Assembly: GCA_963797555.1 (NCBI GenBank)
Contig: CAWCPV010000003.1
Location: 32,001 to 96,000 of the forward strand
Source: an uncultured Gammaproteobacteria bacterium
GTDB lineage: Bacteria; Pseudomonadota; Gammaproteobacteria; CAWCPV01
DNA: 64,000 nt
Direction of reading: 5' to 3'
Of this stretch, positions 1-64,000 are shown in pieces. The notes under the pieces are model-generated. The model ran no database searches. It saw only the letters and a program-made list of their open reading frames with translations, and was not told the DNA's origin. How positions within the stretch are numbered: position 1 is the first letter of the stretch; the number at the start of each line of letters is the position of its first letter. The translations under genes and the position numbers were made by a program.

Positions 1-167
1 TAGATCATGACCTCGGTGAGGTGGGCGAATACCTCCAGCAGCACCATGCCGGGATCGCCCGGCGAGAGGTCCGTCCACTCGGGACAGGACCGCTCGATCA
101 GGCGCTTCGCTTCCGCCACGAGGTCATCGAAGCGGCGGTCGTCGAGATTGGGCGGACGCAGTGGCAT
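1..167 (-). CDS. CIS baseplate J/gp6-like assembly protein, 5' part only (runs off window edge)
   Basis: Manual translation from ATG 167: MPLRPPNLDDRRFDDLVAEAKRLIERSCPEWTDLSPGDPGMVLLEVFAHL, the typical N-terminus of CIS baseplate proteins. Its start overlaps the gp25 stop (TGATG). Confidence 0.85.
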   Translation of the reverse strand, partial: MPLRPPNLDDRRFDDLVAEAKRLIERSCPEWTDLSPGDPGMVLLEVFAHLTEVMI

Positions 168-598
168 CAGATCTCGGCTTCCGAAAGATAGAGCGGAAAC
201 AGGAGCCTCTGGCTGTGCTGGGTGGAGCGCACCCGGTATTCCAGGAGGATGTCCATGCGCGTCGGGTCTTCGGCGCTGCGCCCCGCGTCTACACGCAGGA
301 TGTCGATGCGCGGCTCCCAGCGCTCCAGCGCCTGGCGTACGTAGTGCATGGCCAACCCCGCGCTGGTGTCGTCGTTCGGACTGAACACCACGCGGCCCAG
401 ATAGCAGCCGTACTCGGGGCGCATCACGCGCTCGCCCGGCCGGGTGGTCAGCAGCAGCAGGATGGCCTGTCGCACCGAGAGATGGTCTTCCACCATCTCG
501 ATGCCACCCTTGGTCGACAGACGCAGGCCCGTTCCGGCCTCCCCCTCGTCGAAGTCGGGGTGCACGAAGCGCCAGGCGCGGTAACGAGGCCGCGCCAT
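167..598 (-). CDS. GPW/gp25 family baseplate wedge protein
   Basis: SVRQAILLLLTTRPGERVMRPEYGC...ALERWEPRI motif; CIS context. Confidence 0.9.
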   Translation of the reverse strand: MARPRYRAWRFVHPDFDEGEAGTGLRLSTKGGIEMVEDHLSVRQAILLLLTTRPGERVMRPEYGCYLGRVVFSPNDDTSAGLAMHYVRQALERWEPRIDILRVDAGRSAEDPTRMDILLEYRVRSTQHSQRLLFPLYLSEAEI

Positions 599-600
599 CA

Positions 601-741
601 GAGCTTGTGAAGAAGTCGTCGCGAGCGGCCCGAGAGCCAGGCGCACGGAGCGCAGCGACGAGACATATCAGGTAGATAGACGAGGAGCGAGCACCGCGCA
701 ACGAAGCTCACGGGACGCGCAGTAGATTTATTCACGAGCTC
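601..741. mobile_element. 141-bp MITE-like element, copy 1
   Basis: Terminal inverted repeats GAGCTTGTGAA...TTCACGAGCTC, flanked by TCA at 598-600 and 742-744; closely similar copy at 62983-63123. Confidence 0.8.
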
Positions 742-1083
742 TCAGCCCTCCGCGATCAGCGCCTGCCCAGGACTGCGCACCTTGTAGGGCACGGTCCCGG
801 GCGGCGTGCCGTCGGTGAGTCCCGTGACGGTGTCGAGACACACGCGCCTGCCGTCGATGCGTATCAGGTCGGAGTATCCCGACTGCACACGCAGGGTCTT
901 GCCGCAGGGCTTGATGGTCGGGCCCACGTTGGGACAGCCCTTGATCGGCCGGCCTTCCGGGTCGGTCTCCACCAGCGCGCGGCGGCGCTCCACGGTCACC
1001 AGGTCCTGCGTGGCGACGATGTTCACGATACCCAGCTCGTGGGCACACACCAGCACGGCGTCCTCGGTGAGCCAGCGCATCAT
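742..1083 (-). CDS. PAAR-like spike tip protein
   Basis: ~113 aa MMRWLTEDAVLVCAH...GCPN...KPC...IRIDGRRVCLD with Cys/His ligands, located between spike and gp25. Confidence 0.7.
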   Translation of the reverse strand: MMRWLTEDAVLVCAHELGIVNIVATQDLVTVERRRALVETDPEGRPIKGCPNVGPTIKPCGKTLRVQSGYSDLIRIDGRRVCLDTVTGLTDGTPPGTVPYKVRSPGQALIAEG

Positions 1084-2651
1084 CCCCTCTGGAAGTCGAT
1101 GGACTGTCCCCGGATGGTGACCGCCCTGCCCGGGGCCTCGATCTCGAGGTCCGCCGCCGCGTGGATGCGCACCGTGCCGCCGGCGAGCTCCACGTAGCTC
1201 CCGCTGCTCGCGAGGAGCCGCGCACGGCCGGGCGACAGCTCCAGACGGTGGCCGCCGCTGTTGTCGACCCGCACCCGCCCCTTGTCGTCGTCGAGCTGGA
1301 TGCGCTGGCCACCCGGCGTCGTGAACGTATAGCGCTTCACCGCGCCCCCCTCCACACCCGCATCCGGTGGTCCCTGCTTGCCGTAGAGGCCGCCCAACAC
1401 CACCGCCTGGCCGGGATCCTCCGCACCCACCAGCAGCAGGACCCGGTCGCCCACGTCCGGCAGGCTCACCAGCCCCTTCTTGTCGCCGGCGCCGGGTGTC
1501 AGCACCTCCAGCCAGTCGCTTTCCACGTCCTGGTAACCGGGCAACGACACTCGCACCCGGCCGAGACGCTCCGGGTCGTCCACCCGCGTGACCATGCCGA
1601 TGGTGGACACCGCGGCACGCGAGCGCACGCGCGGCTGAGGCGCCGCCGTCTCGATCTCCGACAGGAAGCCGCGCTCGCGGTCCACGGTGTGGTTCACCGA
1701 GGTCAGCACGTAGCGCCCGTCGAGCGCGCGAGTCAGGCCTTGGACATCGATCGGCGTTCCCGGGCGGAGCCGCGGGTCGCCCTCCGCCATACCCCACAGG
1801 GCGACCTCACCGGCCGTGCGCCGGTCCAGCTCGGCTTGCGCCAGTGCGCTCGCCTGAGCATCGGACTGTACGGTGACATCGGCGAGGGTGCGGGCACCTT
1901 TCGCGCCGAGCCGCTCCGGCGGCGCCTCCGCCGCCACACGCCGTCCCACCCGTGTCCCACCCGCCGCGCCGCGTCGGGCCTCGGCGAGCCAGGGGTCCCA
2001 ACCCAGGGCTTCCACCGATCGACAGGCGGGCTCGCCGCTCACCTGGACGCGGGCATCCAGCAGCGTCCGTCCCATGGCGAGGGGAAGCGCCGCGCCGATC
2101 CCCTCCAGGCTCAGCAGATGTAGCGTCTCGTCCCGCAGGGTGAAGTAGAGCCCGGCCCGCTCCGCGACCTCGATCATGAGGTCCAAGTCCGACTGCCGGA
2201 ACTGCATCAGGGTGTCCCACTCGGGACCGCTCTCGGCTGCCTCGATCTCGATGCCCAAGTCCGCTGTCAGCTCGCTCGCCAGGTCCTTCAGGGTCACGCG
2301 GGTATGGCGCCGCACCGGCTGGCGCTTGCGCAATCGGTGCAGCAGGTCGTAGGCGCGCAGGCGGACGAGCATTCCTCCGGCGGGCCCGTACTGGATCTCG
2401 GCCGCGGTCACCTGCCCGTCGAACAGGACCGGCGTGGTGCGCTCGATTGCGAGGTGCAGGGACATGCCGGGCAATGACGACGCCCGCTCGGCGAATCTCG
2501 GGTCCGGGTCCACGAAGGTGAGCTCGCAAAGGGTCGGCAGCGAGAGCCGCTGCTGCACCCGCACCTCGCCGAGCGCCCGCGCCTCCTCGGGCGCCAGCGA
2601 CGCGCCATCGAGCTCTACGACGAGCTTCGGAAGGCTCGCCAGCGCACTCAT
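1080..2651 (-). CDS. VgrG-like hub/spike protein (late control D + baseplate V)
   Basis: QFRQSDLDL, GRYVLTSVNH, DDPERLGRVRV, LPDVGDRVLL motifs. Confidence 0.9.
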   Translation of the reverse strand: MSALASLPKLVVELDGASLAPEEARALGEVRVQQRLSLPTLCELTFVDPDPRFAERASSLPGMSLHLAIERTTPVLFDGQVTAAEIQYGPAGGMLVRLRAYDLLHRLRKRQPVRRHTRVTLKDLASELTADLGIEIEAAESGPEWDTLMQFRQSDLDLMIEVAERAGLYFTLRDETLHLLSLEGIGAALPLAMGRTLLDARVQVSGEPACRSVEALGWDPWLAEARRGAAGGTRVGRRVAAEAPPERLGAKGARTLADVTVQSDAQASALAQAELDRRTAGEVALWGMAEGDPRLRPGTPIDVQGLTRALDGRYVLTSVNHTVDRERGFLSEIETAAPQPRVRSRAAVSTIGMVTRVDDPERLGRVRVSLPGYQDVESDWLEVLTPGAGDKKGLVSLPDVGDRVLLLVGAEDPGQAVVLGGLYGKQGPPDAGVEGGAVKRYTFTTPGGQRIQLDDDKGRVRVDNSGGHRLELSPGRARLLASSGSYVELAGGTVRIHAAADLEIEAPGRAVTIRGQSIDFQRG

Positions 2652-3439
2652 TGCCCGAGCCCGAGGTCGGCGAGCCGCGGCACTTGGAGCAGCGAGCCGA
2701 AACACAAGTGCAAAGGGTCGGCGATACCGTTGAAGTCCGCCAGCAAACGCCACAGCCCCGGGTCACCGTAGTGCAGGTGCGCGACCTGGTCCAGGCGCTC
2801 ATCGCACATGGGAGGTCCCTCGGCCTCCTCGGCCGCGGCCTCGGCGCCCCTCAGCTCGTGGACGTCGGCTCGCTCGGCCGCAACATCCCGCACCTCCTGC
2901 GCCAGCTCGGTCCAGGACTCGGGCGCGACAGCCCCTCCCGGCGCAGCGGCGCCGCCTCCCATAGGCAGCGCGGCCGCGGGCGGTTCGGCGATGCGCGCGA
3001 GCCGCATGCGCAGCCACGAGCGCGTGGGCACTCCGCCCGGGGTGAAGTGTTCCAGCCGCTCCGCGACCGCGATCACGATGGCCGGCATGTTCCGGCTCTT
3101 GCCCCAGACGACACGAAACTTCGGCAGCCGGCCGTAGCTCTGCGGATGGCGAGTGTTCTCGGCCAGATCCCAGATCGGCGCCGTGAGGTCGCGCACGTCG
3201 TCGCTCGCGATGGAGGACCCGGCCAGGGACACGTCGAACAGCAGGTCCAAGTCCAGCTCCGTGCTCCCGCCGCCGGTGAGCAGCAACGGGTCGTCCGCAA
3301 GCTCCGCGCCCGCGACCAGGCCCCCGGTCGATCGGCGCCGTTCGACCCCGGCGCGGCGGCGCAGGACAAGGGTCTCCGGGTTGAGGAGGCAGCCTAGCTG
3401 CTCCCCCGTATCTTCGAGCAGGAAGGCTACGCGCTCCAC
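2648..3439 (-). CDS. CIS tube initiator with C-terminal LysM-like domain
   Basis: LLNPETL..., LEHFTPGGVPTRSWLRMRL, ERLDQVAHLHYGDPGLWRLLADFNGIADP. Confidence 0.8.
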   Translation of the reverse strand: MERVAFLLEDTGEQLGCLLNPETLVLRRRAGVERRRSTGGLVAGAELADDPLLLTGGGSTELDLDLLFDVSLAGSSIASDDVRDLTAPIWDLAENTRHPQSYGRLPKFRVVWGKSRNMPAIVIAVAERLEHFTPGGVPTRSWLRMRLARIAEPPAAALPMGGGAAAPGGAVAPESWTELAQEVRDVAAERADVHELRGAEAAAEEAEGPPMCDERLDQVAHLHYGDPGLWRLLADFNGIADPLHLCFGSLLQVPRLADLGLGQ

Positions 3440-4854
3440 GGAATGCCCCTTTGCTCCCTGTCCAGGTGCCGCTCCCTTTCTGCTCGGAGGCGCTCCGCAG
3501 ATAGGACCCGGGCGATAACATGCTCACCGCCGCCGGCAGGCGACGGAAGGCTGGGCCACCGGTCGGGTGATTCGTCGGAGATCGGGGAATCGGCGGTCAC
3601 GGATTCGGGCAGGCTGGGCCAGGCGCCGGCGGAACGGTGCGCCGGCGCGAGCCAGAAGCCTGTCGCCGCGAGGGGCGGCCCGCCCGATATGGGCCCCTCT
3701 GGCACCGGGCAGAGCCTGATGCCGCCCGGACCGGCGGCAATGCTCGGGTATTCGGGCTGAGGCTGACCGGCAAAGGTCCGAGGCGGCGCCGTAGCGGCCT
3801 GCGGACCTTGGGTCGACCCCGCGGGCTGTTCTTCTACGCCTGCGGCCGACGATGTGCTCGGCGCTGCCAAAGGCTCTGTGCGCTCGGGAAGCAACGCATG
3901 CCTGAAGAAATCGAGATCCGGAGCAGGGGCCGTCGCTCGCCGGTTCGGCTCTCTGCGAGGCGGGGCTTGTGGCTCCGGCACTCTCGTCGCCGTGGCCGCG
4001 CCGGGGGACTGCGGCGGCACTGGAGCCGGTCCCGCTCGGCTCTGCGAGACCGGAGCCGTCGCGTTGGGCGACGACCGTCTGCGCGGGGGCTTCCACCAAG
4101 GCCGCTGCGCGCCGGTGGAGGCAGGCCGGCGGGTGACCGTGCCGGGCTGGCGCGCATCCGACGAAGCTACCGGGACGGCGTTTGCTCGGGGCTCGGACCC
4201 GCTCACCGGCGATTCCGGGTTCATTGCCGGCCCCGGCTGGGCGAGATTCGGGTTCGTACGTCGCCGATCGGGCGCAGGCACCTGCCGCTGCTCTTCGTCT
4301 GGCCGCTGGGGCAAACGCGGGGCGGACCATTCCGGCCTTACGCCAGCCTGAATCCCGGCGCGACGCACACCGGCGGCCTCCGCGGTCGCGGCCGCCCCGC
4401 GCATCCTGCCCGCAGCGCCCTCGGCCTCATCCCGGGGCACCTGCGGTCGGGAATGGTCTGTTCCGCAGTGGGCCGCATGCGAGTGCGGGGAGACCCCAAT
4501 GGGCGACGGAGGCGCGGAAACGGCCGCGGGGCCGCCCGTGTCGGTTGCGGGGAAAGTCTCCGCGCTCGGCTCCGGGGAAGGCAGCATGGCACCGGACTGG
4601 GCACCGCGCAGAAGCTGCGGTGCATGCCGGCGCACCAATCGCAGCCAGTGTTCCGGGGCACCCACGGTCGGCCGGACGGCCATCCCGTCCACCTGCCGGG
4701 ACTCACCCGGAGCCGAGGCGGTCGCCGGCATCTCGTCCGGCTCTCTTCGCTCTACCCCCGGCTGCGGTTCCCGAGCAGCCTCCAACCTGTCCGCCAAGGC
4801 GCCCAGCCACTGCGCCAAGCGGCGACGCAACGCCCGTTGCATCGTCCCGGTCAC
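3427..4854 (-). CDS. Pro/Ala-rich low-complexity CIS-associated protein
   Basis: 475-aa ORF tightly packed between tube and LysM genes; no recognisable domain. Confidence 0.55.
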   Translation of the reverse strand: MTGTMQRALRRRLAQWLGALADRLEAAREPQPGVERREPDEMPATASAPGESRQVDGMAVRPTVGAPEHWLRLVRRHAPQLLRGAQSGAMLPSPEPSAETFPATDTGGPAAVSAPPSPIGVSPHSHAAHCGTDHSRPQVPRDEAEGAAGRMRGAAATAEAAGVRRAGIQAGVRPEWSAPRLPQRPDEEQRQVPAPDRRRTNPNLAQPGPAMNPESPVSGSEPRANAVPVASSDARQPGTVTRRPASTGAQRPWWKPPRRRSSPNATAPVSQSRAGPAPVPPQSPGAATATRVPEPQAPPRREPNRRATAPAPDLDFFRHALLPERTEPLAAPSTSSAAGVEEQPAGSTQGPQAATAPPRTFAGQPQPEYPSIAAGPGGIRLCPVPEGPISGGPPLAATGFWLAPAHRSAGAWPSLPESVTADSPISDESPDRWPSLPSPAGGGEHVIARVLSAERLRAERERHLDREQRGIPWSA

Positions 4855-4856
4855 AC

Positions 4857-5288
4857 TCAGTCGGCGCGCTTCAGTTCATCCGCGACCAGTGTCATGGTTT
4901 CGATCGCGGCGGCGGGGGCCATGGCTTCGAGCTTCGCCGCTCGCCAGTCCGTCAGCCAAGCGCGGAACAGGTTCCAGCGCGTGACCTCCTGCACCGCGTC
5001 GGTGCCCAGGAGGATGATGGAGACGTCCCTGCGCGTAACCTTTCCCTCCAGTCCTTCTTTGAACCAATCCCAGAGCGAGTTGGTCTTGCTGAGGCCATAA
5101 CGCAGCGTCACCTCGCCGACCTTGGCCCAACCGGGAAGCCTGCGCACCCAGGGCGCATCGCCGCCCGCCCGGTACTCGATGGCCTCCACCTTGACCCCCA
5201 GGCCGCTCACCTCGGTGAAATACGCGGCCGTCGCACCCTGGATGTCGAGTTTGAAGCTGTACGCGCGATAGATATCGTCGTCGGGCAT
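4857..5288 (-). CDS. Phage tail tube protein (T4 gp19-like)
   Basis: YFTEVSGL..EAIEYRAGG..RRLPG..VTLRYG..RWNLFRAW..AIETMTL. Confidence 0.92.
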   Translation of the reverse strand: MPDDDIYRAYSFKLDIQGATAAYFTEVSGLGVKVEAIEYRAGGDAPWVRRLPGWAKVGEVTLRYGLSKTNSLWDWFKEGLEGKVTRRDVSIILLGTDAVQEVTRWNLFRAWLTDWRAAKLEAMAPAAAIETMTLVADELKRAD

Positions 5289-5370
5289 GGACTGGCTCCT
5301 CCGTCCGTGATCTGTTTAACCGGTCATGGTGACTTTCGCCGCGTCGCATCATGAAAGCGCGCGCCATGAC

Positions 5371-5412
5371 CGGCTCCCTCACCCCTAGCCCTCTCCCGCG
5401 AGCGGCGAGGGG
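5371..5412. repeat. REP-like palindromic element
   Basis: CCCTCACCCCTAGCCCTCTCCCGCGAGCGGCGAGGGG in the sheath-tube intergenic gap. Confidence 0.5.
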
Positions 5413-5450
5413 GAATTTGGTGCGCCTTCGGGGCACCTTCCCGTCAAGCA

Positions 5451-6674
5451 CTATGCGGCGGTCTGCACTTCCGAGCCGCCGGCCCACTGTCCGATGCGGA
5501 AGACGATGAATTCGGCGGGCTTCACCGGAGCGATGCCGATCTCGATCACCAGTCGCCCCGCATCCACCACCTCCGGCGGGTTGGTCTCGGCGTCGCATTT
5601 CACGAAAAATGCCTCGGCCGGGGTCGCGCCCAGCAGCGCGCCGTCGCGCCACAGCAAGGTCAGGAATGCGGTGACATCGCGGATCACCGACTGCCATAGC
5701 GTGAAATCGTTGGGCTCGAACACCGTCCAGCGAGTGCCGCCGGCGATGGATTCCTCGATCATGTTGAACGTGCGCCGCACGTTGATGTAGCGCCACTCGC
5801 TTGCCTCCTCCGCCACGGTGCGCGCGCCCCAGACGCGGATCCCTGCATCGGGGAAGAAACGGATGCAGTTCACCCCGGCGCTGTTCAATTCGCCCTGCTC
5901 TGCGCGCGTCACCCGGTACGTCAGCCCCACCGCCCCCCGCACCGTTTCGTTGGCCGGCGCCTTGTGCACGCCGCGGGTGGCATCCGTGCGCGCATAGATC
6001 CCGGCCATGTGGCCGGAAGGAGGCATCCTCTCCACGCCGGCCCCGTTCATGGGGTCTCGGCCCACGATCCAGGGAAAGTAGAAGGCGCCATAGCCGCCAT
6101 CGGAGTTGCGAGGCCGCATCCCGCGCCCCGCACCCGCCCCACGTGCCGCCTTCTTGCCCTCGCCCTCGTCGCCAGCGGGCGGTGGCCCCGCAGTGGCCAC
6201 TTGCTTGAGCAAGTCGACGTTGTCCACCTCGAGCGGCGCATCCATTATCGCGACCCGGTCTCCGAGTCGCTCGCAGTGGGTAAGCAGCGCGTCGTAGGAG
6301 ACGGCGTCGGTATAACCCGGCGCAGCGACAATCGCCACCTCGTCGATGGCGTCCAGGGCCCACAGCCCGGTGCGGGTGCGGGCATCTCCGCCGATAGGGT
6401 TGTTCTGCCCGACGTTCACCACGTAACAGCGCGCCCCGCCGTTCATGAAGAACCCGAACACCGCCCGCGCCAGGTCAGTCCCGGGGCTGTCGGCGGGTGC
6501 GAACTCCTTCAGGAACTGGGACCAACTGTTGCAGGCGAAAGGCTCGTTCGGATGGGCGTCCGGCTTCGGCGCGACGCCGACGAAAGCGGCGGTGCTGGTA
6601 CCGACCGGCGCGATCGGCCGGGTGCCCATGGAGACCTCCTCCACATAGACGCCGGGGGTGAGATAGTTCGGCAT
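5451..6674 (-). CDS. Contractile tail sheath protein
   Basis: MPNYLTPGVYVEE, PPSGHMAGIYARTDATRGVHKAPAN, VWGART, WRYINVRR, APVKPAEFIVFRI. Confidence 0.95.
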   Translation of the reverse strand: MPNYLTPGVYVEEVSMGTRPIAPVGTSTAAFVGVAPKPDAHPNEPFACNSWSQFLKEFAPADSPGTDLARAVFGFFMNGGARCYVVNVGQNNPIGGDARTRTGLWALDAIDEVAIVAAPGYTDAVSYDALLTHCERLGDRVAIMDAPLEVDNVDLLKQVATAGPPPAGDEGEGKKAARGAGAGRGMRPRNSDGGYGAFYFPWIVGRDPMNGAGVERMPPSGHMAGIYARTDATRGVHKAPANETVRGAVGLTYRVTRAEQGELNSAGVNCIRFFPDAGIRVWGARTVAEEASEWRYINVRRTFNMIEESIAGGTRWTVFEPNDFTLWQSVIRDVTAFLTLLWRDGALLGATPAEAFFVKCDAETNPPEVVDAGRLVIEIGIAPVKPAEFIVFRIGQWAGGSEVQTAA

Positions 6675-6675
6675 G

Positions 6676-7362
6676 TCAGACCTCCATTGCCTCGAAGTGA
6701 ATGACCAGCGGTTTCCGATCTCCGGCCACGTGTTCCACGGTGACCGTCTGCTCGTAGCCCTTGGCGCGTATCTGCAGCCGTTTCTGGGGCGGCTCGGCGG
6801 GAACCGCGGCGAAGCGGAAAACCCCCCTGGAGTCCGTGTGCGTCGTGAGCCGCGGCGACCCAAGCTCCACATGGGCGTCGCAGACCGGCAGATTCCCCGG
6901 TCCGAGCAGCACTCCCACGAGCGAAGTGAGCGGGGAGTGATGCACCTCGGCGGGCTTTCGCACCCGCCCGACTTTAGGCTCCGCTCGCGGCAGCCGCAAC
7001 GGCATGCGCAGCATGAACGCGGGGCGCGGAACGATGCCCAAAGCGCTCCAGAAAACCGCTGCGGGCGGATCGAGATCCACCTTGAATTCCGGGGATTCCA
7101 TCGCAGCGAACACCAGTTGCCCCAGCATTCGGTGGGCCTCTTGGGGAGACTCCGCCCGCGCCGTGACCAGATAGCGTAGACCGAGCTGCAGTGGGGGCGT
7201 GCGTGCCGCAGATACGCCCGGCGCGTCGGGGAGCAGATCCAGCAGGTAGAGGTAGATAGCCGGCGCCGCATCGGAGTCGTTGGGCGGCGTGAACCGGACG
7301 TCAACGTCCGGCACGATGGCGCCCGCCCAGTCTTTGAGGCGCTGGTCGAGATCCTCGATCAC
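6676..7362 (-). CDS. Pvc16/DUF4255-like CIS cap protein with C-terminal carboxypeptidase-regulatory-like domain
   Basis: IYLYLLDL..LRYLVTA..FWSALG..PR; C-terminal TDSRGVFRF; GTG start preceded by GGGAGG. Confidence 0.75.
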   Translation of the reverse strand: MIEDLDQRLKDWAGAIVPDVDVRFTPPNDSDAAPAIYLYLLDLLPDAPGVSAARTPPLQLGLRYLVTARAESPQEAHRMLGQLVFAAMESPEFKVDLDPPAAVFWSALGIVPRPAFMLRMPLRLPRAEPKVGRVRKPAEVHHSPLTSLVGVLLGPGNLPVCDAHVELGSPRLTTHTDSRGVFRFAAVPAEPPQKRLQIRAKGYEQTVTVEHVAGDRKPLVIHFEAMEV

Positions 7363-7904
7363 GGCGCTTCCTCCCTCTCTGACGACCGGGACAGACACTG
7401 CCCCGAAAGCTGTCAGCATCTGCCTAGGACGGCGTAACGCGACAAACTCTTCTGTGCTTCCGGCGCTCCTCCGATGACCGCCAGCGCGTTTATCTGCCTC
7501 GCGTTGGGAGCCTACGTTACTCTGGCGCTTTTCCGATTGCAACGGCTCGGTGACACCGACGCCCGGGAGATATGGCCGTCCGCAAAGAACGCTGCATCCC
7601 TCGCAGTTCCGTTGCCGGACCGACAGGCGCCCATGTTCGCCATCGGGGCCCCTGCACGGAGGTCGAGGCCGCTGTGACCGCGCGGGCGCCGCCCCAATCT
7701 CGAGAACGGACCGCAGCGGTCTTCTCGCGCATGTTGGGAATCGTGTTCTATCTTTAAGGGTGGCCGGCATTCCCCGATAGACGGGTAGGTCGGGTTAGGC
7801 CCCCGCAAGGGGCGAGCCCCGGGCGTCGGCGGTGCCAATCCGCGGCACCCTGACCCACATCGGGACCCTTTGCCACCTTTTCATCGACAGGGAGGAGAGA
7901 ACGA

Positions 7905-9824
7905 ATGGCCAGCATCGTCACAATCACGCCCACAGCCGAGAGTGTGGCGTGCACTCCTGGTGGCTCCGCAGAGCACAGCTTCAGCGTCACCAACACGACC
8001 GGCGCGCCCATCGGGGTCGGTGCGAGAATCGTCACCGCCGACCCCAGTCGGGAAGCGTGGTTCACTATCCAGGGAGCTGCCGAACGCCAGCTTGCCCCCA
8101 ACGAGACCGACCAGGTGACGGTCTCGATCAAGCCGCCAGCAGGCGCGGCACCAGGCACTTACAAAGTCAAGCTACAGGTTTTCTCGTTGGAGCGCGGGCG
8201 CGCGGGCGAGGACTTCACCGACGGGCCGACCGTCGCGGTCGTGGTCGGCCAGTTGCCTCCTCCGCCACCGCCGCCGCCCGATGGCCGGTCCCGCTGGTGG
8301 ATAATGGCGGTCGTGGGCGTGGTGGCACTCTTGGTGGTCGTAGGGCTGGTCACCTGGCTGCTCTGGCCCCCCCGTACGCCCGAGGTGCCGGACCTCGCGG
8401 GGCACACGTTGAAGGAGGCGCAGTCGGAGCTGGAGCACGTCGGACTCACGGTCGGCAAAACCAGCGCGAAGCTTACCGGAAAAACTGCGGAAGGCCAGGT
8501 GATCGACCAGACGCCCGAGCCCGGCAAGCCCTTGAAGAAGGGCGATACGGTGGACCTCGTGCTGGAGGCGGCGTCGGTCGAGGTGCCGGACGTGGTGGGC
8601 AAGAAGGTAGTGGAGGCCCAAGAGGCGCTGAAAAGTGCAGGTCTCGCGGTGGGCCCGATCGCGGAGCAGCGTACCGGCGGGGCCGCGGGCGGCACGGTGC
8701 TGGGGCAAGAGCCTTCGAAGGGGCAGCGCATTTCACCCCAGTCGGCGGTCGCACTGACGGTGGAGGCCGCATCGATCCCCGTGCCGCGCGTCATGGGGCA
8801 AACCCTGGCCGAGGCGACGCGGACCCTGAGAGATCGCGGCCTGGTGGTGGGCGAGGTAACACAGCGTCGGACAGGCGGAACCCCGAGCGTGGTGCTGAAC
8901 CAGAGCCCGGACGAGACTCGGTCCGTCCCGCCCGGCACGGCCGTCGCCCTCACGGTCGAGCAGCAGACCGTCGCCGTCCCCAAGGTCGAGAACCTCGACC
9001 TGCAGAACGCCATGCGCGCGCTGGTCAGCCAGGGCTTGAAGCTCGGCGCGGTCAGCGAGCGCCGCGGTGGCGCTGCCCCGGGGGTCGTGCTGAGCCAGAG
9101 CCCGACCGAGGGGCAGCAGGTGGCTCCGGGCACCGCAGTCAACCTCGTTATCGAGCAGCAGAAGGTCACCGTGCCCCAGTTGCAGGGCCTCGCCCTGCAG
9201 GCTGCAACCGGGCGGATTTCCGCCGAGGGCCTGAAGGTGGGGACGGTGACGAAGGCGCGGGAGGGCAAGGCAGCAGGTACGGTCATTCGACAGAGCCCCG
9301 GCGCGGGAGCCACGGTGATTCCCGGGACCGCGGTGGCACTGGTCATTCAGGACCAGCCTCTGCCCGCGTGTCGTTGGACCCGTTCCGTCTCCGAGGAGTC
9401 GCCCAGCTCGGAGAGCTGTCCGAGCGGTTTCGCGCTGAAAGGCATCAAGTGTAGCGGCAGGTACTGCGACAACAAGGCGCTTTATTGTTGCCCCTATCTC
9501 ACGGAGGGCGACAGGCGGAGCCGCCTCTCGTGGTCGGGCTGGATATCCGAGGAGAGGCCCAACAACACCGCCACCACGCGCTCCGGCTTCGTCGCCGGAC
9601 TGCAGTGCAAGGGTGCCTACTGTGACAACGTCAGGCTCCAGTACCTGAGCACCCCGGACCTCCGCAACACCGGACACTGCAGCAACCAGCCTTACGTCTC
9701 CGAAGAAGGATCGGGAACATCCATTTGCGGAGGGTACGGCACGTTCGTGGCCGGGATGAGCTGCAAAGGAAGCCACTGCGACAATGTATCGTTAGAATGT
9801 TGCGGGTCCGACCTGGGCCGGTAG
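7905..9824 (+). CDS. Bitopic protein: Ig-like N-domain, TM helix, 5 PASTA repeats, Cys-rich 3-repeat C-domain
   Basis: VPDLAG/VPDVVG/VPRVMG/VPKVEN/VPQLQG repeats with matching V..Q.P..G ends; TM WWIMAVVGVVALLVVVGLVTWLLW; RBS GGAGGAG. Confidence 0.85.
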   Translation: MASIVTITPTAESVACTPGGSAEHSFSVTNTTGAPIGVGARIVTADPSREAWFTIQGAAERQLAPNETDQVTVSIKPPAGAAPGTYKVKLQVFSLERGRAGEDFTDGPTVAVVVGQLPPPPPPPPDGRSRWWIMAVVGVVALLVVVGLVTWLLWPPRTPEVPDLAGHTLKEAQSELEHVGLTVGKTSAKLTGKTAEGQVIDQTPEPGKPLKKGDTVDLVLEAASVEVPDVVGKKVVEAQEALKSAGLAVGPIAEQRTGGAAGGTVLGQEPSKGQRISPQSAVALTVEAASIPVPRVMGQTLAEATRTLRDRGLVVGEVTQRRTGGTPSVVLNQSPDETRSVPPGTAVALTVEQQTVAVPKVENLDLQNAMRALVSQGLKLGAVSERRGGAAPGVVLSQSPTEGQQVAPGTAVNLVIEQQKVTVPQLQGLALQAATGRISAEGLKVGTVTKAREGKAAGTVIRQSPGAGATVIPGTAVALVIQDQPLPACRWTRSVSEESPSSESCPSGFALKGIKCSGRYCDNKALYCCPYLTEGDRRSRLSWSGWISEERPNNTATTRSGFVAGLQCKGAYCDNVRLQYLSTPDLRNTGHCSNQPYVSEEGSGTSICGGYGTFVAGMSCKGSHCDNVSLECCGSDLGR

Positions 9825-10210
9825 CGGGAGCCGCGCCGCCTCGCGGGGCCCGCCTGAGCGGCACAAGTCGCCCAGGGCTCCTCGCGGGGCGGCTCTTACT
9901 TACAGAGCAGCGCCTGTGTTCTGGGGTTCCTCGGCCGGTTTGACTGGTGGGAGATGCATGACCTGGCGTTCGGGCGCGGGCTTCTCTTTTCCGTCCGATG
10001 TGCCGGCTCGGGCACACATTCGCCGTGGGCCGAATACAGGCCGGCAGGCTAGGAACGCGCGGCGCGGCTCCATGCACCACGATCCGCGGTTGGCGGGATA
10101 GAATTGAGAAACAGGGCGCAGTCTTGACGCTTGGACCAATTCCTGGCCTGAGAGCCTGTAGTGAATGACGCAAGACGAGGGCTACCGCAGCGCTAAAATC
10201 AACGGCTTGT

Positions 10211-10234
10211 TATAGGAGCGGCTTGAGCCGCGAA
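10211..10234 (+). repeat. GTAG-type REP-like element
   Basis: TATAGGAGCGGCTTGAGCCGCGAA; inverted homologue at 22147-22170. Confidence 0.5.
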
Positions 10235-10337
10235 CGGTATTTCTTCACAAGACCTCATGCTCGGCAGGGGCACCACACGGCATAAAAATGACTGTTTTCA
10301 AGGCAACTCTGAGTTCCCTCCGCCAAGTGTGATTGGG

Positions 10338-12348
10338 GTGTCCGAGCAAGACATCCTGATGGGCGGTGCCCGGCGCATCGAGATCGGCCGCGACGCCGTC
10401 GGCAACACCATCATCACCGGCGACGGCAACGTCGTCGGTGATCGAAGCGGTGCGGCGCCTTCCGGACCCGCAGGCCGCGCCACCCGGCTCGGCCCCAACC
10501 CTTACAAGGGGCTGGCCGCGTTCGACGAGGACGACGGCGAACGTTTCTTCGGGCGTGAGGCCCTGACCGGGAAGCTCTGGGAGGCGTTGCTTGCGCTGCA
10601 CGCGCCGCTGGACGCATCGCCTCCCTTGCGGCTGCTCGCCGTGGTCGGACCTTCGGGCTGCGGCAAATCCTCCGTGGTGCGCGCAGGGCTGCTGCCTGAG
10701 CTGGCGCGCCGGCCGCTCCCTGGCCTGGAGCGCTCGCGAGTCGCGGTGCTCACCCCCGGGGCGCACCCGCTGGAGGCGCTCGCCACCGTGCTGGCGCGTA
10801 TCGCGACGGACGATCCGGCCCCCATCGCCAAGGCGCGAGAATTCGCAGAAGAACTGAAGAGACCCCCGCACGACGGTCTGCGGCGCATCGGTGACGCCTT
10901 CCCGGGCAGCGCCAGCGCCCCCCTCGTCGTGCTGGTCGATCAGTTCGAGGAGGCTTATGCCCTCTGCCAGGACCCCACCGAGCGCGATGCCTTCATCGCC
11001 AATCTGATGGAGGCGGCGGCCGACCGCGGCGCCCGGGTCTCCGTGGTGCTGACGCTGCGCAGCGACTTCCTCGGTGCCACCGTGCGCCATCCGGCCCTCA
11101 ACGCGCCATCGCCGACCAGGGCATCCTGGTGCCGGCCATGGGCGAGGACGAGCTCCGCCGGGCCATTGCCGAGCCGGCGCGGCGGGCCGGCCATCCGCTG
11201 GAAGAGGCCACCGTCGATCGGCTGATCGGCGAGACCCTGGGCCGCGAGGGGGCGCTGCCGCTGCTCGAGTTCACCCTCACCCGCATTTGGGAGGGGCTTG
11301 CCGAGGGCAAGGCACCGGCCGAGACGCTGAGGGCGTTGGGCGGGGTGGGCGGTGCGCTCGCCGGGGAGGCCGAGCGGCTGTTCGAGCGGCTGACCGAATC
11401 CCAGCAGCAGATTGCGCGGCGTGCCTTCCTCGCCTTGGTGCGGCTCGGGGAGGGCACGCGGGACACGCGCCGGCGCGCGGTTCTCCCCGAGATGGTGGCT
11501 GCGGGCGAGCGTCCCGAGCAGGTGCAGGAGGTCCTGCGCGCCTTCGCGCGGGCGGGCGAGCGGCTGGTCACGCTCTCCGACGGAGGGCGGCGAGGTGTGG
11601 GCGGAGGTTACCCACGAGGCCCTCTTCGAGCACTGGACGCGGCTCCAGGGCTGGTTGACGACGGGTCGCGACGACCTGCGCTTTCACCGGCGCCTCGCTG
11701 AGGCGGCCGAGCACTGGGACCGGGCGGGACGCCCCGAGGGCCTGCTCTGGCGCCCGCCCGACCTGGATCTGCTGGATGCTTTCCAGCGCCGCGCTAGAGC
11801 GGACATGACAGCCCTGGAGGTGGACTTCCACCACACCTCGCTGGCTCGGGAACGGGCGCGTCGCCTCGCCAAGCGCGCGACGGTCTCGGGCCTGGTCCTG
11901 CTGCTGATTCTGATGGGGGGCCTCGGGGTGCTCTTGGAGCATCAGCGTAGGCTGGCCGACGAGCAGACGCACGAGGCCGAGACGGCTCGTCACCGCGCCG
12001 AGGAGCAAAGGGGCCTGGCGGAGCAGCAGAGGCTTCAGGCCGACATGGCTCGGCAACAAGCCGAGGAACAAAGAACTCTCGCAACCGCCAGGGAGCTGGC
12101 GGCCAGGGCGAATCTGGCGCTCGCAAGCTTTTCTGAATGGTGTAGTGTCCTGAGCACGCTTCTGTCCGTCGAGTCAGTCCGGCGACAGCCCACCTTCGAG
12201 GGCCAAATGGCTCTGATGGCTGGTCTACGGGTGCTGCGCTGCCCCATCGCCCGCCTTCCGCATGACGCTTGGGTCGAGGCCGTCGCCTTCAGCCCGGACG
12301 GCACGCGCCTCGCCACCGCAAGCAAGGACAGGACCGCGCGGCTCTACG
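10338..12348 (+). pseudogene. nSTAND1-type NTPase + TM + WD40, frameshifted and truncated after the first WD40 repeat
   Basis: NPYKGLAAF, FFGRE, Walker A GPSGCGKSS, Walker B LVDQFEE, GALPLLEF, HEALFEHW, WD40 VAFSPDGTRLATASKDRTARLY spread over 3 frames. Confidence 0.85.
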
Positions 12349-12434
12349 ATAAATTCGTGGCGCGCCTCCGCGCGCTGCTCGCCGCTCAGGTAGTCATCCG
12401 CGCTGACAGGGGTCCAGTGGGCGTGCGAAGCCAT
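12349..12434 (-). pseudogene. N-terminal fragment of a Uma2-family endonuclease
   Basis: MASHAHWTPVSADDYLSGEQRAEARHEFI, abutting the truncated WD40 gene on the opposite strand. Confidence 0.55.
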
Positions 12435-12600
12435 GGCTTCCCATCGCTGAGGTCGATGCCGCCCATCATAAGGACCTGAAGCGGGAACCACAAACGCGCC
12501 GCAAGCGCGGGTGCTGGGGAGTCCACGGCGCAGCCGTGTCGGCCGCCATCCCGCCGGGCAACGCTGGGCTCTGCCCACCCGCCGATCAGAACCCAGAAAC

Positions 12601-15441
12601 TCAGAAATCAGAATCCGCCAGGGACACCACCACCCGAAACCCCAGGGCGTAGCCGAAGCTGCCGGGATGATCCCTGCTCCGGTAGGCGCAGCGCGCGACC
12701 CTGCGGTCGCTGCTCCAGGAACCGCCGCGCACCACGCGCGGGCCCTCCGCCTGCGGGTCCTCTCGCCCGTCCTCGGCCGATACGGGTAATCCCGGTAGAG
12801 GCTCGCCGTCCACTCCCAGACGTTGCCGGAGAGGTCGTGGATGCCCTGCGCCGTGGCACCGGAGGGATAGACGCCCACCGGGGTCGTCCGCAGCACGCGC
12901 CCCTCGGCGGTATTGGCCCGCTCCGGACTCCAGCGGCGTCCCCACGGGTAGCGCCCTCCGCGGGGGTAGCGGGCGGCGCGCTCCCAGGCCGCCTCGCTGG
13001 GGAGGGCAACGCCCTGCCCCGGCGCGAGGGGCGGCTGCGCGGCGTCCCCCGCCGCCCGCCACCGGTCCTGGAGCCACAGGCAGTACGCGCGCGCCTCGAA
13101 CCAGGTGACGCCCACCACCGGCTGGCAGGGGTGGTTGAAGGGCGCGTCGTCCCAGTAGGTCGGCCGGTCCGCGGGGCGACTCCCATAGGACTTTTTCATC
13201 TCTCGGGCGAAGTCCTCCTCGTCGAGAGCCAGAGCGTCCTCCCAACGGGCCACGATCTGATGACTCCAGCCCTGCTGCCCAGCCGGCGCGGGTTCTCCTT
13301 CAGCCAGCGCCATAGGTCGATCAGGTCCTCGACCGCCTGGCTCTTCAGCTCGCCGCGCCGCCAGGCCCGAGCCTGGGCGTCGGCCACCAGCGCTCGTCCT
13401 GGTAGCCCCCCGCCTGCCAGAAGCAGGCGTACTCGGCATTGGTGACCGGGTAGCGGCCGATCCAGAAGGCCGGAAGCGGGACCTGGCAAGGGGGGAACTC
13501 GTCGCCAGCCGGCACCTTCGAAAGCCGAAGCCGGAGCAGCTCCCAGAGGCTCGAGCCCACCCGAAAGGCGCCCGCCGGCAGGGGCACGAGGGGCCGCAGC
13601 AGCACCCGCTGCCCGTCCACCGCGAGGGCCTGGAAACGCGGGTCGCCCAGGCTGCCCAGGGCTTCGCCTGCGGCGATGCGGTGGCGCAGGTGGACCTTGC
13701 GGTTCCCCATCGCCGCCAGCAGGTCGTTCTGGACGCCCTGGACCTGGCCCGGGTCCGCCGCCGCGCCGACCTCCGACAAGCAGCGGGCGGCGAGCACCGG
13801 GTTCGCCCGGCGCACCGCCTCGACGAAGGCGCCAGCATCTTCCGCGAGGCCCGCGGCCAGCACCGTCGGCTCCTCCCACCCCGTGGTCGGCGGCCCGGGC
13901 AGCGGCTCGTCCGGCCCCAGCGGGCCCGGATCGGGCATCTCCCGGACAAGCCTGCGCTGGCGCCAGCGGGGGGCGAGGTCCTCGCCTTTGGCGAAGCGCG
14001 AGAGCAGGGCGCGCGCCGAGAAGTACTCCTGGAGCTGGTGGTGGTAGAAACGAAGCTGCTCCTCGGCGCGCGCGTCCCGCTCGCCCTCGCGCCGCGGCTC
14101 CACCTCGGTGTCCAGCAGGGTGGCCGCGAGCCCCAGGCGCTCGACGACCGCCGGGGCAACGTCCACCGGGCCGTCGGCGGTCTCCACCGTCCGGGGGATG
14201 CGCTGCCGCGCCTCTTTCCGCGGCAGCCGCACACCCGCCCCGAAGGGCTGCAGGGTCTCGGCCAGACCGGAGAGCGCCATGGCGAGGGCTTCTTCTCCGG
14301 GCCAGTCGGGGTGGTTGCGGTCGTGCTCCCGGGCGAGCAGCAACCTGACGAAGCCCTTGAACAGGGCGGCGCGGCTCCGCGGCCAGTCCCCGCCTTCCTT
14401 GACCAGGGCCGCCAGCATGGCGAGATACCAGGGATTGCGCACGAGGTCGAGCAGCGGGCTTCCCTCCAGCCTGCCCCAGGCCTCCCCGGCGAGCTCCGAG
14501 GTCAGGTAGCGGGCGAGAAAGGTCTGCACCCGAGGGTCGTCCAGGCGCTCGATCTCTACCTGAGGCAGCCCGAGGGGCTCGCCGTAGTCCCGGCTGCGGC
14601 AGGTGACCACCACCTGGTTGCCCGGCCGCTCGGCGAGCTTTGCGATGAAGCGGCGCCACTCCCCCACCCGCACGCGATAGTCCCGCTCGTCTTCGAAGGG
14701 CATCTCGTTCAGGGCGTCGCAGAGCAGCAGGACACCGCCGCCGTCCACCCGCGCCTGCAGGTCGGCGGTCCCGACCCACTTCCACTGCGCCTCCAGCAGC
14801 TCGTGGGGGGAGCGGTAGCCGCGGTAGTCGGCGAGCGGCAGGAACACCGGGAACGGCCCCTGCCCTTCCTCCAGCCGGCGGCGCGCCGCCTCCAGCGCCA
14901 GACGGTACAGGGTGGTGGTCTTGCCGGCCCCCGGCTCGCCCAGAAGCGCCACGGCGTGGTGGCGGCCGAGCGCCTCGGCCACGTTCTCCAGGCGCACGCG
15001 CTTCACCTGGCGCTGGGGCCCTTCCCCGAGCACCTGCAGCTCCGTGTACTCGGGGGCCAGATCCTCGCTGGTCAGCATCCCGGCCAGCGGCACGAACTGG
15101 GTCGCCCAGCGCCCGTAGCGGGGGCTCACCAGCATCGCGGCCAGGTAGGCCCGTTCGTCCCCCTGTCGGGCGGCGGCCGGCCAGAGGTCGGACGCAGCCT
15201 CCCTGGAAAGGGTCACCTGGGGAGCGCCGGGTGCGCTGACCATCAGGAGCCCCCGCGCGGGGTCCGCCTGGAGGGTCGCCTGGCGATCGGCGAGCATCTC
15301 CCGCAGGACGGAGAGGACTTCGTCGAGCTGCTCCGGGCTGAAGGGGCCAAGACGGAGGTTCAGGTCGCGGCCGATGACCGTGCCGGCCTGCACCGGCCCC
15401 GCGTAGATGGCCCCGCCTCCCGTGTCGATTCAATCCGGCAT
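12601..15441 (-). CDS. DGR target 1: NACHT/STAND NTPase + FGE-sulfatase (C-lectin) domain, frameshifted in this assembly
   Basis: Walker [61 protein letters not shown]...GFRVVVS; ~3 indels; in-frame TGA at codon 4 after ATG 15441. Confidence 0.88.
12622..12741 (-). repeat. DGR variable repeat VR1
   Basis: 120-nt match to TR with 14 mismatches, all at TR adenines. Confidence 0.95.
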
Positions 15442-15663
15442 GTCTTGGCTCAGGGGTGCACAAGATCCCCGGCGCCGTGCCGCTCGGGCGGCAGGACGCC
15501 GGGCGCTGCGCTATTCGGCCGGCCGCGGGGCTGCCGCGGGCGCGACCCGGACCGGGCTGGGCTGGCTCTTCTCCCTGGCACCGTCCCGCATCGCTGGATG
15601 ACGGGATCTGCCGGCCGTGTCAAGCGGGCTGCGCCCGCCATGCCTCCCAGGGAAAACGGCTAT

Positions 15664-15783
15664 GGACACCACCACCCGAAACCCCAGGTTGTTGTTGAAG
15701 TTGTCGGGATGATTCCTGTTCCGGTAGGCGCAGCGCGCGTTCCTGCGGTTGTTGTTCCAGGAACCGCCGCGCACCACGCGCGG
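15664..15783 (-). ncRNA. DGR template repeat (TR)
   Basis: AAC-rich copy translating as [39 protein letters not shown], directly downstream of avd. Confidence 0.95.
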
Positions 15784-15807
15784 TGGCAGCCCGGCCCGAC
15801 ATCCAGT

Positions 15808-16155
15808 CTAGCGCAATTCTCTCCCCGGTCGACTCTTGCGCCAACCGCCGAGCAGCCTGCCGATTTCCTCCACCATGCGCGAGACGTGCTCGTACTGCCC
15901 GTCACTGAGAAGGTCCAGGTCGCGGCACAGCCGCAGGTGGAGCCGCAGCTTGACCAGGGTTACGTCGGCCTTCTGAAGCATGGGCTGAGCGTCGCTGGCG
16001 CAAGCCGCCTCAATCAGCTCCTCGTGGAAACGCAGTGCCGTTTCCTGTAGGGCCTGCGCCAGGACGAAGCGCTGCTGTCGGGGAAACCGCAGGGTGGCCG
16101 GTATGAGCCAGCGCAGGAGGTCGTAGGTGCGGGAGAAGATGGGTGATTCCTTCAT
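15808..16155 (-). CDS. avd: DGR accessory variability determinant (four-helix bundle)
   Basis: MKESPIFSRTYDLL...FPRQQRFVLAQ...LRLHLRL...EIGRLLGGW; lies between RT and TR. Confidence 0.92.
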   Translation of the reverse strand: MKESPIFSRTYDLLRWLIPATLRFPRQQRFVLAQALQETALRFHEELIEAACASDAQPMLQKADVTLVKLRLHLRLCRDLDLLSDGQYEHVSRMVEEIGRLLGGWRKSRPGRELR

Positions 16156-16226
16156 CGGCGCCAGCGTTCAGCGACGTAGGGCAGCTCGACCTGCCGCATC
16201 ACCGCCCGGCGGCCATCAGCGGACGG

Positions 16227-17386
16227 CTACCCAGTCCTCGTCGCTCCACGTTCCATGTCACTCCCGGCTCGAACAGCGAGCCCCAGAGTCGTCCGGTCAC
16301 ACAGCAAGGCCCGGCGCAGGCCCCAGGTGTCGCCGTGCGCCGCGTGGGCCACCCAGCCCTGGACGCGGCGAGCGAGCTGGACAGGGCTCATCTCGCCCCG
16401 TGCGGCGGCTTGCCGCCAGGCCCTCAGCCGCCGGGCGAACGCCACCCCATTGCGCCGCCTCAGGCGCCGGTGGGTGGGAAAGACCGTGAATCCCAGGAAC
16501 GGGACGCCGTTCCTCACCGGATAGACCGTGCTGGAGCGCTCGTGGAGCGTGAGGCGAAGCGAGGCGAGCCGCTCCCGGATCGAGCCCCTTCCATTCCCAG
16601 AGCCGGCCCTTGTCGTCGCCGAACAGCAGGAAGTCGTCCACGAACCTGAGGTACGCCGGGCAGCGCAGGCGGCGCTTCACGAACTGGTCCAGGTCGTCGA
16701 GGTACACGTTCGCCCAGAACTGGCTGGTCAGGTTGCCGATGGGCAGCCCCCTGGGCCGGTTGACCGCGAACAGGTCGTCTCCGGGGAAATACACCATCGT
16801 GTACTCGTCCTTCAGCACCTCGGCGCCGTTCTCGAGGGTCACGTCGATGAGCCAGAGCACTCCGGGATCGGCGATCCTGCGGGCGAGCATGGCCCTCAGG
16901 CAACCGAGATCCACGCTGGGAAAGAACTGTCGGAACGTCGCACTGAAGCACGAAGCGGTAACGCCTCGCGAATGCCTGGGCGCGGTCCAGGGCGCGGTGG
17001 GTCCCCTTTCCTACCCGGTTGGCGTAGGAATCGTCGATGAACGACCTTTCGAACAGGGGCTCGATGACGTTGCAGAGGGCGTGATGAACGACCCGGTCTC
17101 GAAACGGGGCGGCGGAGATCAGGCGGCGCTTCGGATCGCGGATATAGAAGGAACCGTACGGCCCCGGCCGGTAGGTGCGCTCCCGAAGCTCCCGCTCCAG
17201 CTCGAGAAGGTTATGCTCCAGGTCGAACTCGAAGGCGGAGGCGGGCGAGCGCGGCGCTCGTCCGTGCGGTGCGTGGTGCTCGGAGCCCTCCCTGCCCCGC
17301 TTGCCGCGCGCGGCCTTTTGCCAGGCGCTGTACAGGTTCGCGAACGAGGTTACCCGCGGGTACAGGTTGTTGTAGGTTCGGGTCAA
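16227..17386 (-). CDS. DGR reverse transcriptase, frameshifted in this assembly
   Basis: [32 protein letters not shown] (DGR-type SQ motif), RFVDDF, GVPFLGF; probable TTG start at 17386. Confidence 0.93.
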
Positions 17387-17465
17387 TGGGGAGCCTCGTG
17401 GCAACAGGGAGGACGCCGGAAAGCCCGCCCCTCCGCATCCTCGCGCCGAATCAGAAGCCAGAAAC

Positions 17466-20379
17466 TCAGAATACAGAATCCGCCAGGGACACCACCACCC
17501 GAAACCCCAGGGAGATCGAGGAAGTAGTCGGGATGATTCCTGCTCCGGTAGGCGCAGCGCGCGCTCCAGCGGTCGTCGTCCCAGGAACCGCCGCGCACCA
17601 CGCGCAACGAGGGCTCCCAGTCCACCGCGAACCTTCCGAGCGGGGTGTAGGGGTACTCGCGAAAGGCGCTCAGGGTCCACTCCCAGACGTTGCCCGCTGC
17701 ATCCTGGAGCCCCGCCGGCGTCGCGCCGAGGGGGTACATGCCGACGGCGGTGGGGTGCCCGATCCCGCTATCGTCGATATTGGCCCTGTCCTCGTCCCAG
17801 TCGGCGTCTCCCAGGGGAAGGGGCGGGCGTCGGCATGGCGGGCGGCCTTCTCCCACTCGGCCTCGGTGGGCAGGCGAATCCGATGGCCCTCGGGCATGGA
17901 AAACCCTGGTTGGTCTGACCCCCGTAGCTGCGCGTCGAGCCATGCGCAGTAGACCATGGCCTCGAACCAGGAGACGCCGATGACGGGGCGGTTCGCGAAG
18001 GGCCTCTGCGCGTCCCACCCCACGGGGGCGCCCCGAAGCTCCGCGGGGCGGGATCGCAGCCAGTCTCGCAGGGCCTCCGCCTCCGGCCGGCTGTCCCAGC
18101 GCCCGTGACGCCACTCCCAGCCGAGGGCCGTCCACCAGGTCTCGTCGTCGTAGCCGCCCGCCTCGACGAAGGTTTCGACCTGCCGCACCGTCACCGGATA
18201 GCGGCCGATCCAGTATCGGTAAGGAATTTCCAGACGCTCCGGATTGCCCATCTCGTCCTCCCTCTCGCGGCTCCCCATAACGAAGGGGCCGCGCGGGGAT
18301 CTCGATGAAGCCTGCCAGGGGCTCCGGCTCGCCCCGGTAAGCGCGGGGAAGGTGGAAGCGAGCGGGGTCGAAGCGAGGGTCGCCGAGCTGGCCCAGGACA
18401 TCGCCGGCCTCGGCCCGGTCGCGCGCAGACAGGGCGCCCTGCTCCAGGAGGTCGACCAGGCGCCCGGCGACCCGGCGCAGCAGCGACTCGCCCTCCTCCT
18501 CGTCGCAGGCGCGCTGGACGCCCACCTCAAGCAGCACGTCCCCCGCGAGCCAGACCTTTCTCCAGTCCCCTTCTGCGCGCGATACCCGCTCCGGGCAGAG
18601 CGCCCGGACCAGGTTCAAGGGCTTCTCGGTCTCCCGCTTGTCGTGGACCAGATAGCCGACCGCCAGCAGGATCACCTCCCGCCAAAAGGTGCCCTGCTTC
18701 GCCAACGCGGCGGCTTCCCTGCCGAAATTCGGCCGGCGCGCGAGGTGCACGGAGGCCAGGTATTCCTGGAAGGTGCGGTGGGGAAAGGAGAACAGCCGCC
18801 CCTTGCGCTCGATGAGCAGGCTCGCCCGAAGGCGCAGGGTCTTTAGGAGCCGTTGCGACCACCCGTAGTCGTCCTTGGGGTGCAGCCGGGCCAGGCCCTT
18901 CAGCAGGGTCAGCTCGTCGATGCCGGCCGCCTCGTCCTCCGAGCCGCCTGCGGCACGCTCGGCATGGGCCTCGAAGGCGAGCCGCTCGAGCACGCCCCTG
19001 AGGTCGTTCAGGTCCCGGCCCACCTCCCGCAGGAGGTCCTGCAGATGCGGAGCCTCCACCTCCTTGTACTGCTCCCAGTGCAGCAGCAGGATGTCCACGG
19101 CGTCTCGATAGAGCAGGGCGCGCTTCTCCGGCAGCTCCCGGCGGTGGGTGTGGACCAGCGCCATGACGGTCAGCAGCAGGGGGTTCGGGGCGAGGCGCCA
19201 CAGGTCCGGGCGGCGCACCGCCTCGCGGAGCTTTCCCGCCAGGCGCTCGGACTCGCCGGGCGGGAGGTCCCGCCACTTGTCGGCCACCTCGGCGTACCAG
19301 GCGCCGATGAAGCGGTCGATCTTCTCCTCGCTGAAGGGCGCCAGCTCGAAGGCCGGGAAGGCCGCCGCCGGGAGCTGCCAGTGCGGCTCCTGATAGGAGA
19401 GCACCCGGCAGGTGACCAGGTGGCGGCTGCGCCCGAAGCGTTCGGCGAAGGCCTGCACGCCGCTGCGGACCAGGGCGAGCAGCTTCTCGTCCTGGGGCGG
19501 GACTTCGTCCAGCCCATCCAGCAGGACCACGGCCTGCCCGTCGTCCAGGGCGCGCTCCAGCACACCGGCGGCGAAATCCAGGCGGCGCGCCTTGAGGTCG
19601 TGGCAGACGAACGCCCAAAGCAGATCCGGGGAACCCTCGGCGGGCCGCGGGTCGCGCCGCGCGAGCCAGCGGGCGAAGTCGCGCAGGACGACGGGAATCG
19701 GCAGGGCCTTCCGGTCCCGCTCGGGCCAGTCGGGGATGCTGTCCCAGTCGCAGGTGGCGAGCGCCCGGGTCAGGTGGTTGACGAAGGTGCTCTTTCCGGA
19801 GCCGGGGTCTCCGACCAGCACCAGGGAGCCGTGCAGGACGCTCGCCTCCAGAGCGGACAGGGGGCGGGTCTCCGGGTCGCGGCCGGCAATATCCCGTCCT
19901 CGCTGCTCGGGCAGCCCCGGGGGTTGGCCTTTGGCCGCGGCTCTCAGGGCGCCGTCGATGGCGCCGGAGGGCAGCATCGTCGTCGTGTCCAGGCGGATGT
20001 AGACGCGGGCGAGGCTGAGCGGCTGGCGCACCGCGGAGACCTCTCCCGGCGCGGCGTCCACGCCCCGCAACGGCAGCGCGCCGCAGCGCTCGGCGACCAC
20101 GGCCCGGTAGATGGCCTCGGCGCGCTCGGGCGACGCCGGGGTGGCCCCGATGTACACCCCGCCCTGGATGATGATCTGGTCTCGCGCGACAACGTCGCGG
20201 GCTGCGTGCACCTCCCCGCCGAAGACGCCCCCGCCCCCGGTGTCGAGGAGCGGCTCGAGCTTGGCCTGAAGCTCCGCCTTATTCTGGTCGGTGACCTCGT
20301 CCCCCAGCACGCCTCTCAGGGACTCCAGCTTGCTCAACTGCTCACGCAGACGGGCGATGACGTTGTCCTTTTCCTCCAT
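17466..20379 (-). CDS. DGR target 2: NACHT/STAND NTPase + FGE-sulfatase (C-lectin) domain, frameshifted in this assembly
   Basis: [65 protein letters not shown]. Confidence 0.9.
17487..17605 (-). repeat. DGR variable repeat VR2
   Basis: Matches TR with 12-13 substitutions, all at TR adenines, plus a 1-nt insertion. Confidence 0.93.
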
Positions 20380-21508
20380 GCTTCGCCATCCCCTCCGTGT
20401 CGGTCAGACCAGCCAGTCCGGTCCCCCGGGCCGTCTCGCTATCCGCACACCGCCTCTCGTTGACGCAGGGCGTCTCACGGGAAAAGCGGGCGCGGCGAGG
20501 GCTCTCGGCATCGGCAGGAGCTTTTCCTCGGGGCCGGCCCTTCAGGGCTCGTAACTCCCAGGCGGGTCACATAGCGGCGGTCGGGGCGTGCGCCCCGTCT
20601 CTGACCAGGCGCAGGTCCTGGACCAATGTCGAGACCCGGCGCTCTTCCAGCCCCGCCTGTGGATCAGGGCCCGCAGCTCCGCGAGCAGTGCCAGGAATTC
20701 CTGCAGGGTGACGTTCGAAGCAAGCTCCACCCGGTTGCCGTCGCCGGTGACGATGGTGCTCCCGCTCACGCTGCCGCCCACGGCGACGCCCCGGTCGCCG
20801 ATGATGATCCGGTCCCGCCAGTGACCTCTTGCGCGTGGACAGGTCCCAGGAACAGGGCTCCGCCCCCGGTGTCGACGACCTTGGGCTGGTGCGGAAGGTC
20901 CGGACTGCGCCGTGGGGCCTCGGGGGGTGGCACCGTGCGGCCGGCATCTTTGTGCGACTCCGCCGTGAGCCCTTCTCGGGCGCTGCCTTCGCTTCGGGTG
21001 GAGGGGCGCCGAAGGAACTCCCGAACCAGTGCGGCGACGGCGGCGACGAGCACCGCCAGGCCCAGCAGCCAGGCGAGCACACCGGACCAGCCCGACTCGA
21101 CGCAGGGAGAAGATCATTGCAGGGAAACCCGGGCCTTTGCTCGGCTTCCCCGCCCCCGGACTCCGCCTTCTTGGCTGGCGCGGTCGGCCTCGGCTGGCGA
21201 CGGCGCCGGAGCGGAAGCAGGCTTTGCTACCAACGCCGCCTGCGCCAGGGGAAACACGAAGTCTCCCTTGTCCAGACGAGGGTCGACGGATGGTGCCGGA
21301 TCTGGGGATGCTGGGCACCGCGGGTGTAGCACGCCTCTCAGGGACTCCAGCTTGCTCAACTGCTCACGCAGACGGGCGATGACGTCGTCCTTTTCCTCCA
21401 TGCTTCGCCATCCCCTCCGTGTCGGTCAGACCAGCCAGTCCGGTCCCCCGGGCCGTCTCGCGATCCGCACACCGCCTCTCGTTGACGCAGGGCGTCTCAC
21501 GGGAAAAG
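20306..21508. repeat. 181-bp direct repeat (20306-20486 and 21328-21508)
   Basis: Two copies with 2 mismatches; covers the upstream region and first 25 codons of DGR target 2. Confidence 0.9.
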
Positions 21509-22119
21509 ATTCCGGGCGTCCTCTCGGAGATGTGTTCGGGGACGCTGCGCGAGAGGTAGAACAGCGAGCCGGAGAAGCAGCTATCGAACAGGAACAGGGC
21601 GTGCTTGGCCTCGATGCGCCTGGCATAGTGCGGGAACTCCTCCATGTCGAGGGCGGCGGCGAGAAAGCCATGGGGATCGTCGTCCGGGCGGGGGGCGTCT
21701 ACCGGGACGATGTAGCCCATCTCCGCCCCGTAGGAGAGCTTCCGGGTGTAGCCGTGGCCCGCGAAGTAGAACAGCAGGCGGTCGTCCACGCCGCCCCCGT
21801 GGGCGTTGATGAAGTCCTCGAAGGCCCGGCGCAGCGCCCCGCGATCGGGGTCCTCCACCACCGTGACCCGGAACCCCTGGCGCTCCAGCGCTCCGCGGAC
21901 GCTCTTCACGTCCTCCTTCACACCCGGAAGCTTGGGCCAGTGCTGGTACTCGCTCGCCCCAATCACCAGGGCGTAGCTATTCCGGTAAAGGCCCACCTCC
22001 TGGCCGGCCGGGTTCTTGTAGATGACCACGCCGCGCTCCTCCCCCGAGGCGCCCGAGGCGGCCGGGGACAGCCCGAGGCCCAGGAGCCACGCGGCGACGA
22101 ATACGCGTGTGCCTCTCAT
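20567..22119 (-). pseudogene. Signal peptide + caspase-like C14 peptidase + TM + cytoplasmic Gly-rich motif tail (disrupted)
   Basis: MRGTRVFVAAWLLGLG signal; YFAGHG/FDSCFSG dyad; remnant YTRGAQHPQ..GTIR..DKGDFVF; TM LAWLLGLAVLVAAVAALV; tail DTGGGALFLGPVHA..IVTGDGNRV. Confidence 0.75.
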
Positions 22120-22146
22120 GCTGTCAGAATCTCATGAAAGATGCCT

Positions 22147-22170
22147 TTCGCGGCTGAAGCCGCTCCTACA
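22147..22170 (-). repeat. GTAG-type REP-like element
   Basis: TGTAGGAGCGGCTTCAGCCGCGAA on the minus strand. Confidence 0.55.
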
Positions 22171-22288
22171 GGCCGCGATTTTGGCGCGGCGGTAGCCCGC
22201 GGCTTAGGTCGCGGCCGAACAATTTGGCGACCTCTCCCCTCGCCAGCCGGAAGCCCCGTGGACTCATGGCAGCAGCCCCGTCCCGGAG

Positions 22289-23092
22289 TTAAGCAAGGTG
22301 GAAAGCGGCCACCTCCAGAGGGTTCCCCACCTCGTCCTCGCTGTCGGCGCCGAACGCGAGATCCGTGCTCACCTCGTGTTTCGTAGATATGGCCGCCGAG
22401 GCGAGACCCCAGAGAATGCCCAGACACCAGAACGGGATGAGCCAGTCGCAAAGGTAGATGTACTGGCGGGTGTGGTAAAGCTCGTGCTTGAACGGGGTGT
22501 GGCCGTACCACGTGTTCACCGTGCATCCCACGGTGGTCGCGTAGTGGCCGCCGGTGTCGGGGGAGAACTCGGTGAAGAACACCCCGCCCGCGAACCCGGA
22601 CTTGCCGCTCCCGAAGATTGCCCAGACGAGGCCCGCGACCCAGATGGCGAGCCCCGCCGCCGAGGTTACCAGCGCGAAGGGCAGCTTGGCAGGCGCCACC
22701 AGAAAAGAGAAAAAGAACGGGCCCGGGGCGAGCCGCGCCCCGAGCGCCGCCGAGCCGTAGTCCAGCGCCGCCGCCCACAGCGTCGCTCCGAGCCTGATTC
22801 CGGCCAGCGTCCAGAAAAACGTCGCGGGGTGGCCCAGGGCGTGGCGGAACCCCTCGGAGGCCGCCCAGATCCACGCGAACAGGCCATGGGAGAACACGAA
22901 GAAGAAGGTCGCGGCCGCACCGGCGTCGGGGCTCGCACCGGCGAACAGGAAGTAGCCGGCCAGGACGCCCGCCAGGTAATCGAAGACCAGCTCGCTCCAA
23001 CTGAAGGTCCAGCTCACCAGCATGTTGATGCCGGCACAGAGCAGTACCACACATGGCCAGAACACGAAAGCGACCACGTAGACGTTGTTCAT
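22289..23092 (-). CDS. Polytopic membrane protein with HExxH motif
   Basis: Several hydrophobic helices; KHELYHTRQY and NPLEVAA. Confidence 0.65.
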   Translation of the reverse strand: MNNVYVVAFVFWPCVVLLCAGINMLVSWTFSWSELVFDYLAGVLAGYFLFAGASPDAGAAATFFFVFSHGLFAWIWAASEGFRHALGHPATFFWTLAGIRLGATLWAAALDYGSAALGARLAPGPFFFSFLVAPAKLPFALVTSAAGLAIWVAGLVWAIFGSGKSGFAGGVFFTEFSPDTGGHYATTVGCTVNTWYGHTPFKHELYHTRQYIYLCDWLIPFWCLGILWGLASAAISTKHEVSTDLAFGADSEDEVGNPLEVAAFHLA

Positions 23093-23246
23093 GATCGGCT
23101 ACACCCCCCTTTGCCCCGATGAGACGCGCTGTCAGCACCCGATTGTTTTCAGGACAGCATAGCCCAGCGTGCTGCGCCGCGTGCTGGCCTGCACGGCGTC
23201 GCCCGGCGCCTCGCGCGGGCTGTCCGCCCGTCCCTCCCCGGTCGTC

Positions 23247-23804
23247 CTACTTTGGCCCTTCGGCGGGCGCTCCAGCACCGGACGAAGTCTCTTCAGGCTC
23301 GACGGAGCGGGTCAGCACGTCCAGGCTGTCGTTGACCTTGGAGAGAAGGTCGTTCACGGCCTTCACTCCGGAAGCCGCCGTCTGTTTGGCCTTTTCCTCC
23401 AGCCTTTGCCGCTGCTTCTTGAGCGCGTTCAATTGGTCCACCAGCGAGGCCTTCTGCTGCTCGGTCGCTCCCAACGCCTTCTGTTCCAGGACATTGACCT
23501 TGGTCTGAAGATCCTGCAGTTCTCCCACGACTTTCTGCTGGGCCTCGGTCGCCGGCTGCGCTGCCGGCGCGCCCGCCTGTTCGCCCCCCTGGGTGGGTTG
23601 GGGCGCCCCAGCCCCGCCGGTGGCTTCGCCTGCCGGGGCCGGCGGCGGCTGTTCGGTGGGCGCAGTGGCTGCGCCGGTCCCGGGGGTTTGCTGCTGCGCG
23701 CCGCTTTCGGGCGCCTGTTCGGAAGTGTGGTCCTCCTTGCCGCAGGATGCGATGGCGAGTGATGCGCTGGCGAGCGCAATCGCGAAGAGTTGCTCGATCT
23801 TCAT
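23247..23804 (-). CDS. Lipoprotein, low-complexity linker + coiled coil
   Basis: MKIEQLFAIALASASLAIASC lipobox. Confidence 0.7.
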   Translation of the reverse strand: MKIEQLFAIALASASLAIASCGKEDHTSEQAPESGAQQQTPGTGAATAPTEQPPPAPAGEATGGAGAPQPTQGGEQAGAPAAQPATEAQQKVVGELQDLQTKVNVLEQKALGATEQQKASLVDQLNALKKQRQRLEEKAKQTAASGVKAVNDLLSKVNDSLDVLTRSVEPEETSSGAGAPAEGPK

Positions 23805-23952
23805 GAGGTTCTCCCTGACTGTGCGTCTCTCTGGAAGTGGTGACAACCGCGGCCGCCCCGTGGCTTTGCCCCGCTCATGCGGCCCGGACCGTGCGTTCGC
23901 GAAAGCCAGGATGAGGCAAGACGAGGGGCGAGTCCAGCCCAGCCCCGCGGCT

Positions 23953-26900
23953 TCACCCGCGCGGTCCCAACAAGCCCGACAACGTTCCCCACAAACGACG
24001 GTACCACGGCACGCGGCCGGCCGGGCGCGCGGCCGCCTCGGCCTCGGGGCGCAGTGCCTGCTCGAAGGCGCTTATCCAGGCTCGCTGCGCCGCGGTCAGG
24101 CGAGATTCGGCTTGCAGGCCCTGGAGGATGTCGAGCCCGCGCTGCAGCAGCGCCCGTGCCTCCGCGGATTGCGTAGGCCCTCCGAGGGCCTGCGCGACTT
24201 TCCAGCAGGACACCACGACATCCGCCTGCCAGCCGGCGTTGCTCGGGTCCTGGGCGGCCAGGCGCTCGCGGATGGCGAGGCTCTCCCGGTAACTCTGGAG
24301 CGCCCCGGCGCCCTCGCCCTGGGCGGCCAGGATGTCCCCGACCTTGTTGTAGCTCACCGAGAGGTCGCGCTGCCACCCGGCGTTGCTCGGGTCCTGGGCG
24401 GCCAGGCGCTCGCGGATGGCGAGGCTCTCCCGGTAACTCTGGAGCGCCCCGGCGCCCTCGCCCTGGGCGGCCAGGATGTCCCCGACCTTGTTGTAGCTCA
24501 CCGAGAGGTCGCGCTGCCACCCGGCGTTGCTCGGGTCCTGGGCGGCCAGGGCGCTCGCGGATGGCGAGGCTCTCCCGATAAGCCTGGAGCGCCCCGGCGC
24601 CCTCGCCCTGGGCGGCCAGGATGTCCCCGACCTTGTCGTAGCTCACCGAGAGGTCGCGCTGCCAGCCGGCGTTGCTCGGGTCCTGGGCGGCCAGGCGCTC
24701 GCGGATGGCGAGGCTCTCCCGATAAGCCTGGAGCGCCCCGGCGCCCTCGCCCTGGGCGGCCAGGATGTTTCCGACCCTCTCGTAGCTCACCGAGAGGTCG
24801 CGCTGCCAGCCGGCGTTGCTCGGGTCCTGGGCGGCCAGGGCATCCAGGCACTCGACGGCGTGCTCCAGCCACGCGCGGGCCGTTTCCAGGTATCCGAGGC
24901 CGGCCCAGGCGTCGCCCTGGAGCAGTGCGAAGGCTCCCTCGTTCCGGAGGCCGAGCCTCCAGGGCGCGGCCACGCTGCCCAGGGCGCCGAGGCCGTCCAG
25001 GTAGCGACCTCGGCCGTAGAGCCACTCCGTGAGCGGGAGCAGCAGGTCGCAGGCGCGGTCGGTCTCGCCCACCTCGCCCAGGTGGTGAGCGGCCTCCCAG
25101 GCGTCGTTCCAATCGGCCGAGGTGGCGGCGCGGCGCTCCAGGAAATCTCCCGCGCGGCGGTGGCCTTCGGCCACCAGCGCGTCAAGGTCGGGCGTGAGTC
25201 CGCGGGCCAGGCTCGCCACGCTCGGCTCCACCTCGAAGCGCCGCCGCACCCGGCCGTCCGGGGCCGGCTCGGCCACCTCGGTGAGCAGGGACGCGTCCCG
25301 CAGGCGGCGAATGGACGCCTCCGGAGCGTCGTCGCCCAGGGCCCCGAACAGGTCCCAGTCGGCCGGCAGGCGCAGCACCGTGGCGCGCACCAGCAACCGT
25401 CGGGCGGGCTGGTCCAGCACCCGCTCCCACAGCGCCTCGAACAGCAGGTCCTCGGAGAGCTGCTGGCCGAGCGGTGGTAGCAGGGGCTTGACAAGATGCG
25501 TCCACTCCTTGTTCGCCTCGTCCTCGTCGGCGGCCGGCGCGTCCACGTCGTGCAGGGTCTGGGCGGGCTCGGCAAGACCGCGTTGTGCGTCGAGGCCCTC
25601 AAAGTCTACCGCCGGCAGGGCCGCGAGGTCCTCCACCTCTGGTGCGCCGAGGTGGAAGAGTCCGCGGATGCGGTGGAGGGGCTGGTCCGCCAGCTCGAGC
25701 AGGCCGCCGCGCCGCTGGCCGGCGAGGTGTGGGACGCCCTGCTCGCCGGCCTCGACCAGGTGGCCGCCGCCCATCCCGACCTGCAGCGTCCGGCCGGGCG
25801 CCTCGGGGTGCTCCTCGCCGCCCTCCTGGCCCGCGAGGGGCAGGGGCCGCTGGTGCTCTACCTGGACAACCTCGAGTCCCTGCTGACTGCGCCCGAGGCG
25901 GAGGACGCCTTCGGCGACTGGCGCGACCCCGAGTGCGCCGCCCTGTGGCGGGTGCTGCGAGAACGCGCCGCGGCCTCCGCGGGACGCCTCGCGCTGCTCG
26001 CTTCCTGCCGTTACCGCCACCGAGACTTCGCCGACGTGCTGCTGCCTTTGCGGCGGCTGCCGCCCGACGCCCTGTGGCGGCTCATGGGGTGGTTTCCCGG
26101 GCTGCGCCGCCTCTCCCGCTGGAGCCTCAAGCGGCTGGTGGAGGGGCTCGCGGGCCACCCCTGGCGCAGGTCCCGGCGCAAGGCGTGCAGCTCCCGGCGG
26201 CGTCCCACGAAGCCCTGGCGCAGGATGCGGGTGCGCGACCCCGGCGCCACCTCCTCCTCGAGGCGCTCGGGGGGAGCCTCCACGGTCTCGGTGTACCGCT
26301 TGGGGATAGGGAGCCCGAGGGGATAGTCGGGGCCGCGGTGGTAGAAGACGAGCTGGGCCCAGGCAAAGGGGGTTAGGCCACCGGAGGCTCCGGAGGCGTC
26401 GCGCAACACCTGGCGGGCGTCGGGCACGAGCGGCCGGGCCATCGCCTGCCGGGCGGCGCGCACCGCGTCGCGGGTACGCCGGCCGCGGGCGATCTCGCCG
26501 TAAAAGGCCGCCTCCGCCCAGGTGGACTGGGCGTCGTAAACCGGGCCGAAGTAGGCCACCACCTGAGCCACGCCGTCGCGGTGGAGCAGCGCGGCGGCGG
26601 AGGCGATGCCGGCCTGCTCGCCGGCGCCCAGGCTGGGGGCATCGCCCCCGTGACAGCAGGCGAGGTAGAAGAAACGCGGGAACCGCGCCGGTGCGGCGCG
26701 GCGCATATCCTTCAGCAACCGGTCGACCGGCACGCCGTCCTGGCCGCCGAAGGCGTCCTCGAACACCAGCTCGCCCGGCCCGCCGTGGCCGGAGAAGTGC
26801 ACGCCGAGCGGCGGCGGGTTGGCACGCAGGCCCTCGACCAGGTCGTCCAGCTCCCCCATCTCGTTGACCTGCACCCCGACATGATCGTGCAGCGCCCGGG

Positions 26901-27609
26901 TGATGTAGTAGCTCTCGGCCTCGTAGTCGAGCCCGCTGCCCTCGGGCGCCGAAACGTTGATGAGCAGGCGCACCGGCTCCGCGGGCGGGGCGAGGACGGG
27001 TGTCCCTGGGGCGGGGACCGAGCGCGCCACGTCCAGGCGTCCTTCCTGCACGGCGTAACGACCTTCGAGCCGCAGCAGTTCCCAGGGGAGGGCCAGGATG
27101 AAGTCGTCCGCGCTCTCGATTACCAGCAGTGGCGGCGGGCCGTCCCCGTGGGCGGCCGCGGTGAGCGTCTCGGCCTCTTCGGGGGCGAGCACTCGCCCCA
27201 GCGCCTCGCCCAGCGCGAGAGCATGGGCCTGGACCGCCTGGCGCTCGCCGTCGTCCTCGATGGCGCGCCGGCTGAGCCGCCAGAAGCCCTCCAGGGCGGG
27301 GCCGAAGCCCGGTGTCGCGGCCCAGGGCACCGGTACCGTGCGGGAGGCGCCTCCGGCCTCCGACCGGCTCGCCGCGATCTCCCAAGCGGAGCGCGCTTCG
27401 TCGGCATAGCCGATGGAAAGGGTCAGGGTGGGCAAGGGCACCGCGCCCGGCACGTCCTGGGCCTTGAGGACCCCACCCTCCAGTTGGGCAATCAGCTCCG
27501 CCGTCAGCTCGGTGATGCCCGGAAACACGTAGACCCGGTTGTCGTCCCCGGTGATGATGACGTTGCCGTGCGCATCGTGCCCGATGTGCACCTGCCTCTC
27601 CCCGTTCAT
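23953..27609 (-). pseudogene. CHAT protease + STAND NTPase + TPR repeats, with the NTPase segment inverted
   Basis: LPWELL, VHFSGHG, FYLACCHG, GFVGRRREL; Walker A/B read on the plus strand at 25.5-26.2 kb; 48-aa TPR repeats. Confidence 0.85.
24228..24840 (-). repeat. Near-identical 144-bp TPR tandem repeats (~4 units)
   Basis: AAQDPSNAGWQRDLSVSY(NK/DK/ER)VG(D/N)ILAAQGEGAGALQ(S/A)YRESLAIRERL. Confidence 0.9.
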
Positions 27610-27973
27610 GCGCCCCCTCCTGCTCCCTGCTGCGCGCTTCGCGCGGCCGGAATTAGGGTCGGCTTTCCCGCCGACCACGGCACCCAGGTTGGAAGTTTAA
27701 CCTGCCCCGGGCGGACGGTAGGCTTCCCGTCTTGGGTGGCGTTACCGAATCCAGCGGCCCTCCCGGAGGGGCGGCTAGGCTCCCGCCGTCGTCCACTCGC
27801 GAGTGGCCAGCAGACCGTCCTCGTGCAATACCAAGTTACCCCTGCGGTACCGGACCGCCGTCGGCCTTCCAGCCTCCTCCGGGGCTGCTGACCATGCCCG
27901 GCTTCCAAGAATGAACAGCGCGTGTCACAGACCCAAGAGGCGGAACCGATGTGGTCCTTCCAAGCCCGACACG

Positions 27974-29181
27974 TCATGGCCACCAGCGGCCCACATCCCC
28001 AACGGCGTGCGCGACCTCTACCAGTGCCTCTGTGCCGCCCATGCCGGCAATAACCGGTGCGCTTGGAACCAAGACTTGCAGCATTTCATAACGCGATCCG
28101 AGCATGGCAGCCGCCACCAGGCCACTCCAGCGGAAGTGCAGCATTTGGCGCGGCAGCTCCACAAACCCGGCAAAGCAGGACAGGGCCTTGGCTCGCAAAT
28201 TCTGATCCCCGATGCCCCGCGCCACCCCTAAGGCTTGCCCGAGCAGCGGCTCGGGCAGGTGCGGCAACAGATCCGCCAGGACCCCGGCCCGCTCGGACTC
28301 ACTCCCGATGCGCCGCATCGCCTCCAGGGTTTCGGCCAGAACCGAGGCGCGCAGCGACTCTGACAGGTACGGGCGCCAGTCGGCCGAGGGCCTCGGCACG
28401 CTCATACCCATCCCCGATAATGCCGCGCGCGCTCGCTGAAGAGCGGCTCCAGGCGCGCAACCTCGCGCGGCACGTCGACGTTGAGGGCGACCGGGACCGG
28501 GCGCTGGGTGGCGACGACGTAGACGCCCTGGGGCAGGCCGCGCGGCAGCGCGAGTACGTTCTCCCCGCTTTCGGCGGGCAGCTCGTCGAGCGCGTCCACC
28601 GCCAGGACGATGGGCTCGTCCGCGCGCTTGGCGTCGCGTTTCGCCGCAGCCTGCTGGAGCGGCCGGCTCAGGTAATTCGGCTGGCCGGCGTGCTGCGGAA
28701 GCGCCGCCACCTCGGACTCGAGCAGCCACGCCCGCAGGAGCTGGGCGGCGAGGCTGCGGCGGGCGGTGGCCGGGTCGTGGCCGCCGGGGAGCTCCGGGAA
28801 GTGGTGCACGTAGGCGCGCTCGCGCACCAGGTGCGCCAGGTAGGCGGTCTTTCCCAGCCCGGCGGGCGCCTCGATGACGAAGTAGCCGCGGTCATGGGTG
28901 CGCAGAAAGGCATCCAGGCGCTCCGTGAGCCAGCCCCGCCCGGCGAAGCGCTCCAGGTGCACGCGCTCGAACACCTGGGCCGGCGAAAGATAAGCGTCGA
29001 GCAAGGGCTGGTCCGGGCCGACGAACACCTGCTCCGCGCTGATCAGCAAACTGTTGACGACGTTGCCGCCGACCTGGATGCGCCGGTCGTGGATGATGCT
29101 GTGGTCGCCCTGGACGATGTTGCCGAGGTTGTCCCCGTGCACGTCGGCCCGTCGGTCAGGGCTTTGCGGTTTGCGGAACAT
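27974..29181 (-). pseudogene. STAND NTPase with helical-repeat C-terminus, internally deleted
   Basis: FAGRGWL, Walker A APAGLGKT, Walker B AVDALDE, then an abrupt jump to ERAGVLADLLPHLPEPLLGQAL repeats ending RWWP. Confidence 0.7.
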
Positions 29182-29191
29182 CGGCTCGGCG

Positions 29192-30539
29192 CTATTCCTT
29201 GGCCTGGTCCCGGCGCCCGTCGCGGGACACGCGCACGCCGTCGCCGCTGATCAGCGTGCTGCCAGTGACGTCGCCCCCGACCTGGATGCGACGGTCGTGG
29301 ATGATGCTGTGATCGTCCTGGACGTTGTCGCCCTCCACGTGGACGTGGCGGCTCTGTCGGGGCTCGCGACGGCGCCGGAGCCAACTCCTTCCGAGCCAGC
29401 CCAGACCGCCCAGCAGGAGGGCGGTGCCGATACCCGAGAACAGTGCCTCCCAGTGGGCGCCGACCCAGCGGCGCAGCGATGCCCATGCCCCCTGCCCGTC
29501 AGGAGTGGATGCGCTCGGCCCGGTCGGGTTCTCTCGCACTGCGATCGCGGTGGACGAGGCTCCCGCGCCGATGGTCTGGACTGGCGTACCGATCAATACC
29601 TCCCGCTGCGGACCGCTTGTCGCGCAGCGCTTGCCCGCTTCCGCCGCCGATGTCTCCTTCAGCTTGAACACGAAATCTCCGCGGGACAGCTCGTAATCCT
29701 TGATGGTGCCGAACTGCGGCGTCTGAGCTTCATGCTCAGACACGGTATTGCGGAGGTAGAGCCCGAGTCTCCATACCGGTGACGTAACCGTCGCAGTCCA
29801 GGTCCCCCTTTCCGAAGCGCAGCGCGTCCACGAAGGCCGGCGCGAAGACGCTGCGCGCCGGCACGGTCTCATTGGCGCTGCCGGCGGTGATGAATTCCCG
29901 CACCGGCTCGGCCGTGATACGCGCGATGTGCGGGGGCTGCTTCGGCAGCTCACGCGCCTGGAAGACCATCCCGGAGAAACAGCTATCGAACAGGAACAGG
30001 TCGTGCTTGGCCTCGATCTCCCGCGCCCAGAGCAGCACCTGCTCCATACTCACGGCCTTTGCCTTGAAGCCGTTGGGGTCCGCGTCGGGGCTGGGCGCGT
30101 CCACGGGGACGATATAGCCCATCTCGATCCCGTCCTCGCGCTTCAGCGTGTAGCCATGACCGGCGAAGAAGAACACCAGCCGGTTGTCGTACACCCGCCC
30201 GTAGCGGTCGATGAAGTCCACGAAGGCCGCGCGGAGCTGCTGCGCGCTGGCGTCGAGGAGCTTGACGACCTGGAAGCCCTGCCCCTTCAGGGTCGCTTCG
30301 ACCTGGTCCAGCTCACCCGGCACGCTCTCCAGGTCCGGCCAGCCCCCCCTGTAGTCGCTCTCGCCGACGAGCAGCGCGTGACTCTCCCGGTAGAGGCCGA
30401 CCTGTTGCCCGCTCGGGTCCGTCACCACGACCACGCCGCGCTGGAGGTCATCGGCGCCCGGCAGGGCACCGAACCAGAGGACGGCGAGCACGGCGAGGAT
30501 GCTCCCTCCCTTGCGAGCGCGTGCTCTCCGGTTATTCAT
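29192..30539 (-). CDS. Signal peptide + caspase-like C14 peptidase + TM + cytoplasmic Gly-rich motif tail (1 frameshift near 29770)
   Basis: FFAGHG/FDSCFSG dyad; DCDGYVTG; QTPQFG; TM LFSGIGTALLLGGLGWLG followed by RRRR. Confidence 0.85.
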
Positions 30540-31009
30540 GACTCCCCCCGGCATCGGCCGGCTGCCAATGCGCGAGCCTGGACCGCTGTTCCAGCCAGAT
30601 ATCGGCCTCGCTCGCCCAATCGAAGGCGCGGGTCGGTCGGGGCGATGCGGGAACGACGGCCGCCCGACCACCAGTCCTGGCTTGCGTCGCGGACGCAGAG
30701 GTGACGATGCTTAGCCTCTTCCGCTGAGGTGCTCGCGAAGGCTCGCGAACCTGTCCACCCGCCCAAGACCCGATCCTCGTCCTGCGGAGCGGAGTGGTCA
30801 AGACTGACAGCGCTCATAAGCGACCCGCCGGGGGGTCCGTTTGGCGCGCGCGGTTTATCGGTGCGACCGAGCAGCCTCGGACCGACCACGGACCGTCGGG
30901 CTTCGGGGCTCCGTGCACCCTCAAGGAGTGGGTGTTAGACTCGCCGGTGATGGGAACCCAGTTCCAAAGGCGCTCGGCCGAAAGGGCGACACTCAAGGGG
31001 AGGAAGGGC

Positions 31010-31387
31010 GTGCAAGAATTCCTGAACTCGAAGTCGATGCTCACTCCCGGAGCCGCTGGCGCGACCACGACGCTCATCACGGGCACGCTGGTCAGCCAGT
31101 TCGGGCTGCCCGGCAACTGGACCGGGCTCGCGACCAGTTTCCTCATCGGGCTCATCGTCTGGGCGGACAAGAGCCTGCCCGTTGTCCAGCGCCTCTTCGT
31201 TTATGTGGTCAGCTCCATGGTCATCTTCTCGGTCGCGATCGGGCTCAACGAGGCGGGCCGGGCGGCGACCCAGCCGAAGCAGCCGCCGGGGTATCAGACG
31301 AGGGAGGTCCCGAGGGAAGCCCCTCCCCAGAAGGAGGCGAAGCCGTTCTTCCAGAGCTGGTTCCAGCGCCAAGGTGAGACTCGCTAG
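31010..31387 (+). CDS. Small 3-TM membrane protein
   Basis: EFLNSKSMLTPGAAGA... with three hydrophobic segments; start codon uncertain. Confidence 0.6.
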   Translation: MQEFLNSKSMLTPGAAGATTTLITGTLVSQFGLPGNWTGLATSFLIGLIVWADKSLPVVQRLFVYVVSSMVIFSVAIGLNEAGRAATQPKQPPGYQTREVPREAPPQKEAKPFFQSWFQRQGETR

Positions 31388-31419
31388 GAAAGTTCTGCCG
31401 AGGGTTGCCGGGTGACGGC

Positions 31420-34204
31420 ATGACCAAGCTCCCCTGTTGGGCGGCCCGCACGTCGGCATCCCTGCTATTCATGCTGCTGCTCTCGGTTGGCGGGTTCGCG
31501 TGCCACGGCCCCCCGTCCGGGGACGAGGACATCTCACTCGCGAACTGCCCCCTCGGACCGGCGGTGGAAACCGCTGGGCACCAACGTCTCGCCCTCATCG
31601 TCGGCGTGGGGGATTATCGGAGCGAGCGGGTACCGGACCTCGCCGGGCCGCCCAACGACGCGCGGCGCATCTACGAGCTGCTCACCGGAAAGGGTGGCTA
31701 CGGCTTTCCGAAGCAGAACGTCTGCTTGCTGCTCGACGCCGAGGCGACCACCCGGCGTTTCCGGAAGGTGTTCGAGAAGGCGCTGGTGGACCGGGCGCAA
31801 CCAGACGACGTGGCGGTGTTCTACTTCGCGGGGCATGGCTCGCAGACACGCGACAGAAACGGGGACGAGCCGGACGAGTGGGACGAGACCTTCCTGTTCC
31901 ACGACGCGCGCACTCCGGGCGTCCATGACCTGGTGGACGACGAGCTGAACCGGATGCTCGCGCACCTGCACCACAAGACCCATCACATCGCGGTCATCCT
32001 CGACTCCTGCAACTCGGGCACGGCGACGCGGGCCCCGGAGGCAGGCACCTTCGTCGCCCGCTATCAGCCGCCGGAAGAGGAGACTCGGGAGGCCGCGGCG
32101 CAGGCGCCAGCGGGGGGAGACGGTCGTGCAGGCTGGCTCCCGGAGGCGATGCCCGGGCTGGTGGCGTTCACTGCCGCCAGCGACGGGACGCCCGCACTGG
32201 AGAATGCCGGTCGCGGGATCTTCACCGACGCGCTGCTCCGCGTACTGTCCGGCGCGGGCGACAAGCCCATGACTTACGCGCAGGCCGCGCGCCAGACGGC
32301 GCCCCTGGTGGCTGCCAACAGCTACCAGATTCCCTACTTCCAGGGCGATCTGACGGCAGTGGTGTTCGGCAACGAGACGCGGGCCCGGCCGGCGGCGTGG
32401 GAGGTCATCCGGGTCGGGCCGCCGCTGGAGCTGGGCGGGCCTCCGACGCCCGGTATCGGCAAAGGCGCCGAGCTGCGGATTTACGACGGGGCCGTGACTG
32501 GGGCGGACACCCGGGACCCCGCCAAGGCGAAGGCCACCGTCGTGGTCACCGAACGGCCGCCCGGACTGAACGCCGAGGCCCAGGTGTCGGCGGCGAGGCC
32601 GGATGCGCCGGCCATCGTCCCTGGAGACCTCGGGGTCCTGGTGCGCCCGGCCGACGAGGTCCTCAAGCTGGTGGTCCGCCTGCGCCCGGCCGGCGAGCCG
32701 GGCGGGATCGCTACCGAGCGGGCTGCGCACCTGCGGGCCAAGGTTGCTGCGGACCCGGAGGCCGACATGCTGGTGACCCTCACCGAAGGCCCGGGCGACT
32801 TCGAGCTGAGCGTGGACTCGGACGGGCGCCTGGTGCTGCGCGGCCCGGAGAACGCGGTCCGCGATGTCTACGCCGGCGACGACGCGGTACCGACCAACCT
32901 GTGGCAGCACGCGCGGCGGCGGGCGCTGCTGCAGCTCCGCGGGGAAGGCGGCTCGGCATACACCGACGACCAGACGCTGCTGGTCCGGCTGGTGCCGGCG
33001 CGCCGGCAGAATTCCTGCGCCCGTGGAATCTGGGACCCCGCGAAGCCAAACAGCGAGCAGGTCATCCCTCTGTGCCATGCCTGGAACGTCGAGGTGGAGC
33101 TGTCGCGCGCGTCGCCCACTCCGCTGCTGGTGGGCGGCGTGGTGCTGTCCACGGACGGGAGCCTGTTCGGGTTTCCCTTCGACGGCCGAAAAGTCCTGTT
33201 GAAGCCGGGCGAGAAGACCGTGTTCGAAGCGGAGCAGGAAACCTTCATGGCAACACTCCCCCTGGAGGTGCAGGACCGGGTCATGATGTTCGGCACGCGC
33301 GAGACCAATCCGGTCGCCTGGCACCTGCTCACGGAGACCGCCAGGACCCGCGACCTCGGGCCCCCGAAGGTCGGGCTCTACGGGGCGCTCGACCGTTATC
33401 TGCGCGGGAGCCGCGGAGTCGGCCGGGCGGAACAGGTCGTGGAGGACAGTACCTGGACGCTCAGCACGGTCACCATGCGGGTGTCGGCCAACGCACGCTT
33501 CCTTCCCTCCGAGGAGGCGCCGGGCCAGCCCATCCGGAGCCGTGAATATACCATCCCGAGCTTCGACATCCGACCGTACTTGCCCGACGATCAGACGACC
33601 GCCCTGTACAAGGTGCTGCGCGAGGCGGACTGGCTCGCCCACGCCTCGGTGCGCGACGGCTTCAGCTACAAGCAGCACCCCTGGACGCAGCCCACCGACG
33701 AGCAGAACCTCCGCCTCGGCATCGACTGCTCCCGGGCCATCTGGTTCGCCTTCACGCGGGCCGGGCTGCCGTACAACAAGACGGACAGCTACCTGAGCAC
33801 CGCCCAGATGGTCTCGGCGCAAAGCCCCATGGCCGATGGCTTCCAGGGTTGCTCCGACGATCCCAACCTGCGCCTCGGGGACATCCTCGTTTACCGGGAT
33901 GACCGCCGCGGCGACGGCCATGTGGTGATGGTCATCGACCCGGTCAAGCGCATCGCCTGGGGTTCCCACGGCTGGGACGGCAATGCCAAGGAGACTCAAA
34001 GTAGAGCCCGACACCGGCGTGGAGTACCAGCTCATCAAATACAAGCAGGACTGGGAACGCTGGGACCGGCCGAACATGAAGCGCAAGGCCTGCTGGCGTT
34101 ATCGGACGTTCGTCGACGAGCGGGCGACCGCTCGCGGCGAGCCGGGCCTAAGGGCGCTGGGCGGCATGTGCGAGCCCGCGAAGGGCTGCGGGCGGATGGA
34201 GTGA
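31420..34204 (+). CDS. Lipoprotein: caspase-like C14 peptidase + C-terminal NlpC/P60-like domain (frameshift near 33990)
   Basis: GFAC lipobox; ALIVGV, YFAGHG, LDSCNSG; C-terminal GIDCS...GDILVY...GHVVMV. Confidence 0.82.
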
Positions 34205-34331
34205 GCCGAAGTTTCTTTCCGGCTCATTGACAGGCCGTCCCGCGGATTCGTCTTTTCGGCCGGGCCGCCGGGACCCCCAATCGCACGGGGTCCCGCTCCG
34301 CGCGCCTTCAGCGCAAACGGCAGGACGCGAT

Positions 34332-37300
34332 TCACAGCCAGTTCCCCATCAGGATGAACGGCGCCCAGTAATAGGGGTGGGCATAGGGCTTCGCCGGGTC
34401 GGACAGGTAGGGCGGCGCCTGCGCGCTCGACGGGCTGCAGGTGCCGACCCGCAGCACTTGCCCGCGGGCGCCTGTCGCCTCCCTGTCCGAGGACGGCACC
34501 CTCACCTCCCCCTGCAGCAGCTCGATCTGGGCGCGGCGCAGGGCTTCGGCCTTGTTCAGCCGCTCACCCTCGCGCAGCGCGTACATGCGCTGCATCAATG
34601 CCGCGGTGGTCTGGTCCGCCACCGGCCAGAGCGTCGCGAGCACCCCCTTGGTGCCCTTCTTCTCCGCAGTGACTGCCAGTCCCTCGACCTCCCGGCCCTG
34701 TCCACTGCCGACCGCTGTCTCGCAGGCGGACAGCGTCAGCAGATCCACATTCTGGAAGTCGTAGCGGCCGATGCGGATCTGCGCTAGGGTCAAGGCGCCG
34801 CCGTCGCCCAGCAGCAGGAAGGAATCCGCCTCGGTCGGGCCGATCCGGAAGTGGCTCGCGATGTGCACCACGGGGTAGCGGGGGGAAAGGGCGCGGCGCA
34901 GCTCCTGCTGGGTGAAATCCTGGTCGAGATGGATCGCGCCATCGAGCACACCGCCCGAGCGCCCCTGCTCCTTGACGATGCCCTCCAGCTCCGCTCTCGC
35001 GCCGGGAAGCGCTGGAAAGTCCCGCAGGGCCTGGGTGACGCCGAAACCGGCGACCTTCCAGGCAGCCTTGGGCGAATCCTTGAGCCGGTCGGCCGCGGGC
35101 TCGATGTAGACGGCCACGGCGTAGCGCTCGGCCAAATACTGGCGGCCGTCGTAAAGGGCGGCGAGCGGCACATAGCGCAGTACGCCATCCAACGAAACCA
35201 TGAGGGTCTTAGCGTGGGCCTGTTTCAGGTCTTCGGCGACCGGAGCAATCAACAGGTCGTACAGCGCCTTTGCAAGCGGGCGCGGATCGAGGCTGGGGCT
35301 GCGCAGGGCCTCCAGGAGCCGACAGGTGAGAGGGTTGATCTCTCCCTCACCGGCCGGAAGCCTGTAAGGCTTCTGCACGTCCGCCGTGGTAAGCAGAATG
35401 CGCAGCCCGTCTGGGAGTAGGATGTACTGCAAGAGCACCGTGCCGGGGCCCAGGTCGCCGACCATGCCCATGCGCCCGGTGTCGAACTGGCGCTGCGCCA
35501 GTTCTTCGCCGCGCGCCTTGTCGAGCCGCTCGAAGGCGGCCTTCAGCTCGTCCAGCATGGCGTTGAAGGCCTGGCTGGCGACATCGAGATCCTCATCGAG
35601 CTTCGCAGAATCCTTTCGATCCTGGGCGCTGAGTGCGGCGTCGCCCTTGTTCATGAGCCGTCGCCGCTTCTCACCGAAGCTCACGAGCTGGCGGGCAATC
35701 GCTTGGTAGCGCTCGTTCCAGGGTTGCTCAGGGGCATCGTAGCCCACGCGGGTCTTGCGGGCATCCGCGCCCCGGCGCACGAAGTCGAAGTACTCCTCCT
35801 CCTTCAACATCCCCATTACCTGCTGCGCCTCCAACAGCCGGCCCTGCTCAATCAACAGGTCGATCAGGCGGCGGTACACTCCCATCTTGTCTTCGAGAAA
35901 GGAACGCTGCAGCGCTGGGTCCATTTCCGCGATGTTGCTCCGCACCGACTGGATGGTGTTCACCGCCTGTTTTCCGAAGAAGATGGCGAGCAGTGGCTTG
36001 GACAACGCGGCATAGGCTTGACTGAGGCCGTCCATGGCGCGCCACAGCACTTCGGGCCGCCCAATCTCGGTCTCGAATAGCAAGGCACGCTGGAACTGCT
36101 CGACGGCCTGGTCGTAGCGCCCAGTGTCGAGATACACGAGCCCCAGGTCGTAATGGGAGGCGCTCTCGCCGGGGCGGTCGCCGATGGCCTCCTTGATGCG
36201 GAGCGATCGGGAAAGGTACTCGATGGCCTTCCCGGTGTCCCCCTGTTTCCGATAGAGTTCGCCGATGTTGTTGAGCCCGCGCGCTTCTCCGGCGCGGTCG
36301 GGGAGGGTTCGCTTCGCATCCACAGACCGTTGGTAGTAATCGAGCGCCTTCCGATAGTCGCCGAGCGCTCGGTGGATGGCGCCGATATTGTTCAGATTGT
36401 TCGCCTCCCGGTGCCGGTCACCGATCTTCCGCGCTATCGCGAGCGAGCGCTCGCAGTAGTCGAGCGCCCGGCGGAAATCTCCCAGATCTTGGTAGAGCAG
36501 GCAGATGTTCCCGAGGACTCGGCCCTCTCCGCCCAGATCGCCGATGGATTGCTTGAGGGCCAGCGACTGCTCGTAATGCTGAAGAGCCTGGCTGTACTCT
36601 GCGCGGAGCCGGTACAGGCCCCCCAGGTCGTTCAGGGTCTTCGCCTCGCCGGCCCGATCTCCGGCGGAACGGGCGAGCTTCAGCGAGTCCTGGTAGTCGG
36701 CGAGGGCTTGATCGAGGTGGCCGAGGGCCTGGTCGACGGCGCCGAGGTTGCGCAGCCCCTCGCTTTCCACCGCAGGGTCACCGATGCCGCGGCCGATGGC
36801 CCGCCCATCGTGAATCACCTCCAGCGCCTGCGGGTACTGCCCAATGCGCCGGTAGATCAGCCCGAGGTGGACCAGCGCACTCGCCTCCAGAGGCCGATCC
36901 CCGAGGACACGGGCGATGTTCAGCCCCTCCCGGGCGCGCGACAGGGCCTGGCTATAGCGGCCGGAGCCCTCTTCCGCGCGCGAGAGGTCGATGAGAACTT
37001 TCGCTTCGGCTGCCTCGCGCCTGTTCCCGCGCGCGAGGTCGAGACCCTTCCGGGAGAGGGATTCCGCCGCCTGGAAGTCCCCCCGTCGCAGGGCCTCTTC
37101 GGCCTGTGCCTGCATCTGCCCCAGTTGGCTGTCGACGGAACGGACCGAAGTCGCGGCACAGCCCGTCAAGATAGCGAGCAGGAACCCCCACCGGGCCAGG
37201 GTCAAAAGACGGCAGAACGTCGGGCGCAAAGCGGTGGGCGCCAGTCCCGGCGATGGCTCCTGTCCGGCCCGCTCTTCCAACGGTCGGGCCATCATGGTCG

Positions 37301-37346
37301 ACGCGGTCGGCACCGGACGGCCGCGCTTGACAGTCGGGAAAAGCAT
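34332..37346 (-). CDS. TPR-repeat + CHAT domain protein, probable lipoprotein
   Basis: LTGC lipobox; repeated A..LNNIG..Y...GDY..AL..Y..S; VHIASH, LSACET, HPYYWAPFILMGNW; true start probably downstream of 37346. Confidence 0.9.
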   Translation of the reverse strand: MLFPTVKRGRPVPTASTMMARPLEERAGQEPSPGLAPTALRPTFCRLLTLARWGFLLAILTGCAATSVRSVDSQLGQMQAQAEEALRRGDFQAAESLSRKGLDLARGNRREAAEAKVLIDLSRAEEGSGRYSQALSRAREGLNIARVLGDRPLEASALVHLGLIYRRIGQYPQALEVIHDGRAIGRGIGDPAVESEGLRNLGAVDQALGHLDQALADYQDSLKLARSAGDRAGEAKTLNDLGGLYRLRAEYSQALQHYEQSLALKQSIGDLGGEGRVLGNICLLYQDLGDFRRALDYCERSLAIARKIGDRHREANNLNNIGAIHRALGDYRKALDYYQRSVDAKRTLPDRAGEARGLNNIGELYRKQGDTGKAIEYLSRSLRIKEAIGDRPGESASHYDLGLVYLDTGRYDQAVEQFQRALLFETEIGRPEVLWRAMDGLSQAYAALSKPLLAIFFGKQAVNTIQSVRSNIAEMDPALQRSFLEDKMGVYRRLIDLLIEQGRLLEAQQVMGMLKEEEYFDFVRRGADARKTRVGYDAPEQPWNERYQAIARQLVSFGEKRRRLMNKGDAALSAQDRKDSAKLDEDLDVASQAFNAMLDELKAAFERLDKARGEELAQRQFDTGRMGMVGDLGPGTVLLQYILLPDGLRILLTTADVQKPYRLPAGEGEINPLTCRLLEALRSPSLDPRPLAKALYDLLIAPVAEDLKQAHAKTLMVSLDGVLRYVPLAALYDGRQYLAERYAVAVYIEPAADRLKDSPKAAWKVAGFGVTQALRDFPALPGARAELEGIVKEQGRSGGVLDGAIHLDQDFTQQELRRALSPRYPVVHIASHFRIGPTEADSFLLLGDGGALTLAQIRIGRYDFQNVDLLTLSACETAVGSGQGREVEGLAVTAEKKGTKGVLATLWPVADQTTAALMQRMYALREGERLNKAEALRRAQIELLQGEVRVPSSDREATGARGQVLRVGTCSPSSAQAPPYLSDPAKPYAHPYYWAPFILMGNWL

Positions 37347-37493
37347 ACCTATAGCTTAGGCCATCGGACCGCGTGGGCACGCCGGGGACACAGCCGGGCA
37401 CAAACCGCTCGAGGACTTGCAGGTTCACCAGGCGCGCGCATCGCCGAGGGCTGTCCTGGGCACGCAAAAAGCGCGCGCAATGGAGACGCGTCC

Positions 37494-38624
37494 ATGATGA
37501 TTGCAAATACCCTCACAGCCGCTCTCCAACTGACATTCCTATCTTTGGTCCTGAGCGCGTGCGGCCCCATCCCACAGGACGGGATACCCGGGGGCGGCAC
37601 CGGCCCCACAGACGGCGGCTTGGTGGAGCTGGACGAGAACACCGATCCGCGCTTGGTTCACTCCGGGGCCATGGGAATCATCGGCACGCTACGCACCGAC
37701 GGCGAGAACGTGTTCCTGAACGGAGAACGGGTTACCGGCCCGGCTCGGGTTCCCAACAACGCGCACCTGCGCACCGGGACGAGAAGCGGAGCCCGCGTGG
37801 ACTTTAGGGGCGACGGGTACGGGTGCCGCATTGGCGTCGTCGACCTCCACATGGGCAATCTGTACGGCGAGACCGTCGGCTGTCAGCACCAGGTGGAGAC
37901 ACCCCAGGGGGCGGGCCGTTCCGGCCTGGAAAGGACCGTCTACAGCGTGCGGATGCTCGGGCAGCGGACGGAGCTGACCGTTTTCACAGGCAGCGCAGAG
38001 GCATGGATCTGGCGCGACCCGCAGCATCGGGTTCCGGTGCGTGCGTACCAGGAGGTCATCCTGAGTGCGACCGGCATCATCGGCCCGCGGCCGGTCTCTG
38101 GTCTGGAGGCCCGACAGCGGATCGCCTGGCGAAGCCGTTTCGACTTTTCCGGGGCCTCCCGGAAGCAGGGCTACTGCGAGCGATACGCGCGGACCGCGGT
38201 GGAGCAGAACCAGCAGAACCTCGAACGCAGGTGCGGGTTCACCGGCATCCGCTGGCAATCCGACTTGCGTCGCCACTTCGAATGGTGCATGGCAGGTGAC
38301 AACGCTCGCGTCGCTCCTAGAGAGACCGAGGCGCGGGAGCGACAGCTCAGCCAGTGCGGCCGTGGAGCGGGCGCAGACCAGCGGGGGGAGGCGTTCTGCC
38401 GTCGCTACGCACAGACTGCCGCCGAGGAGAACCAGCAGAACCTCGAACACAGGTGCGGGTTCACCGGCATCCGCTGGCAATCCAACTTCTCGAACCACTT
38501 CGAGTGGTGCATGAGCGGCAACAACTGGCGTCTCTATGCCGGCAGAGAACAAGAAGCGCGCGCGGCAGAGCTGAAGGGGTGCCGAGCCGAGTCCAGGCAT
38601 TCGGTTCAGGCCACCGCGCGATAG
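37494..38624 (+). CDS. Lipoprotein with FecR-like domain and two Cys-rich repeats
   Basis: LSAC lipobox; LRTG..S.ARV, TELTVFTG; 2x C.RYA.TA.E.NQQNLE.RCGFTGIRWQS...HFEWCM. Confidence 0.65.
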   Translation: MMIANTLTAALQLTFLSLVLSACGPIPQDGIPGGGTGPTDGGLVELDENTDPRLVHSGAMGIIGTLRTDGENVFLNGERVTGPARVPNNAHLRTGTRSGARVDFRGDGYGCRIGVVDLHMGNLYGETVGCQHQVETPQGAGRSGLERTVYSVRMLGQRTELTVFTGSAEAWIWRDPQHRVPVRAYQEVILSATGIIGPRPVSGLEARQRIAWRSRFDFSGASRKQGYCERYARTAVEQNQQNLERRCGFTGIRWQSDLRRHFEWCMAGDNARVAPRETEARERQLSQCGRGAGADQRGEAFCRRYAQTAAEENQQNLEHRCGFTGIRWQSNFSNHFEWCMSGNNWRLYAGREQEARAAELKGCRAESRHSVQATAR

Positions 38625-38728
38625 GTTACGGCCCCCTGAACCCGCACCCGAACCGCCCCCGGAAATTCGTTGAGGGCGCTGCGCTTCGGTCGGCGAGGGA
38701 CGAGATCTGGGGAGGTCTGCGGTCCTGC

Positions 38729-39424
38729 TCAGACTCCACCTTCACCCTTGCGGATGTCGACGGGAGACAGTTCCTCACCCGCGGGGGGCACCGCGCGGGG
38801 CCTGCCGATTCCTTCGAAAAACAGGTCGATCTCCCGTTCGCGGCGGGTCTTCAAGCCGGGCCATTCCTTCCCCCCCGCCTTCACCCAGCGGAGAAGCTGG
38901 AAGGGCACACGGTCATACTGCTTGCCGTTAACCGCTTTCAGAAGGGTGGACGTCCGAAAGTTCCCGCTGCCCACGTTGTAGACGAAGTCGCACAGGGCCG
39001 CGTACTGCCCGTCCGTAAGCTCCGGGGCCACAGCCGTCATAACGGTCACCTGCGCCCGTGCCATGTCGGTGACGAGCAGTTCGCTTCCCCTCGGCTCCGT
39101 GACGCCGTTCAGGAACTCTTCGGGCTCGGAGCCGTCGCAGGGCCGGCGCTTCACCAGATGACCGTATGCGATGCTGCAGTATCGTGCGGCGTCATCGTAA
39201 AGTCGGTCCCGGAAACCCTCGGAGACCTTGGTTAGCCGCAGCCCTTGGTCGTAGATCGGGCGCGGGGAGACACCCGGAGGGAGCACGGCCCGCTCCGGGG
39301 GCTCGAGGAAAATCCCCGGGGTGAGGGTATCCGCGCTTGGATAGGTGCTCTTGCCGCAGCCTCCGCCCACACCGGCTACCGACAGAATCAGAAGGAATCC
39401 CAAAACGGCACGTAGCTGTCCCAT
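38729..39424 (-). CDS. GH24 lysozyme, probable lipoprotein
   Basis: SEGFR..LYDD...SIAYGH, QYAALCDFVYNVG, RWVKAGGK..PGL..RRERE. Confidence 0.9.
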   Translation of the reverse strand: MGQLRAVLGFLLILSVAGVGGGCGKSTYPSADTLTPGIFLEPPERAVLPPGVSPRPIYDQGLRLTKVSEGFRDRLYDDAARYCSIAYGHLVKRRPCDGSEPEEFLNGVTEPRGSELLVTDMARAQVTVMTAVAPELTDGQYAALCDFVYNVGSGNFRTSTLLKAVNGKQYDRVPFQLLRWVKAGGKEWPGLKTRREREIDLFFEGIGRPRAVPPAGEELSPVDIRKGEGGV

Positions 39425-39815
39425 TGTCCGTCCCCCGCTTTTCTGAGTGAGAGCTTTGTAACTCTACTGTGCGTCCCGTGAACTTCGTTGCACGGCATTC
39501 GTGGCGCACCTCCCTGTAGGCCACCCCTTCGGGGCGTCCTGCGGACGTGCCGAATGACTGTCCTACCGTTCGGTCACGAGTTTCGGGAAACGCGATTCGG
39601 TCCCAGGGCCATCGCCAGGAGGACTTTCCCGCTGTTACCCAACACGGTCCCAAAGAGGTTAGGGAATCTCCGAATGAATCGAGTTCAGTCCGGTCCGGTC
39701 CCACAGAAATGGTTCAATGTGAAACAATAGCGATCTCCGCCGCCGATGTCACCGTATGCGGGGCGTTTTCGGCCCTGGCAGCCCGTTTCCGGGCTCATTG
39801 AGCGGATTGCGCCCG

Positions 39816-40547
39816 TCAGCTCATCAAAGTTCGTCGGGCCAGGTACGGGTTGGTCAGCCCGATCAGGGCGAACACTTGCGCCGCGTTCTTCAGCAGCCCG
39901 TAACGCGTCTTGGGGTAGCCGAACTGCCGCTTCATCACCCGAAACAGGAACTCTACCCGACTGCGGATCGGCGCGAGGCGGCGGTTCGTGCGGCGATTCG
40001 CTGCCGTCAACTGGTGTGTGCTCGTGGCCTTCAGTGCCACTCCCCAGAATACGCCCGCGGCGCGTGCCCCGCGTGGCCCTTGTCACCAAACACCGCCCGG
40101 TCGTCTTCGCGGATGAGGTTGGCAACTCGCTGATGTCCGGGACATGGGCCGCAGTGGCCGAGACGGTATGCGCCAGCCCGCTGTTAACCTCCGCCCCCAC
40201 ATGCACCTTCATGCCGAAGTACCACTGGTTGCCCTTGTTGGTCTGACGCATCTCGGGGTAACGCTGTTTGGTCGCAGTCCTGGTGGAGGACGGAGCTGGA
40301 TCAACGCGGCATCCACCATGGTGCCACCCTTGAGCAACAGGCCGTTCTCGGTCAGCACGTCGTTGATCACGTTCGTAAGCCTGGCGCTCAACGGGTGGCG
40401 CTCCAGCAGGCGGCGAAAATTGAGGATCGTCGTCTCGTCGGGCAGGGCATCGTCCACCAATTCCAGCGCCGGCAAACCGGCGCATCGACTCGATCTCGTA
40501 AAGGGCGTCTTCCATGCCGGGCCCGACAGCCCGAACCAGTGCTGCAT
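39816..40547 (-). mobile_element. IS5-family transposase pseudogene, 5' truncated
   Basis: EDALYEIESMRRF, PDETTILNFRRLLE, GTMVDA, QWYFGMKVHVG, RSRVE..F..MKRQFGY across several frames. Confidence 0.85.
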
Positions 40548-40569
40548 GAAGTCAACACTCCTGTTCCCG

Positions 40570-40680
40570 TAAGACTATGGGTGGCTCCGACTTCCGTACG
40601 CCTCCGTCCGTGTCCTCGCTTCTTACACTCGTTCACGGATGCCCGCTCCCTGCGAACCGTCGCACGCCCGATCCAGGGGG
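40570..40680 (-). ncRNA. Possible group II intron ribozyme fragment
   Basis: GGAAGTCGGAGCCACCCATAGT resembles the conserved DII/DIII-region motif of bacterial group II introns; no RT gene or DV found. Confidence 0.35.
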
Positions 40681-40879
40681 TGCTCAGAGCTTGGTGAGTG
40701 AATCTGCTACACGTCCCGCTAGCGGACGTGCCGAAAAGGACCCCGTGTCCCGAGCGTGATCGGCTAGAACGGGAACATGCTGCCCATGCGTCCCATGGTC
40801 GATCCGATGGACCGGGACATCAGTCCCATCGAGAGGTTCATCTGATGCATCTCGCCAACCATGGGCGGCGCCGAGCGCC

Positions 40880-42740
40880 GCGGGCGGTGCCAGGGACCGT
40901 TGAGGCTCGTGCACGAAGCGGCCGGCGCCCTCAGTCTCCGTGAGCGACACGGGGGTGCCCCGTCCGAGCTCATAGAGCCGCGGCTCGCCCAGCCAGTCAG
41001 TGATCGTGGCTTGGGAGAGTTTAGCCGCGCAGTCCTCGTCGCCTTTGGAGAGCCATTTGGCGAACCTGCCATTCCGCGATGCGCAAGCGTCGTACAGCGC
41101 GAGCTGCGTCGCAAGGAAACCGGCGGTCTGGTACATGTCGCGAAACGGCGGCACGTCGCCTTGCAGCTTCTGGTCGAGCGCGAGGTCGAAGCTCGAAGCG
41201 ACCAGGAGGTTGCGGGTCCAGTCGAAGGTGCGCGGGTGAAACAACCGCGCGTCGAGGTCGGTAGTGAAAAACAGGGTGTTGGGCAGCGTCGGCCGCAGCG
41301 CCTGCAGCACCAGCAGCTTGTCGTACACGTCGCTGCCGAACACGCCGATCGCGGCAACCCGGCGGCGATCGCGGACGGCTTCGTCCAAAATGCGCGTGGC
41401 GAGCCGGCGCAGGTAGTCGCGCTGGTCGCGGCCCTCGGGCCACTCGATCGATTTCGCCTGCGCATCCTTGCCGGACCCGTACGATCGCTCGGCGCCGTCG
41501 TCCTGCGTGGACTTCTTTCCGACCGTCACGCCGTCCAGCCCCCGAAGGTAGCTGTAACGGACGAAGTTGAGCTTGCATGGCTTGTCTCTCAATGCGGCCC
41601 GCTTGATTTTGGTCTCGAACGCCTTCGTGAGTTCTTCCGCGAGCGAGCGGGCGTACAGCGAATCCCATTCGCCGATTACCGCGACGGTGTCGTGGCAGAC
41701 GTTGACCCCGCGGTTAGCAAGCTCATCGCTCAACGTGTTGATCGCTCGATCGTCGGTGAGAACCGTGCGCACCATCGAAAGTTGCGCGGGCGGGATCACG
41801 TCGGCTGCGGTCGCGAAGGGCGAGAGGAATTGCGCCTGCGTGAGCTGGGTGTAGCCGCAGCCCAGCTTCGACTGCGTGTCGACGGGTGAGCGCTGCAGCT
41901 CCTCGCCCGCGCTTGCGAGCATGTCCGTGTTCGAGGGCCCGATGATGCGCAGGGGGTAGTGATCCCCGCGCTCCGGCGCAGTGCCGCCGCCGGAGCACTC
42001 GGGCAAAAAAGACGTTGGTAACGAGGCTGGCGAGCTTCGCAATCCAGCGGCCGCTCAGCACGGTCTCGTCGAGCCAGAGCACCACGACGTTGTCGGCGTC
42101 GGCGCTCCCGTCGCGCGCGGAGAAGCGCTCGAAGGGGACGCGCAATGCCTGCCGCTCCTCAGGAAAGCATGTGCATCGCCGGCGCTCGGACCTCGGTGCG
42201 GAAGTAGCCGATTTGCTCGGAGTTCGCCGGCAGATAGCCCGCCGCGTTCAGCCCGGCGATCACGGCGTAGCGGAGTCGACGGTGCCACTCGTTGGCACCG
42301 ACAAACGAATAACCCTGGACCATGACGCCGAGAAGCACCGTGCGCCTGTGCGCGGCGACCGCCAGGTCAGTTTCCGGATCGACGAAGTGGCTTGCGAGTC
42401 GTTCGCGGAAGTAGCATGCGCTGTGGCGGTCCGGCAGGGCGTTCTGGCTGGCCGCCGGATGCGCCTCGTTGCACTGCCCGGGATCGGGCGACTGCGTTAC
42501 GGGGGTCTTCGCGCCTTTACTCTTGTTCTCCTCGTAGCTGCGCACCACGGCAAACGGGTCTTCCCACAGACGGGCGTCGATGTCTTGATCCTTGGCGAGT
42601 TCGTAGCGAAAGCCCTCCGGCTCGGATGGCCGGAGCAACTGGAACAGCGCAGGCGTGAAAACCGTCGTCCCAACTAGGAGGGCGACAATCATCAAACCCG
42701 CGAGGGGTACGCTCCCTCCCCGGGGCGCGTCGGAGGCCAT
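40880..42740 (-). pseudogene. Large hypothetical membrane-anchored protein, frameshifted and 3' truncated
   Basis: N-terminal TM, DARLWEDPF, YSYLRGLDG, AIGVFGSDVYDKL, FFTTDLDAR across 3 frames. Confidence 0.6.
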
Positions 42741-43374
42741 CAGGACACCCTCGATTCTACCGTACGCTCCGCCGCCCGCCTCGAACGGCGACCATTACGG
42801 AGGCGCGAGGCTGCGAAAAATTGTCGCGCCTGGTTCGGCGTCAAGCAATCACCCGATCGGCATAATAGACTTGAATTCGATCGCACCGGCACGTTTGTGC
42901 GAAGGTCGTGGAGACTTCCGCGGGTCTCGGGCTGCTGTGAGAACTGCCCGCGGACTGCGTTGGACAGCTATTTCTGACATTGTGGGCCTCCCTTCGTCAC
43001 GACGTGTAAACCCATAGCCTTGGACACGATAGTGGCTGTCTGCGCGGCGCGGCAACTCGGGGAAACCCGCTGAGTAACCAGGGAATCCCCTTAGGAAAAT
43101 TGCGGAGGGAACAGTCCACTCTCCCGGCCATTCACCGCGCTCTACTCGGGAGAGTCCGGCGATCACCTGCCCAGCCTGCTGCTCAACACCACGGTGGTTG
43201 GATCGGGCCGCCGGGCGGTGATCTCGAATACCGCACTAGCCAACCAAGGGAGACCGCCCCGGCTTTGCCGGGGCGGGCAGTAGGAGTTTGACATTTTAGG
43301 GAGTCCATCGAAAGCACACGAAACGGAGAACCGCGATGGACGAGTATGAGAACTCCAGAAAACGCTGGCGGTCG

Positions 43375-44030
43375 GCCCAGCCAAAGGGAATCGGGAAGAA
43401 TCGCTGCATCAGGTCGGGGAAGAGCAGGCCAGCCACCACGGGTGAGAGGAAGTCCTCTCAGAGGCCCCGTCGAATCACCCCCAGTGTTTCGCGGTCGCCC
43501 TTGGCGTCGAGCTGATCGCGCTTGAGGGCCGTGTAGACAGCGGCGCCCACGCTGCCGCCCGAGCCCCCGCTGATGGCGAACGGGTCCTGGCTGAAACCGT
43601 CGATGGACTCCAATGTGGCCAGGGTCGCGGCAGTCCAGTAGGCTGCACGGATGCCCCCGCCGACAGCGGCCGCCAGGATCACCGGCCGCTTGTCCGTTAC
43701 GAGCATTGGGGGAGGATTGAGTCTGCTCCAGCGGTCGAATCGCTTCGCCGCGCCAAGCCGCTCCAGTGCCGGGACCTCGGGTGCGGTGCGGACCCAGTGA
43801 TCGTCGTTGGTGAGTCCGAAGATCACGGCCAGGATCAGGACCAGTGCGGTGGCACCTGGCTGGCCCTTGGACAGCGGCCAGTAGGTGAGCACCAGGCTGC
43901 CGAAGAGCGCGATCCCGGCGAATGCCAGGACGACGATTGCAGGCGCGCCCAGTGCACCTGGCGCGCCCACCGGCCAGAGCAAGAATGCGGCGACCAGCAC
44001 CAGGGTCACGACGGACGAGATGTAGACAAG
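43375..44030 (-). pseudogene. Patatin-like phospholipase membrane protein fragment
   Basis: GGGIRAAYW, ISGGSGGSVG, then an in-frame stop and DFLSPVVAGLLFPD. Confidence 0.7.
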
Positions 44031-44054
44031 TCCTGACCCTGGTCGTTGACCACG

Positions 44055-44125
44055 CAGGGAGTTAAGGGGTCAGGGAGTTAAGGGGTCAGGAGTTAAGGGT
44101 CGAGTTAAGGGGTCAGACACCATTG
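44055..44125. repeat. Tandem GAGTTAAGGGGTCA repeats (4 imperfect copies)
   Basis: Seen directly; ends GGGGTCAGACACCATT. Confidence 0.8.
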
Positions 44126-44356
44126 AAGTTACCAAAGGCACGGCTTGGCCTCCGGGTGCCGCGCATAGCATGTGTTGCTCGTCGCCGTTTTTCGGGGACC
44201 TCCCTTCGCTCCTCCGGGGACCTCCTCCGGGTGTGCAGGAGTATCCGATGTCGGATGATGTTACGGTGCTCGATCGAGCACAAGATATAGTTGTTGATGG
44301 AACACAGGACGCACTATACTGTGGTCACGTAAACTGACGACCAAGAGGTGCGCATC

Positions 44357-45361
44357 ATGGCCAAGTGCGCGAAGCCCCACGGTGGGGGGGAACAGTTGGA
44401 TGAGGGGACGATAGCCGCGATCCTTATCTTTCCCCGGCCGTGGCCCCCCGCGCGCCCGTGGGAGTTGATTTCTAGGGTCGTACATGACACACGGGTCTCG
44501 TTGCGCGCTGATATAGCCGGCCGCATCGGGCTGCACGTGGGAAAAGACAGAACCCATACTTTCCAGCCCATTCGGGTAAATGGCTCCGGAAGAGCGGTAC
44601 TCATCGCCACGTGGTCGCCACACTCTGCATCGCTCCACATCAACCGGGCGGAACTCCAGCTTGCTGAGGTGGCCAACGGAGAGTTCTACGTACTCTCCGA
44701 CAACGACGCTCCCCCAGAACCCTATCCGATGTCATATGGACGGATTGATACGAATGTAGCCTCAACCGACAGCGAGTATCTGTTTCTTGCGACACTCGCT
44801 GACGTGCGTGATAGGCTTCAAGAAGGCGCTGCCTACAGCTTGATCAGGGCTGCCGGACTGCTCCGCCAGTTATTCCTCGATGATGCTCCTCTCGTTGACG
44901 AAGTAAACCGGAAGTACAGGACGTGCATGACGTTCACGACCATGGACTACAGGTCAGGCCCGCCCCGAGCGGGGGCGGAACATTTGGAGGCGTTCTGGCA
45001 GAACCTGGACCCTTCCTATTTTCCACGTGCCCCAACCGTCAAGGTCGACCGTAGGGAATTCCTGCGGGCCCCGGTACTCCATGCTGGACCCATCCACGCG
45101 ACAGTTCGCGATTTGATAAGAGCCTGTGCCAACGCCAAAGGGGGAGTCCACCTCGGGAAGGCCCGGACGTTGGAGGAGAAACTCTTGCTCGATTGGGACC
45201 ATGCTATGCGAGTTGGGGGCGAACAACCGAGTCTTGCAGCGATTGCAGGAGTATGTCGCGTTTGCCTTGAATCACTCCGGCCATTGGTAGAAGCCATTCA
45301 CTCCGGTTCGGCGAACGCCGAATTGACTGACGGGAACCGGAGGTCAGGTCTGGCAACATAA
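44357..45361 (+). CDS. Hypothetical protein, lower GC than neighbours
   Basis: Long ORF with natural composition; C-terminal LRQLFLD...ANAKGGVH. Confidence 0.55.
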   Translation: MAKCAKPHGGGEQLDEGTIAAILIFPRPWPPARPWELISRVVHDTRVSLRADIAGRIGLHVGKDRTHTFQPIRVNGSGRAVLIATWSPHSASLHINRAELQLAEVANGEFYVLSDNDAPPEPYPMSYGRIDTNVASTDSEYLFLATLADVRDRLQEGAAYSLIRAAGLLRQLFLDDAPLVDEVNRKYRTCMTFTTMDYRSGPPRAGAEHLEAFWQNLDPSYFPRAPTVKVDRREFLRAPVLHAGPIHATVRDLIRACANAKGGVHLGKARTLEEKLLLDWDHAMRVGGEQPSLAAIAGVCRVCLESLRPLVEAIHSGSANAELTDGNRRSGLAT

Positions 45362-45379
45362 GCATGCCGGGAGCCGCCA

Positions 45380-47026
45380 TCAGGGCATGTCGGGGTAAGC
45401 GGGCAGGGTCGTCAGGCGGAAATCCTCCACGGGTCCGCCTACGGTGAAGTGGTAGAGGTCCTGGTAGGCGCGCCCCGACAGCCCCACGACGTCGTGGACC
45501 GGATCGTCGAAGAAGCAGCCGATGCCCGTTCCCCGCAAGCCCGCGGCCTCGGCTTCGAGGTACAGCACCTGGCCGATGGTGCCGGCCTCCCAGAACAGGC
45601 GCGGGTAAAACCAGGCTCCGGCCGCGCGCAGGGGCTCCTCGAAGCGGGCGAGCATCGCCACGGCGAAGCAGCCGTCGCTGGCGATCTCCTGGAAGCAGGA
45701 CACCTGCATGGCGAGTTCCCGGGCGTCACCTTGGGCCAACAGGTAAAGGCCGAGACCTTCGGGGCAGTCGTCGGGCACCCGCCAACGGAATTCCGGCCGC
45801 AGAAAGGAGCGAAGAGCGTCGAGGCGAGAGGGGTTGCGCACCTGCAGGTAGAGGCCCGCAGCCAAGCCGGTAATCCGATGCGCGAACACCAGCAGGTCCA
45901 CCTCGGCCGGCCAGGGGAGAGCCGAGAACGGGCGCTGTCCGTCCAAGGTGCGCGCCAGGATTCTGTAGAAGGTCCCTCTGTCCAGGGTGGAAACTCCGTC
46001 CATGGCAACGGCGCTGCGCCGTTTGCGCACGATCTCTCGCAGGGACAGGTCTCGCGGGGGCGGACCGGGCCGATTCGCCGGCCGTCGGTCCGGGTGTTCA
46101 GGACGGTGGGTGCGGGGCTTTCGGGTAGCCGCGGTCACCTCCTCCAGCAGGGGCCAATGGACGTGTGAGGGGCTCAGGACGTTGGGCGTCCCCTGCCACG
46201 GCAGGTCCTGGAACGCCCGCAGGACGCTCGGGTCGAGATCGGGAGCCGCGCTCGGGCTTCCGGGACAGATGGCGAGCACGCACTCGGGCACTTCGGGCTC
46301 CGCCCCGTGCGGGTCCAAGACGCCGAAAAGCCGCGCCAGATCTTCCGTTCGGGGACCTTCGACGAGCCTGGCATCCCATCCCAAGCCGGCCGCCGCGATG
46401 GCGATCGCCGCTATGGCATGGCCGACGTCGTGCTGGCAGTACCGGAACGCCCGCTCCCCGTATTTCCAGGCTTCGCGCCAGTGAATCGAGGCGAGTCCCA
46501 CCAGCAGGCATTGGCTCGGCAATGCCGCCGCCAGGCGCTGCCAGAGCGCTGGGTCGATCTCCGCCCGCAGCTCCAGGGCATGCTCCCGGGGAGCGTAATG
46601 GAACACTGCCGGAACGGAAGACAGACTCGGCACGGGACCGCACACGACGTAGGCTTCCGTGGGGTGGAGGTTCCCGCTGGAGGGATTCACCCGCAGCGCC
46701 CAGCTCACCTGCCCGGAGCGCTTCCAGGCGGAGAGGGCCATGCTGTCGAACAGGAGCGCCGAGACCGTCTGGAGGTCCAGGGGCCGGGGAGGCAGCGCGC
46801 CAGCGCAGAGCACTTCGTCGTAGCTCGGCCCACCTGTGGGCGAGGGCTTGGGGAGAGGCAGCGGCGGCGCGCCGCGGTAGCGGCGAAAGGGATCGGGCTG
46901 AGTGGCCCAGTCGAGGCGTCCCGGCCCCGGCGCGAAGCGCCCGAAGGCGTGTTTGCTGGATTCGTGGTAGCGCAGAACGCGCTCCACGGCAGAAGCCTCG
47001 CTTGTTCGCCCGTCTGGCTCGGTCAT
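45380..47026 (-). CDS. SagB/ThcOx-family nitroreductase-like dehydrogenase
   Basis: LRVNPSSGNLHPTEAY, REAWKYGERAFRY, YLEAEA..GIGCFFDD. Confidence 0.9.
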   Translation of the reverse strand: MTEPDGRTSEASAVERVLRYHESSKHAFGRFAPGPGRLDWATQPDPFRRYRGAPPLPLPKPSPTGGPSYDEVLCAGALPPRPLDLQTVSALLFDSMALSAWKRSGQVSWALRVNPSSGNLHPTEAYVVCGPVPSLSSVPAVFHYAPREHALELRAEIDPALWQRLAAALPSQCLLVGLASIHWREAWKYGERAFRYCQHDVGHAIAAIAIAAAGLGWDARLVEGPRTEDLARLFGVLDPHGAEPEVPECVLAICPGSPSAAPDLDPSVLRAFQDLPWQGTPNVLSPSHVHWPLLEEVTAATRKPRTHRPEHPDRRPANRPGPPPRDLSLREIVRKRRSAVAMDGVSTLDRGTFYRILARTLDGQRPFSALPWPAEVDLLVFAHRITGLAAGLYLQVRNPSRLDALRSFLRPEFRWRVPDDCPEGLGLYLLAQGDARELAMQVSCFQEIASDGCFAVAMLARFEEPLRAAGAWFYPRLFWEAGTIGQVLYLEAEAAGLRGTGIGCFFDDPVHDVVGLSGRAYQDLYHFTVGGPVEDFRLTTLPAYPDMP

Positions 47027-47053
47027 CGGCGGCGGCCCACGGGCGGGCGGCAA

Positions 47054-47390
47054 CTACGCGCTGTCCGGCGAAGAGATCAGGGTGCCCGCGCAGGCGGCCA
47101 CGAAGGCGGTCTTTGCCGAGTGCTCCAGCGAGCAGAGCCACTTGTCGGCCAAGTTCAGGGTAGGCGCGCAGGCGTATGCACCGTGGCCGGCCACGACCGC
47201 GATCGGATAGCTCGCCAGCAGCTCTACGATGCGGGCCGGAGACTGGCGCACATAGTCGCGGTGCGCAATGGCGATGACCGGCACCTTCGGAAAATAGAGC
47301 TGGCCCTCGAAATCTGCGGGGATGAAGTCTCTGCCGTTCATCGTCAGGGCAACGGTGTAGGGCCCGTGGCCATGCAGCACCGCGCTCGCG
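47054..47390 (-). pseudogene. Class II aldolase/adducin family fragment, 5' truncated
   Basis: LHGHGPY, VVAGHG, LEHSAK; no upstream coding portion. Confidence 0.65.
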
Positions 47391-47700
47391 CAGGTGGGGT
47401 CACACGCGCAGGTGGGTCAGGTCTCGCCTTGTAGCCTCTTGGCGAGGACGTAGGATGGTGCGGGACATTGGCTAGACCCTGGCTAGACCGTTTCCCATCG
47501 AATTCTCTGGTGCTCTTGATCATGTGACCTCTCTCGGTCAGCGGGCCAGAGCCCAGCTTCGAGGATAAATGAAGATCGCCAGAGGTTTCTAGGCACGCTG
47601 GCCGGGGGGAAGTGGGGCACACCCGGACCGTAACCAAAAAGAACTCCCCGCTGCCTTCCCTGTCTCGGCCGCGCCTCTGGACCCCGGAATGGGATCCAGC

Positions 47701-47810
47701 GCTCACGAGCCGGTGATCTTCCAGCAGTTGTGAATCCGCGGGTTGCGGGCGAAGGGAGTCCTGATCTTTTCCAATAACCGCCAGCGAAGGTACGGTCCAT
47801 CCCCTTGGAG
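47701..47810 (-). repeat. Diverged duplicate of rlmKL 3' end
   Basis: 47701-47754 matches 49870-49923; 47785-47810 matches 50087-50112. Confidence 0.8.
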
Positions 47811-47935
47811 CTGACCCGGACGGCTCGCTGCACGCACTCGGCCGGGCGCCGCTACGCGGCAGCAAATTTTCCGGGCACGCTACCGAACGTGCCTCCCATT
47901 GACAAAAGACGTCCAAACGTTCAAGCTGCAGTCCG

Positions 47936-49108
47936 ATGGACGGGGACCTCGATCGCTATCCTCCCGGGCGCGTCCGCGACGCCATTCTCCAAGTGCTGTC
48001 ACAGTCACCGAAGCCCCTCTCTCTCAAGGAGATCGAAGAACGCGTGGCCGGGCTCATCGGGCCCGCGCCCAAGTCCTCGCTGAGGTCTTACCTGAGGCTC
48101 AACACCCCGGGTTTGTTCGTGCGCGAGAAGCGCGGGGTCTACCGCGCGCGGCACAGCGAGGGCGCTGGGCGGCAACGGGAGCTTCCAGAGGTCTCTCATT
48201 GGACCGAGCCGCTGTCCTTTGGCCGAGCTACTCTCTTTCACGCGGACTGCTTCGATTGGCTGGCGCGGCAGCAAGACAACTCCTTCCATGCGGTCGTGAC
48301 CGACCCGCCGTATGGGCTTCACGAATATACCGTGGAACAGCAGAGCAAACTGCGTAACGGACGAGGAGGCGTGTGGCGGATTCCGCCGTCCTTCGATGGA
48401 CATGTGCGCTCTCCTCTGCCCCGATTCACTACGCTGTCACAAGGGCAGCTCCAAGAGCTGCGGACATTCTTTACGACGTGGGCCCGGCTGCTGCTTCCGA
48501 AACTGGTTCCGGGGGCGCATGTCGTGGTCGCGTCCAACCCGCTCGTCTCGTACATCGTCTCCTGGGCGCTGGCGGAGTCCGGGCTCGAAAGACGGGGCGA
48601 GGTGATTCGGCTGACGATGACCATGCGGGGTGGGGATCGTCCCAAGTCAGCGCACGAAGAATTCCGAGAAGTCAGCGTCATGCCGCGTTCCATGTGGGAG
48701 CCTTGGATCGTTTACAGAAAGCCGCTAGAGGGTAGAGTGCAGGACAACCTGCGCAAATGGAAGACGGGCGGATTTCGTCGGCCGGATGAACATAGGCCCT
48801 TCGGCGATCTGATTGCATCTGCCCCGACCCGAAGCAACGAACGACGCCTGGCGCCCCACCCCAGCTTGAAACCGCAGGCGTTCCTCAGACAACTCGTACG
48901 AGCCGTCCTGCCTTTGGGGGAGGGGGTGATCCTGGACCCGTTCGCCGGCGCCGGCTCCACGCTTGCGGCGGCGGAGGCGTTGGGCTACACGAGCATCGGG
49001 GTGGAGAAGGATGAGCGCTACTTCGAGATGGCGCGCGAAGGAATACCGAAGCTGGCGCGCTACCTGCCGAACAACGGCCTCAAAGCCGGTATATCCAGTT
49101 CGACCTGA
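47936..49108 (+). CDS. N4C/N6A DNA methyltransferase (beta class) with N-terminal HTH-like domain
   Basis: VTDPPY precedes HPSLKP and LDPFAGAGST. Confidence 0.92.
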   Translation: MDGDLDRYPPGRVRDAILQVLSQSPKPLSLKEIEERVAGLIGPAPKSSLRSYLRLNTPGLFVREKRGVYRARHSEGAGRQRELPEVSHWTEPLSFGRATLFHADCFDWLARQQDNSFHAVVTDPPYGLHEYTVEQQSKLRNGRGGVWRIPPSFDGHVRSPLPRFTTLSQGQLQELRTFFTTWARLLLPKLVPGAHVVVASNPLVSYIVSWALAESGLERRGEVIRLTMTMRGGDRPKSAHEEFREVSVMPRSMWEPWIVYRKPLEGRVQDNLRKWKTGGFRRPDEHRPFGDLIASAPTRSNERRLAPHPSLKPQAFLRQLVRAVLPLGEGVILDPFAGAGSTLAAAEALGYTSIGVEKDERYFEMAREGIPKLARYLPNNGLKAGISSST

Positions 49109-49682
49109 GTTTTTTGATGCCTTCTTTGTGGAGGGTTGCGGTGCGAGTCCCGAGTTCTCCGCGCGGGTTTTTTCGGAAGTCTTCGGTGGTGACCTTGCCG
49201 AGATAAATCTCCGTAAAGGTCATGGGTCGCCTGTCGCGGGCTGGTTCCGACTGCGAGTCCACGTCGTAGACGAAGACGCACATCCACTGATCCCGTGCGC
49301 CGTGAGTGTCTACGGCGCCTCCGGACTTGCGTGTGGTCTTGACCTCGATCCCGTCCGCCCCGGCTCTCACTGCATTGCCGGGGTAGACGCCCTGCACTAC
49401 CAGATCGGGGTGGCCGTTGAAATATCTGTTTTCGGTCAGGCTGCGGGAATGCTTGGCCAGGCTTGCAGTGAGCATGTCCGACAGGACGCCTGACATGATC
49501 GCAGGGCGCAGTTGGTCATCGAGACGCTGGAGTCCCTTGGCGCTCAGGTGCGAGTTGACGTCGTAGAAGAAGTCGTACACGTCTTGCATGGCGCTCTGGA
49601 AGTCCTGCAAGCGCAGCTCGTATGGAAGCTCGGCCTTCCAGTTGAATCTTTCGGGGTCGACGGCATTGCGAACCGTGGTCAT
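49080..49682 (-). CDS. Putative type II restriction endonuclease (PD-(D/E)xK)
   Basis: HPDL...GIEVKT; convergent with the MTase, 29-bp overlap. Confidence 0.65.
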   Translation of the reverse strand: MTTVRNAVDPERFNWKAELPYELRLQDFQSAMQDVYDFFYDVNSHLSAKGLQRLDDQLRPAIMSGVLSDMLTASLAKHSRSLTENRYFNGHPDLVVQGVYPGNAVRAGADGIEVKTTRKSGGAVDTHGARDQWMCVFVYDVDSQSEPARDRRPMTFTEIYLGKVTTEDFRKNPRGELGTRTATLHKEGIKKLRSNWIYRL

Positions 49683-49871
49683 CGCCTTGTTCCTCGACAC
49701 GCTCGTGGCCACGACTGCCCCACCGAGTGATCGCATCCGCTCCTCGAGGTCGACGCGCCGGTACTCTACACGATTGTCGCCGTCCGGCGAACCGTATTCT
49801 GGCGGATACCCTGGGTCGCTCGGGAGCCCAATCGCAGCTGAGGATGGCCGACGCGGGACGGCACCCGGCGC

Positions 49872-52133
49872 TCACGTGCGGGTGATCTTCCAGCAGTTGT
49901 GAATGCGCGGGTTCCGGGCGAAGTCCCGGGGGATGGTGGACGGCGTGATGTCCTCGACCTGGAGATCGACGAGGGCCGCGCTGTCCATGCGGAAGCGCTG
50001 GCGGTTGTTGGAGAACATAAGAATCCCCTCCGGCTCCAGCAGGGCCGCCGCCTGCCGGAGGATCTCCGCATGGTCCCGCTGCACGTCGAAGGTACGCTCC
50101 ATCCCCTTGGAGGCCGAGAAGGTCGGTGGGTCCAGGAAGATGAGGCCGTACCGGGCGCGCCGGTCCTCGGCGGCCCCGGCCAGCCATTCCAGGCAGTCGG
50201 CGCGGACTAGGCGGTGGGAGGAACCGGAGAAGCCGTTGAGAGCGAGATTGCGCTTCGCCCAGTCGAGGTAGGTGTTGGACAGGTCCACCGCAGTGGTGGA
50301 GAGCGCTCCCCCGCCGGCGGCGTACACCGTCGCGGTCCCGGTATAGCCGAACAGGTTGAGGAAGTGCCTGCCGCGGGCCAGCTCTCCGATCAGGCGCCGC
50401 GTGAGCCGGTGGTCGAGGAACAGCCCCGTGTCCAGGTAGTCGGTGAAATTCACCAGGAAGCGGTAAGCTCCCTCCCTCACTTCGTGGAAGGCGCCCTGGT
50501 GGGCGCGGCGCTGGTATTGACTACGTCCCCGCTGGCGGCGCCGTATCTTGAAGAATATTTGTTCCGCCGGCACCTCCAGGACCTGGGGCAGTGCGGCCAG
50601 CGCCTGCTGCAGGCGCTCGGCGGCCCTCGCCGGGTCGACGGTGGGCGGGGCTTGATATTCCTGGACATGCACCCAGCGCTGGTCGCCGTGGTAAAGGTCG
50701 ACGGCGAGTGCGTACTCCGGCATGTCGGCGTCGTAGAGCCGGTAGCAGTCGATGCCCTCGCGCCGCGCCCATCCGCCCAGCTCCCGCAGGTTCTTGCGCA
50801 GCCGGTTGGCGAACATTTCGCCCCCCGCCCCGCCTGCGGCGGGCTCGCGGGGAGCCGCGCGGGAGGGCGTTGGGAGCGTGCGCGTCGGCGATTCCGGCCC
50901 GACCTCGAATCTCAGCAGCCGGCATTCGATGGCGCCGTTGTAAAGGGTGTGGACGCGTCTCGCCCTGAGGCCGAGGTGCCTGCCGAGCCGCGGATTGCCG
51001 GTGAACACGGAGGCCTGCCAGCCGACGAAGCGCCGCTTCAGGATCTCTCCGAGCGAGTTGTACAGGCCAATCAGCTGCTGGTCTGTGCCGAGGCGCTCTC
51101 CATACGGCGGATTGGCCACGACCAGCCCGGGCCGAGCAGTGGGCGGCGGCTCGCATTGGGCGAGCGCCCGGCGCCCCAGGTGGATGCGGCCGCTCAGCCC
51201 CGCGCGTTCCACGTTGGCCTCGGCGGCCTGAATGGCTCGCGGGTCGGCATCGTAGCCGAAGATCGGAGGCATCCGGTCCATGCCCGCCCGCGCTCTCTCT
51301 CGGGCTTCGGCCAGCAGTTCCTCCCAGGCCGGCGGCTGGTGTTGCCGCCAGCCCAGGAAACCGAAATATCCCCGCGGCAATCCCGGAGCGATGTCCGCCG
51401 CCATGAGCGCCGCCTCGATGGGCAGCGTCCCGGACCCGCACATCGGGTCCACCAGCGGCCCGCCTTCGCAGGCCACCTCGGGCCAGCCGGCGCGGAGCAG
51501 AATGGCCGCCGCCAGGTTCTCCTTCAGCGGCGCCTCCACCCCTTGAGCGCGGTAGCCGCGCCGGTGCAGCGCCTCCCCACTGAGGTCGAGGCTGACCACC
51601 GCCTCTTCGTCCCGCAGATGCACGTTGATGCGGACGTCCGGCCGCTCCAGGGCCACGTTCGGGCGCTGACCGTGCAGGCTCCGCATCTGGTCGACCACGG
51701 CGTCTTTGACCTTCAAGGCCCCAAAGTGCGAGTGCGTGATTTCGGGGTTGCGGCCGTTGAAGTCGACGGCGAGCGAGCCGAACGGCGAGAGGTGCTCTCC
51801 CCACGATACCGACTGCACCCCCGCGTACAGCTCTTCCGCGTCGGCGGCCGGCACCGACGCGAGATGGAGCAGCACCCGGCTGGCAATCCGAGACCAGAGG
51901 CAGACGCGGTATCCATCCTTCAAACTGCCGCGGAACGCAACGCCGGCAGGCCCCTCCTGCACGGCCTGGCAGCCCAGCGACCGAAGCTCGTCCGCGACCA
52001 GCGGAGCCAGCCCTCGAGGGGCGGTGGCGAAGAAAGAGAGCAAGTCCGGGGTCTCCCGGTCGTCCGAATTTGCGGCGTCCGACAGCTCCTGCGCCGAGGC
52101 CAGAGCGAGCCCCAAGTGCAGGAAGATGTCCAC
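49872..52133 (-). CDS. rlmKL: Bifunctional 23S rRNA m2G2445/m7G2069 methyltransferase
   Basis: THUMP domain, LHRRGYR, APLKENLAA, DPMCGSGT, NPPYGER, YLDTGLFLDHR, FLDPPTFS. Confidence 0.95.
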   Translation of the reverse strand: MDIFLHLGLALASAQELSDAANSDDRETPDLLSFFATAPRGLAPLVADELRSLGCQAVQEGPAGVAFRGSLKDGYRVCLWSRIASRVLLHLASVPAADAEELYAGVQSVSWGEHLSPFGSLAVDFNGRNPEITHSHFGALKVKDAVVDQMRSLHGQRPNVALERPDVRINVHLRDEEAVVSLDLSGEALHRRGYRAQGVEAPLKENLAAAILLRAGWPEVACEGGPLVDPMCGSGTLPIEAALMAADIAPGLPRGYFGFLGWRQHQPPAWEELLAEARERARAGMDRMPPIFGYDADPRAIQAAEANVERAGLSGRIHLGRRALAQCEPPPTARPGLVVANPPYGERLGTDQQLIGLYNSLGEILKRRFVGWQASVFTGNPRLGRHLGLRARRVHTLYNGAIECRLLRFEVGPESPTRTLPTPSRAAPREPAAGGAGGEMFANRLRKNLRELGGWARREGIDCYRLYDADMPEYALAVDLYHGDQRWVHVQEYQAPPTVDPARAAERLQQALAALPQVLEVPAEQIFFKIRRRQRGRSQYQRRAHQGAFHEVREGAYRFLVNFTDYLDTGLFLDHRLTRRLIGELARGRHFLNLFGYTGTATVYAAGGGALSTTAVDLSNTYLDWAKRNLALNGFSGSSHRLVRADCLEWLAGAAEDRRARYGLIFLDPPTFSASKGMERTFDVQRDHAEILRQAAALLEPEGILMFSNNRQRFRMDSAALVDLQVEDITPSTIPRDFARNPRIHNCWKITRT

Positions 52134-52398
52134 GGCCGCACCGTAGCACGAACGCGCGGCGGTGTTAAATCGTCGTGGCCCATGGGTTTTCTCGGTGCCC
52201 GTCTCCTCTTCGGCGACCCCGCGCGGCGGGTCGGAAGGCGGCGCGAAGCGAGCGTTTCGTGCGCTAGGAGGATCCGGCACCGTCGAACCGGCTGTTCTGG
52301 GAAGTCCCCTTTAAGATTCTGCAATTCCCCCCATATCACGGACCGGTACGTTCCTGATGACGGATAGCGGGACAGTCCACTGGCTGGAGGAGGTCGCT

Positions 52399-53097
52399 AT
52401 GCTCAGTATCCGGCGCTCGCACGAACGGGGCCATTTCCACCGCGGGTGGCTCGATACCTATCACAGCTTCTCGTTCGCCGACTACTACGATCCGAACCAC
52501 ATGGGGTTCTCCGTGCTGCGCGTGATCAACGAGGATCGCTTGGCGCCGGGCACCGGCTTTCCGATGCACGCGCACCAGGACATGGAGATCATCACCTACG
52601 TCCTGGAGGGCGCTCTGGAGCACAAGGACAGCATGGGCAACGGCTCGGTCATCCGGCCAGGTGACGTGCAGCGCATGAGCGCGGGGACGGGCGTCCGGCA
52701 CAGCGAGTACAACCCATCAAAGGAGGAGCCGGTCCACCTGCTCCAGATCTGGATCCTTCCAGAGCGCGATGGAGCGACACCAAGCTATGAGCAGCGCCGG
52801 TTCCCTCCGGACGAGATTCAGGGCCGCTTGCGCTTGGTGGCATCCCCCGACGGCCGGGACGGCTCGGCGACGATCCACCAGGACGCGCTCCTGTACGCCA
52901 CTCGATTGGCGGGCGCCGAGCCCCTCGTCTACCAGCTTGGAGCAGGGCGCAGCCTTTGGCTGCAGGTGGCTCGCGGAACGGCGGTATTGAACGGCGAGCG
53001 TCTGACAGCAGGCGACGGCGTCGCTATCCAGGGCGAGCAGTCGGTGGCGCTCGAAGCGGATCCGGAAGCGGAAGTGCTGCTTTTCGATCTTCCCTGA
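52399..53097 (+). CDS. Pirin family protein (YhhW-like)
   Basis: [34 protein letters not shown]. Confidence 0.95.
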
Positions 53098-53268
53098 GAT
53101 CCCTCGGAGATCGGAGTCTCGCAGCCGGGGGTCTCGTGCGCCGCGATGTTGTCTCTCGGTCGCCGGCGCGGCAGTATAACCAGCGGGGCATATCGGCGTG
53201 CCGTCCTCGCGGACGGCGTGCCGGTTCGTGGCGGCGGCTTTCGTCTGGATCATCGAAGGGATAAAGGG

Positions 53269-54051
53269 ATGATGCCGATGCGACTCTGCTGTCTGGCCAT
53301 CGCTCTCTGCCTGTGGGCGACGACGGTGAATGCCGAGCTGCGCGGCCAGGTCGTCGAATACCAGCAGGGCGAAGCCACGCTCGAAGGCTACCTGGTATAC
53401 GAGGACTCTTTCCACGGGACGCGACCGGGCGTGCTCGTGTTCCACGAGTGGACGGGGCTGCAGCCTTTCGAGAAAGAGCGCGCCGACCGGCTGGCACGTC
53501 TGGGCTACGTGGCTTTCGCCGCCGACGTTTACGGCAAAGGGGTGCGAGCCAAGAACCGGCAGGAGGCCGTGCGCTTGTCGGGCATATACAAGTCGGACCG
53601 CAAGCTCATGCGGGCCCGCGCCGGGGCCGCGCTGGAGGTCCTGAAGTCCCACAGGCCGGTGGACGCGACGCGGATCGCGGCCATCGGCTACTGTTTCGGC
53701 GGGACTGTCGCGCTGGAGCTGGCGAGGAGCGGGGCGGATCTCGCTGGAGTGGTCACCTTCCACGGGGGCCTGGATACGCCGACTCCGGCCGATGCGCGCC
53801 ACATCAAGGGAAAGATCCTGGCGCTGCACGGTGCGGATGACCCCTTCGTGCCGCCGGAGCACGTCGCCGCGTTCCAGCAGGAGATGCGGGATGGCGGCGT
53901 GGACTGGCAGATGGTGTTCTACGGAGGAGCGGTGCATCGGTTCACCAACCCTTCGGCTGGAACCGACAAGGCGAGCGGCGCCGCATACAACGAGAAGGCC
54001 GACCGGCGGTCGTGGCAGGCCATGAAGGACTTTCTGGCGGAGGTGCTGTAA
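53269..54051 (+). CDS. Dienelactone hydrolase family protein, exported
   Basis: HEWTGL, GYCFGG, HGADDP, H.FTNP. Confidence 0.92.
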
Positions 54052-54185
54052 CGCTTCCCGCGCGTGCGCGCTCAAATCCCCGGCTCCGGCCACCGGCGCC
54101 CGCCCGCGCCGAACCCAGCTCCGGAGCTGCTATCCTCTGTCGGTGTTCGGGCGACTCGCGTTCGCCCGGTTGGGAGGGCGATTCG

Positions 54186-54677
54186 ATGATCCAGATCCAG
54201 GTCGGCGACATCACGAAGCTTCATGTGGACACCATTGTCAACGCGGCCAACGAGTCGCTGCTCGGCGGCGGGGGTGTAGACGGGGCCATCCATCGCGCCG
54301 CCGGTCCCGAGCTCCAAGCGTTCAACCGGAAGCTCGGTGGCTGTCCCACCGGGGAGGCGCGCATCAGCCCGGGCTTCAAGCTGCCCGCCAAGCACGTGAT
54401 CAGCACGGTCGGCCCTGTATGGCATGGCGGCGACCGCGGTGAGCCGAAGCTTCTGGAACGTTGCTACCGCAACAGCCTCGATCTTGCCCTGGAGAACGGC
54501 GTGCAGACCATTGCCTTTCCGGGGATCAGCACCGGCGTCTACGGCTACCCGAAACGCGAGGCCGCGCAGATCGCCGTCAAGGTCATGCGGGAGTATGAGG
54601 ACAGATTCGAGCGGATCGTGGCCTGCTGCTTCAGCGAGAGCGACGCGGAGCTATACCGGGACGTCCTAACTCAGTGA
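54186..54677 (+). CDS. Macrodomain O-acetyl-ADP-ribose deacetylase (YmdB-like)
   Basis: [34 protein letters not shown]. Confidence 0.95.
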
Positions 54678-55202
54678 TGGAGGCCAGTGCATCGGTCTAG
54701 ATCCCGAGCGACTGAAGCCCTGCCTTGTCCTGCTGACCCAGATCCCTCACAGGCACGCCCGCGCTGCCGCGAAAACGGGGCGACAGAGCCAGCCTTTACA
54801 CACAGTCACGTACCCTTACACAGCCTTACGTGCGCTGCACGCAAGCTTGCGCGGGCTTGCCGCATACTTGACATGCGGTAAGTCCGGTTGCCGCGGCCTG
54901 ACTCCGCAGGTCGAGCGTCGATGGGACCAGGGCTACGTGGAATGCTAGCGGCTCAACGGGAAAGAGAATGCACAGCCGCGGGCCTGCCGGCCGTTCCGGG
55001 TGCTCGCTCTGCGCACTGCCCGCTGTGGCGCCGAGCGCTGCTGGTGCCGGCCGGAGCCAGGGCAGCGCGCGAACCAACGCATGGGCCGAATGTCCAATTC
55101 GTTGCGCCGGAATGCCCAGGCCGACGGTGCCCTGGCGCGACTGCGCTTCTGCTGTCCCGGCGGTGTAAGGGGACTCGATTCCGAATGTTAGAGGATGCTG
55201 CA

Positions 55203-55670
55203 ATGACACGATGGATGGTGGCGGCCGTGGCGGCTTGCACGCTACTTGGCGGGATGCAGGTGGCGCATGGTGACTCCCACGGTGGTGGCGGTTACCACGG
55301 CGGTGGCGGGTACCAGGGTGGTGGCGGATACCACGGCGGTGGCGGGTACCACGGCGGTGGCGGTTACCATGGTGGCGGGTACTACCACGGTGGTGGTCGG
55401 TATTATGGCGGGGCCAGCATAGCCCTCGGGTTCGGACCCTTCTGGGGTCCGCTTTGGTACCCCTATGGGTATCCAGGTTACTATGATCCAGGCTATTACT
55501 ATGCGCCCCCGGCAGTCGCAGTAACGCCGCCCCCGACAACCTACGTCGAGCAGGAGCCAGAACAGCAGGAGTACTACTGGTACTATTGCACCTCTCCCAA
55601 GGGCTACTACCCGTACGTCAAGAAGTGCCCGCAGGGGTGGATGAAAGTGGTGCCACAGGCACCCGATTAG
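55203..55670 (+). CDS. Exported Gly/Tyr/Pro-rich protein
   Basis: Signal peptide; GGGGYH tandem repeats; YWYYC..P.GYYPYV..CP.GW. Confidence 0.8.
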   Translation: MTRWMVAAVAACTLLGGMQVAHGDSHGGGGYHGGGGYQGGGGYHGGGGYHGGGGYHGGGYYHGGGRYYGGASIALGFGPFWGPLWYPYGYPGYYDPGYYYAPPAVAVTPPPTTYVEQEPEQQEYYWYYCTSPKGYYPYVKKCPQGWMKVVPQAPD

Positions 55671-55689
55671 CGAGTTCAGGAGGAAAGCC

Positions 55690-56250
55690 ATGATTCCGCG
55701 ATTGCACGTCGCTGCCGTCCTGGCGGCGCTATGTGTCGGCGGCTGTGTGACCATGCCGTCCGGACCCAGCGTGCTGGTCTTGCCCGGCAGCGGCAAGAGT
55801 TTCGATCAGTTCCAGGCGGATAACGCGGTGTGCCGACAGTTTGCACAGGTCCAGGTGGGAGGCCAGAGTCCGTCGCAGGCTGCTCAGCAGAGCGCAGTCC
55901 AAAGCGCCGTTCTCGGCACCGTGGTCGGAGCGGCCGTGGGTGCCGCCGTCGGCCAGGGCCAAGGCGCGGCCATCGGCGCCGCCAGTGGGTTGGCGCTGGG
56001 AACTGCGGCAGGCGCCGGTCCCGCGTACGCCTCGGGTTACGAGCTGCAGCGCCGCTACGACTACGCCTTCGTGCAGTGCATGTACGCCAGAGGCAACCAA
56101 GTGCCGGTGGCGGGGCAATCGCAGGGTGGGCGCACGCGGCCGTATTATCCGCCGCCCCCGTCTTCCGGCGAGGGCCGGTACTACGGGACGCCGCCGCCTC
56201 CTCCGCCGGGCTCGATGCCGCCGCCCGACTATCCGGCACCGCCGGACTGA
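55690..56250 (+). CDS. Glycine-zipper lipoprotein
   Basis: GGC lipobox; GAAVGAAVG..GAAIGAASG; QCMYARG. Confidence 0.85.
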   Translation: MIPRLHVAAVLAALCVGGCVTMPSGPSVLVLPGSGKSFDQFQADNAVCRQFAQVQVGGQSPSQAAQQSAVQSAVLGTVVGAAVGAAVGQGQGAAIGAASGLALGTAAGAGPAYASGYELQRRYDYAFVQCMYARGNQVPVAGQSQGGRTRPYYPPPPSSGEGRYYGTPPPPPPGSMPPPDYPAPPD

Positions 56251-56531
56251 CCCGGGCGCGCGGCGCCCTCTTTGCCGACCGTTGCTCGCCGCGCGCTTCT
56301 CTGACCGGAGGTTCCGATCCCACGGGTTGGGTGACGGCAGTCATTGAGGCGCGCGGGTGATCACGCCTGCCATGGCAGCCTCGCAACGGCGGCGCGCCGT
56401 GGACTCCCCAGCGACATGCGTATCCTTCGCCGGTCAGTCGATGGCGCGCAGATCTTTGGCCTGTTGGCTGGGCCGCGGTGGAGCTAAGAGGAGTTGCGGG
56501 GCTCCTGCCGGACGGAAGAAGGGAGGGTAGG

Positions 56532-57728
56532 TTGAGGAGTCGTTGGCTGCTGACGGTCGGCGTGGGGATGGCCGTGGCCTTGGGGGCAGGTGCCATCTCG
56601 TGGTGGGGGAGGGCCAAGCCACCGCAGTTCATCACGATTCCCGCCGCCGAGGGCGACGTGGTTCGCTCCATCATCGCGACCGGCACCGTGAATCCGGTCG
56701 TGACCGTGCAGGTTGGCTCCTACGTCTCCGGCGTGATCCAGTCGCTCGCTTGCGACTTCAACACCCAAGTGAAGGCCGGGCAGCTCTGCGCCAAGATCGA
56801 TCCGAGGCCCTATCAGATGACGGCGGATCAGGCGAACGCAAACCTCGCCAGCGCCCGGGCGCAGTTGCTGAAGGATCAGGCTAGCCTTGCTTACGCGAAG
56901 ATCAACTACGAGCGTGACCGCGGGCTGCTAAAGCGCGGGATCGTTTCCCAGGACACCGTCGACAGCGACAAGAGCGCCTACGACCAAGGAGTGGCCCAGC
57001 TCAAGCTCGATGAGGCCACCATCCTCCAACGCCAGGCAGCGCTGGAGGCAGCCCAGGTGAATCTCGACTATACGGATATCGTCTCCCCGGTCGACGGCAC
57101 CGTAGTCCTGCGCAACGTCGATGTCGGCCAGACCGTGGCCGCGAGCTTTCAGACGCCGACGCTTTTTCTGATCGCCAAGGACCTGACGAAGATGCAGGTC
57201 GACACCAACGTCAGCGAATCCGACGTGGGCGGGGCGCGGGTCGGCGAAAACGCCTCTTTTACGGTCGAAGCCTTCCCCAACACACGATTCCACGGGCTGG
57301 TCTCGCAGATTCGCAAGGCCCCGATCACCGTCCAGAACGTCGTCACCTACGACGTGGTGATCAGCGTCGATAATCCGAAGTTGCTGCTTTTCCCCGGCAT
57401 GACCGCCAATGTGCGCATCATCACGGACGAGCGCAGGGGGGTGTTGAAGGTTCCGCTCCAAGCTCTCCGCTTCGACCCAGAGCGCCCATCCGCCGGGACC
57501 GGAAAAGGCGCTCACGCGACCACGGGGCCGCCGCAAAGTCATGTCTGGGTCCTCCGAGGCGGTCGGCCGGCGTTGGTTCCGGTCACGGTCGGCGCCGATG
57601 ACGGAACCTCCGCGGAGATCACGAGCGGCGACCTCAAGGTCGGCGACCCCGTTGTCGTGGACGAGGTGAGCGGGGTCAGCCAGCGGTCCAGCGGCGGCCA
57701 GCCCGCCCGTTCGCCGTTCCGTTTCTGA
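56532..57728 (+). CDS. Efflux periplasmic adaptor (MacA-like)
   Basis: ATGTVNPV..VQVGSYVSG, GQTVAASFQTPTLF, V.ESD. Confidence 0.92.
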   Translation: MRSRWLLTVGVGMAVALGAGAISWWGRAKPPQFITIPAAEGDVVRSIIATGTVNPVVTVQVGSYVSGVIQSLACDFNTQVKAGQLCAKIDPRPYQMTADQANANLASARAQLLKDQASLAYAKINYERDRGLLKRGIVSQDTVDSDKSAYDQGVAQLKLDEATILQRQAALEAAQVNLDYTDIVSPVDGTVVLRNVDVGQTVAASFQTPTLFLIAKDLTKMQVDTNVSESDVGGARVGENASFTVEAFPNTRFHGLVSQIRKAPITVQNVVTYDVVISVDNPKLLLFPGMTANVRIITDERRGVLKVPLQALRFDPERPSAGTGKGAHATTGPPQSHVWVLRGGRPALVPVTVGADDGTSAEITSGDLKVGDPVVVDEVSGVSQRSSGGQPARSPFRF

Positions 57729-57751
57729 GGATCGCGAGAGGAAGCCCGGCC

Positions 57752-59836
57752 TTGTCCGATCCCGTTATCGAAGTGCGCAACGTCGATAAGACCTATCGGG
57801 TGGGGGACGTCGAGGTGCGGGCGCTCCGAGGGGTGAGCCTGACGGTCGAGCGCGGCGAGTTCGTCGCCATCATGGGGGCGTCGGGCTCGGGCAAATCGAC
57901 CCTGATGAACGTCTTGGGCTGCCTCGACAGGCCAACCAGCGGGGAATACCTCCTCGAAGGCAACGACATTACTGACCAGGACGAGCCGGCGCTCGCGCAC
58001 GTGCGCAGCCGGCGCATCGGCTTCGTCTTCCAGAGCTTCAATCTGCTGGCGCGCACGAGTGCGACCGAGAACGTCGCCTTGCCGTTGTTTTATTCCGGCC
58101 GGCTGGCCGACAGCACGGACCGGGCCAGGGAGGCGCTGCATTCCTTGGGACTCGATGGCCGCGAGCAGAACCACCCCAGCCAACTCTCCGGTGGTCAGCA
58201 GCAACGCGTGGCGATCGCGCGCGCCCTCGTCAACGACCCGGCCATCCTGTTGGCGGACGAGCCGACTGGGAATCTCGACTCCAAGACCGCGAACGACATC
58301 ATGACCACCATTCAAACCCTCAACCGCGAGAAGGGTCTGACGGTCGTGTTGGTCACTCATGAGCCGGACATGGCGGCCTTCGCCGGCCGCGTGGTCACGA
58401 TGCGCGACGGCGTCATCGTGTCCGATGAGCGCGGCCGGGAGCAGCCCACACCGGCGCCGACGCCTGGTCATCAGGCCCTGCTGGCGTCACCTCCCAAGCC
58501 TGCCGATCCGGTGGATCCCAAGATGGTCTTCTCGTTTCTGCGCATGGCACTGCTGGTGGCGGGCCGGGCGATCGCGCGCAACAAGCTGCGCTCCGCCTTG
58601 ACGATGCTCGGGATTTTCATCGGCGTGGCGGCTCTGATCACCATGGTAGCGGTCGGCCAGGGGGCCAACGAAGCGGTGAAGGCGGAGCTCGAGAGCCTGG
58701 GCACGAACCTTCTGATCGTGCTGCCCGGCGCTACCACGGCGAGCGGCGTGCGGGCGGGCTTCGGCAGCGCCTCCACGCTGACCGTCGCGGACGCAGAGGC
58801 AATCAAGAAGGAGGCGCCGGCCGTCGCCAAGGTCAGCTACATCATCCGCCAGCTCGGCCAGCTCCAGTACGCTGACAAGAACTGGAGCACCAGCGTGCAG
58901 GGGGTCACCTCCAGCTATTTCACCATCCGCAACTGGCGGGTGGTGGCCGGACGGACGATGACCCCGGAGGACGAGGCCAACGCCAGTCGCGTCTGTCTGA
59001 TTGGACAGACCGTCTACGAGAACCTCTTCGGGGTGCACGAGAACCCGATTGGGGCAACCATCCTGGTCAAGAACGTGCCGATGCAGGTCCTTGGTCTGCT
59101 GGCGGCGAGGGGACAGTCCGGTTATGGTCAGGATCAGGATGACGTCGTCCTCATCCCCTTCACGACCGCGGAACGCAAGGTTCTCGGCGTGGCGGCACCG
59201 ACCCAGGCCCAGGCGAGCCAGAGCTCGATCTACGCGACGGCGCCCAATCCTTTCGGCATCCGGCCCAAGCTCGCCGGTTACGTGAACATCATCTATGTGC
59301 AAGCGCTCAGCACGGATCTCGTGCGCACGGCCAAGGACCAGGTGACTCGCCTCCTCCTGAGGCGGCACCACATCGAGCCGGGCCAGACCCAGGATTTCAA
59401 CGTCCGCAACATCAGCGACATCACCCAGGCGCGGGAGGGAAGCAGCCGGATCATGGCTCTCCTGCTTGCGGCGGTCGCCTCGATATCGCTGATCGTCGGC
59501 GGGATCGGCATCATGAACATCCTGCTCGTCTCGGTCACCGAGCGCACCCGTGAAATCGGCATTCGTATGGCCATCGGAGCCCGTCGTGTCCACGTTCTGC
59601 TGCAGTTCCTGGTCGAGGCCGTCCTGCTGAGCGGGATCGGTGGCCTGGCCGGCGTCGTGGTCGGTATCTCGATCTCGGAGATCGTCTCGCTGGTCGCCGG
59701 ATGGCCGACGCTTCTCTCACCGTTTGCGATCGTCGGTGGGTTCGTTTTTTCCGCGGCGGTCGGCGTGTTCTTCGGCTATTACCCTGCGCGTCGTGCGTCG
59801 CTGCTCAATCCCATCGATGCCCTGCGCTACGAGTAG
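57752..59836 (+). CDS. MacB-like ABC ATPase/permease fusion
   Basis: GASGSGKST, LSGGQQQRV, ADEPTG, GGIGIMNI..SVTERTREIG. Confidence 0.93.
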   Translation: MSDPVIEVRNVDKTYRVGDVEVRALRGVSLTVERGEFVAIMGASGSGKSTLMNVLGCLDRPTSGEYLLEGNDITDQDEPALAHVRSRRIGFVFQSFNLLARTSATENVALPLFYSGRLADSTDRAREALHSLGLDGREQNHPSQLSGGQQQRVAIARALVNDPAILLADEPTGNLDSKTANDIMTTIQTLNREKGLTVVLVTHEPDMAAFAGRVVTMRDGVIVSDERGREQPTPAPTPGHQALLASPPKPADPVDPKMVFSFLRMALLVAGRAIARNKLRSALTMLGIFIGVAALITMVAVGQGANEAVKAELESLGTNLLIVLPGATTASGVRAGFGSASTLTVADAEAIKKEAPAVAKVSYIIRQLGQLQYADKNWSTSVQGVTSSYFTIRNWRVVAGRTMTPEDEANASRVCLIGQTVYENLFGVHENPIGATILVKNVPMQVLGLLAARGQSGYGQDQDDVVLIPFTTAERKVLGVAAPTQAQASQSSIYATAPNPFGIRPKLAGYVNIIYVQALSTDLVRTAKDQVTRLLLRRHHIEPGQTQDFNVRNISDITQAREGSSRIMALLLAAVASISLIVGGIGIMNILLVSVTERTREIGIRMAIGARRVHVLLQFLVEAVLLSGIGGLAGVVVGISISEIVSLVAGWPTLLSPFAIVGGFVFSAAVGVFFGYYPARRASLLNPIDALRYE

Positions 59837-59876
59837 AAAGCACGCGATACGATTCCGAGCGGCGGAACCAGCGGTC

Positions 59877-61352
59877 GTGACCTTACCCTGCGGGCGAGGC
59901 GTTGCGGCTGCAGGATGGCTGGCCCTTGCACTGTGCGGCTGCACCGTCGGTCCGAACTTCGTCCGCCCGGCGCAGCCGGAAATTCAGCGCTACACGGCGA
60001 GCGAAACTCCGGCGGTGATGTCATCGGCGACGGGCGAGGTCACGCAGCGCGTCGGCGTAGGGAAGACGATCTCGGGGGAATGGTGGGACCTGTTCCGCTC
60101 GCCGGCGCTCGACGGCGTGCTGCGCCAGGCCATCGAGGGCAGCAGGACCATCGCGGCGGCGCGGGCCGCTTTGGCCGAGGCCCAGCAGAGCGTCGCCGCC
60201 GCCAGAGGAGGGTTCTTTCCCCAGGTCGACGTCGCGACCAGTGTCGAACGCCACAAAACTAGCGGCCTGCAATCGGGCAACGGTACCTCAGGTCTTCGGA
60301 ATGGCGGCGCACAAGTCTCGAGTCTCTACTCGCTCGGTCCCACCGTCAGCTATGCGCTGGACGTATTTGGCGGCACCCGGCGCGCGGTGGAACAGCAGCA
60401 GGCACTCGCCGAACGCCAGGGCTACGAGCTGGCGGCCGCCTACCTGACGCTCACAGGCAATGCCGTGACCGAGGCCATTTCCATCGCCTCGTTGCGCGCA
60501 CAGATTCAGGTGACCGAGGACGTCATCGCCGACGACGAGCAGAATCTGTCACTCGTCCGCCAGAAGTTCGAGGCGGGAAAGGCGGCCCGCACCGACCTGT
60601 TGACCGCGGAAACCCAGCTTGACAGCGACCGCACGTCGCTGCCCACGCTTCGCCAGCAGCTCAGCAGCGCGCGCCATGCGCTATCGATTCTCACCGGCCG
60701 CCCGCCGGCGCAATGGTCTCCGCCGAGCTTCGACCTCAAGGACTTCACACTGCCCGGCGACCTTCCGCTGAGCCTGCCTTCCGCACTGGTCCGCCAGCGT
60801 CCGGACATCCTGGCGGCAGAGGCCCAGCTCCACGCCGACAGCGCGGCGATAGGGGTCGCAACGGCGCAGCTTTACCCGAATGTCACGCTATCGGGTTTCC
60901 TCAGCCAGGAGGCGCATGGCGCGGACTCGCTGTTCCAGGCAGCCAGCACGATCTGGAGCATCTCTGCCGGCCTCACCGCCCCGATCTTCCACGGCGGCAC
61001 CCTGGAGGCGCAGCGCAGCGCGGCCGTCGACGCCTACGAGGCGTCGCTCGCGACCTATCAGCAGACGGTCTTGCAGGGATTTCAGCAAGTCGCCGATGCC
61101 CTCCAGTCGCTTGCCTTCGACGCCGAGCTGGTCGACGCCGAGCGTCAGGTGCTCGATGTCGCACAGGCAGATTTGGTGCTGCAGCGGATCAGTTATGCTG
61201 CGGGTAAATCGGATCTCCTGTTGCTGCTCGTCACCCAAAGAGCCTATCAGGAGGCACGTCTGGGGTACGCAAGGGCTGAGGCGCAACGCCTTCAGGACAC
61301 CGCCCAGCTTTTCGTCGCCCTCGGGGGCGGCTGGTGGAGGGCCATGCTATAG
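59877..61352 (+). CDS. Outer-membrane efflux lipoprotein (NodT/OprM-like)
   Basis: GCTVGPNF lipobox, RQRPDILAAE, ALGGGWW. Confidence 0.92.
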   Translation: MTLPCGRGVAAAGWLALALCGCTVGPNFVRPAQPEIQRYTASETPAVMSSATGEVTQRVGVGKTISGEWWDLFRSPALDGVLRQAIEGSRTIAAARAALAEAQQSVAAARGGFFPQVDVATSVERHKTSGLQSGNGTSGLRNGGAQVSSLYSLGPTVSYALDVFGGTRRAVEQQQALAERQGYELAAAYLTLTGNAVTEAISIASLRAQIQVTEDVIADDEQNLSLVRQKFEAGKAARTDLLTAETQLDSDRTSLPTLRQQLSSARHALSILTGRPPAQWSPPSFDLKDFTLPGDLPLSLPSALVRQRPDILAAEAQLHADSAAIGVATAQLYPNVTLSGFLSQEAHGADSLFQAASTIWSISAGLTAPIFHGGTLEAQRSAAVDAYEASLATYQQTVLQGFQQVADALQSLAFDAELVDAERQVLDVAQADLVLQRISYAAGKSDLLLLLVTQRAYQEARLGYARAEAQRLQDTAQLFVALGGGWWRAML

Positions 61353-61430
61353 TTTTTTGGCGCCAACACTCACATCGGGCGGAATTCCCAGTGCGTCCAC
61401 GAGCGACGGCTTCAGCGCGGGCTCTCGGCC

Positions 61431-61479
61431 GCCGCGCAACGCCGCTATCGGGGCGCGCAGCAGATTTATTCACAAGCTC
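61431..61479. mobile_element. Right-end remnant of the 141-bp MITE
   Basis: CAACGCCGCTA.CGGG.CGCGCAGCAGATTTATTCACAAGCTC abutting the TCA stop at 61480. Confidence 0.7.
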
Positions 61480-62836
61480 TCAGTAGCCTCGGGCGGCGAT
61501 CCCCACGATCTCCGTCAGGGTGGGATAGGCGGGAAACACGGCGGCCAAGCCATCCAGCTTCATCTCGGCCGCAATGGCTACGGCAACTGAACCCAAGATC
61601 TCCGCCGCCCGATCGCCGACGGCCGCGGCCCCGACGATGCGGCCATCTCGCGCCCCAACGCAGAGCTTGATGAAGCCGGTGACATCCGCCGACAGGCGCG
61701 GCTTGAGTGCGTTGCGATAGTCCGCGCGATAGACCCGGACGGGTCGGCCGGCCGCGGCGGCGCCGGCCTCAGTCAGTCCGACCTGAGCGACCTGGGGGTG
61801 GGTATAGACCGCCTCGATGACTGTCTCCGGGCGGAACGCGGCCTGGGCGGCCCCCACGGCGTGGCGGGCGGCGACACGCGCCTGGGTCTGGCCGCGGTTG
61901 GCCACATAGGGCGGCCCTGCCGCGTCCCCGGCGGCGTAGATGTGGGGCTGACTGGTGCGGCACAGATCGTCCACTTCGATTCCCTGCGCGGAGAAACCCA
62001 CGCCGGCGGTCTCCAGCGCCAAACCGGCCACGTCGGCCCGCCGTCCGACGGCGATGAATGCGTGAGTGCCCGAAAGCGTGCGTCCGTCCTGCAAGCCGAC
62101 GGCGACGCCGCTGCCCTCTGCACGCACCGCTACGACCGGCGCGGACTTGACGATGGTCACCCCGCGCGCCTGCATGGCCTGCTCGAGCCTCTGCCGAGAC
62201 ATCGGGATCGGCGCGCGGTAGCAGCGCCGGCAAGTCCGTCACCCAGGTGACGGCGCGTCCCATGGCGTTGAAGAAATAGGCGAACTCCGCGCCCGTGACG
62301 CCACCGCCAATGACGATCATGTGTTCCGGCCACTCCGCCAGCTTGCCCGCAAGGCGTGGTGCCAGGATGCGCTGGCCGTCAGGTTTGATCTGCGCGGAGA
62401 AGACCGGCTCCGAGCCGCTGGCCACGATGGCCCGGTCAAAGGTCAAGACCTCCGGTGCTGCGCCCTCGGAATCGACCTGCAGGCGACTGCCACCGATGAA
62501 ACGCGCCCGTCCACGCAGCACGGTCACTCCGTGCCCGCGTAGCAGCGCCTGGTGATGCTCGCTCCACGCCCGCGCTATGTCCGAGATGCGGTTGCGCAGC
62601 GCCGGCAGGTCCGCCTCGGGAGCCGCGCCGCGCAGCCCCAGGGCCGAAAAGTGTCGCGCCTCTCCGAGGTGGTCGGCCGCGGTGAGGTACACCTTGCTCG
62701 GAACCAGGCTATGCCAGTTGGCGCGGCCCCCAACGGGCTCGGCCGACACCAGGCTCACTTCAGCGCCCAGTGCCGATGCCTCGAGTGCCGCCGTGATCCC
62801 GGCCGGTCCGCCCCCGATGACAATCAGACGGGTCAT
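61480..62836 (-). CDS. Pyridine nucleotide-disulphide oxidoreductase family flavoprotein (1 frameshift near 62200)
   Basis: VIGGGPAG, VIGGGVTGAE, IYAAGD, YPTLTE. Confidence 0.88.
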
Positions 62837-62982
62837 GTGCGCTGCATCGCCTCTTCGAGCTTGGGAACGGCCGACTCTAGCCGCTCAGGGTGCGCCGCTC
62901 CAGCCCTGTTGCAGGGACTGGGCGCCGGGGCGAACGGTGTGCGGTGCTCCGGGGCATGAGCCGCCCACGCTGAGCATACTCA

Positions 62983-63123
62983 GAGCTTGTGAAGAAATCG
63001 TCGCGAGCGGCCCGAGAGCAAGGCGCACGGAGCGCAGCGACGAGACATATCAAGTAGATAGGCGAGGAGCGAGCACCGCACAACGCCGCTACCGGGACGC
63101 GCAGCAGATTTATTCACAAGCTC
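62983..63123. mobile_element. 141-bp MITE-like element, copy 2
   Basis: GAGCTTGTGAA...TTCACAAGCTC, flanked by TCA at 62980-62982 and 63124-63126. Confidence 0.82.
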
Positions 63124-63813
63124 TCAGTACTCGAAGGCGTTTGGTGTCTCCACCTTGCGAGTCCGCTGTTCGACGAGTGCCACGGCGCGCTCGGCCTCGT
63201 CGATCTTGGCCTTGCCCCATTTCTTCGGCGGATCCGGTGGAGTCTGAGCGGATCGGACCGTGGTGCCGAACCCGGGCTCGGTGATCTCGACGCGTCCGGC
63301 GGCGTTCTCCACGAATATGCCCCGGCCCGCGAAGACGGCTACGTCCAGGGCGTCGGAGAAGTGAAAGCCACCCCAGAAATCCGTTCCACGCACCCCGAGT
63401 GTTGCCACCACGGTGCCGACCGTGAGCTCGGGGTGTGCTTGTTTCCCCAACAGGCCGGTGACCGCGCGGAAAACGCCCTTGAGCAACTCCAGCGCTGCCT
63501 TTCCCTCGTGTGTCGCCGTGGAATACTCGTATGCCTTGAAGCCGAAGTCCGTGTTATCCCCCAGGGTAATCGTCGTGCCGTCGGTGAGCGTCACCACCAC
63601 GCGGGAATCCTTTCCGGTCACAATGCGGTCGCCCGCCTGAACCGTCGTTCCGACGGCCATCGGTCCGGAAGATGCGGCATGGCGGAGCGTCGCCTCTCCC
63701 CTGAGGTAGGTCACGCGCCCCGCCTCCAACTCCGCCCCGGCCGCGGACATGGCCCACAGCAATAGCCAACAGGCCACTGTGCTCTGCTTCGCCACCGTCC
63801 CAAGCGTGCACAT
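63124..63813 (-). CDS. FecR-domain exported protein
   Basis: GDRIVTGKDSRV..LTDGT, ATLGVRGTDF. Confidence 0.85.
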   Translation of the reverse strand: MCTLGTVAKQSTVACWLLLWAMSAAGAELEAGRVTYLRGEATLRHAASSGPMAVGTTVQAGDRIVTGKDSRVVVTLTDGTTITLGDNTDFGFKAYEYSTATHEGKAALELLKGVFRAVTGLLGKQAHPELTVGTVVATLGVRGTDFWGGFHFSDALDVAVFAGRGIFVENAAGRVEITEPGFGTTVRSAQTPPDPPKKWGKAKIDEAERAVALVEQRTRKVETPNAFEY

Positions 63814-64000
63814 GCCGTGAGCTCCCGAGCGGGTTCTCGGTTCGGCTCGGCCCTGCGCCGAAGGCCTTCGCGTCTCCGTCCGCGCATTGTACAGAATGAC
63901 GGGGTGCTGCGCAGAGGGGGCCTCCGCGGCATGGAGCGGAGGCGAAGGGATCCTGCCGGCGGGGCCATCAGCAGGCCCATGCCGCTGCCTTCAGACGCGG

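Follow-up and report, generated by a model that had tools for sequence, protein, structure and literature searches.

A glycine- and aspartate-rich module shared by exported-family caspases and adjacent STAND proteins in a gammaproteobacterial island

Genes and features of the island

The window analysed here is a stretch of 64,000 nucleotides from a contig of an uncultured gammaproteobacterium, in which an island carries two caspase genes, several genes for STAND proteins and a diversity-generating retroelement (DGR, Table 1). The sensors encoded in the island are two NACHT-FGE proteins that are targets of the DGR (STAND A and STAND B), an nSTAND1-WD40 protein, a short STAND (STAND C) and a CHAT protein, and each of them starts with pieces of the module described below. 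A STAND NTPase domain is present in the motif-bearing genes as nSTAND1, as NACHT in STAND A (Pfam, 3e-12) and weakly in STAND B (8.8e-6, below the cut-off), and as AAA_16 in STAND C. In tblastn comparisons, the protein of locus L044 matches STAND A (57.9% identity, frames -2/-1/-3/-2) and that of locus L022 matches STAND B (59.5% identity, frames -2/-3/-2). A DGR with two STAND targets had been proposed in the preliminary description and was recovered with a template repeat (TR), two variable repeats (VR) with adenine-specific differences and bAvd; its reverse transcriptase is recognisable by eye, and the genome search listed no RVT_1 match at this position. The proposal of a single 'CHAT-STAND' protein had to be given up as the two parts are not contiguous and the P-loop piece lies on the opposite strand to the CHAT gene. 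An inverted repeat flanking this piece was looked for and none was found.

Table 1: Positions of the features in the window.
Feature	Position	Strand	Basis and remarks
Island span covered	10338-30539		Contig CAWCPV010000003.1 (GCA_963797555.1)
nSTAND1-WD40 gene	10338..12476	+	Pfam nSTAND1 E 1.6e-49, WD40; broken by two frame changes
DGR variable repeats (VR)	12598-12758 (STAND A) and 17464-17624		Differ from TR at TR adenines
STAND A, NACHT + FGE-sulfatase, DGR target	12607..15441	-	Pfam; three frame changes
DGR template repeat (TR)	15640..15800	-	Three-way alignment; repeat family D2
DGR accessory protein bAvd	15811..16167	-	Pfam bAvd E 2.1e-18
DGR reverse transcriptase, split among three reading frames	16227..17767	-	Stop-to-stop frames, by eye
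STAND B, NACHT + FGE-sulfatase, DGR target	17383..20379	-	Pfam; two compensating frame changes within open frame
Repeat R1, STAND B upstream region + first 25 codons	20306..20486	-	Repeat D3; alignment with sharp ends
Caspase 1, 3' remnant	20567..21327	-	GDFVF family end, in-frame stop, TM helix (~21024-21092), tail; three-frame translation
Repeat R2, copy of R1 within caspase 1	21328..21508	-	Replaces ~85 codons of caspase fold
Caspase 1, 5' part, hydrophobic leader + caspase domain to just past catalytic Cys	21509..22119	-	Peptidase_C14 model positions 3-134 of 233
Tandem TPR repeats with 144-nt units, downstream of CHAT gene	23956..24982	-	Repeat D1; Pfam TPR_10, TPR_12
P-loop NTPase piece	25481..26323	+	Pfam AAA_16 E 1.4e-10; codon-position GC profile; between CHAT (-) and TPR (-)
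CHAT protease gene	26014..27609	-	Pfam CHAT E 2.8e-10
STAND C, AAA_16/nSTAND1-like	27977..29181	-	Pfam; at least one frame change
Caspase 2, 3' piece	29192..29767	-	LGLYLRNTV...RGDFVF, linker, weak TM (~29390-29446), Arg-rich flank, tail module (29237-29341)
Caspase 2, 5' piece, hydrophobic leader + complete caspase core	29769..30539	-	Pfam E 1.6e-12

Both caspase genes encode a Peptidase_C14 domain (PF00656) with HG and DSC (21364-22119(-), E 7.5e-19; 29736-30539(-), E 1.6e-12), and their 5' pieces, with FAGHGY and FDSCFSG present, score 68.8 and 48.1 bits at a cut-off of 21.4 bits. They had been described as two genes for a signal peptide, a caspase, a transmembrane (TM) helix and a tail, of which the HG/DSC caspase, the hydrophobic leader, the hydrophobic stretch and the tails could all be found; neither gene is a single ORF, and neither has a complete caspase domain within one. 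By eye, the leader of both proteins has a charged n-region ahead of a hydrophobic core, then a small-residue site before a conserved RG(V/I), and so do the leaders of the 10 homologues inspected. Their position directly upstream of STAND genes was confirmed, with 10 nt from the stop of caspase 2 to STAND C and 187 nt from the end of caspase 1 to STAND B.

Caspase 2 shows 67% identity over 259 aa, including the leader, to P0027, a protein of 573 aa with leader, caspase and FGE-sulfatase domain. This match is in frame -3 as far as 29769 and continues in frame -1 at 29767, and with the frame change at 29768 caspase 2 is a single frame change short of intact. Caspase 1, whose 5' part is 49% identical to caspase 2, is a rearranged remnant in the present assembly: its match to P0027 (q28-211 only) ends at 21517, the caspase-family match is lost at ~21509-21517, the adjoining repeat (21328-21508 = 20306-20486) is a copy of 181 nt with two mismatches (99% identity), and an in-frame stop sits before the TM helix. 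Its tail contains the whole module, but in two frames (20820-20885 and 20707-20820, with the halves VDTGGG and VAVGG), then the short helix VTLQEFLALLAELRALI and another shift near 20662, behind which a base is inserted in one short-read contig. As assembled, the caspase genes are unable to produce the proposed proteins.

A module on STAND proteins and their neighbours

The module has ~55 residues (TGGGAYIGGxVxTGGGDFVGRD...GERGVAIGGNVSGSTIVTGDxNVV), is Gly/Asp-rich and is without any model in Pfam and NCBIfam. The eight copies in the window can all be aligned to a single composite module taken from other phyla (alignment A6), and in this alignment tail 1 continues into the first helix of a TCAD2-like bundle; Pfam gave no TCAD2 match in the window tails. 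In AlphaFold2 models the module is disordered in the monomer and the following bundle is folded with confidence. The last third of the module stands at the start of the nSTAND1-WD40 protein (IEIGRDAVGNTIITGDGNVV, 10377-10436) and of the CHAT protein (VHIGHDAHGNVIITGDDNRV, 27532-27591), and its first two thirds are found in STAND A, immediately behind an in-frame stop (IDTGGGAIYAGPVQAGTVIGRD, 15364-15429). In STAND B it runs from 20247 down and is preceded by a 45-residue helical leader, and in STAND C it comprises residues 14-48 (29038-29142).

The matches between tails and STAND starts that had been pointed out before were borne out by quantitative comparison and exceed what chance would give. 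Tail 2 and the N-terminus of STAND C are identical at 29 of 48 positions (E 5e-15), and an HMM made from STAND A and B ranks tail 1 third (E 1e-4), linking it to the DGR-target motif (class I). For the class II motif, an HMM of the nSTAND1 and CHAT starts only was run on the genome (106,744 six-frame ORFs) and gave the two tails as the best further matches (E 0.034 and 0.041); in reverse, the next matches of the tails-only HMM are the three STAND starts (E 0.0058 to 0.21). A bridging of two motif classes by tail 1 was not upheld, as both classes are halves of one standard module: among 8,437 ORFs of other genomes, an HMM from the class II stretches of the window only matches the stretch right behind the class I motif, with E down to 1.1e-8.

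In species-representative genomes we confirmed 156 module stretches at 78 loci, mostly from Chloroflexota, with at least two co-oriented motif ORFs at 24 of the 78. The 24 long motif proteins contain NACHT (19) or nSTAND1 (3), together 22, and FGE-sulfatase in 16 cases, and an N-terminal hydrophobic helix precedes the module in 6/24 motif-STANDs. Where the motif is located late in the chain (28 effectors), we found caspase (8), CHAT (2), TIR_2 (4) and TCAD2 (6), and TCAD2 is also present in 20 of 44 small motif proteins. At locus L036 a protein with a caspase (6-251), the motif at 333 and TCAD2 (367-455) is encoded 9 nt ahead of a motif-STAND gene, and at L044 (Anaerolineales) a two-TM protein with the module at its end is encoded 38 nt ahead of the gene most closely related to STAND A. 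In these genomes, some motif proteins contain EAD7, EAD1, EAD8 or bDLD1 in other places. Copies of one locus are more alike than copies of different loci (0.669 vs 0.593, reached by 98 of 10,000 random draws). The claim that the motifs couple effectors to adjacent STANDs was supported by this likeness and by the other phyla, where the module is found again both at the N-termini of STANDs and in neighbouring caspase, CHAT, TIR and TCAD2 proteins. The cross-genome check supported the vicinity of module and STAND; the complete layout of leader, caspase, TM helix and module was seen in 0/28 motif-bearing effectors elsewhere, and the tail matched no database protein and no metagenome locus.

Relation to described systems and families

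According to Kaur et al. 2020 (PMC7159879) and Dore et al. 2024 (PMC10907252), EADs are small non-enzymatic elements with one copy on a core NTPase and a second on the effector next door, adjacent copies being most alike; the effectors are caspase, trypsin or TIR, DGR-diversified FGE/CLec-STAND proteins act as sensors, and the EADs are folded domains, all-alpha save three mixed alpha+beta. The module agrees with these systems in having copies on the NTPase and on neighbouring effectors that recur across genomes and are most alike when adjacent, in the caspase and TIR effectors and in the DGR-diversified STAND sensors, whereas it differs as a Gly/Asp-rich sequence modelled as disordered in the monomer. 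The effector in the window is also distinct, namely an exported-family caspase behind a TM helix. No match to EAD1-EAD11 or bDLD (E <= 0.01) was obtained in the window tail pieces or the scanned STAND proteins.

BASS pairs, in the preprint by Dyrka et al. 2020, consist of the C-terminus of an effector and the N-terminus of an NLR encoded by collinear genes, with 57% of the pairs <=10 bp apart and a quoted motif length of ~25 residues. In the window, an effector C-terminus and the N-terminus of the adjacent collinear STAND likewise share a motif. The few bases between the genes, the richness in G/N/V/I, the occurrence in filamentous multicellular lineages and the CHAT effector are further similarities; judged by the published description, the module is set apart by its greater length, its usual location before a TCAD2 bundle and the lack of a Bell domain. 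TCAD2 (PF19971, 'ternary complex associated domain 2'), for which we found no description in the literature searched, directly follows the module in the small proteins and effectors counted above, but its Pfam model begins past the module, as can be seen in L036.

The caspases themselves belong with a leader-caspase-FGE/PEGA family annotated as 'caspase family protein' in Pseudomonadota MAGs (P0002-P0040), and a hydrophobic leader was seen by eye in 10/10 exported-family homologues inspected. Both window caspases keep the ...DGYVTG.ELGLYL...RGDFVF end of this family, but carry a motif tail behind a TM helix where the family has FGE, PEGA or another domain; none of the 40 database matches to the caspase (18-49% of the query covered) extends over the TM helix and tail. 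To the cytoplasmic caspase of L036, caspase 2 is 21% identical. In agreement with the preliminary description, no described system with this transmembrane topology came up in our searches, which were of limited extent.

Alternative readings and a possible mechanism

The island might also be a decaying or mis-assembled patchwork in which the caspase-TM-tail genes are non-functional recombination products and the shared motifs a by-product of recent duplication or gene conversion, a reading that we consider rather unlikely. It is in line with the at least 13 frame breaks over ~20 kb, which include the reverse transcriptase and are found at sites where long homopolymers are absent, with the 181-nt duplication inside caspase 1, with the inverted NTPase piece and with an 88-nt DNA repeat (83% identity) joining tail 2 and STAND C, in whose core of 18 aligned codons 17 residues are identical and only 3 differences are silent. 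As gyrA, secA and two tRNA-synthetase-like genes are whole, these breaks and rearrangements indicate that the island may be decaying, and the conflict loci C2 and C14 of the same genome are likewise broken. However, single-base differences in short-read contigs of related populations reopen frames at three of the listed sites, two of them giving nSTAND1-WD40 one frame of 750 aa (10227-12476) and an extra base extending STAND C from 282 to 425 aa. Moreover, nearly all differences between VR and TR fall on TR adenines, the pattern to be expected if the DGR was active recently, and the pairing of module and STAND is kept across phyla, so that the sharing of motifs is no local accident.

The module could further be a true amyloid (prion-like) signal of the BASS/HET-s kind, in which the effector copy would take on a cross-beta or beta-solenoid fold templated by the STAND copy and seeding would propagate the signal. 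The layout of gene pairs as in Dyrka et al., with the short gap between caspase 2 and STAND C, and the occurrence of BASS beside a CHAT domain reported in that preprint would fit, as would the richness in G, V, I, N and D, the disorder in the monomer model and weak peaks of Gly spacing at 5-6 and 11-12 residues (0.22-0.24). Still, the module is about twice as long as the BASS length quoted there, is highly charged and is mostly located ahead of the folded TCAD2 bundle instead of at a free C-terminus, and we regard an amyloid nature as unlikely. Pfam includes RHIM and HET-s models. At E <= 0.01, neither these nor any other Pfam amyloid-motif family was listed for the tail pieces or the scanned STAND proteins. 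Another question is the topology. In both caspases the tail comes after a hydrophobic stretch and an Arg-rich flank, an arrangement that by eye is consistent with the positive-inside rule and the claimed cytoplasmic tails. The second stretch of caspase 2, ALFSGIGTALLLGGLGWLG, is Gly-rich and with a KD of 1.52 (hand sum) falls below the mark of 1.6 used in the TM scan; if it did not span the membrane, the tail would be exported with the whole protein and be out of reach of the cytoplasmic STANDs. We think this very improbable, as seven Arg are present in the 15 residues behind the stretch vs two before it, the helix of caspase 1 is strongly hydrophobic with an Arg-rich flank behind, and an exported tail would leave the near-identity to the start of the cytoplasmic STAND C without explanation.

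A role of the module as an adaptor that couples effectors and STANDs is well supported by the sequence comparisons. On balance we favour, with some reserve, a DGR-diversified STAND conflict island together with module-grafted exported caspases as the joint explanation for the region; against it stand the two broken caspase genes, the possible decay of the island, a layout seen nowhere else and the weak TM helix of caspase 2. According to this model, the module elsewhere joins STANDs to an adjacent cytoplasmic caspase, CHAT, TIR or small TCAD2 four-helix-bundle protein, and here it would have been grafted onto two caspases of another, exported family (leader-caspase-FGE), with a cytoplasmic tail behind a TM helix in place of the C-terminal FGE domain. 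Activated STAND oligomers might then gather their N-terminal modules, which would bind the cognate modules of the tails and thereby gather the anchored protein into clusters at the inner membrane, and this might either switch on the caspase across the membrane or disturb the membrane itself.

The adaptor module in the window and in other genomes

The preliminary description had proposed that the tails of the two caspase genes share motifs with the starts of STAND genes, and this sharing is beyond chance, as tail 2 and the start of STAND C agree in 29 of 48 residues (E 5e-15). An 88-nt DNA repeat with 83% identity is common to both, with an 18-codon core in which 17 residues are identical and silent differences number only three. 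Profiles built from one side ranked the other side next best in the complete six-frame set of 106,744 ORFs from the genome. The individual E-values are modest (0.0013 to 0.2); none of the unrelated ORFs in this set went below E 0.2. As all eight window copies align to one composite (A6), the two motif classes distinguished before turn out to be two halves of one module, a Gly/Asp-rich adaptor of about 55 residues, and tail 1, which had been suggested as a possible bridge between the classes, is a standard copy of it.

Features of the window and of two further loci of the same genome (contigs C2 and C14)
Feature	Position (strand)	Module part	Remarks
PASTA protein	7905-9824 (+)		639 aa; contains five PASTA repeats (E 7.5e-58) and borders the island on its upstream side
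nSTAND1-WD40	10338-12476 (+)	last third	two frame changes
STAND A	12607-15441 (-)	first two thirds	NACHT-FGE DGR target; three frame changes and a stop just before the motif
STAND B	17383-20379 (-)	first two thirds	NACHT-FGE DGR target; two compensating frame changes inside its open frame
DGR reverse transcriptase			coding spread over three frames
Caspase 1 (tail 1)	22119-20567 (-)	all	
Duplicated STAND B start	21328-21508, downstream to ~21115		upstream region, ATG and 25 codons; in-frame fusion with the caspase-1 remnant
ORF upstream of caspase 1	22292-23098 (-)		269 aa, directly upstream; strong codon bias, hydrophobic N-terminal segments; no Pfam or PADLOC family match
Repeat behind CHAT gene	24117-24982		289-nt unit, five copies, ~144 nt spacing, 65-95% identity; encodes TPR repeats
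CHAT	26014-27609 (-)	last third	
STAND C	27977-29181 (-)	last two thirds	at least one frame change
Caspase 2 (tail 2)	30539-29192 (-)	last two thirds	
Caspase-domain protein	31405-34230 (+)		941 aa, next to the island; hydrophobic N-terminus, caspase domain E 6.7e-20, C-terminal end apparently out of frame
TPR-CHAT protein	34332-37346 (-)		1004 aa, next to the island; CHAT E 4.8e-59
Second conflict locus (L014)	C2:189581-197231		two NACHT genes that begin with module-like sequence, one with a frame shift directly behind the module; DUF4062 protein; P0042
Small module protein P0042	C2:196527-197231		module and four-helix bundle; helical part matches PADLOC candidate PDC-M14B, E 4.3e-8
Caspase-FGE locus (L015)	C14:5786-11051		two leader-caspase-FGE-sulfatase genes flanking a reverse transcriptase (RVT_1 match C14:8178-8786)

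Starting from the small protein P0042, which carries VVDTGGGAYIGGNVTTGGGDFIGRDQ and has 13 aligned relatives with invariant G, A, Y, G, V, G, F, G, R and D, we scanned one genome per species and obtained 249 pattern matches; confirmation left 156 of these, from which 78 loci were retained. Most belong to Anaerolineae and Caldilineae, others to Thiodictyon, Competibacteraceae, Accumulibacter and Chromatiaceae. The class II profile built from the window only matches these loci with E-values down to 1.1e-8, immediately behind the class I motif (...GDFVGRDKNVTAGERGVAIGGNVTGSTIVTGDHNVVGSTITLQQEF), and these matches, the chance tests and the cross-profile ranks led us to reject generic low-complexity linkers as an explanation of the motifs. 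Neither the class II (A1) nor the composite profile gave a true match in 400 genomes of the organism's own phylum; one match there (G117) was rejected as it lies in an antisense frame.

According to Pfam, the 24 long proteins with the module near their start carry NACHT (19), nSTAND1 (3) and FGE-sulfatase (16) domains, the 28 proteins in which the module comes late carry caspase (8), CHAT (2), TIR_2 (4), TCAD2 (6) and some EAD7, EAD1, EAD8 and bDLD1 domains, and the 44 small module proteins carry TCAD2 (20) and no other family. In locus L036, for example, a module-STAND gene follows 9 nt behind the gene of a protein with a caspase domain (6-251), the module at 333 and TCAD2 (367-455). Of the 78 loci, many of which are cut by contig ends, 24 contain at least two module ORFs in the same orientation, mostly next to each other. 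Modules within a locus are more alike (0.669, n=15) than those between loci (0.593, n=3066), a value reached by 98 of 10,000 draws, which could also be explained by shared ancestry in one genome. The module thus marks STAND N-termini and neighbouring effectors across phyla, and the pairing expected from the preliminary description holds in other genomes; its particular layout of leader, caspase, TM helix and module was found in none of the 28 module-bearing effectors elsewhere, all of which lack a hydrophobic span separating the effector domain from the module.

In the AlphaFold2 model of the small protein (13 sequences) residues 1-77 including the module have a pLDDT of ~40 and residues 81-168 form a four-helix bundle (~88); the glycine spacing of the module peaks weakly at 5-6 and 11-12 residues. 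A Foldseek search of this model against the PDB gave no match at E <= 0.001 and generic four-helix bundles only. The ESM Atlas returned unnamed clusters and TCAD2 (0.89) for the small protein and no usable match for tail 2. Pfam, NCBIfam and PADLOC assign no family to the tails, the module is absent from Pfam and NCBIfam, and its motif strings were not met in the main texts searched, whose supplements may list the module. The adaptor module is real and fairly interesting.

Gene models of the caspases and frame breaks of the island

The two caspase genes had been described as single ORFs, but neither can be read in one frame. The 5' pieces of both have a Pfam Peptidase_C14 match, with the HG and DSC residues preserved. 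Using tblastn with P0027, a public leader-caspase-FGE protein, a single frame change was located at 29768 in caspase 2: the first frame runs from the start to DGYVTGME at ~29769, followed after the break (atggag-a-ctcggg) by the next frame with LGLYLRNTV...RGDFVF, a linker, a hydrophobic stretch, an Arg-rich flank and the tail up to the stop. In caspase 1 the family match is confined to 22077-21517, and from 21508 on we found a 181-nt copy (99%, two mismatches, sharp ends) of the STAND B upstream region and its first 25 codons, behind which the GDFVF end of the family, an in-frame stop, a strong TM helix and the tail follow. The two motif halves of tail 1 lie in different frames, with an additional shift near 20662. 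Since the STAND B start is joined in frame to the caspase-1 remnant, the fused ORF MEEKDD...GDFVFPL..., which has no caspase domain, could be expressed.

Frame changes affect most genes of the island, both caspases included (see table), and the expected P-loop piece between CHAT and TPR (25481-26323) sits on the opposite strand; an inverted repeat was rejected as cause of this flipped NTPase piece, as none was found flanking it. The source genome (5.35 Mb, 20 contigs, 84.59% complete), in which the window occupies C3:32001-96000, has a G+C content of ~65% vs ~70% in the region. As searches for rpoB and rpoC in this genome were negative, gyrA, secA and the ileS model were taken as intactness controls. 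A genome-wide indel problem was rejected: gyrA has a frame of 858 aa with a full model match, and secA (910 aa) and two synthetase-like genes (1021 and 848 aa) are intact as well, and therefore the problem is local. Two other conflict loci of the genome, on C2 and C14, are broken too. Homopolymer errors were also rejected, as the break sites do not lie in long homopolymers. Contigs from two marsh-metagenome runs (90-99% identity) show single-base differences at some break sites: two of them combined give a 750-aa nSTAND1 frame and another extends STAND C from 282 to 425 aa. Among the 12 of 36 indels listed in this comparison, which draws on marsh contigs of small share, none lies at the caspase-2 break. 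The breaks may reflect either a poor consensus in a strain-variable, multi-copy region or real decay. With both genes broken in the present assembly, the caspase-module case of the window is only a lead.

The apparently exported caspase family and its putative membrane-spanning variant

Caspase 2 shares 67% identity over 259 residues, leader included, with the 573-aa P0027 and 21% with the cytoplasmic caspase of L036. In 40 database relatives of its 3' piece only the caspase end is covered, their C-termini being FGE, PEGA or other domains, and the intact-looking paralogues on C14 are caspase-FGE proteins on both sides of the reverse transcriptase. Judged from these sequences, the window caspases thus appear to be members of an exported family with the C-terminal domain exchanged for a TM helix and a module tail. 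The C14 locus itself looks like a second DGR with exported caspase-FGE targets, and the 5' ends of both genes seem to be cut by frame changes.

No match to the caspase-2 3' piece was found in 60 class-level genomes, the TM-plus-tail region had none among proteins of 337-2000 aa in a word-based database search (weak evidence), and a metagenome scan likewise gave no locus with the layout. In the texts searched of three conflict-system papers and of a 2026 STAND survey there is no mention of exported or TM-anchored caspases, which the supplements may list. Membrane contact of module proteins is not unique to the window, because 6 of the 24 module-STANDs have a strong hydrophobic helix at their N-terminus and in an Anaerolineales MAG (L044) a protein of 143 residues combines two hydrophobic spans with an Arg/Lys-rich flank and terminates in the module. 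The putative membrane-spanning variant is locally unique, with genes broken in this assembly.

The gene for this 143-residue protein lies 38 nt before the closest relative found for STAND A (57.9% identical); that of STAND B (59.5%) is from an uncultured proteobacterium (L022). Because these relatives belong to different phyla, the comparison suggests that DGR-target sensors of the STAND A/B type (window 12.6-20.4 kb) were transferred across phyla.

Proposed mechanism and relation to known systems

STAND oligomerisation would bring the modules together, and the gathered modules may then bind copies of the tail and cluster the anchored protein, the outcome being periplasmic caspase activation, membrane perturbation or mere tethering of the sensors. 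A complex prediction with two STAND C N-termini and two tail-2 copies reached 0.30 against a mark of 0.34 and speaks neither for nor against binding. We consider it rather unlikely that the system is a transmembrane induced-proximity switch, in which the cytoplasmic tail of a periplasmic caspase carries a beta-solenoid or amyloid-like stack nucleated by cytoplasmic DGR-diversified STANDs and the module represents an undescribed, widespread family of prokaryotic signalling amyloids. With such a switch an invader sensed inside the cell would trigger proteolysis outside the inner membrane, and the same family would serve caspase, CHAT, TIR, TCAD2 and small membrane effectors.

Adaptor-coupled STAND systems are regarded as bacterial counterparts of apoptosomes and inflammasomes. 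Coupling by the module follows the same logic as EAD coupling (PMC7159879) and as the BASS pairs in sections 7 and 9 of the Dyrka preprint. For TCAD2 no descriptive text was found in the literature searched. Dore et al. 2024 (PMC10907252) describe DGR-diversified NACHT-FGE sensors with N-terminal extensions without characterised domains. These extensions can now be assigned a defined module of about 55 residues that is open to searches and connects NACHT-FGE sensors in several phyla with partners of the caspase, CHAT, TIR and TCAD2 types. If functional, the membrane-spanning variant would be the first case found of a sensor and the protease it recruits on opposite sides of the membrane.

Follow-up and report, generated by a model that had tools for sequence, protein, structure and literature searches.

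A two-target diversity-generating retroelement of NACHT-lectin sensors with interrupted genes in an uncultured gammaproteobacterium

Overview of the locus

The locus described here is a genuine diversity-generating retroelement (DGR) of the STAND-NTPase/FGS (C-lectin) two-target class. It lies on the minus strand of the window, the whole 64,000-nucleotide stretch of DNA that was analysed and to which all coordinates refer, in the order target2-RT-avd-TR-target1 that the earlier note had read. Both variable repeats (VRs) have been rewritten from the template repeat (TR) of this locus, and recently so, as the lack of drift at non-adenine positions shows. The repertoire is non-operating in the sequence as assembled: the frameshifts in the reverse transcriptase (RT), which the earlier note had held out as a sign of inactivity, are confirmed and both targets are broken too. 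DGRs of this type are already in print; what is new is the interruption of RT, target1 and target2. The host is an uncultured gammaproteobacterium of a marsh habitat; named taxa reach no more than 73% identity to its gyrA. Its genome is available as a 20-contig assembly with a completeness of 84.6%.

Template and variable repeats

A repeat search of the window returned three copies (12612-12741, 15654-15783 and 17478-17607), whose alignment and mismatch counts are given for the 118-nt core only. TR (15664..15781, minus strand) lies in non-coding DNA, 27 nt past the avd stop codon. It contains 25 adenines and the ten Asn (AAY) codons reported earlier, nine of them AAC and one AAT. VR1 (12622..12739, minus strand) forms the last 39 codons of the target1 lectin domain, and VR2 (17487..17605, minus strand) the end of target2. 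Realignment in search of non-adenine mismatches found none. All 14 differences between TR and VR1 (11 A>G, 2 A>T and 1 A>C), the number counted before, fall on TR adenines, as do all 12 substitutions in VR2. For VR2 the earlier note had given "12-13" differences confined to adenines; the confinement stands, and the exact count is 12 substitutions and one inserted nucleotide, which leaves the last 10 codons of target2 out of frame. The VR-encoded peptides quoted earlier (SSDRRV..SRDHPGSFGYA and its VR2 counterpart) were reproduced. In total, 26/26 substitutions are on the 25 TR adenines and 0/93 non-adenine positions are changed. The hypergeometric probability that all mismatches fall by chance on 25 adenines among 118 bases is 8.5e-12 for VR1 and 6.1e-10 for VR2. 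Every one of the 25 adenines occupies codon position 1 or 2, and a stop is impossible at any variable codon; the predicted coding capacity is about 3e14 peptides per VR.

Remote VRs had been suggested as a check, and a search of the genome found no further VR with adenine-only changes relative to this TR. Other TR/VR-like copies in the genome were rejected as remote VRs, as they show 12-31 non-adenine differences from this TR; they are parts of other DGRs or of a diverged paralogue at locus C2. In an exact-word scan of metagenome contigs, a 33-nt VR-specific word had no match and a 25-nt core word occurred in two contigs, both unrelated.

NACHT and lectin-domain targets

Target1 (12601..15441, minus strand) was delimited with Pfam and by tblastn with homologues of about 950 amino acids. 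It has an N-terminal Gly-rich motif, a NACHT domain (47 bits) and an FGE-sulfatase domain of C-lectin fold that is matched over profile positions 5-67, 69-198 and 203-254 in three different frames. VR1 is covered by positions 203-254 of the 255-position profile, by which the C-lectin fold is assigned. Target2 (17466..20379, minus strand; Pfam, and tblastn with the target2 homologues of the related loci L031, L033 and L068) starts with a coiled coil and carries the same Gly-rich motif, followed by NACHT/AAA_16 and FGE-sulfatase domains. Pfam thus bears out the earlier reading of the targets as NLR-like NACHT proteins with a VR-bearing C-terminal FGE-sulfatase/C-lectin domain. The two targets are otherwise divergent, as had been proposed, with 24-26% amino-acid identity over the NACHT part; of the bases directly upstream of the VRs, 34/65 and 152/243 are identical. 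The combination of NACHT and FGE-sulfatase is present in the homologues of about 950 amino acids as well (198 proteins at E<=1e-5, judged from the 120 listed).

Reverse transcriptase, Avd and gene order

The RT gene (16227..17386, minus strand) has a TTG start and is split over three frames, with changes at about 16932 and 16589. The three pieces are 63-72% identical to the RTs of related DGR loci, which are single ORFs of 372-373 amino acids. Taken alone, the pieces score below the Pfam RVT_1 cut-off (14.3 and 17.6 versus 29.6 bits); the RTs of the related loci pass it. The best match of known structure is 8ub7_A (E 5e-24), compared with 1e-5 for a group II intron RT. The RT carries a 14-amino-acid insertion and reads RFVDD where five relatives have RY(V/A)DD. 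Its motifs include IGNLTSQ, which, together with a second RT motif, we take to be a signature of DGR RTs. The avd gene (15808..16155, minus strand) is intact and encodes 115 amino acids that match the equivalog model NF033474 (DivGenRetAVD) of NCBIfam with 101 bits (cut-off 80) and Pfam bAvd with 67.4 bits (cut-off 40). Its best PDB match is 4dwl (Bbp7); 8ub7 and 4dwl are presumably the Bordetella RT and Avd proteins.

The DGR of the Bordetella phage has the order avd-TR-RT. The contrast drawn earlier with the RT-avd-TR order holds, and the latter is conserved within the clade (L031, L032, L033, L050 and L068): L031, L033 and L068 have the same order with two VRs, and L032 and L050 have RT-avd-TR-target. 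Among 80 related loci, 16 have an RT, 12 an avd, 11 an adenine-biased TR/VR pair and 7 at least two VRs. No orthologous cassette was found in 30 genomes of relatives, which yielded matches of the "same class" only. The nearest cassettes (55-72% identity) are in Chloroflexota MAGs, with intact genes in the same order, in keeping with a horizontal transfer of the unit as a whole.

Spacer RNA and flanks of the variable repeats

A conserved, structured non-coding stretch, the spacer of the DGR RNA, extends 3' of TR (15455..15663, minus strand) and contains a 9-bp stem with a bulge and a 4-nt loop. Compensatory changes in five loci affect 15 of its 45 predicted pairs, compared with 1-5 in slid controls, a covariation signal that draws on five sequences only and on a structure derived from the same alignment. 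An Rfam scan of 12000-21000 returned one sub-threshold miRNA-like chance match only. The 3' flanks of VR1 (12577..12621, minus strand) and VR2 (17442..17486, minus strand) are IMH-like candidates: they are identical to each other at 40/46 positions and unlike the TR flank, and further downstream the identity falls to 40/80. For a hairpin or cruciform 3' of the VRs, the DNA folds no better than shuffled sequences (z -0.7 and +1.0).

By analogy with the Bordetella model, an RNA spanning TR and the structured 3' spacer would be bound by RT and Avd and reverse-transcribed, with bases placed at random opposite the adenines of the template. The resulting cDNA would then take the place of the last 39 lectin-domain codons in one or other target, for which the shared GC-rich 3' end and the VR-specific flank would serve as guides. 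The sensors consist of a short Gly-rich motif at the N-terminus, a NACHT domain, helical repeats and the lectin domain; they presumably bind molecules of invaders and signal via the N-terminal motif.

Other DGRs of the host and alternative origins of the repeats

Elsewhere in the host genome there are at least three other DGR loci that carry an RT, as well as three degenerate loci; loci without an RT occur at C2, at C4 (about 520 kb) and at C6 (47-52 kb). Were the RT of the present locus dead, its VRs might be served in trans by one of these other DGRs. RT-avd-TR loci are indeed present elsewhere, and the RTs at C6 (one ORF of 367 amino acids) and C4 (one HSP over residues 24-340) look whole. 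We nevertheless consider service in trans very unlikely: these RTs share only about 48-56% identity with the L032 RT, used as a stand-in for the RT of this locus, their TRs have 25-31 non-adenine mismatches to this TR, no VR elsewhere matches this TR with adenine-only changes, and both targets are themselves broken. Work on Bordetella also stresses a tight fit between RNA and protein (bioRxiv 2023.10.23.563531). A still more radical reading, to which we give practically no credence, denies that this is a DGR at all and takes the repeats as paralogous lectin ends whose likeness is maintained by gene conversion, with the adenine bias arising by chance. That the repeats sit in paralogous domains is the sole point in its favour. 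It is refuted by the mismatch counts (probabilities of about 1e-11 and 6e-10), and it is further opposed by the position of TR in non-coding DNA after avd, by the presence of Avd and RT, and by the recurrence of the same anatomy in related loci.

Recent decay or assembly error

Eight frameshifts and one stop codon are spread over RT, target1 and target2. Besides the two frame changes in RT, these are a TGA at codon 4 of target1 (15430-15432), where homologues read MPDT, MPEA or MPDS; frame changes in target1 near 13375, 13270 and 12775; frame changes in target2 near 18290 and 17811; and the VR2 insertion near 17515. By our own reading of the lesion sites, five of the eight indels lie within C or G runs of 2-4 nt. 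As frame controls, gyrA, a uvrA frame of 1928 amino acids, carB and dnaE (about 15 kb together) show no interruption, and a second dnaE-like gene is split; rpoB and rpoC were not found in this incomplete genome. For strain comparison we used short-read (Logan) contigs of marsh metagenomes, which are 88-99% alike and possibly derive from other strains. They show 858 substitutions, of which the 40 listed include none in a VR, and 39 indels, of which the 12 listed provide the two frame-restoring changes that follow. An additional base after 12773 restores the frame in X1 (6.4 of 28.1 depth) and X2 (8.1 of 8.1), and the loss of one base at 16934 restores it in all the covering depth of X1, X2 and X4. 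Two gaps across the second RT lesion are seen in a near-identical contig of 419 nt with 4 substitutions. Because marsh contigs restore the frame at two sites, recent decay and local assembly error both remain candidates.

On balance we think that the locus is probably a recently inactivated, degenerate one, of which intact alleles persist in the population. Real decay is favoured by the local nature of the lesions, with long core genes intact, and by the one lesion that is a nonsense substitution. It is also favoured by structural damage in the adjoining DNA (a truncated caspase, a 181-nt duplication, the damaged nSTAND1-WD40 gene and a small-protein remnant), by the RT-less loci elsewhere in the genome and by the precedent of degenerate loci in Thiohalocapsa (Dore 2024). 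The ratio of eight indels to one substitution speaks against it, and old decay in particular is at odds with the complete lack of non-adenine drift (0/93) in either VR. It is also quite possible, if less so, that the same DGR is intact and perhaps active, and that the nine lesions are consensus errors of a long-read metagenome assembly at a strain-variable island. The frame-restoring indels of the short-read contigs at two lesion sites speak for this, and the lesions are mainly indels, mostly at short C or G runs. The gaps of the listed close contigs fall on lesion sites (records 1 and 5), and close contigs over lesion-free parts have none (records 7, 8, 17, 22 and 24). The perfect agreement of TR and both VRs at non-adenine positions, the split second dnaE-like gene and a completeness of only 84.6% for a 20-contig assembly point the same way. 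Assembly error is harder to reconcile with the four long core genes without a frame break, with the TGA substitution and with truncations and a duplication in neighbouring genes that go beyond base-level errors; the frame-restored contigs, moreover, are 95-98% alike and may represent other strains.

Neighbourhood and the Gly-rich motif

The earlier note had the diversified receptors feeding a caspase/amyloid module. This is not supported. The profile match of the caspase ORF (21364-22131) is confined to positions 3-134 of 233 and stops where the 181-nt duplicate starts, and there was no caspase among ten neighbouring ORFs of five related loci. The motif common to the sensor N-termini sits not in the caspase ORF but in the remnant of a small helical protein (20545..21100, minus strand, two frames; tblastn), where the L068 small protein matches 20671-20808 with E 2.6e-8. 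Pfam had no match on the remnant ORFs between caspase and target2. The adjoining nSTAND1-WD40 gene is broken and truncated.

The Gly-rich motif is of the type T-G-G-G ... G-R-D-Q-I. A regular expression built from the window copies has four occurrences in the genome, all in this locus and the C2 paralogue. The N-terminal motif matches no Pfam family at E up to 1, in a library that holds EAD models. In at least 11 of the 80 related loci, the small protein is encoded next after the NLR gene. It is helical and weakly TCAD2-like (Pfam TCAD2, 37 bits, for the L031 protein), with a hydrophobic helix at its end. We tentatively propose, as one possible reading, that the motif is a previously unnamed homotypic adaptor, common to both NACHT sensors and the small helical protein, that connects a hypervariable lectin sensor with a small effector, which may act on membranes. 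On this reading, target2-RT-avd-TR-target1-small protein would form the conserved unit and the caspase would be a bystander.

Comparison with known systems

DGR-diversified NLR-like targets have been published for Thiohalocapsa and others (Dore 2024, PMC10907252; Kaur 2021, PMC8195603), which bears out the precedent claimed earlier. Degenerate loci beside complete ones are described in Dore 2024 (PMC10907252). There, Thiohalocapsa sp. PB-PSB1 DGR 3 and the "clade 5D" DGRs resemble the present locus in that a genome carries several DGR loci, degenerate ones among them, in N-terminal extensions that contain no known domain and in a marsh habitat. The RT of Thiohalocapsa DGR 3 is cut by a transposon in that account, whereas here there are point lesions in all three large genes. 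The host is also different, and the likeness to clade 5D is one of architecture. The STAND NTPase-FGS conflict systems of Kaur 2021 (PMC8195603) share the NTPase and FGS domains, an adjoining RT with a four-helix accessory gene, and two or more copies per organism. Their "EAD principle", an N-terminal adaptor repeated on a separate protein, fits the motif common to the small helical protein; here, however, the partner is that protein and not a peptidase or TIR effector. The short N-terminal NLR motif repeated on a small neighbouring protein likewise recalls BASS, the bacterial amyloid signalling motifs associated with NLRs (Dyrka et al., bioRxiv 2020.01.06.895854). Unlike in BASS, the partner motif is also N-terminal and no Bell domain was detected.

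With the DGR of Bordetella phage BPP-1 (Mtd/Avd/TR/bRT; Handa 2018, PMC6182149; Guo 2011, PMC3240598; bioRxiv 2023.10.23.563531), the locus shares adenine-specific TR-to-VR transfer, Avd and a C-terminal VR in a target of lectin fold. A structured RNA directly 3' of TR, with a 9-bp tetraloop stem, is a further likeness. Unlike BPP-1, the locus is cellular and not of a phage, RT-avd-TR is flanked by targets on both sides, these targets are NLR-like sensors inside the cell and not a tail fibre, and there is no hairpin 3' of the VRs.

The locus is a gammaproteobacterial, marsh-dwelling addition to the recently described DGR-diversified NLR-like sensors. Its main value is as a case of locus turnover, with perfect agreement of TR and VRs at non-adenine positions and yet nine disabling lesions. 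Real lesions would mean that the locus was inactivated very recently; artefactual ones would call for caution over indels at immune islands in long-read MAGs. For the effector that this class still lacks, the recurrent small partner protein is a concrete candidate that can be put to the test.

Repeats and spacer RNA

A repeat search of positions 9000-26000 returned a single three-copy family (12612-12741, 15654-15783 and 17478-17607), and alignment on the minus strand, which carries all genes of the DGR locus, showed a 118-nt core common to the three copies. The middle copy, the template repeat (TR; 15664-15781, -), is adenine-rich (25 A) and lies in non-coding DNA, 27 nt past the avd stop codon. 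Variable repeat VR1 (12622-12739, -) has 14 substitutions relative to it (11 A>G, 2 A>T and 1 A>C), and VR2 (17487-17605, -) has 12 and one inserted base. Every substitution in either VR falls on a TR adenine, with 0 of 93 non-A positions changed; the hypergeometric probability of such a pattern is 8.5e-12 (VR1) and 6.1e-10 (VR2). On re-alignment and recount, the mismatch numbers and VR peptides of the earlier note proved correct. Read in the VR frame, the TR contains nine AAC codons and one AAT codon, and codon positions 1 or 2 hold all 25 of its adenines. By codon count, the 15 variable codons allow ~3.3e14 possible peptides, and a stop codon is impossible at any of them. A genome-wide search for TR/VR-like copies found no remote VR of this TR in the host. 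The 45 nt 3' of VR1 and VR2 are identical at 40/46 positions, compared with 40/80 farther downstream; because these flanks resemble each other and not the flank of the TR, they are candidate IMH-like elements. DNA folding of the VR flanks found no hairpin 3' of either VR.

The 210 nt 3' of the TR (15455-15663, -) are conserved in four related loci from other genomes (L031:5013-5245, L032:4406-4600, L033:9637-9905 and L068:4905-5095). RNAalifold predicts 45 pairs for the five sequences, with compensatory changes in 15. In this alignment, 93.8% of cells pair compared with 37-49% when partners are slid, and double changes occur in 15 pairs compared with 1-5, the structure being derived from the same five sequences on which it was tested. 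Extra palindromic inserts interrupt it in L031 and L033. One predicted helix, a 9-bp stem with a bulge and a 4-nt loop, agrees with the Avd-binding stem-loop just 3' of the TR that bioRxiv 2023.10.23.563531 describes for 207 of 278 DGRs.

Genes and targets of the retroelement

The accessory gene avd (15808-16155, -) is intact; its product scores 67.4 bits against Pfam bAvd (cut-off 40) and 101 bits against NCBIfam DivGenRetAVD (cut-off 80), and its sole solved-structure match is Bbp7 (4dwl). The reverse transcriptase (RT; 16227-17386, -) has a TTG start and is readable only across three frames. Its pieces are 63-72% identical to RTs that related loci encode as single ORFs of 372-373 aa and that score above the RVT_1 cut-off (62-63 bits); taken alone, the pieces fall below it (14.3 and 17.6 bits). 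The best solved match of the first piece is 8ub7_A (E 5e-24), a group II intron RT being far weaker (1e-5). A 14-aa in-frame insertion follows the GKRG motif (17230-17330, -), and at ~16640 (-) the Y-x-D-D box reads RFVDD, with F replacing Y, where five relatives keep RY(V/A)DD. Both target1 (12601-15441, -) and target2 (17466-20379, -) encode NACHT and FGE-sulfatase proteins. The family of target1 consists of ~950-aa NACHT-FGE proteins (198 at E<=1e-5, best identity 62%), with members named from Chloroflexi, Candidatus Contendobacter, Thiodictyon, Verrucomicrobia and Streptomyces. Together with the A-only VR changes, Avd and the RT, these targets support the original reading of the locus as a DGR diversifying NLR-like sensors.

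A short Gly-rich motif opens both targets and the members of the target1 family. A regular expression built from the window copies gives four copies in the 5.3-Mb genome, three in the window locus and one beside a paralogue on contig C2. Outside the NLRs, the motif is carried by small proteins (130-170 aa) whose C-terminal part is helical (window 20545-21100, -; host C2:196719-197231; L031:8186-8614; L068:8100-8492) and which belong to a family of 15 proteins without a name; the L031 copy alone reaches Pfam TCAD2 (37.3 bits vs 27). In at least 11 of 80 related loci, the NACHT-FGE gene is followed by a homologue with an N-terminus like that of the NLR. The window copy is a frame-broken remnant, matched over 20671-20808. 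The caspase/amyloid link proposed in the earlier note was not supported; the caspase is no conserved neighbour, as none of 10 ORFs from five related loci encodes one.

Related loci and other host loci

A target1 alignment searched against one genome per species returned 270 relatives; among the 80 loci kept, many of them short contigs, 16 have an RT, 12 avd, 11 an A-biased TR/VR pair and 7 at least two VRs. The nearest relatives (55-59% identity) are in MAGs of Anaerolineales and other Chloroflexota and in one Thiodictyon MAG; L031, L033 and L068 have the same order as the window, VR-RT-avd-TR-target-VR, with whole genes. By gyrA, the host is a gammaproteobacterium whose nearest named matches (Thiohalobacter, Chromatiales MAGs and Gammaproteobacteria MAGs) are 72-73% identical. 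The cassette is present in 0 of 30 genomes of host relatives, which are of the same class at closest. Beyond the window, the host has at least three more RT-avd-TR-VR loci: C4:372.5-380.5 kb (RT, avd, TR, two VRs), C6 ~59-64 kb (whole RT, avd, TR, one VR) and C14:5-13 kb (split RT, avd, TR, two VRs). An orphan TR-VR pair lies at C4 ~520 kb (517500-525000), and degenerate copies at C2:188.5-197 kb (188500-197300) and C6:47-52 kb. Split genes occur among these further loci too.

Lesions in the locus and its neighbours

With intact homologues as rulers, nine disabling lesions were located in the DGR locus, over a stretch of 7.8 kb, and in its assembled form the locus is non-functional. Target1 (-) has a TGA at codon 4, where homologues begin MPDT, MPEA or MPDS, and frame changes near 13375, 13270 and 12775; the RT (-) has frame changes at ~16932 and ~16589; and target2 (-) shifts frame near 18290, near 17811 and, through the VR2 insertion, near 17515. 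The lesions are local to the DGR region, since the host core genes gyrA (845-aa ORF in an open frame of 858 codons), carB (1076 aa), dnaE (1190 aa) and the uvrA frame (1928 aa, C4:511393-516981, -) are uninterrupted. This last frame is about two UvrA lengths, with three uvrA-model matches, and a second dnaE-like gene (C14:279113-281666, +) lies in two frames, with a break at ~280016.

A recent and real inactivation of the locus is only somewhat more likely than local consensus errors of the assembly. In favour of such errors, eight of the nine lesions are indels, most of which lie in short runs of C or G, neither VR shows non-A drift, and gaps in the closely matching contigs listed coincide with lesion sites. 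Among the indels listed, short-read contigs from four marsh metagenomes restore the frame by one additional base after 12773 and one base fewer at 16934. Assembly error is, however, at odds with the unbroken core genes, and also with the damage to adjoining genes. The nSTAND1-WD40 gene (10227-12476, +) is fragmented and truncated: profile positions 1-175 and 333-378 of nSTAND1 lie in separate ORFs, and a single WD40 repeat precedes its end, which lies ~120 nt from that of target1. Likewise, the caspase ORF match breaks off at profile position 134 of 233, where a 181-nt duplicate begins.

In this direct repeat (20306-20486 and 21328-21508, 99% identical), the second copy duplicates codons 1-25 of target2 and stands in place of the remaining caspase gene. 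Farther out are genes of a contractile injection system (1083-7358, -; VgrG-like hub, tube and sheath) and, after these, a protein that carries five PASTA domains (7854-9821, +), and, on the other side, a 1194-aa TPR-containing ORF (23804-27385, -) with five to six tandem 144-nt units (24117-24982).

Comparison with known systems

Kaur et al. (2021) describe STAND NTPase-FGS systems that come with an RT and a four-helix accessory protein gene, occur in several copies per organism and have N-terminal adaptors that recur on effectors. In Dore et al. (2024), clade 5D DGRs have two C-lectin targets of the NACHT or nSTAND1 type; the paper also reports nine loci in Thiohalocapsa, and degenerate loci alongside complete ones. 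The window locus matches this kind in all features tested, save that its RT is not intact, and represents a further example of an already described kind of DGR.
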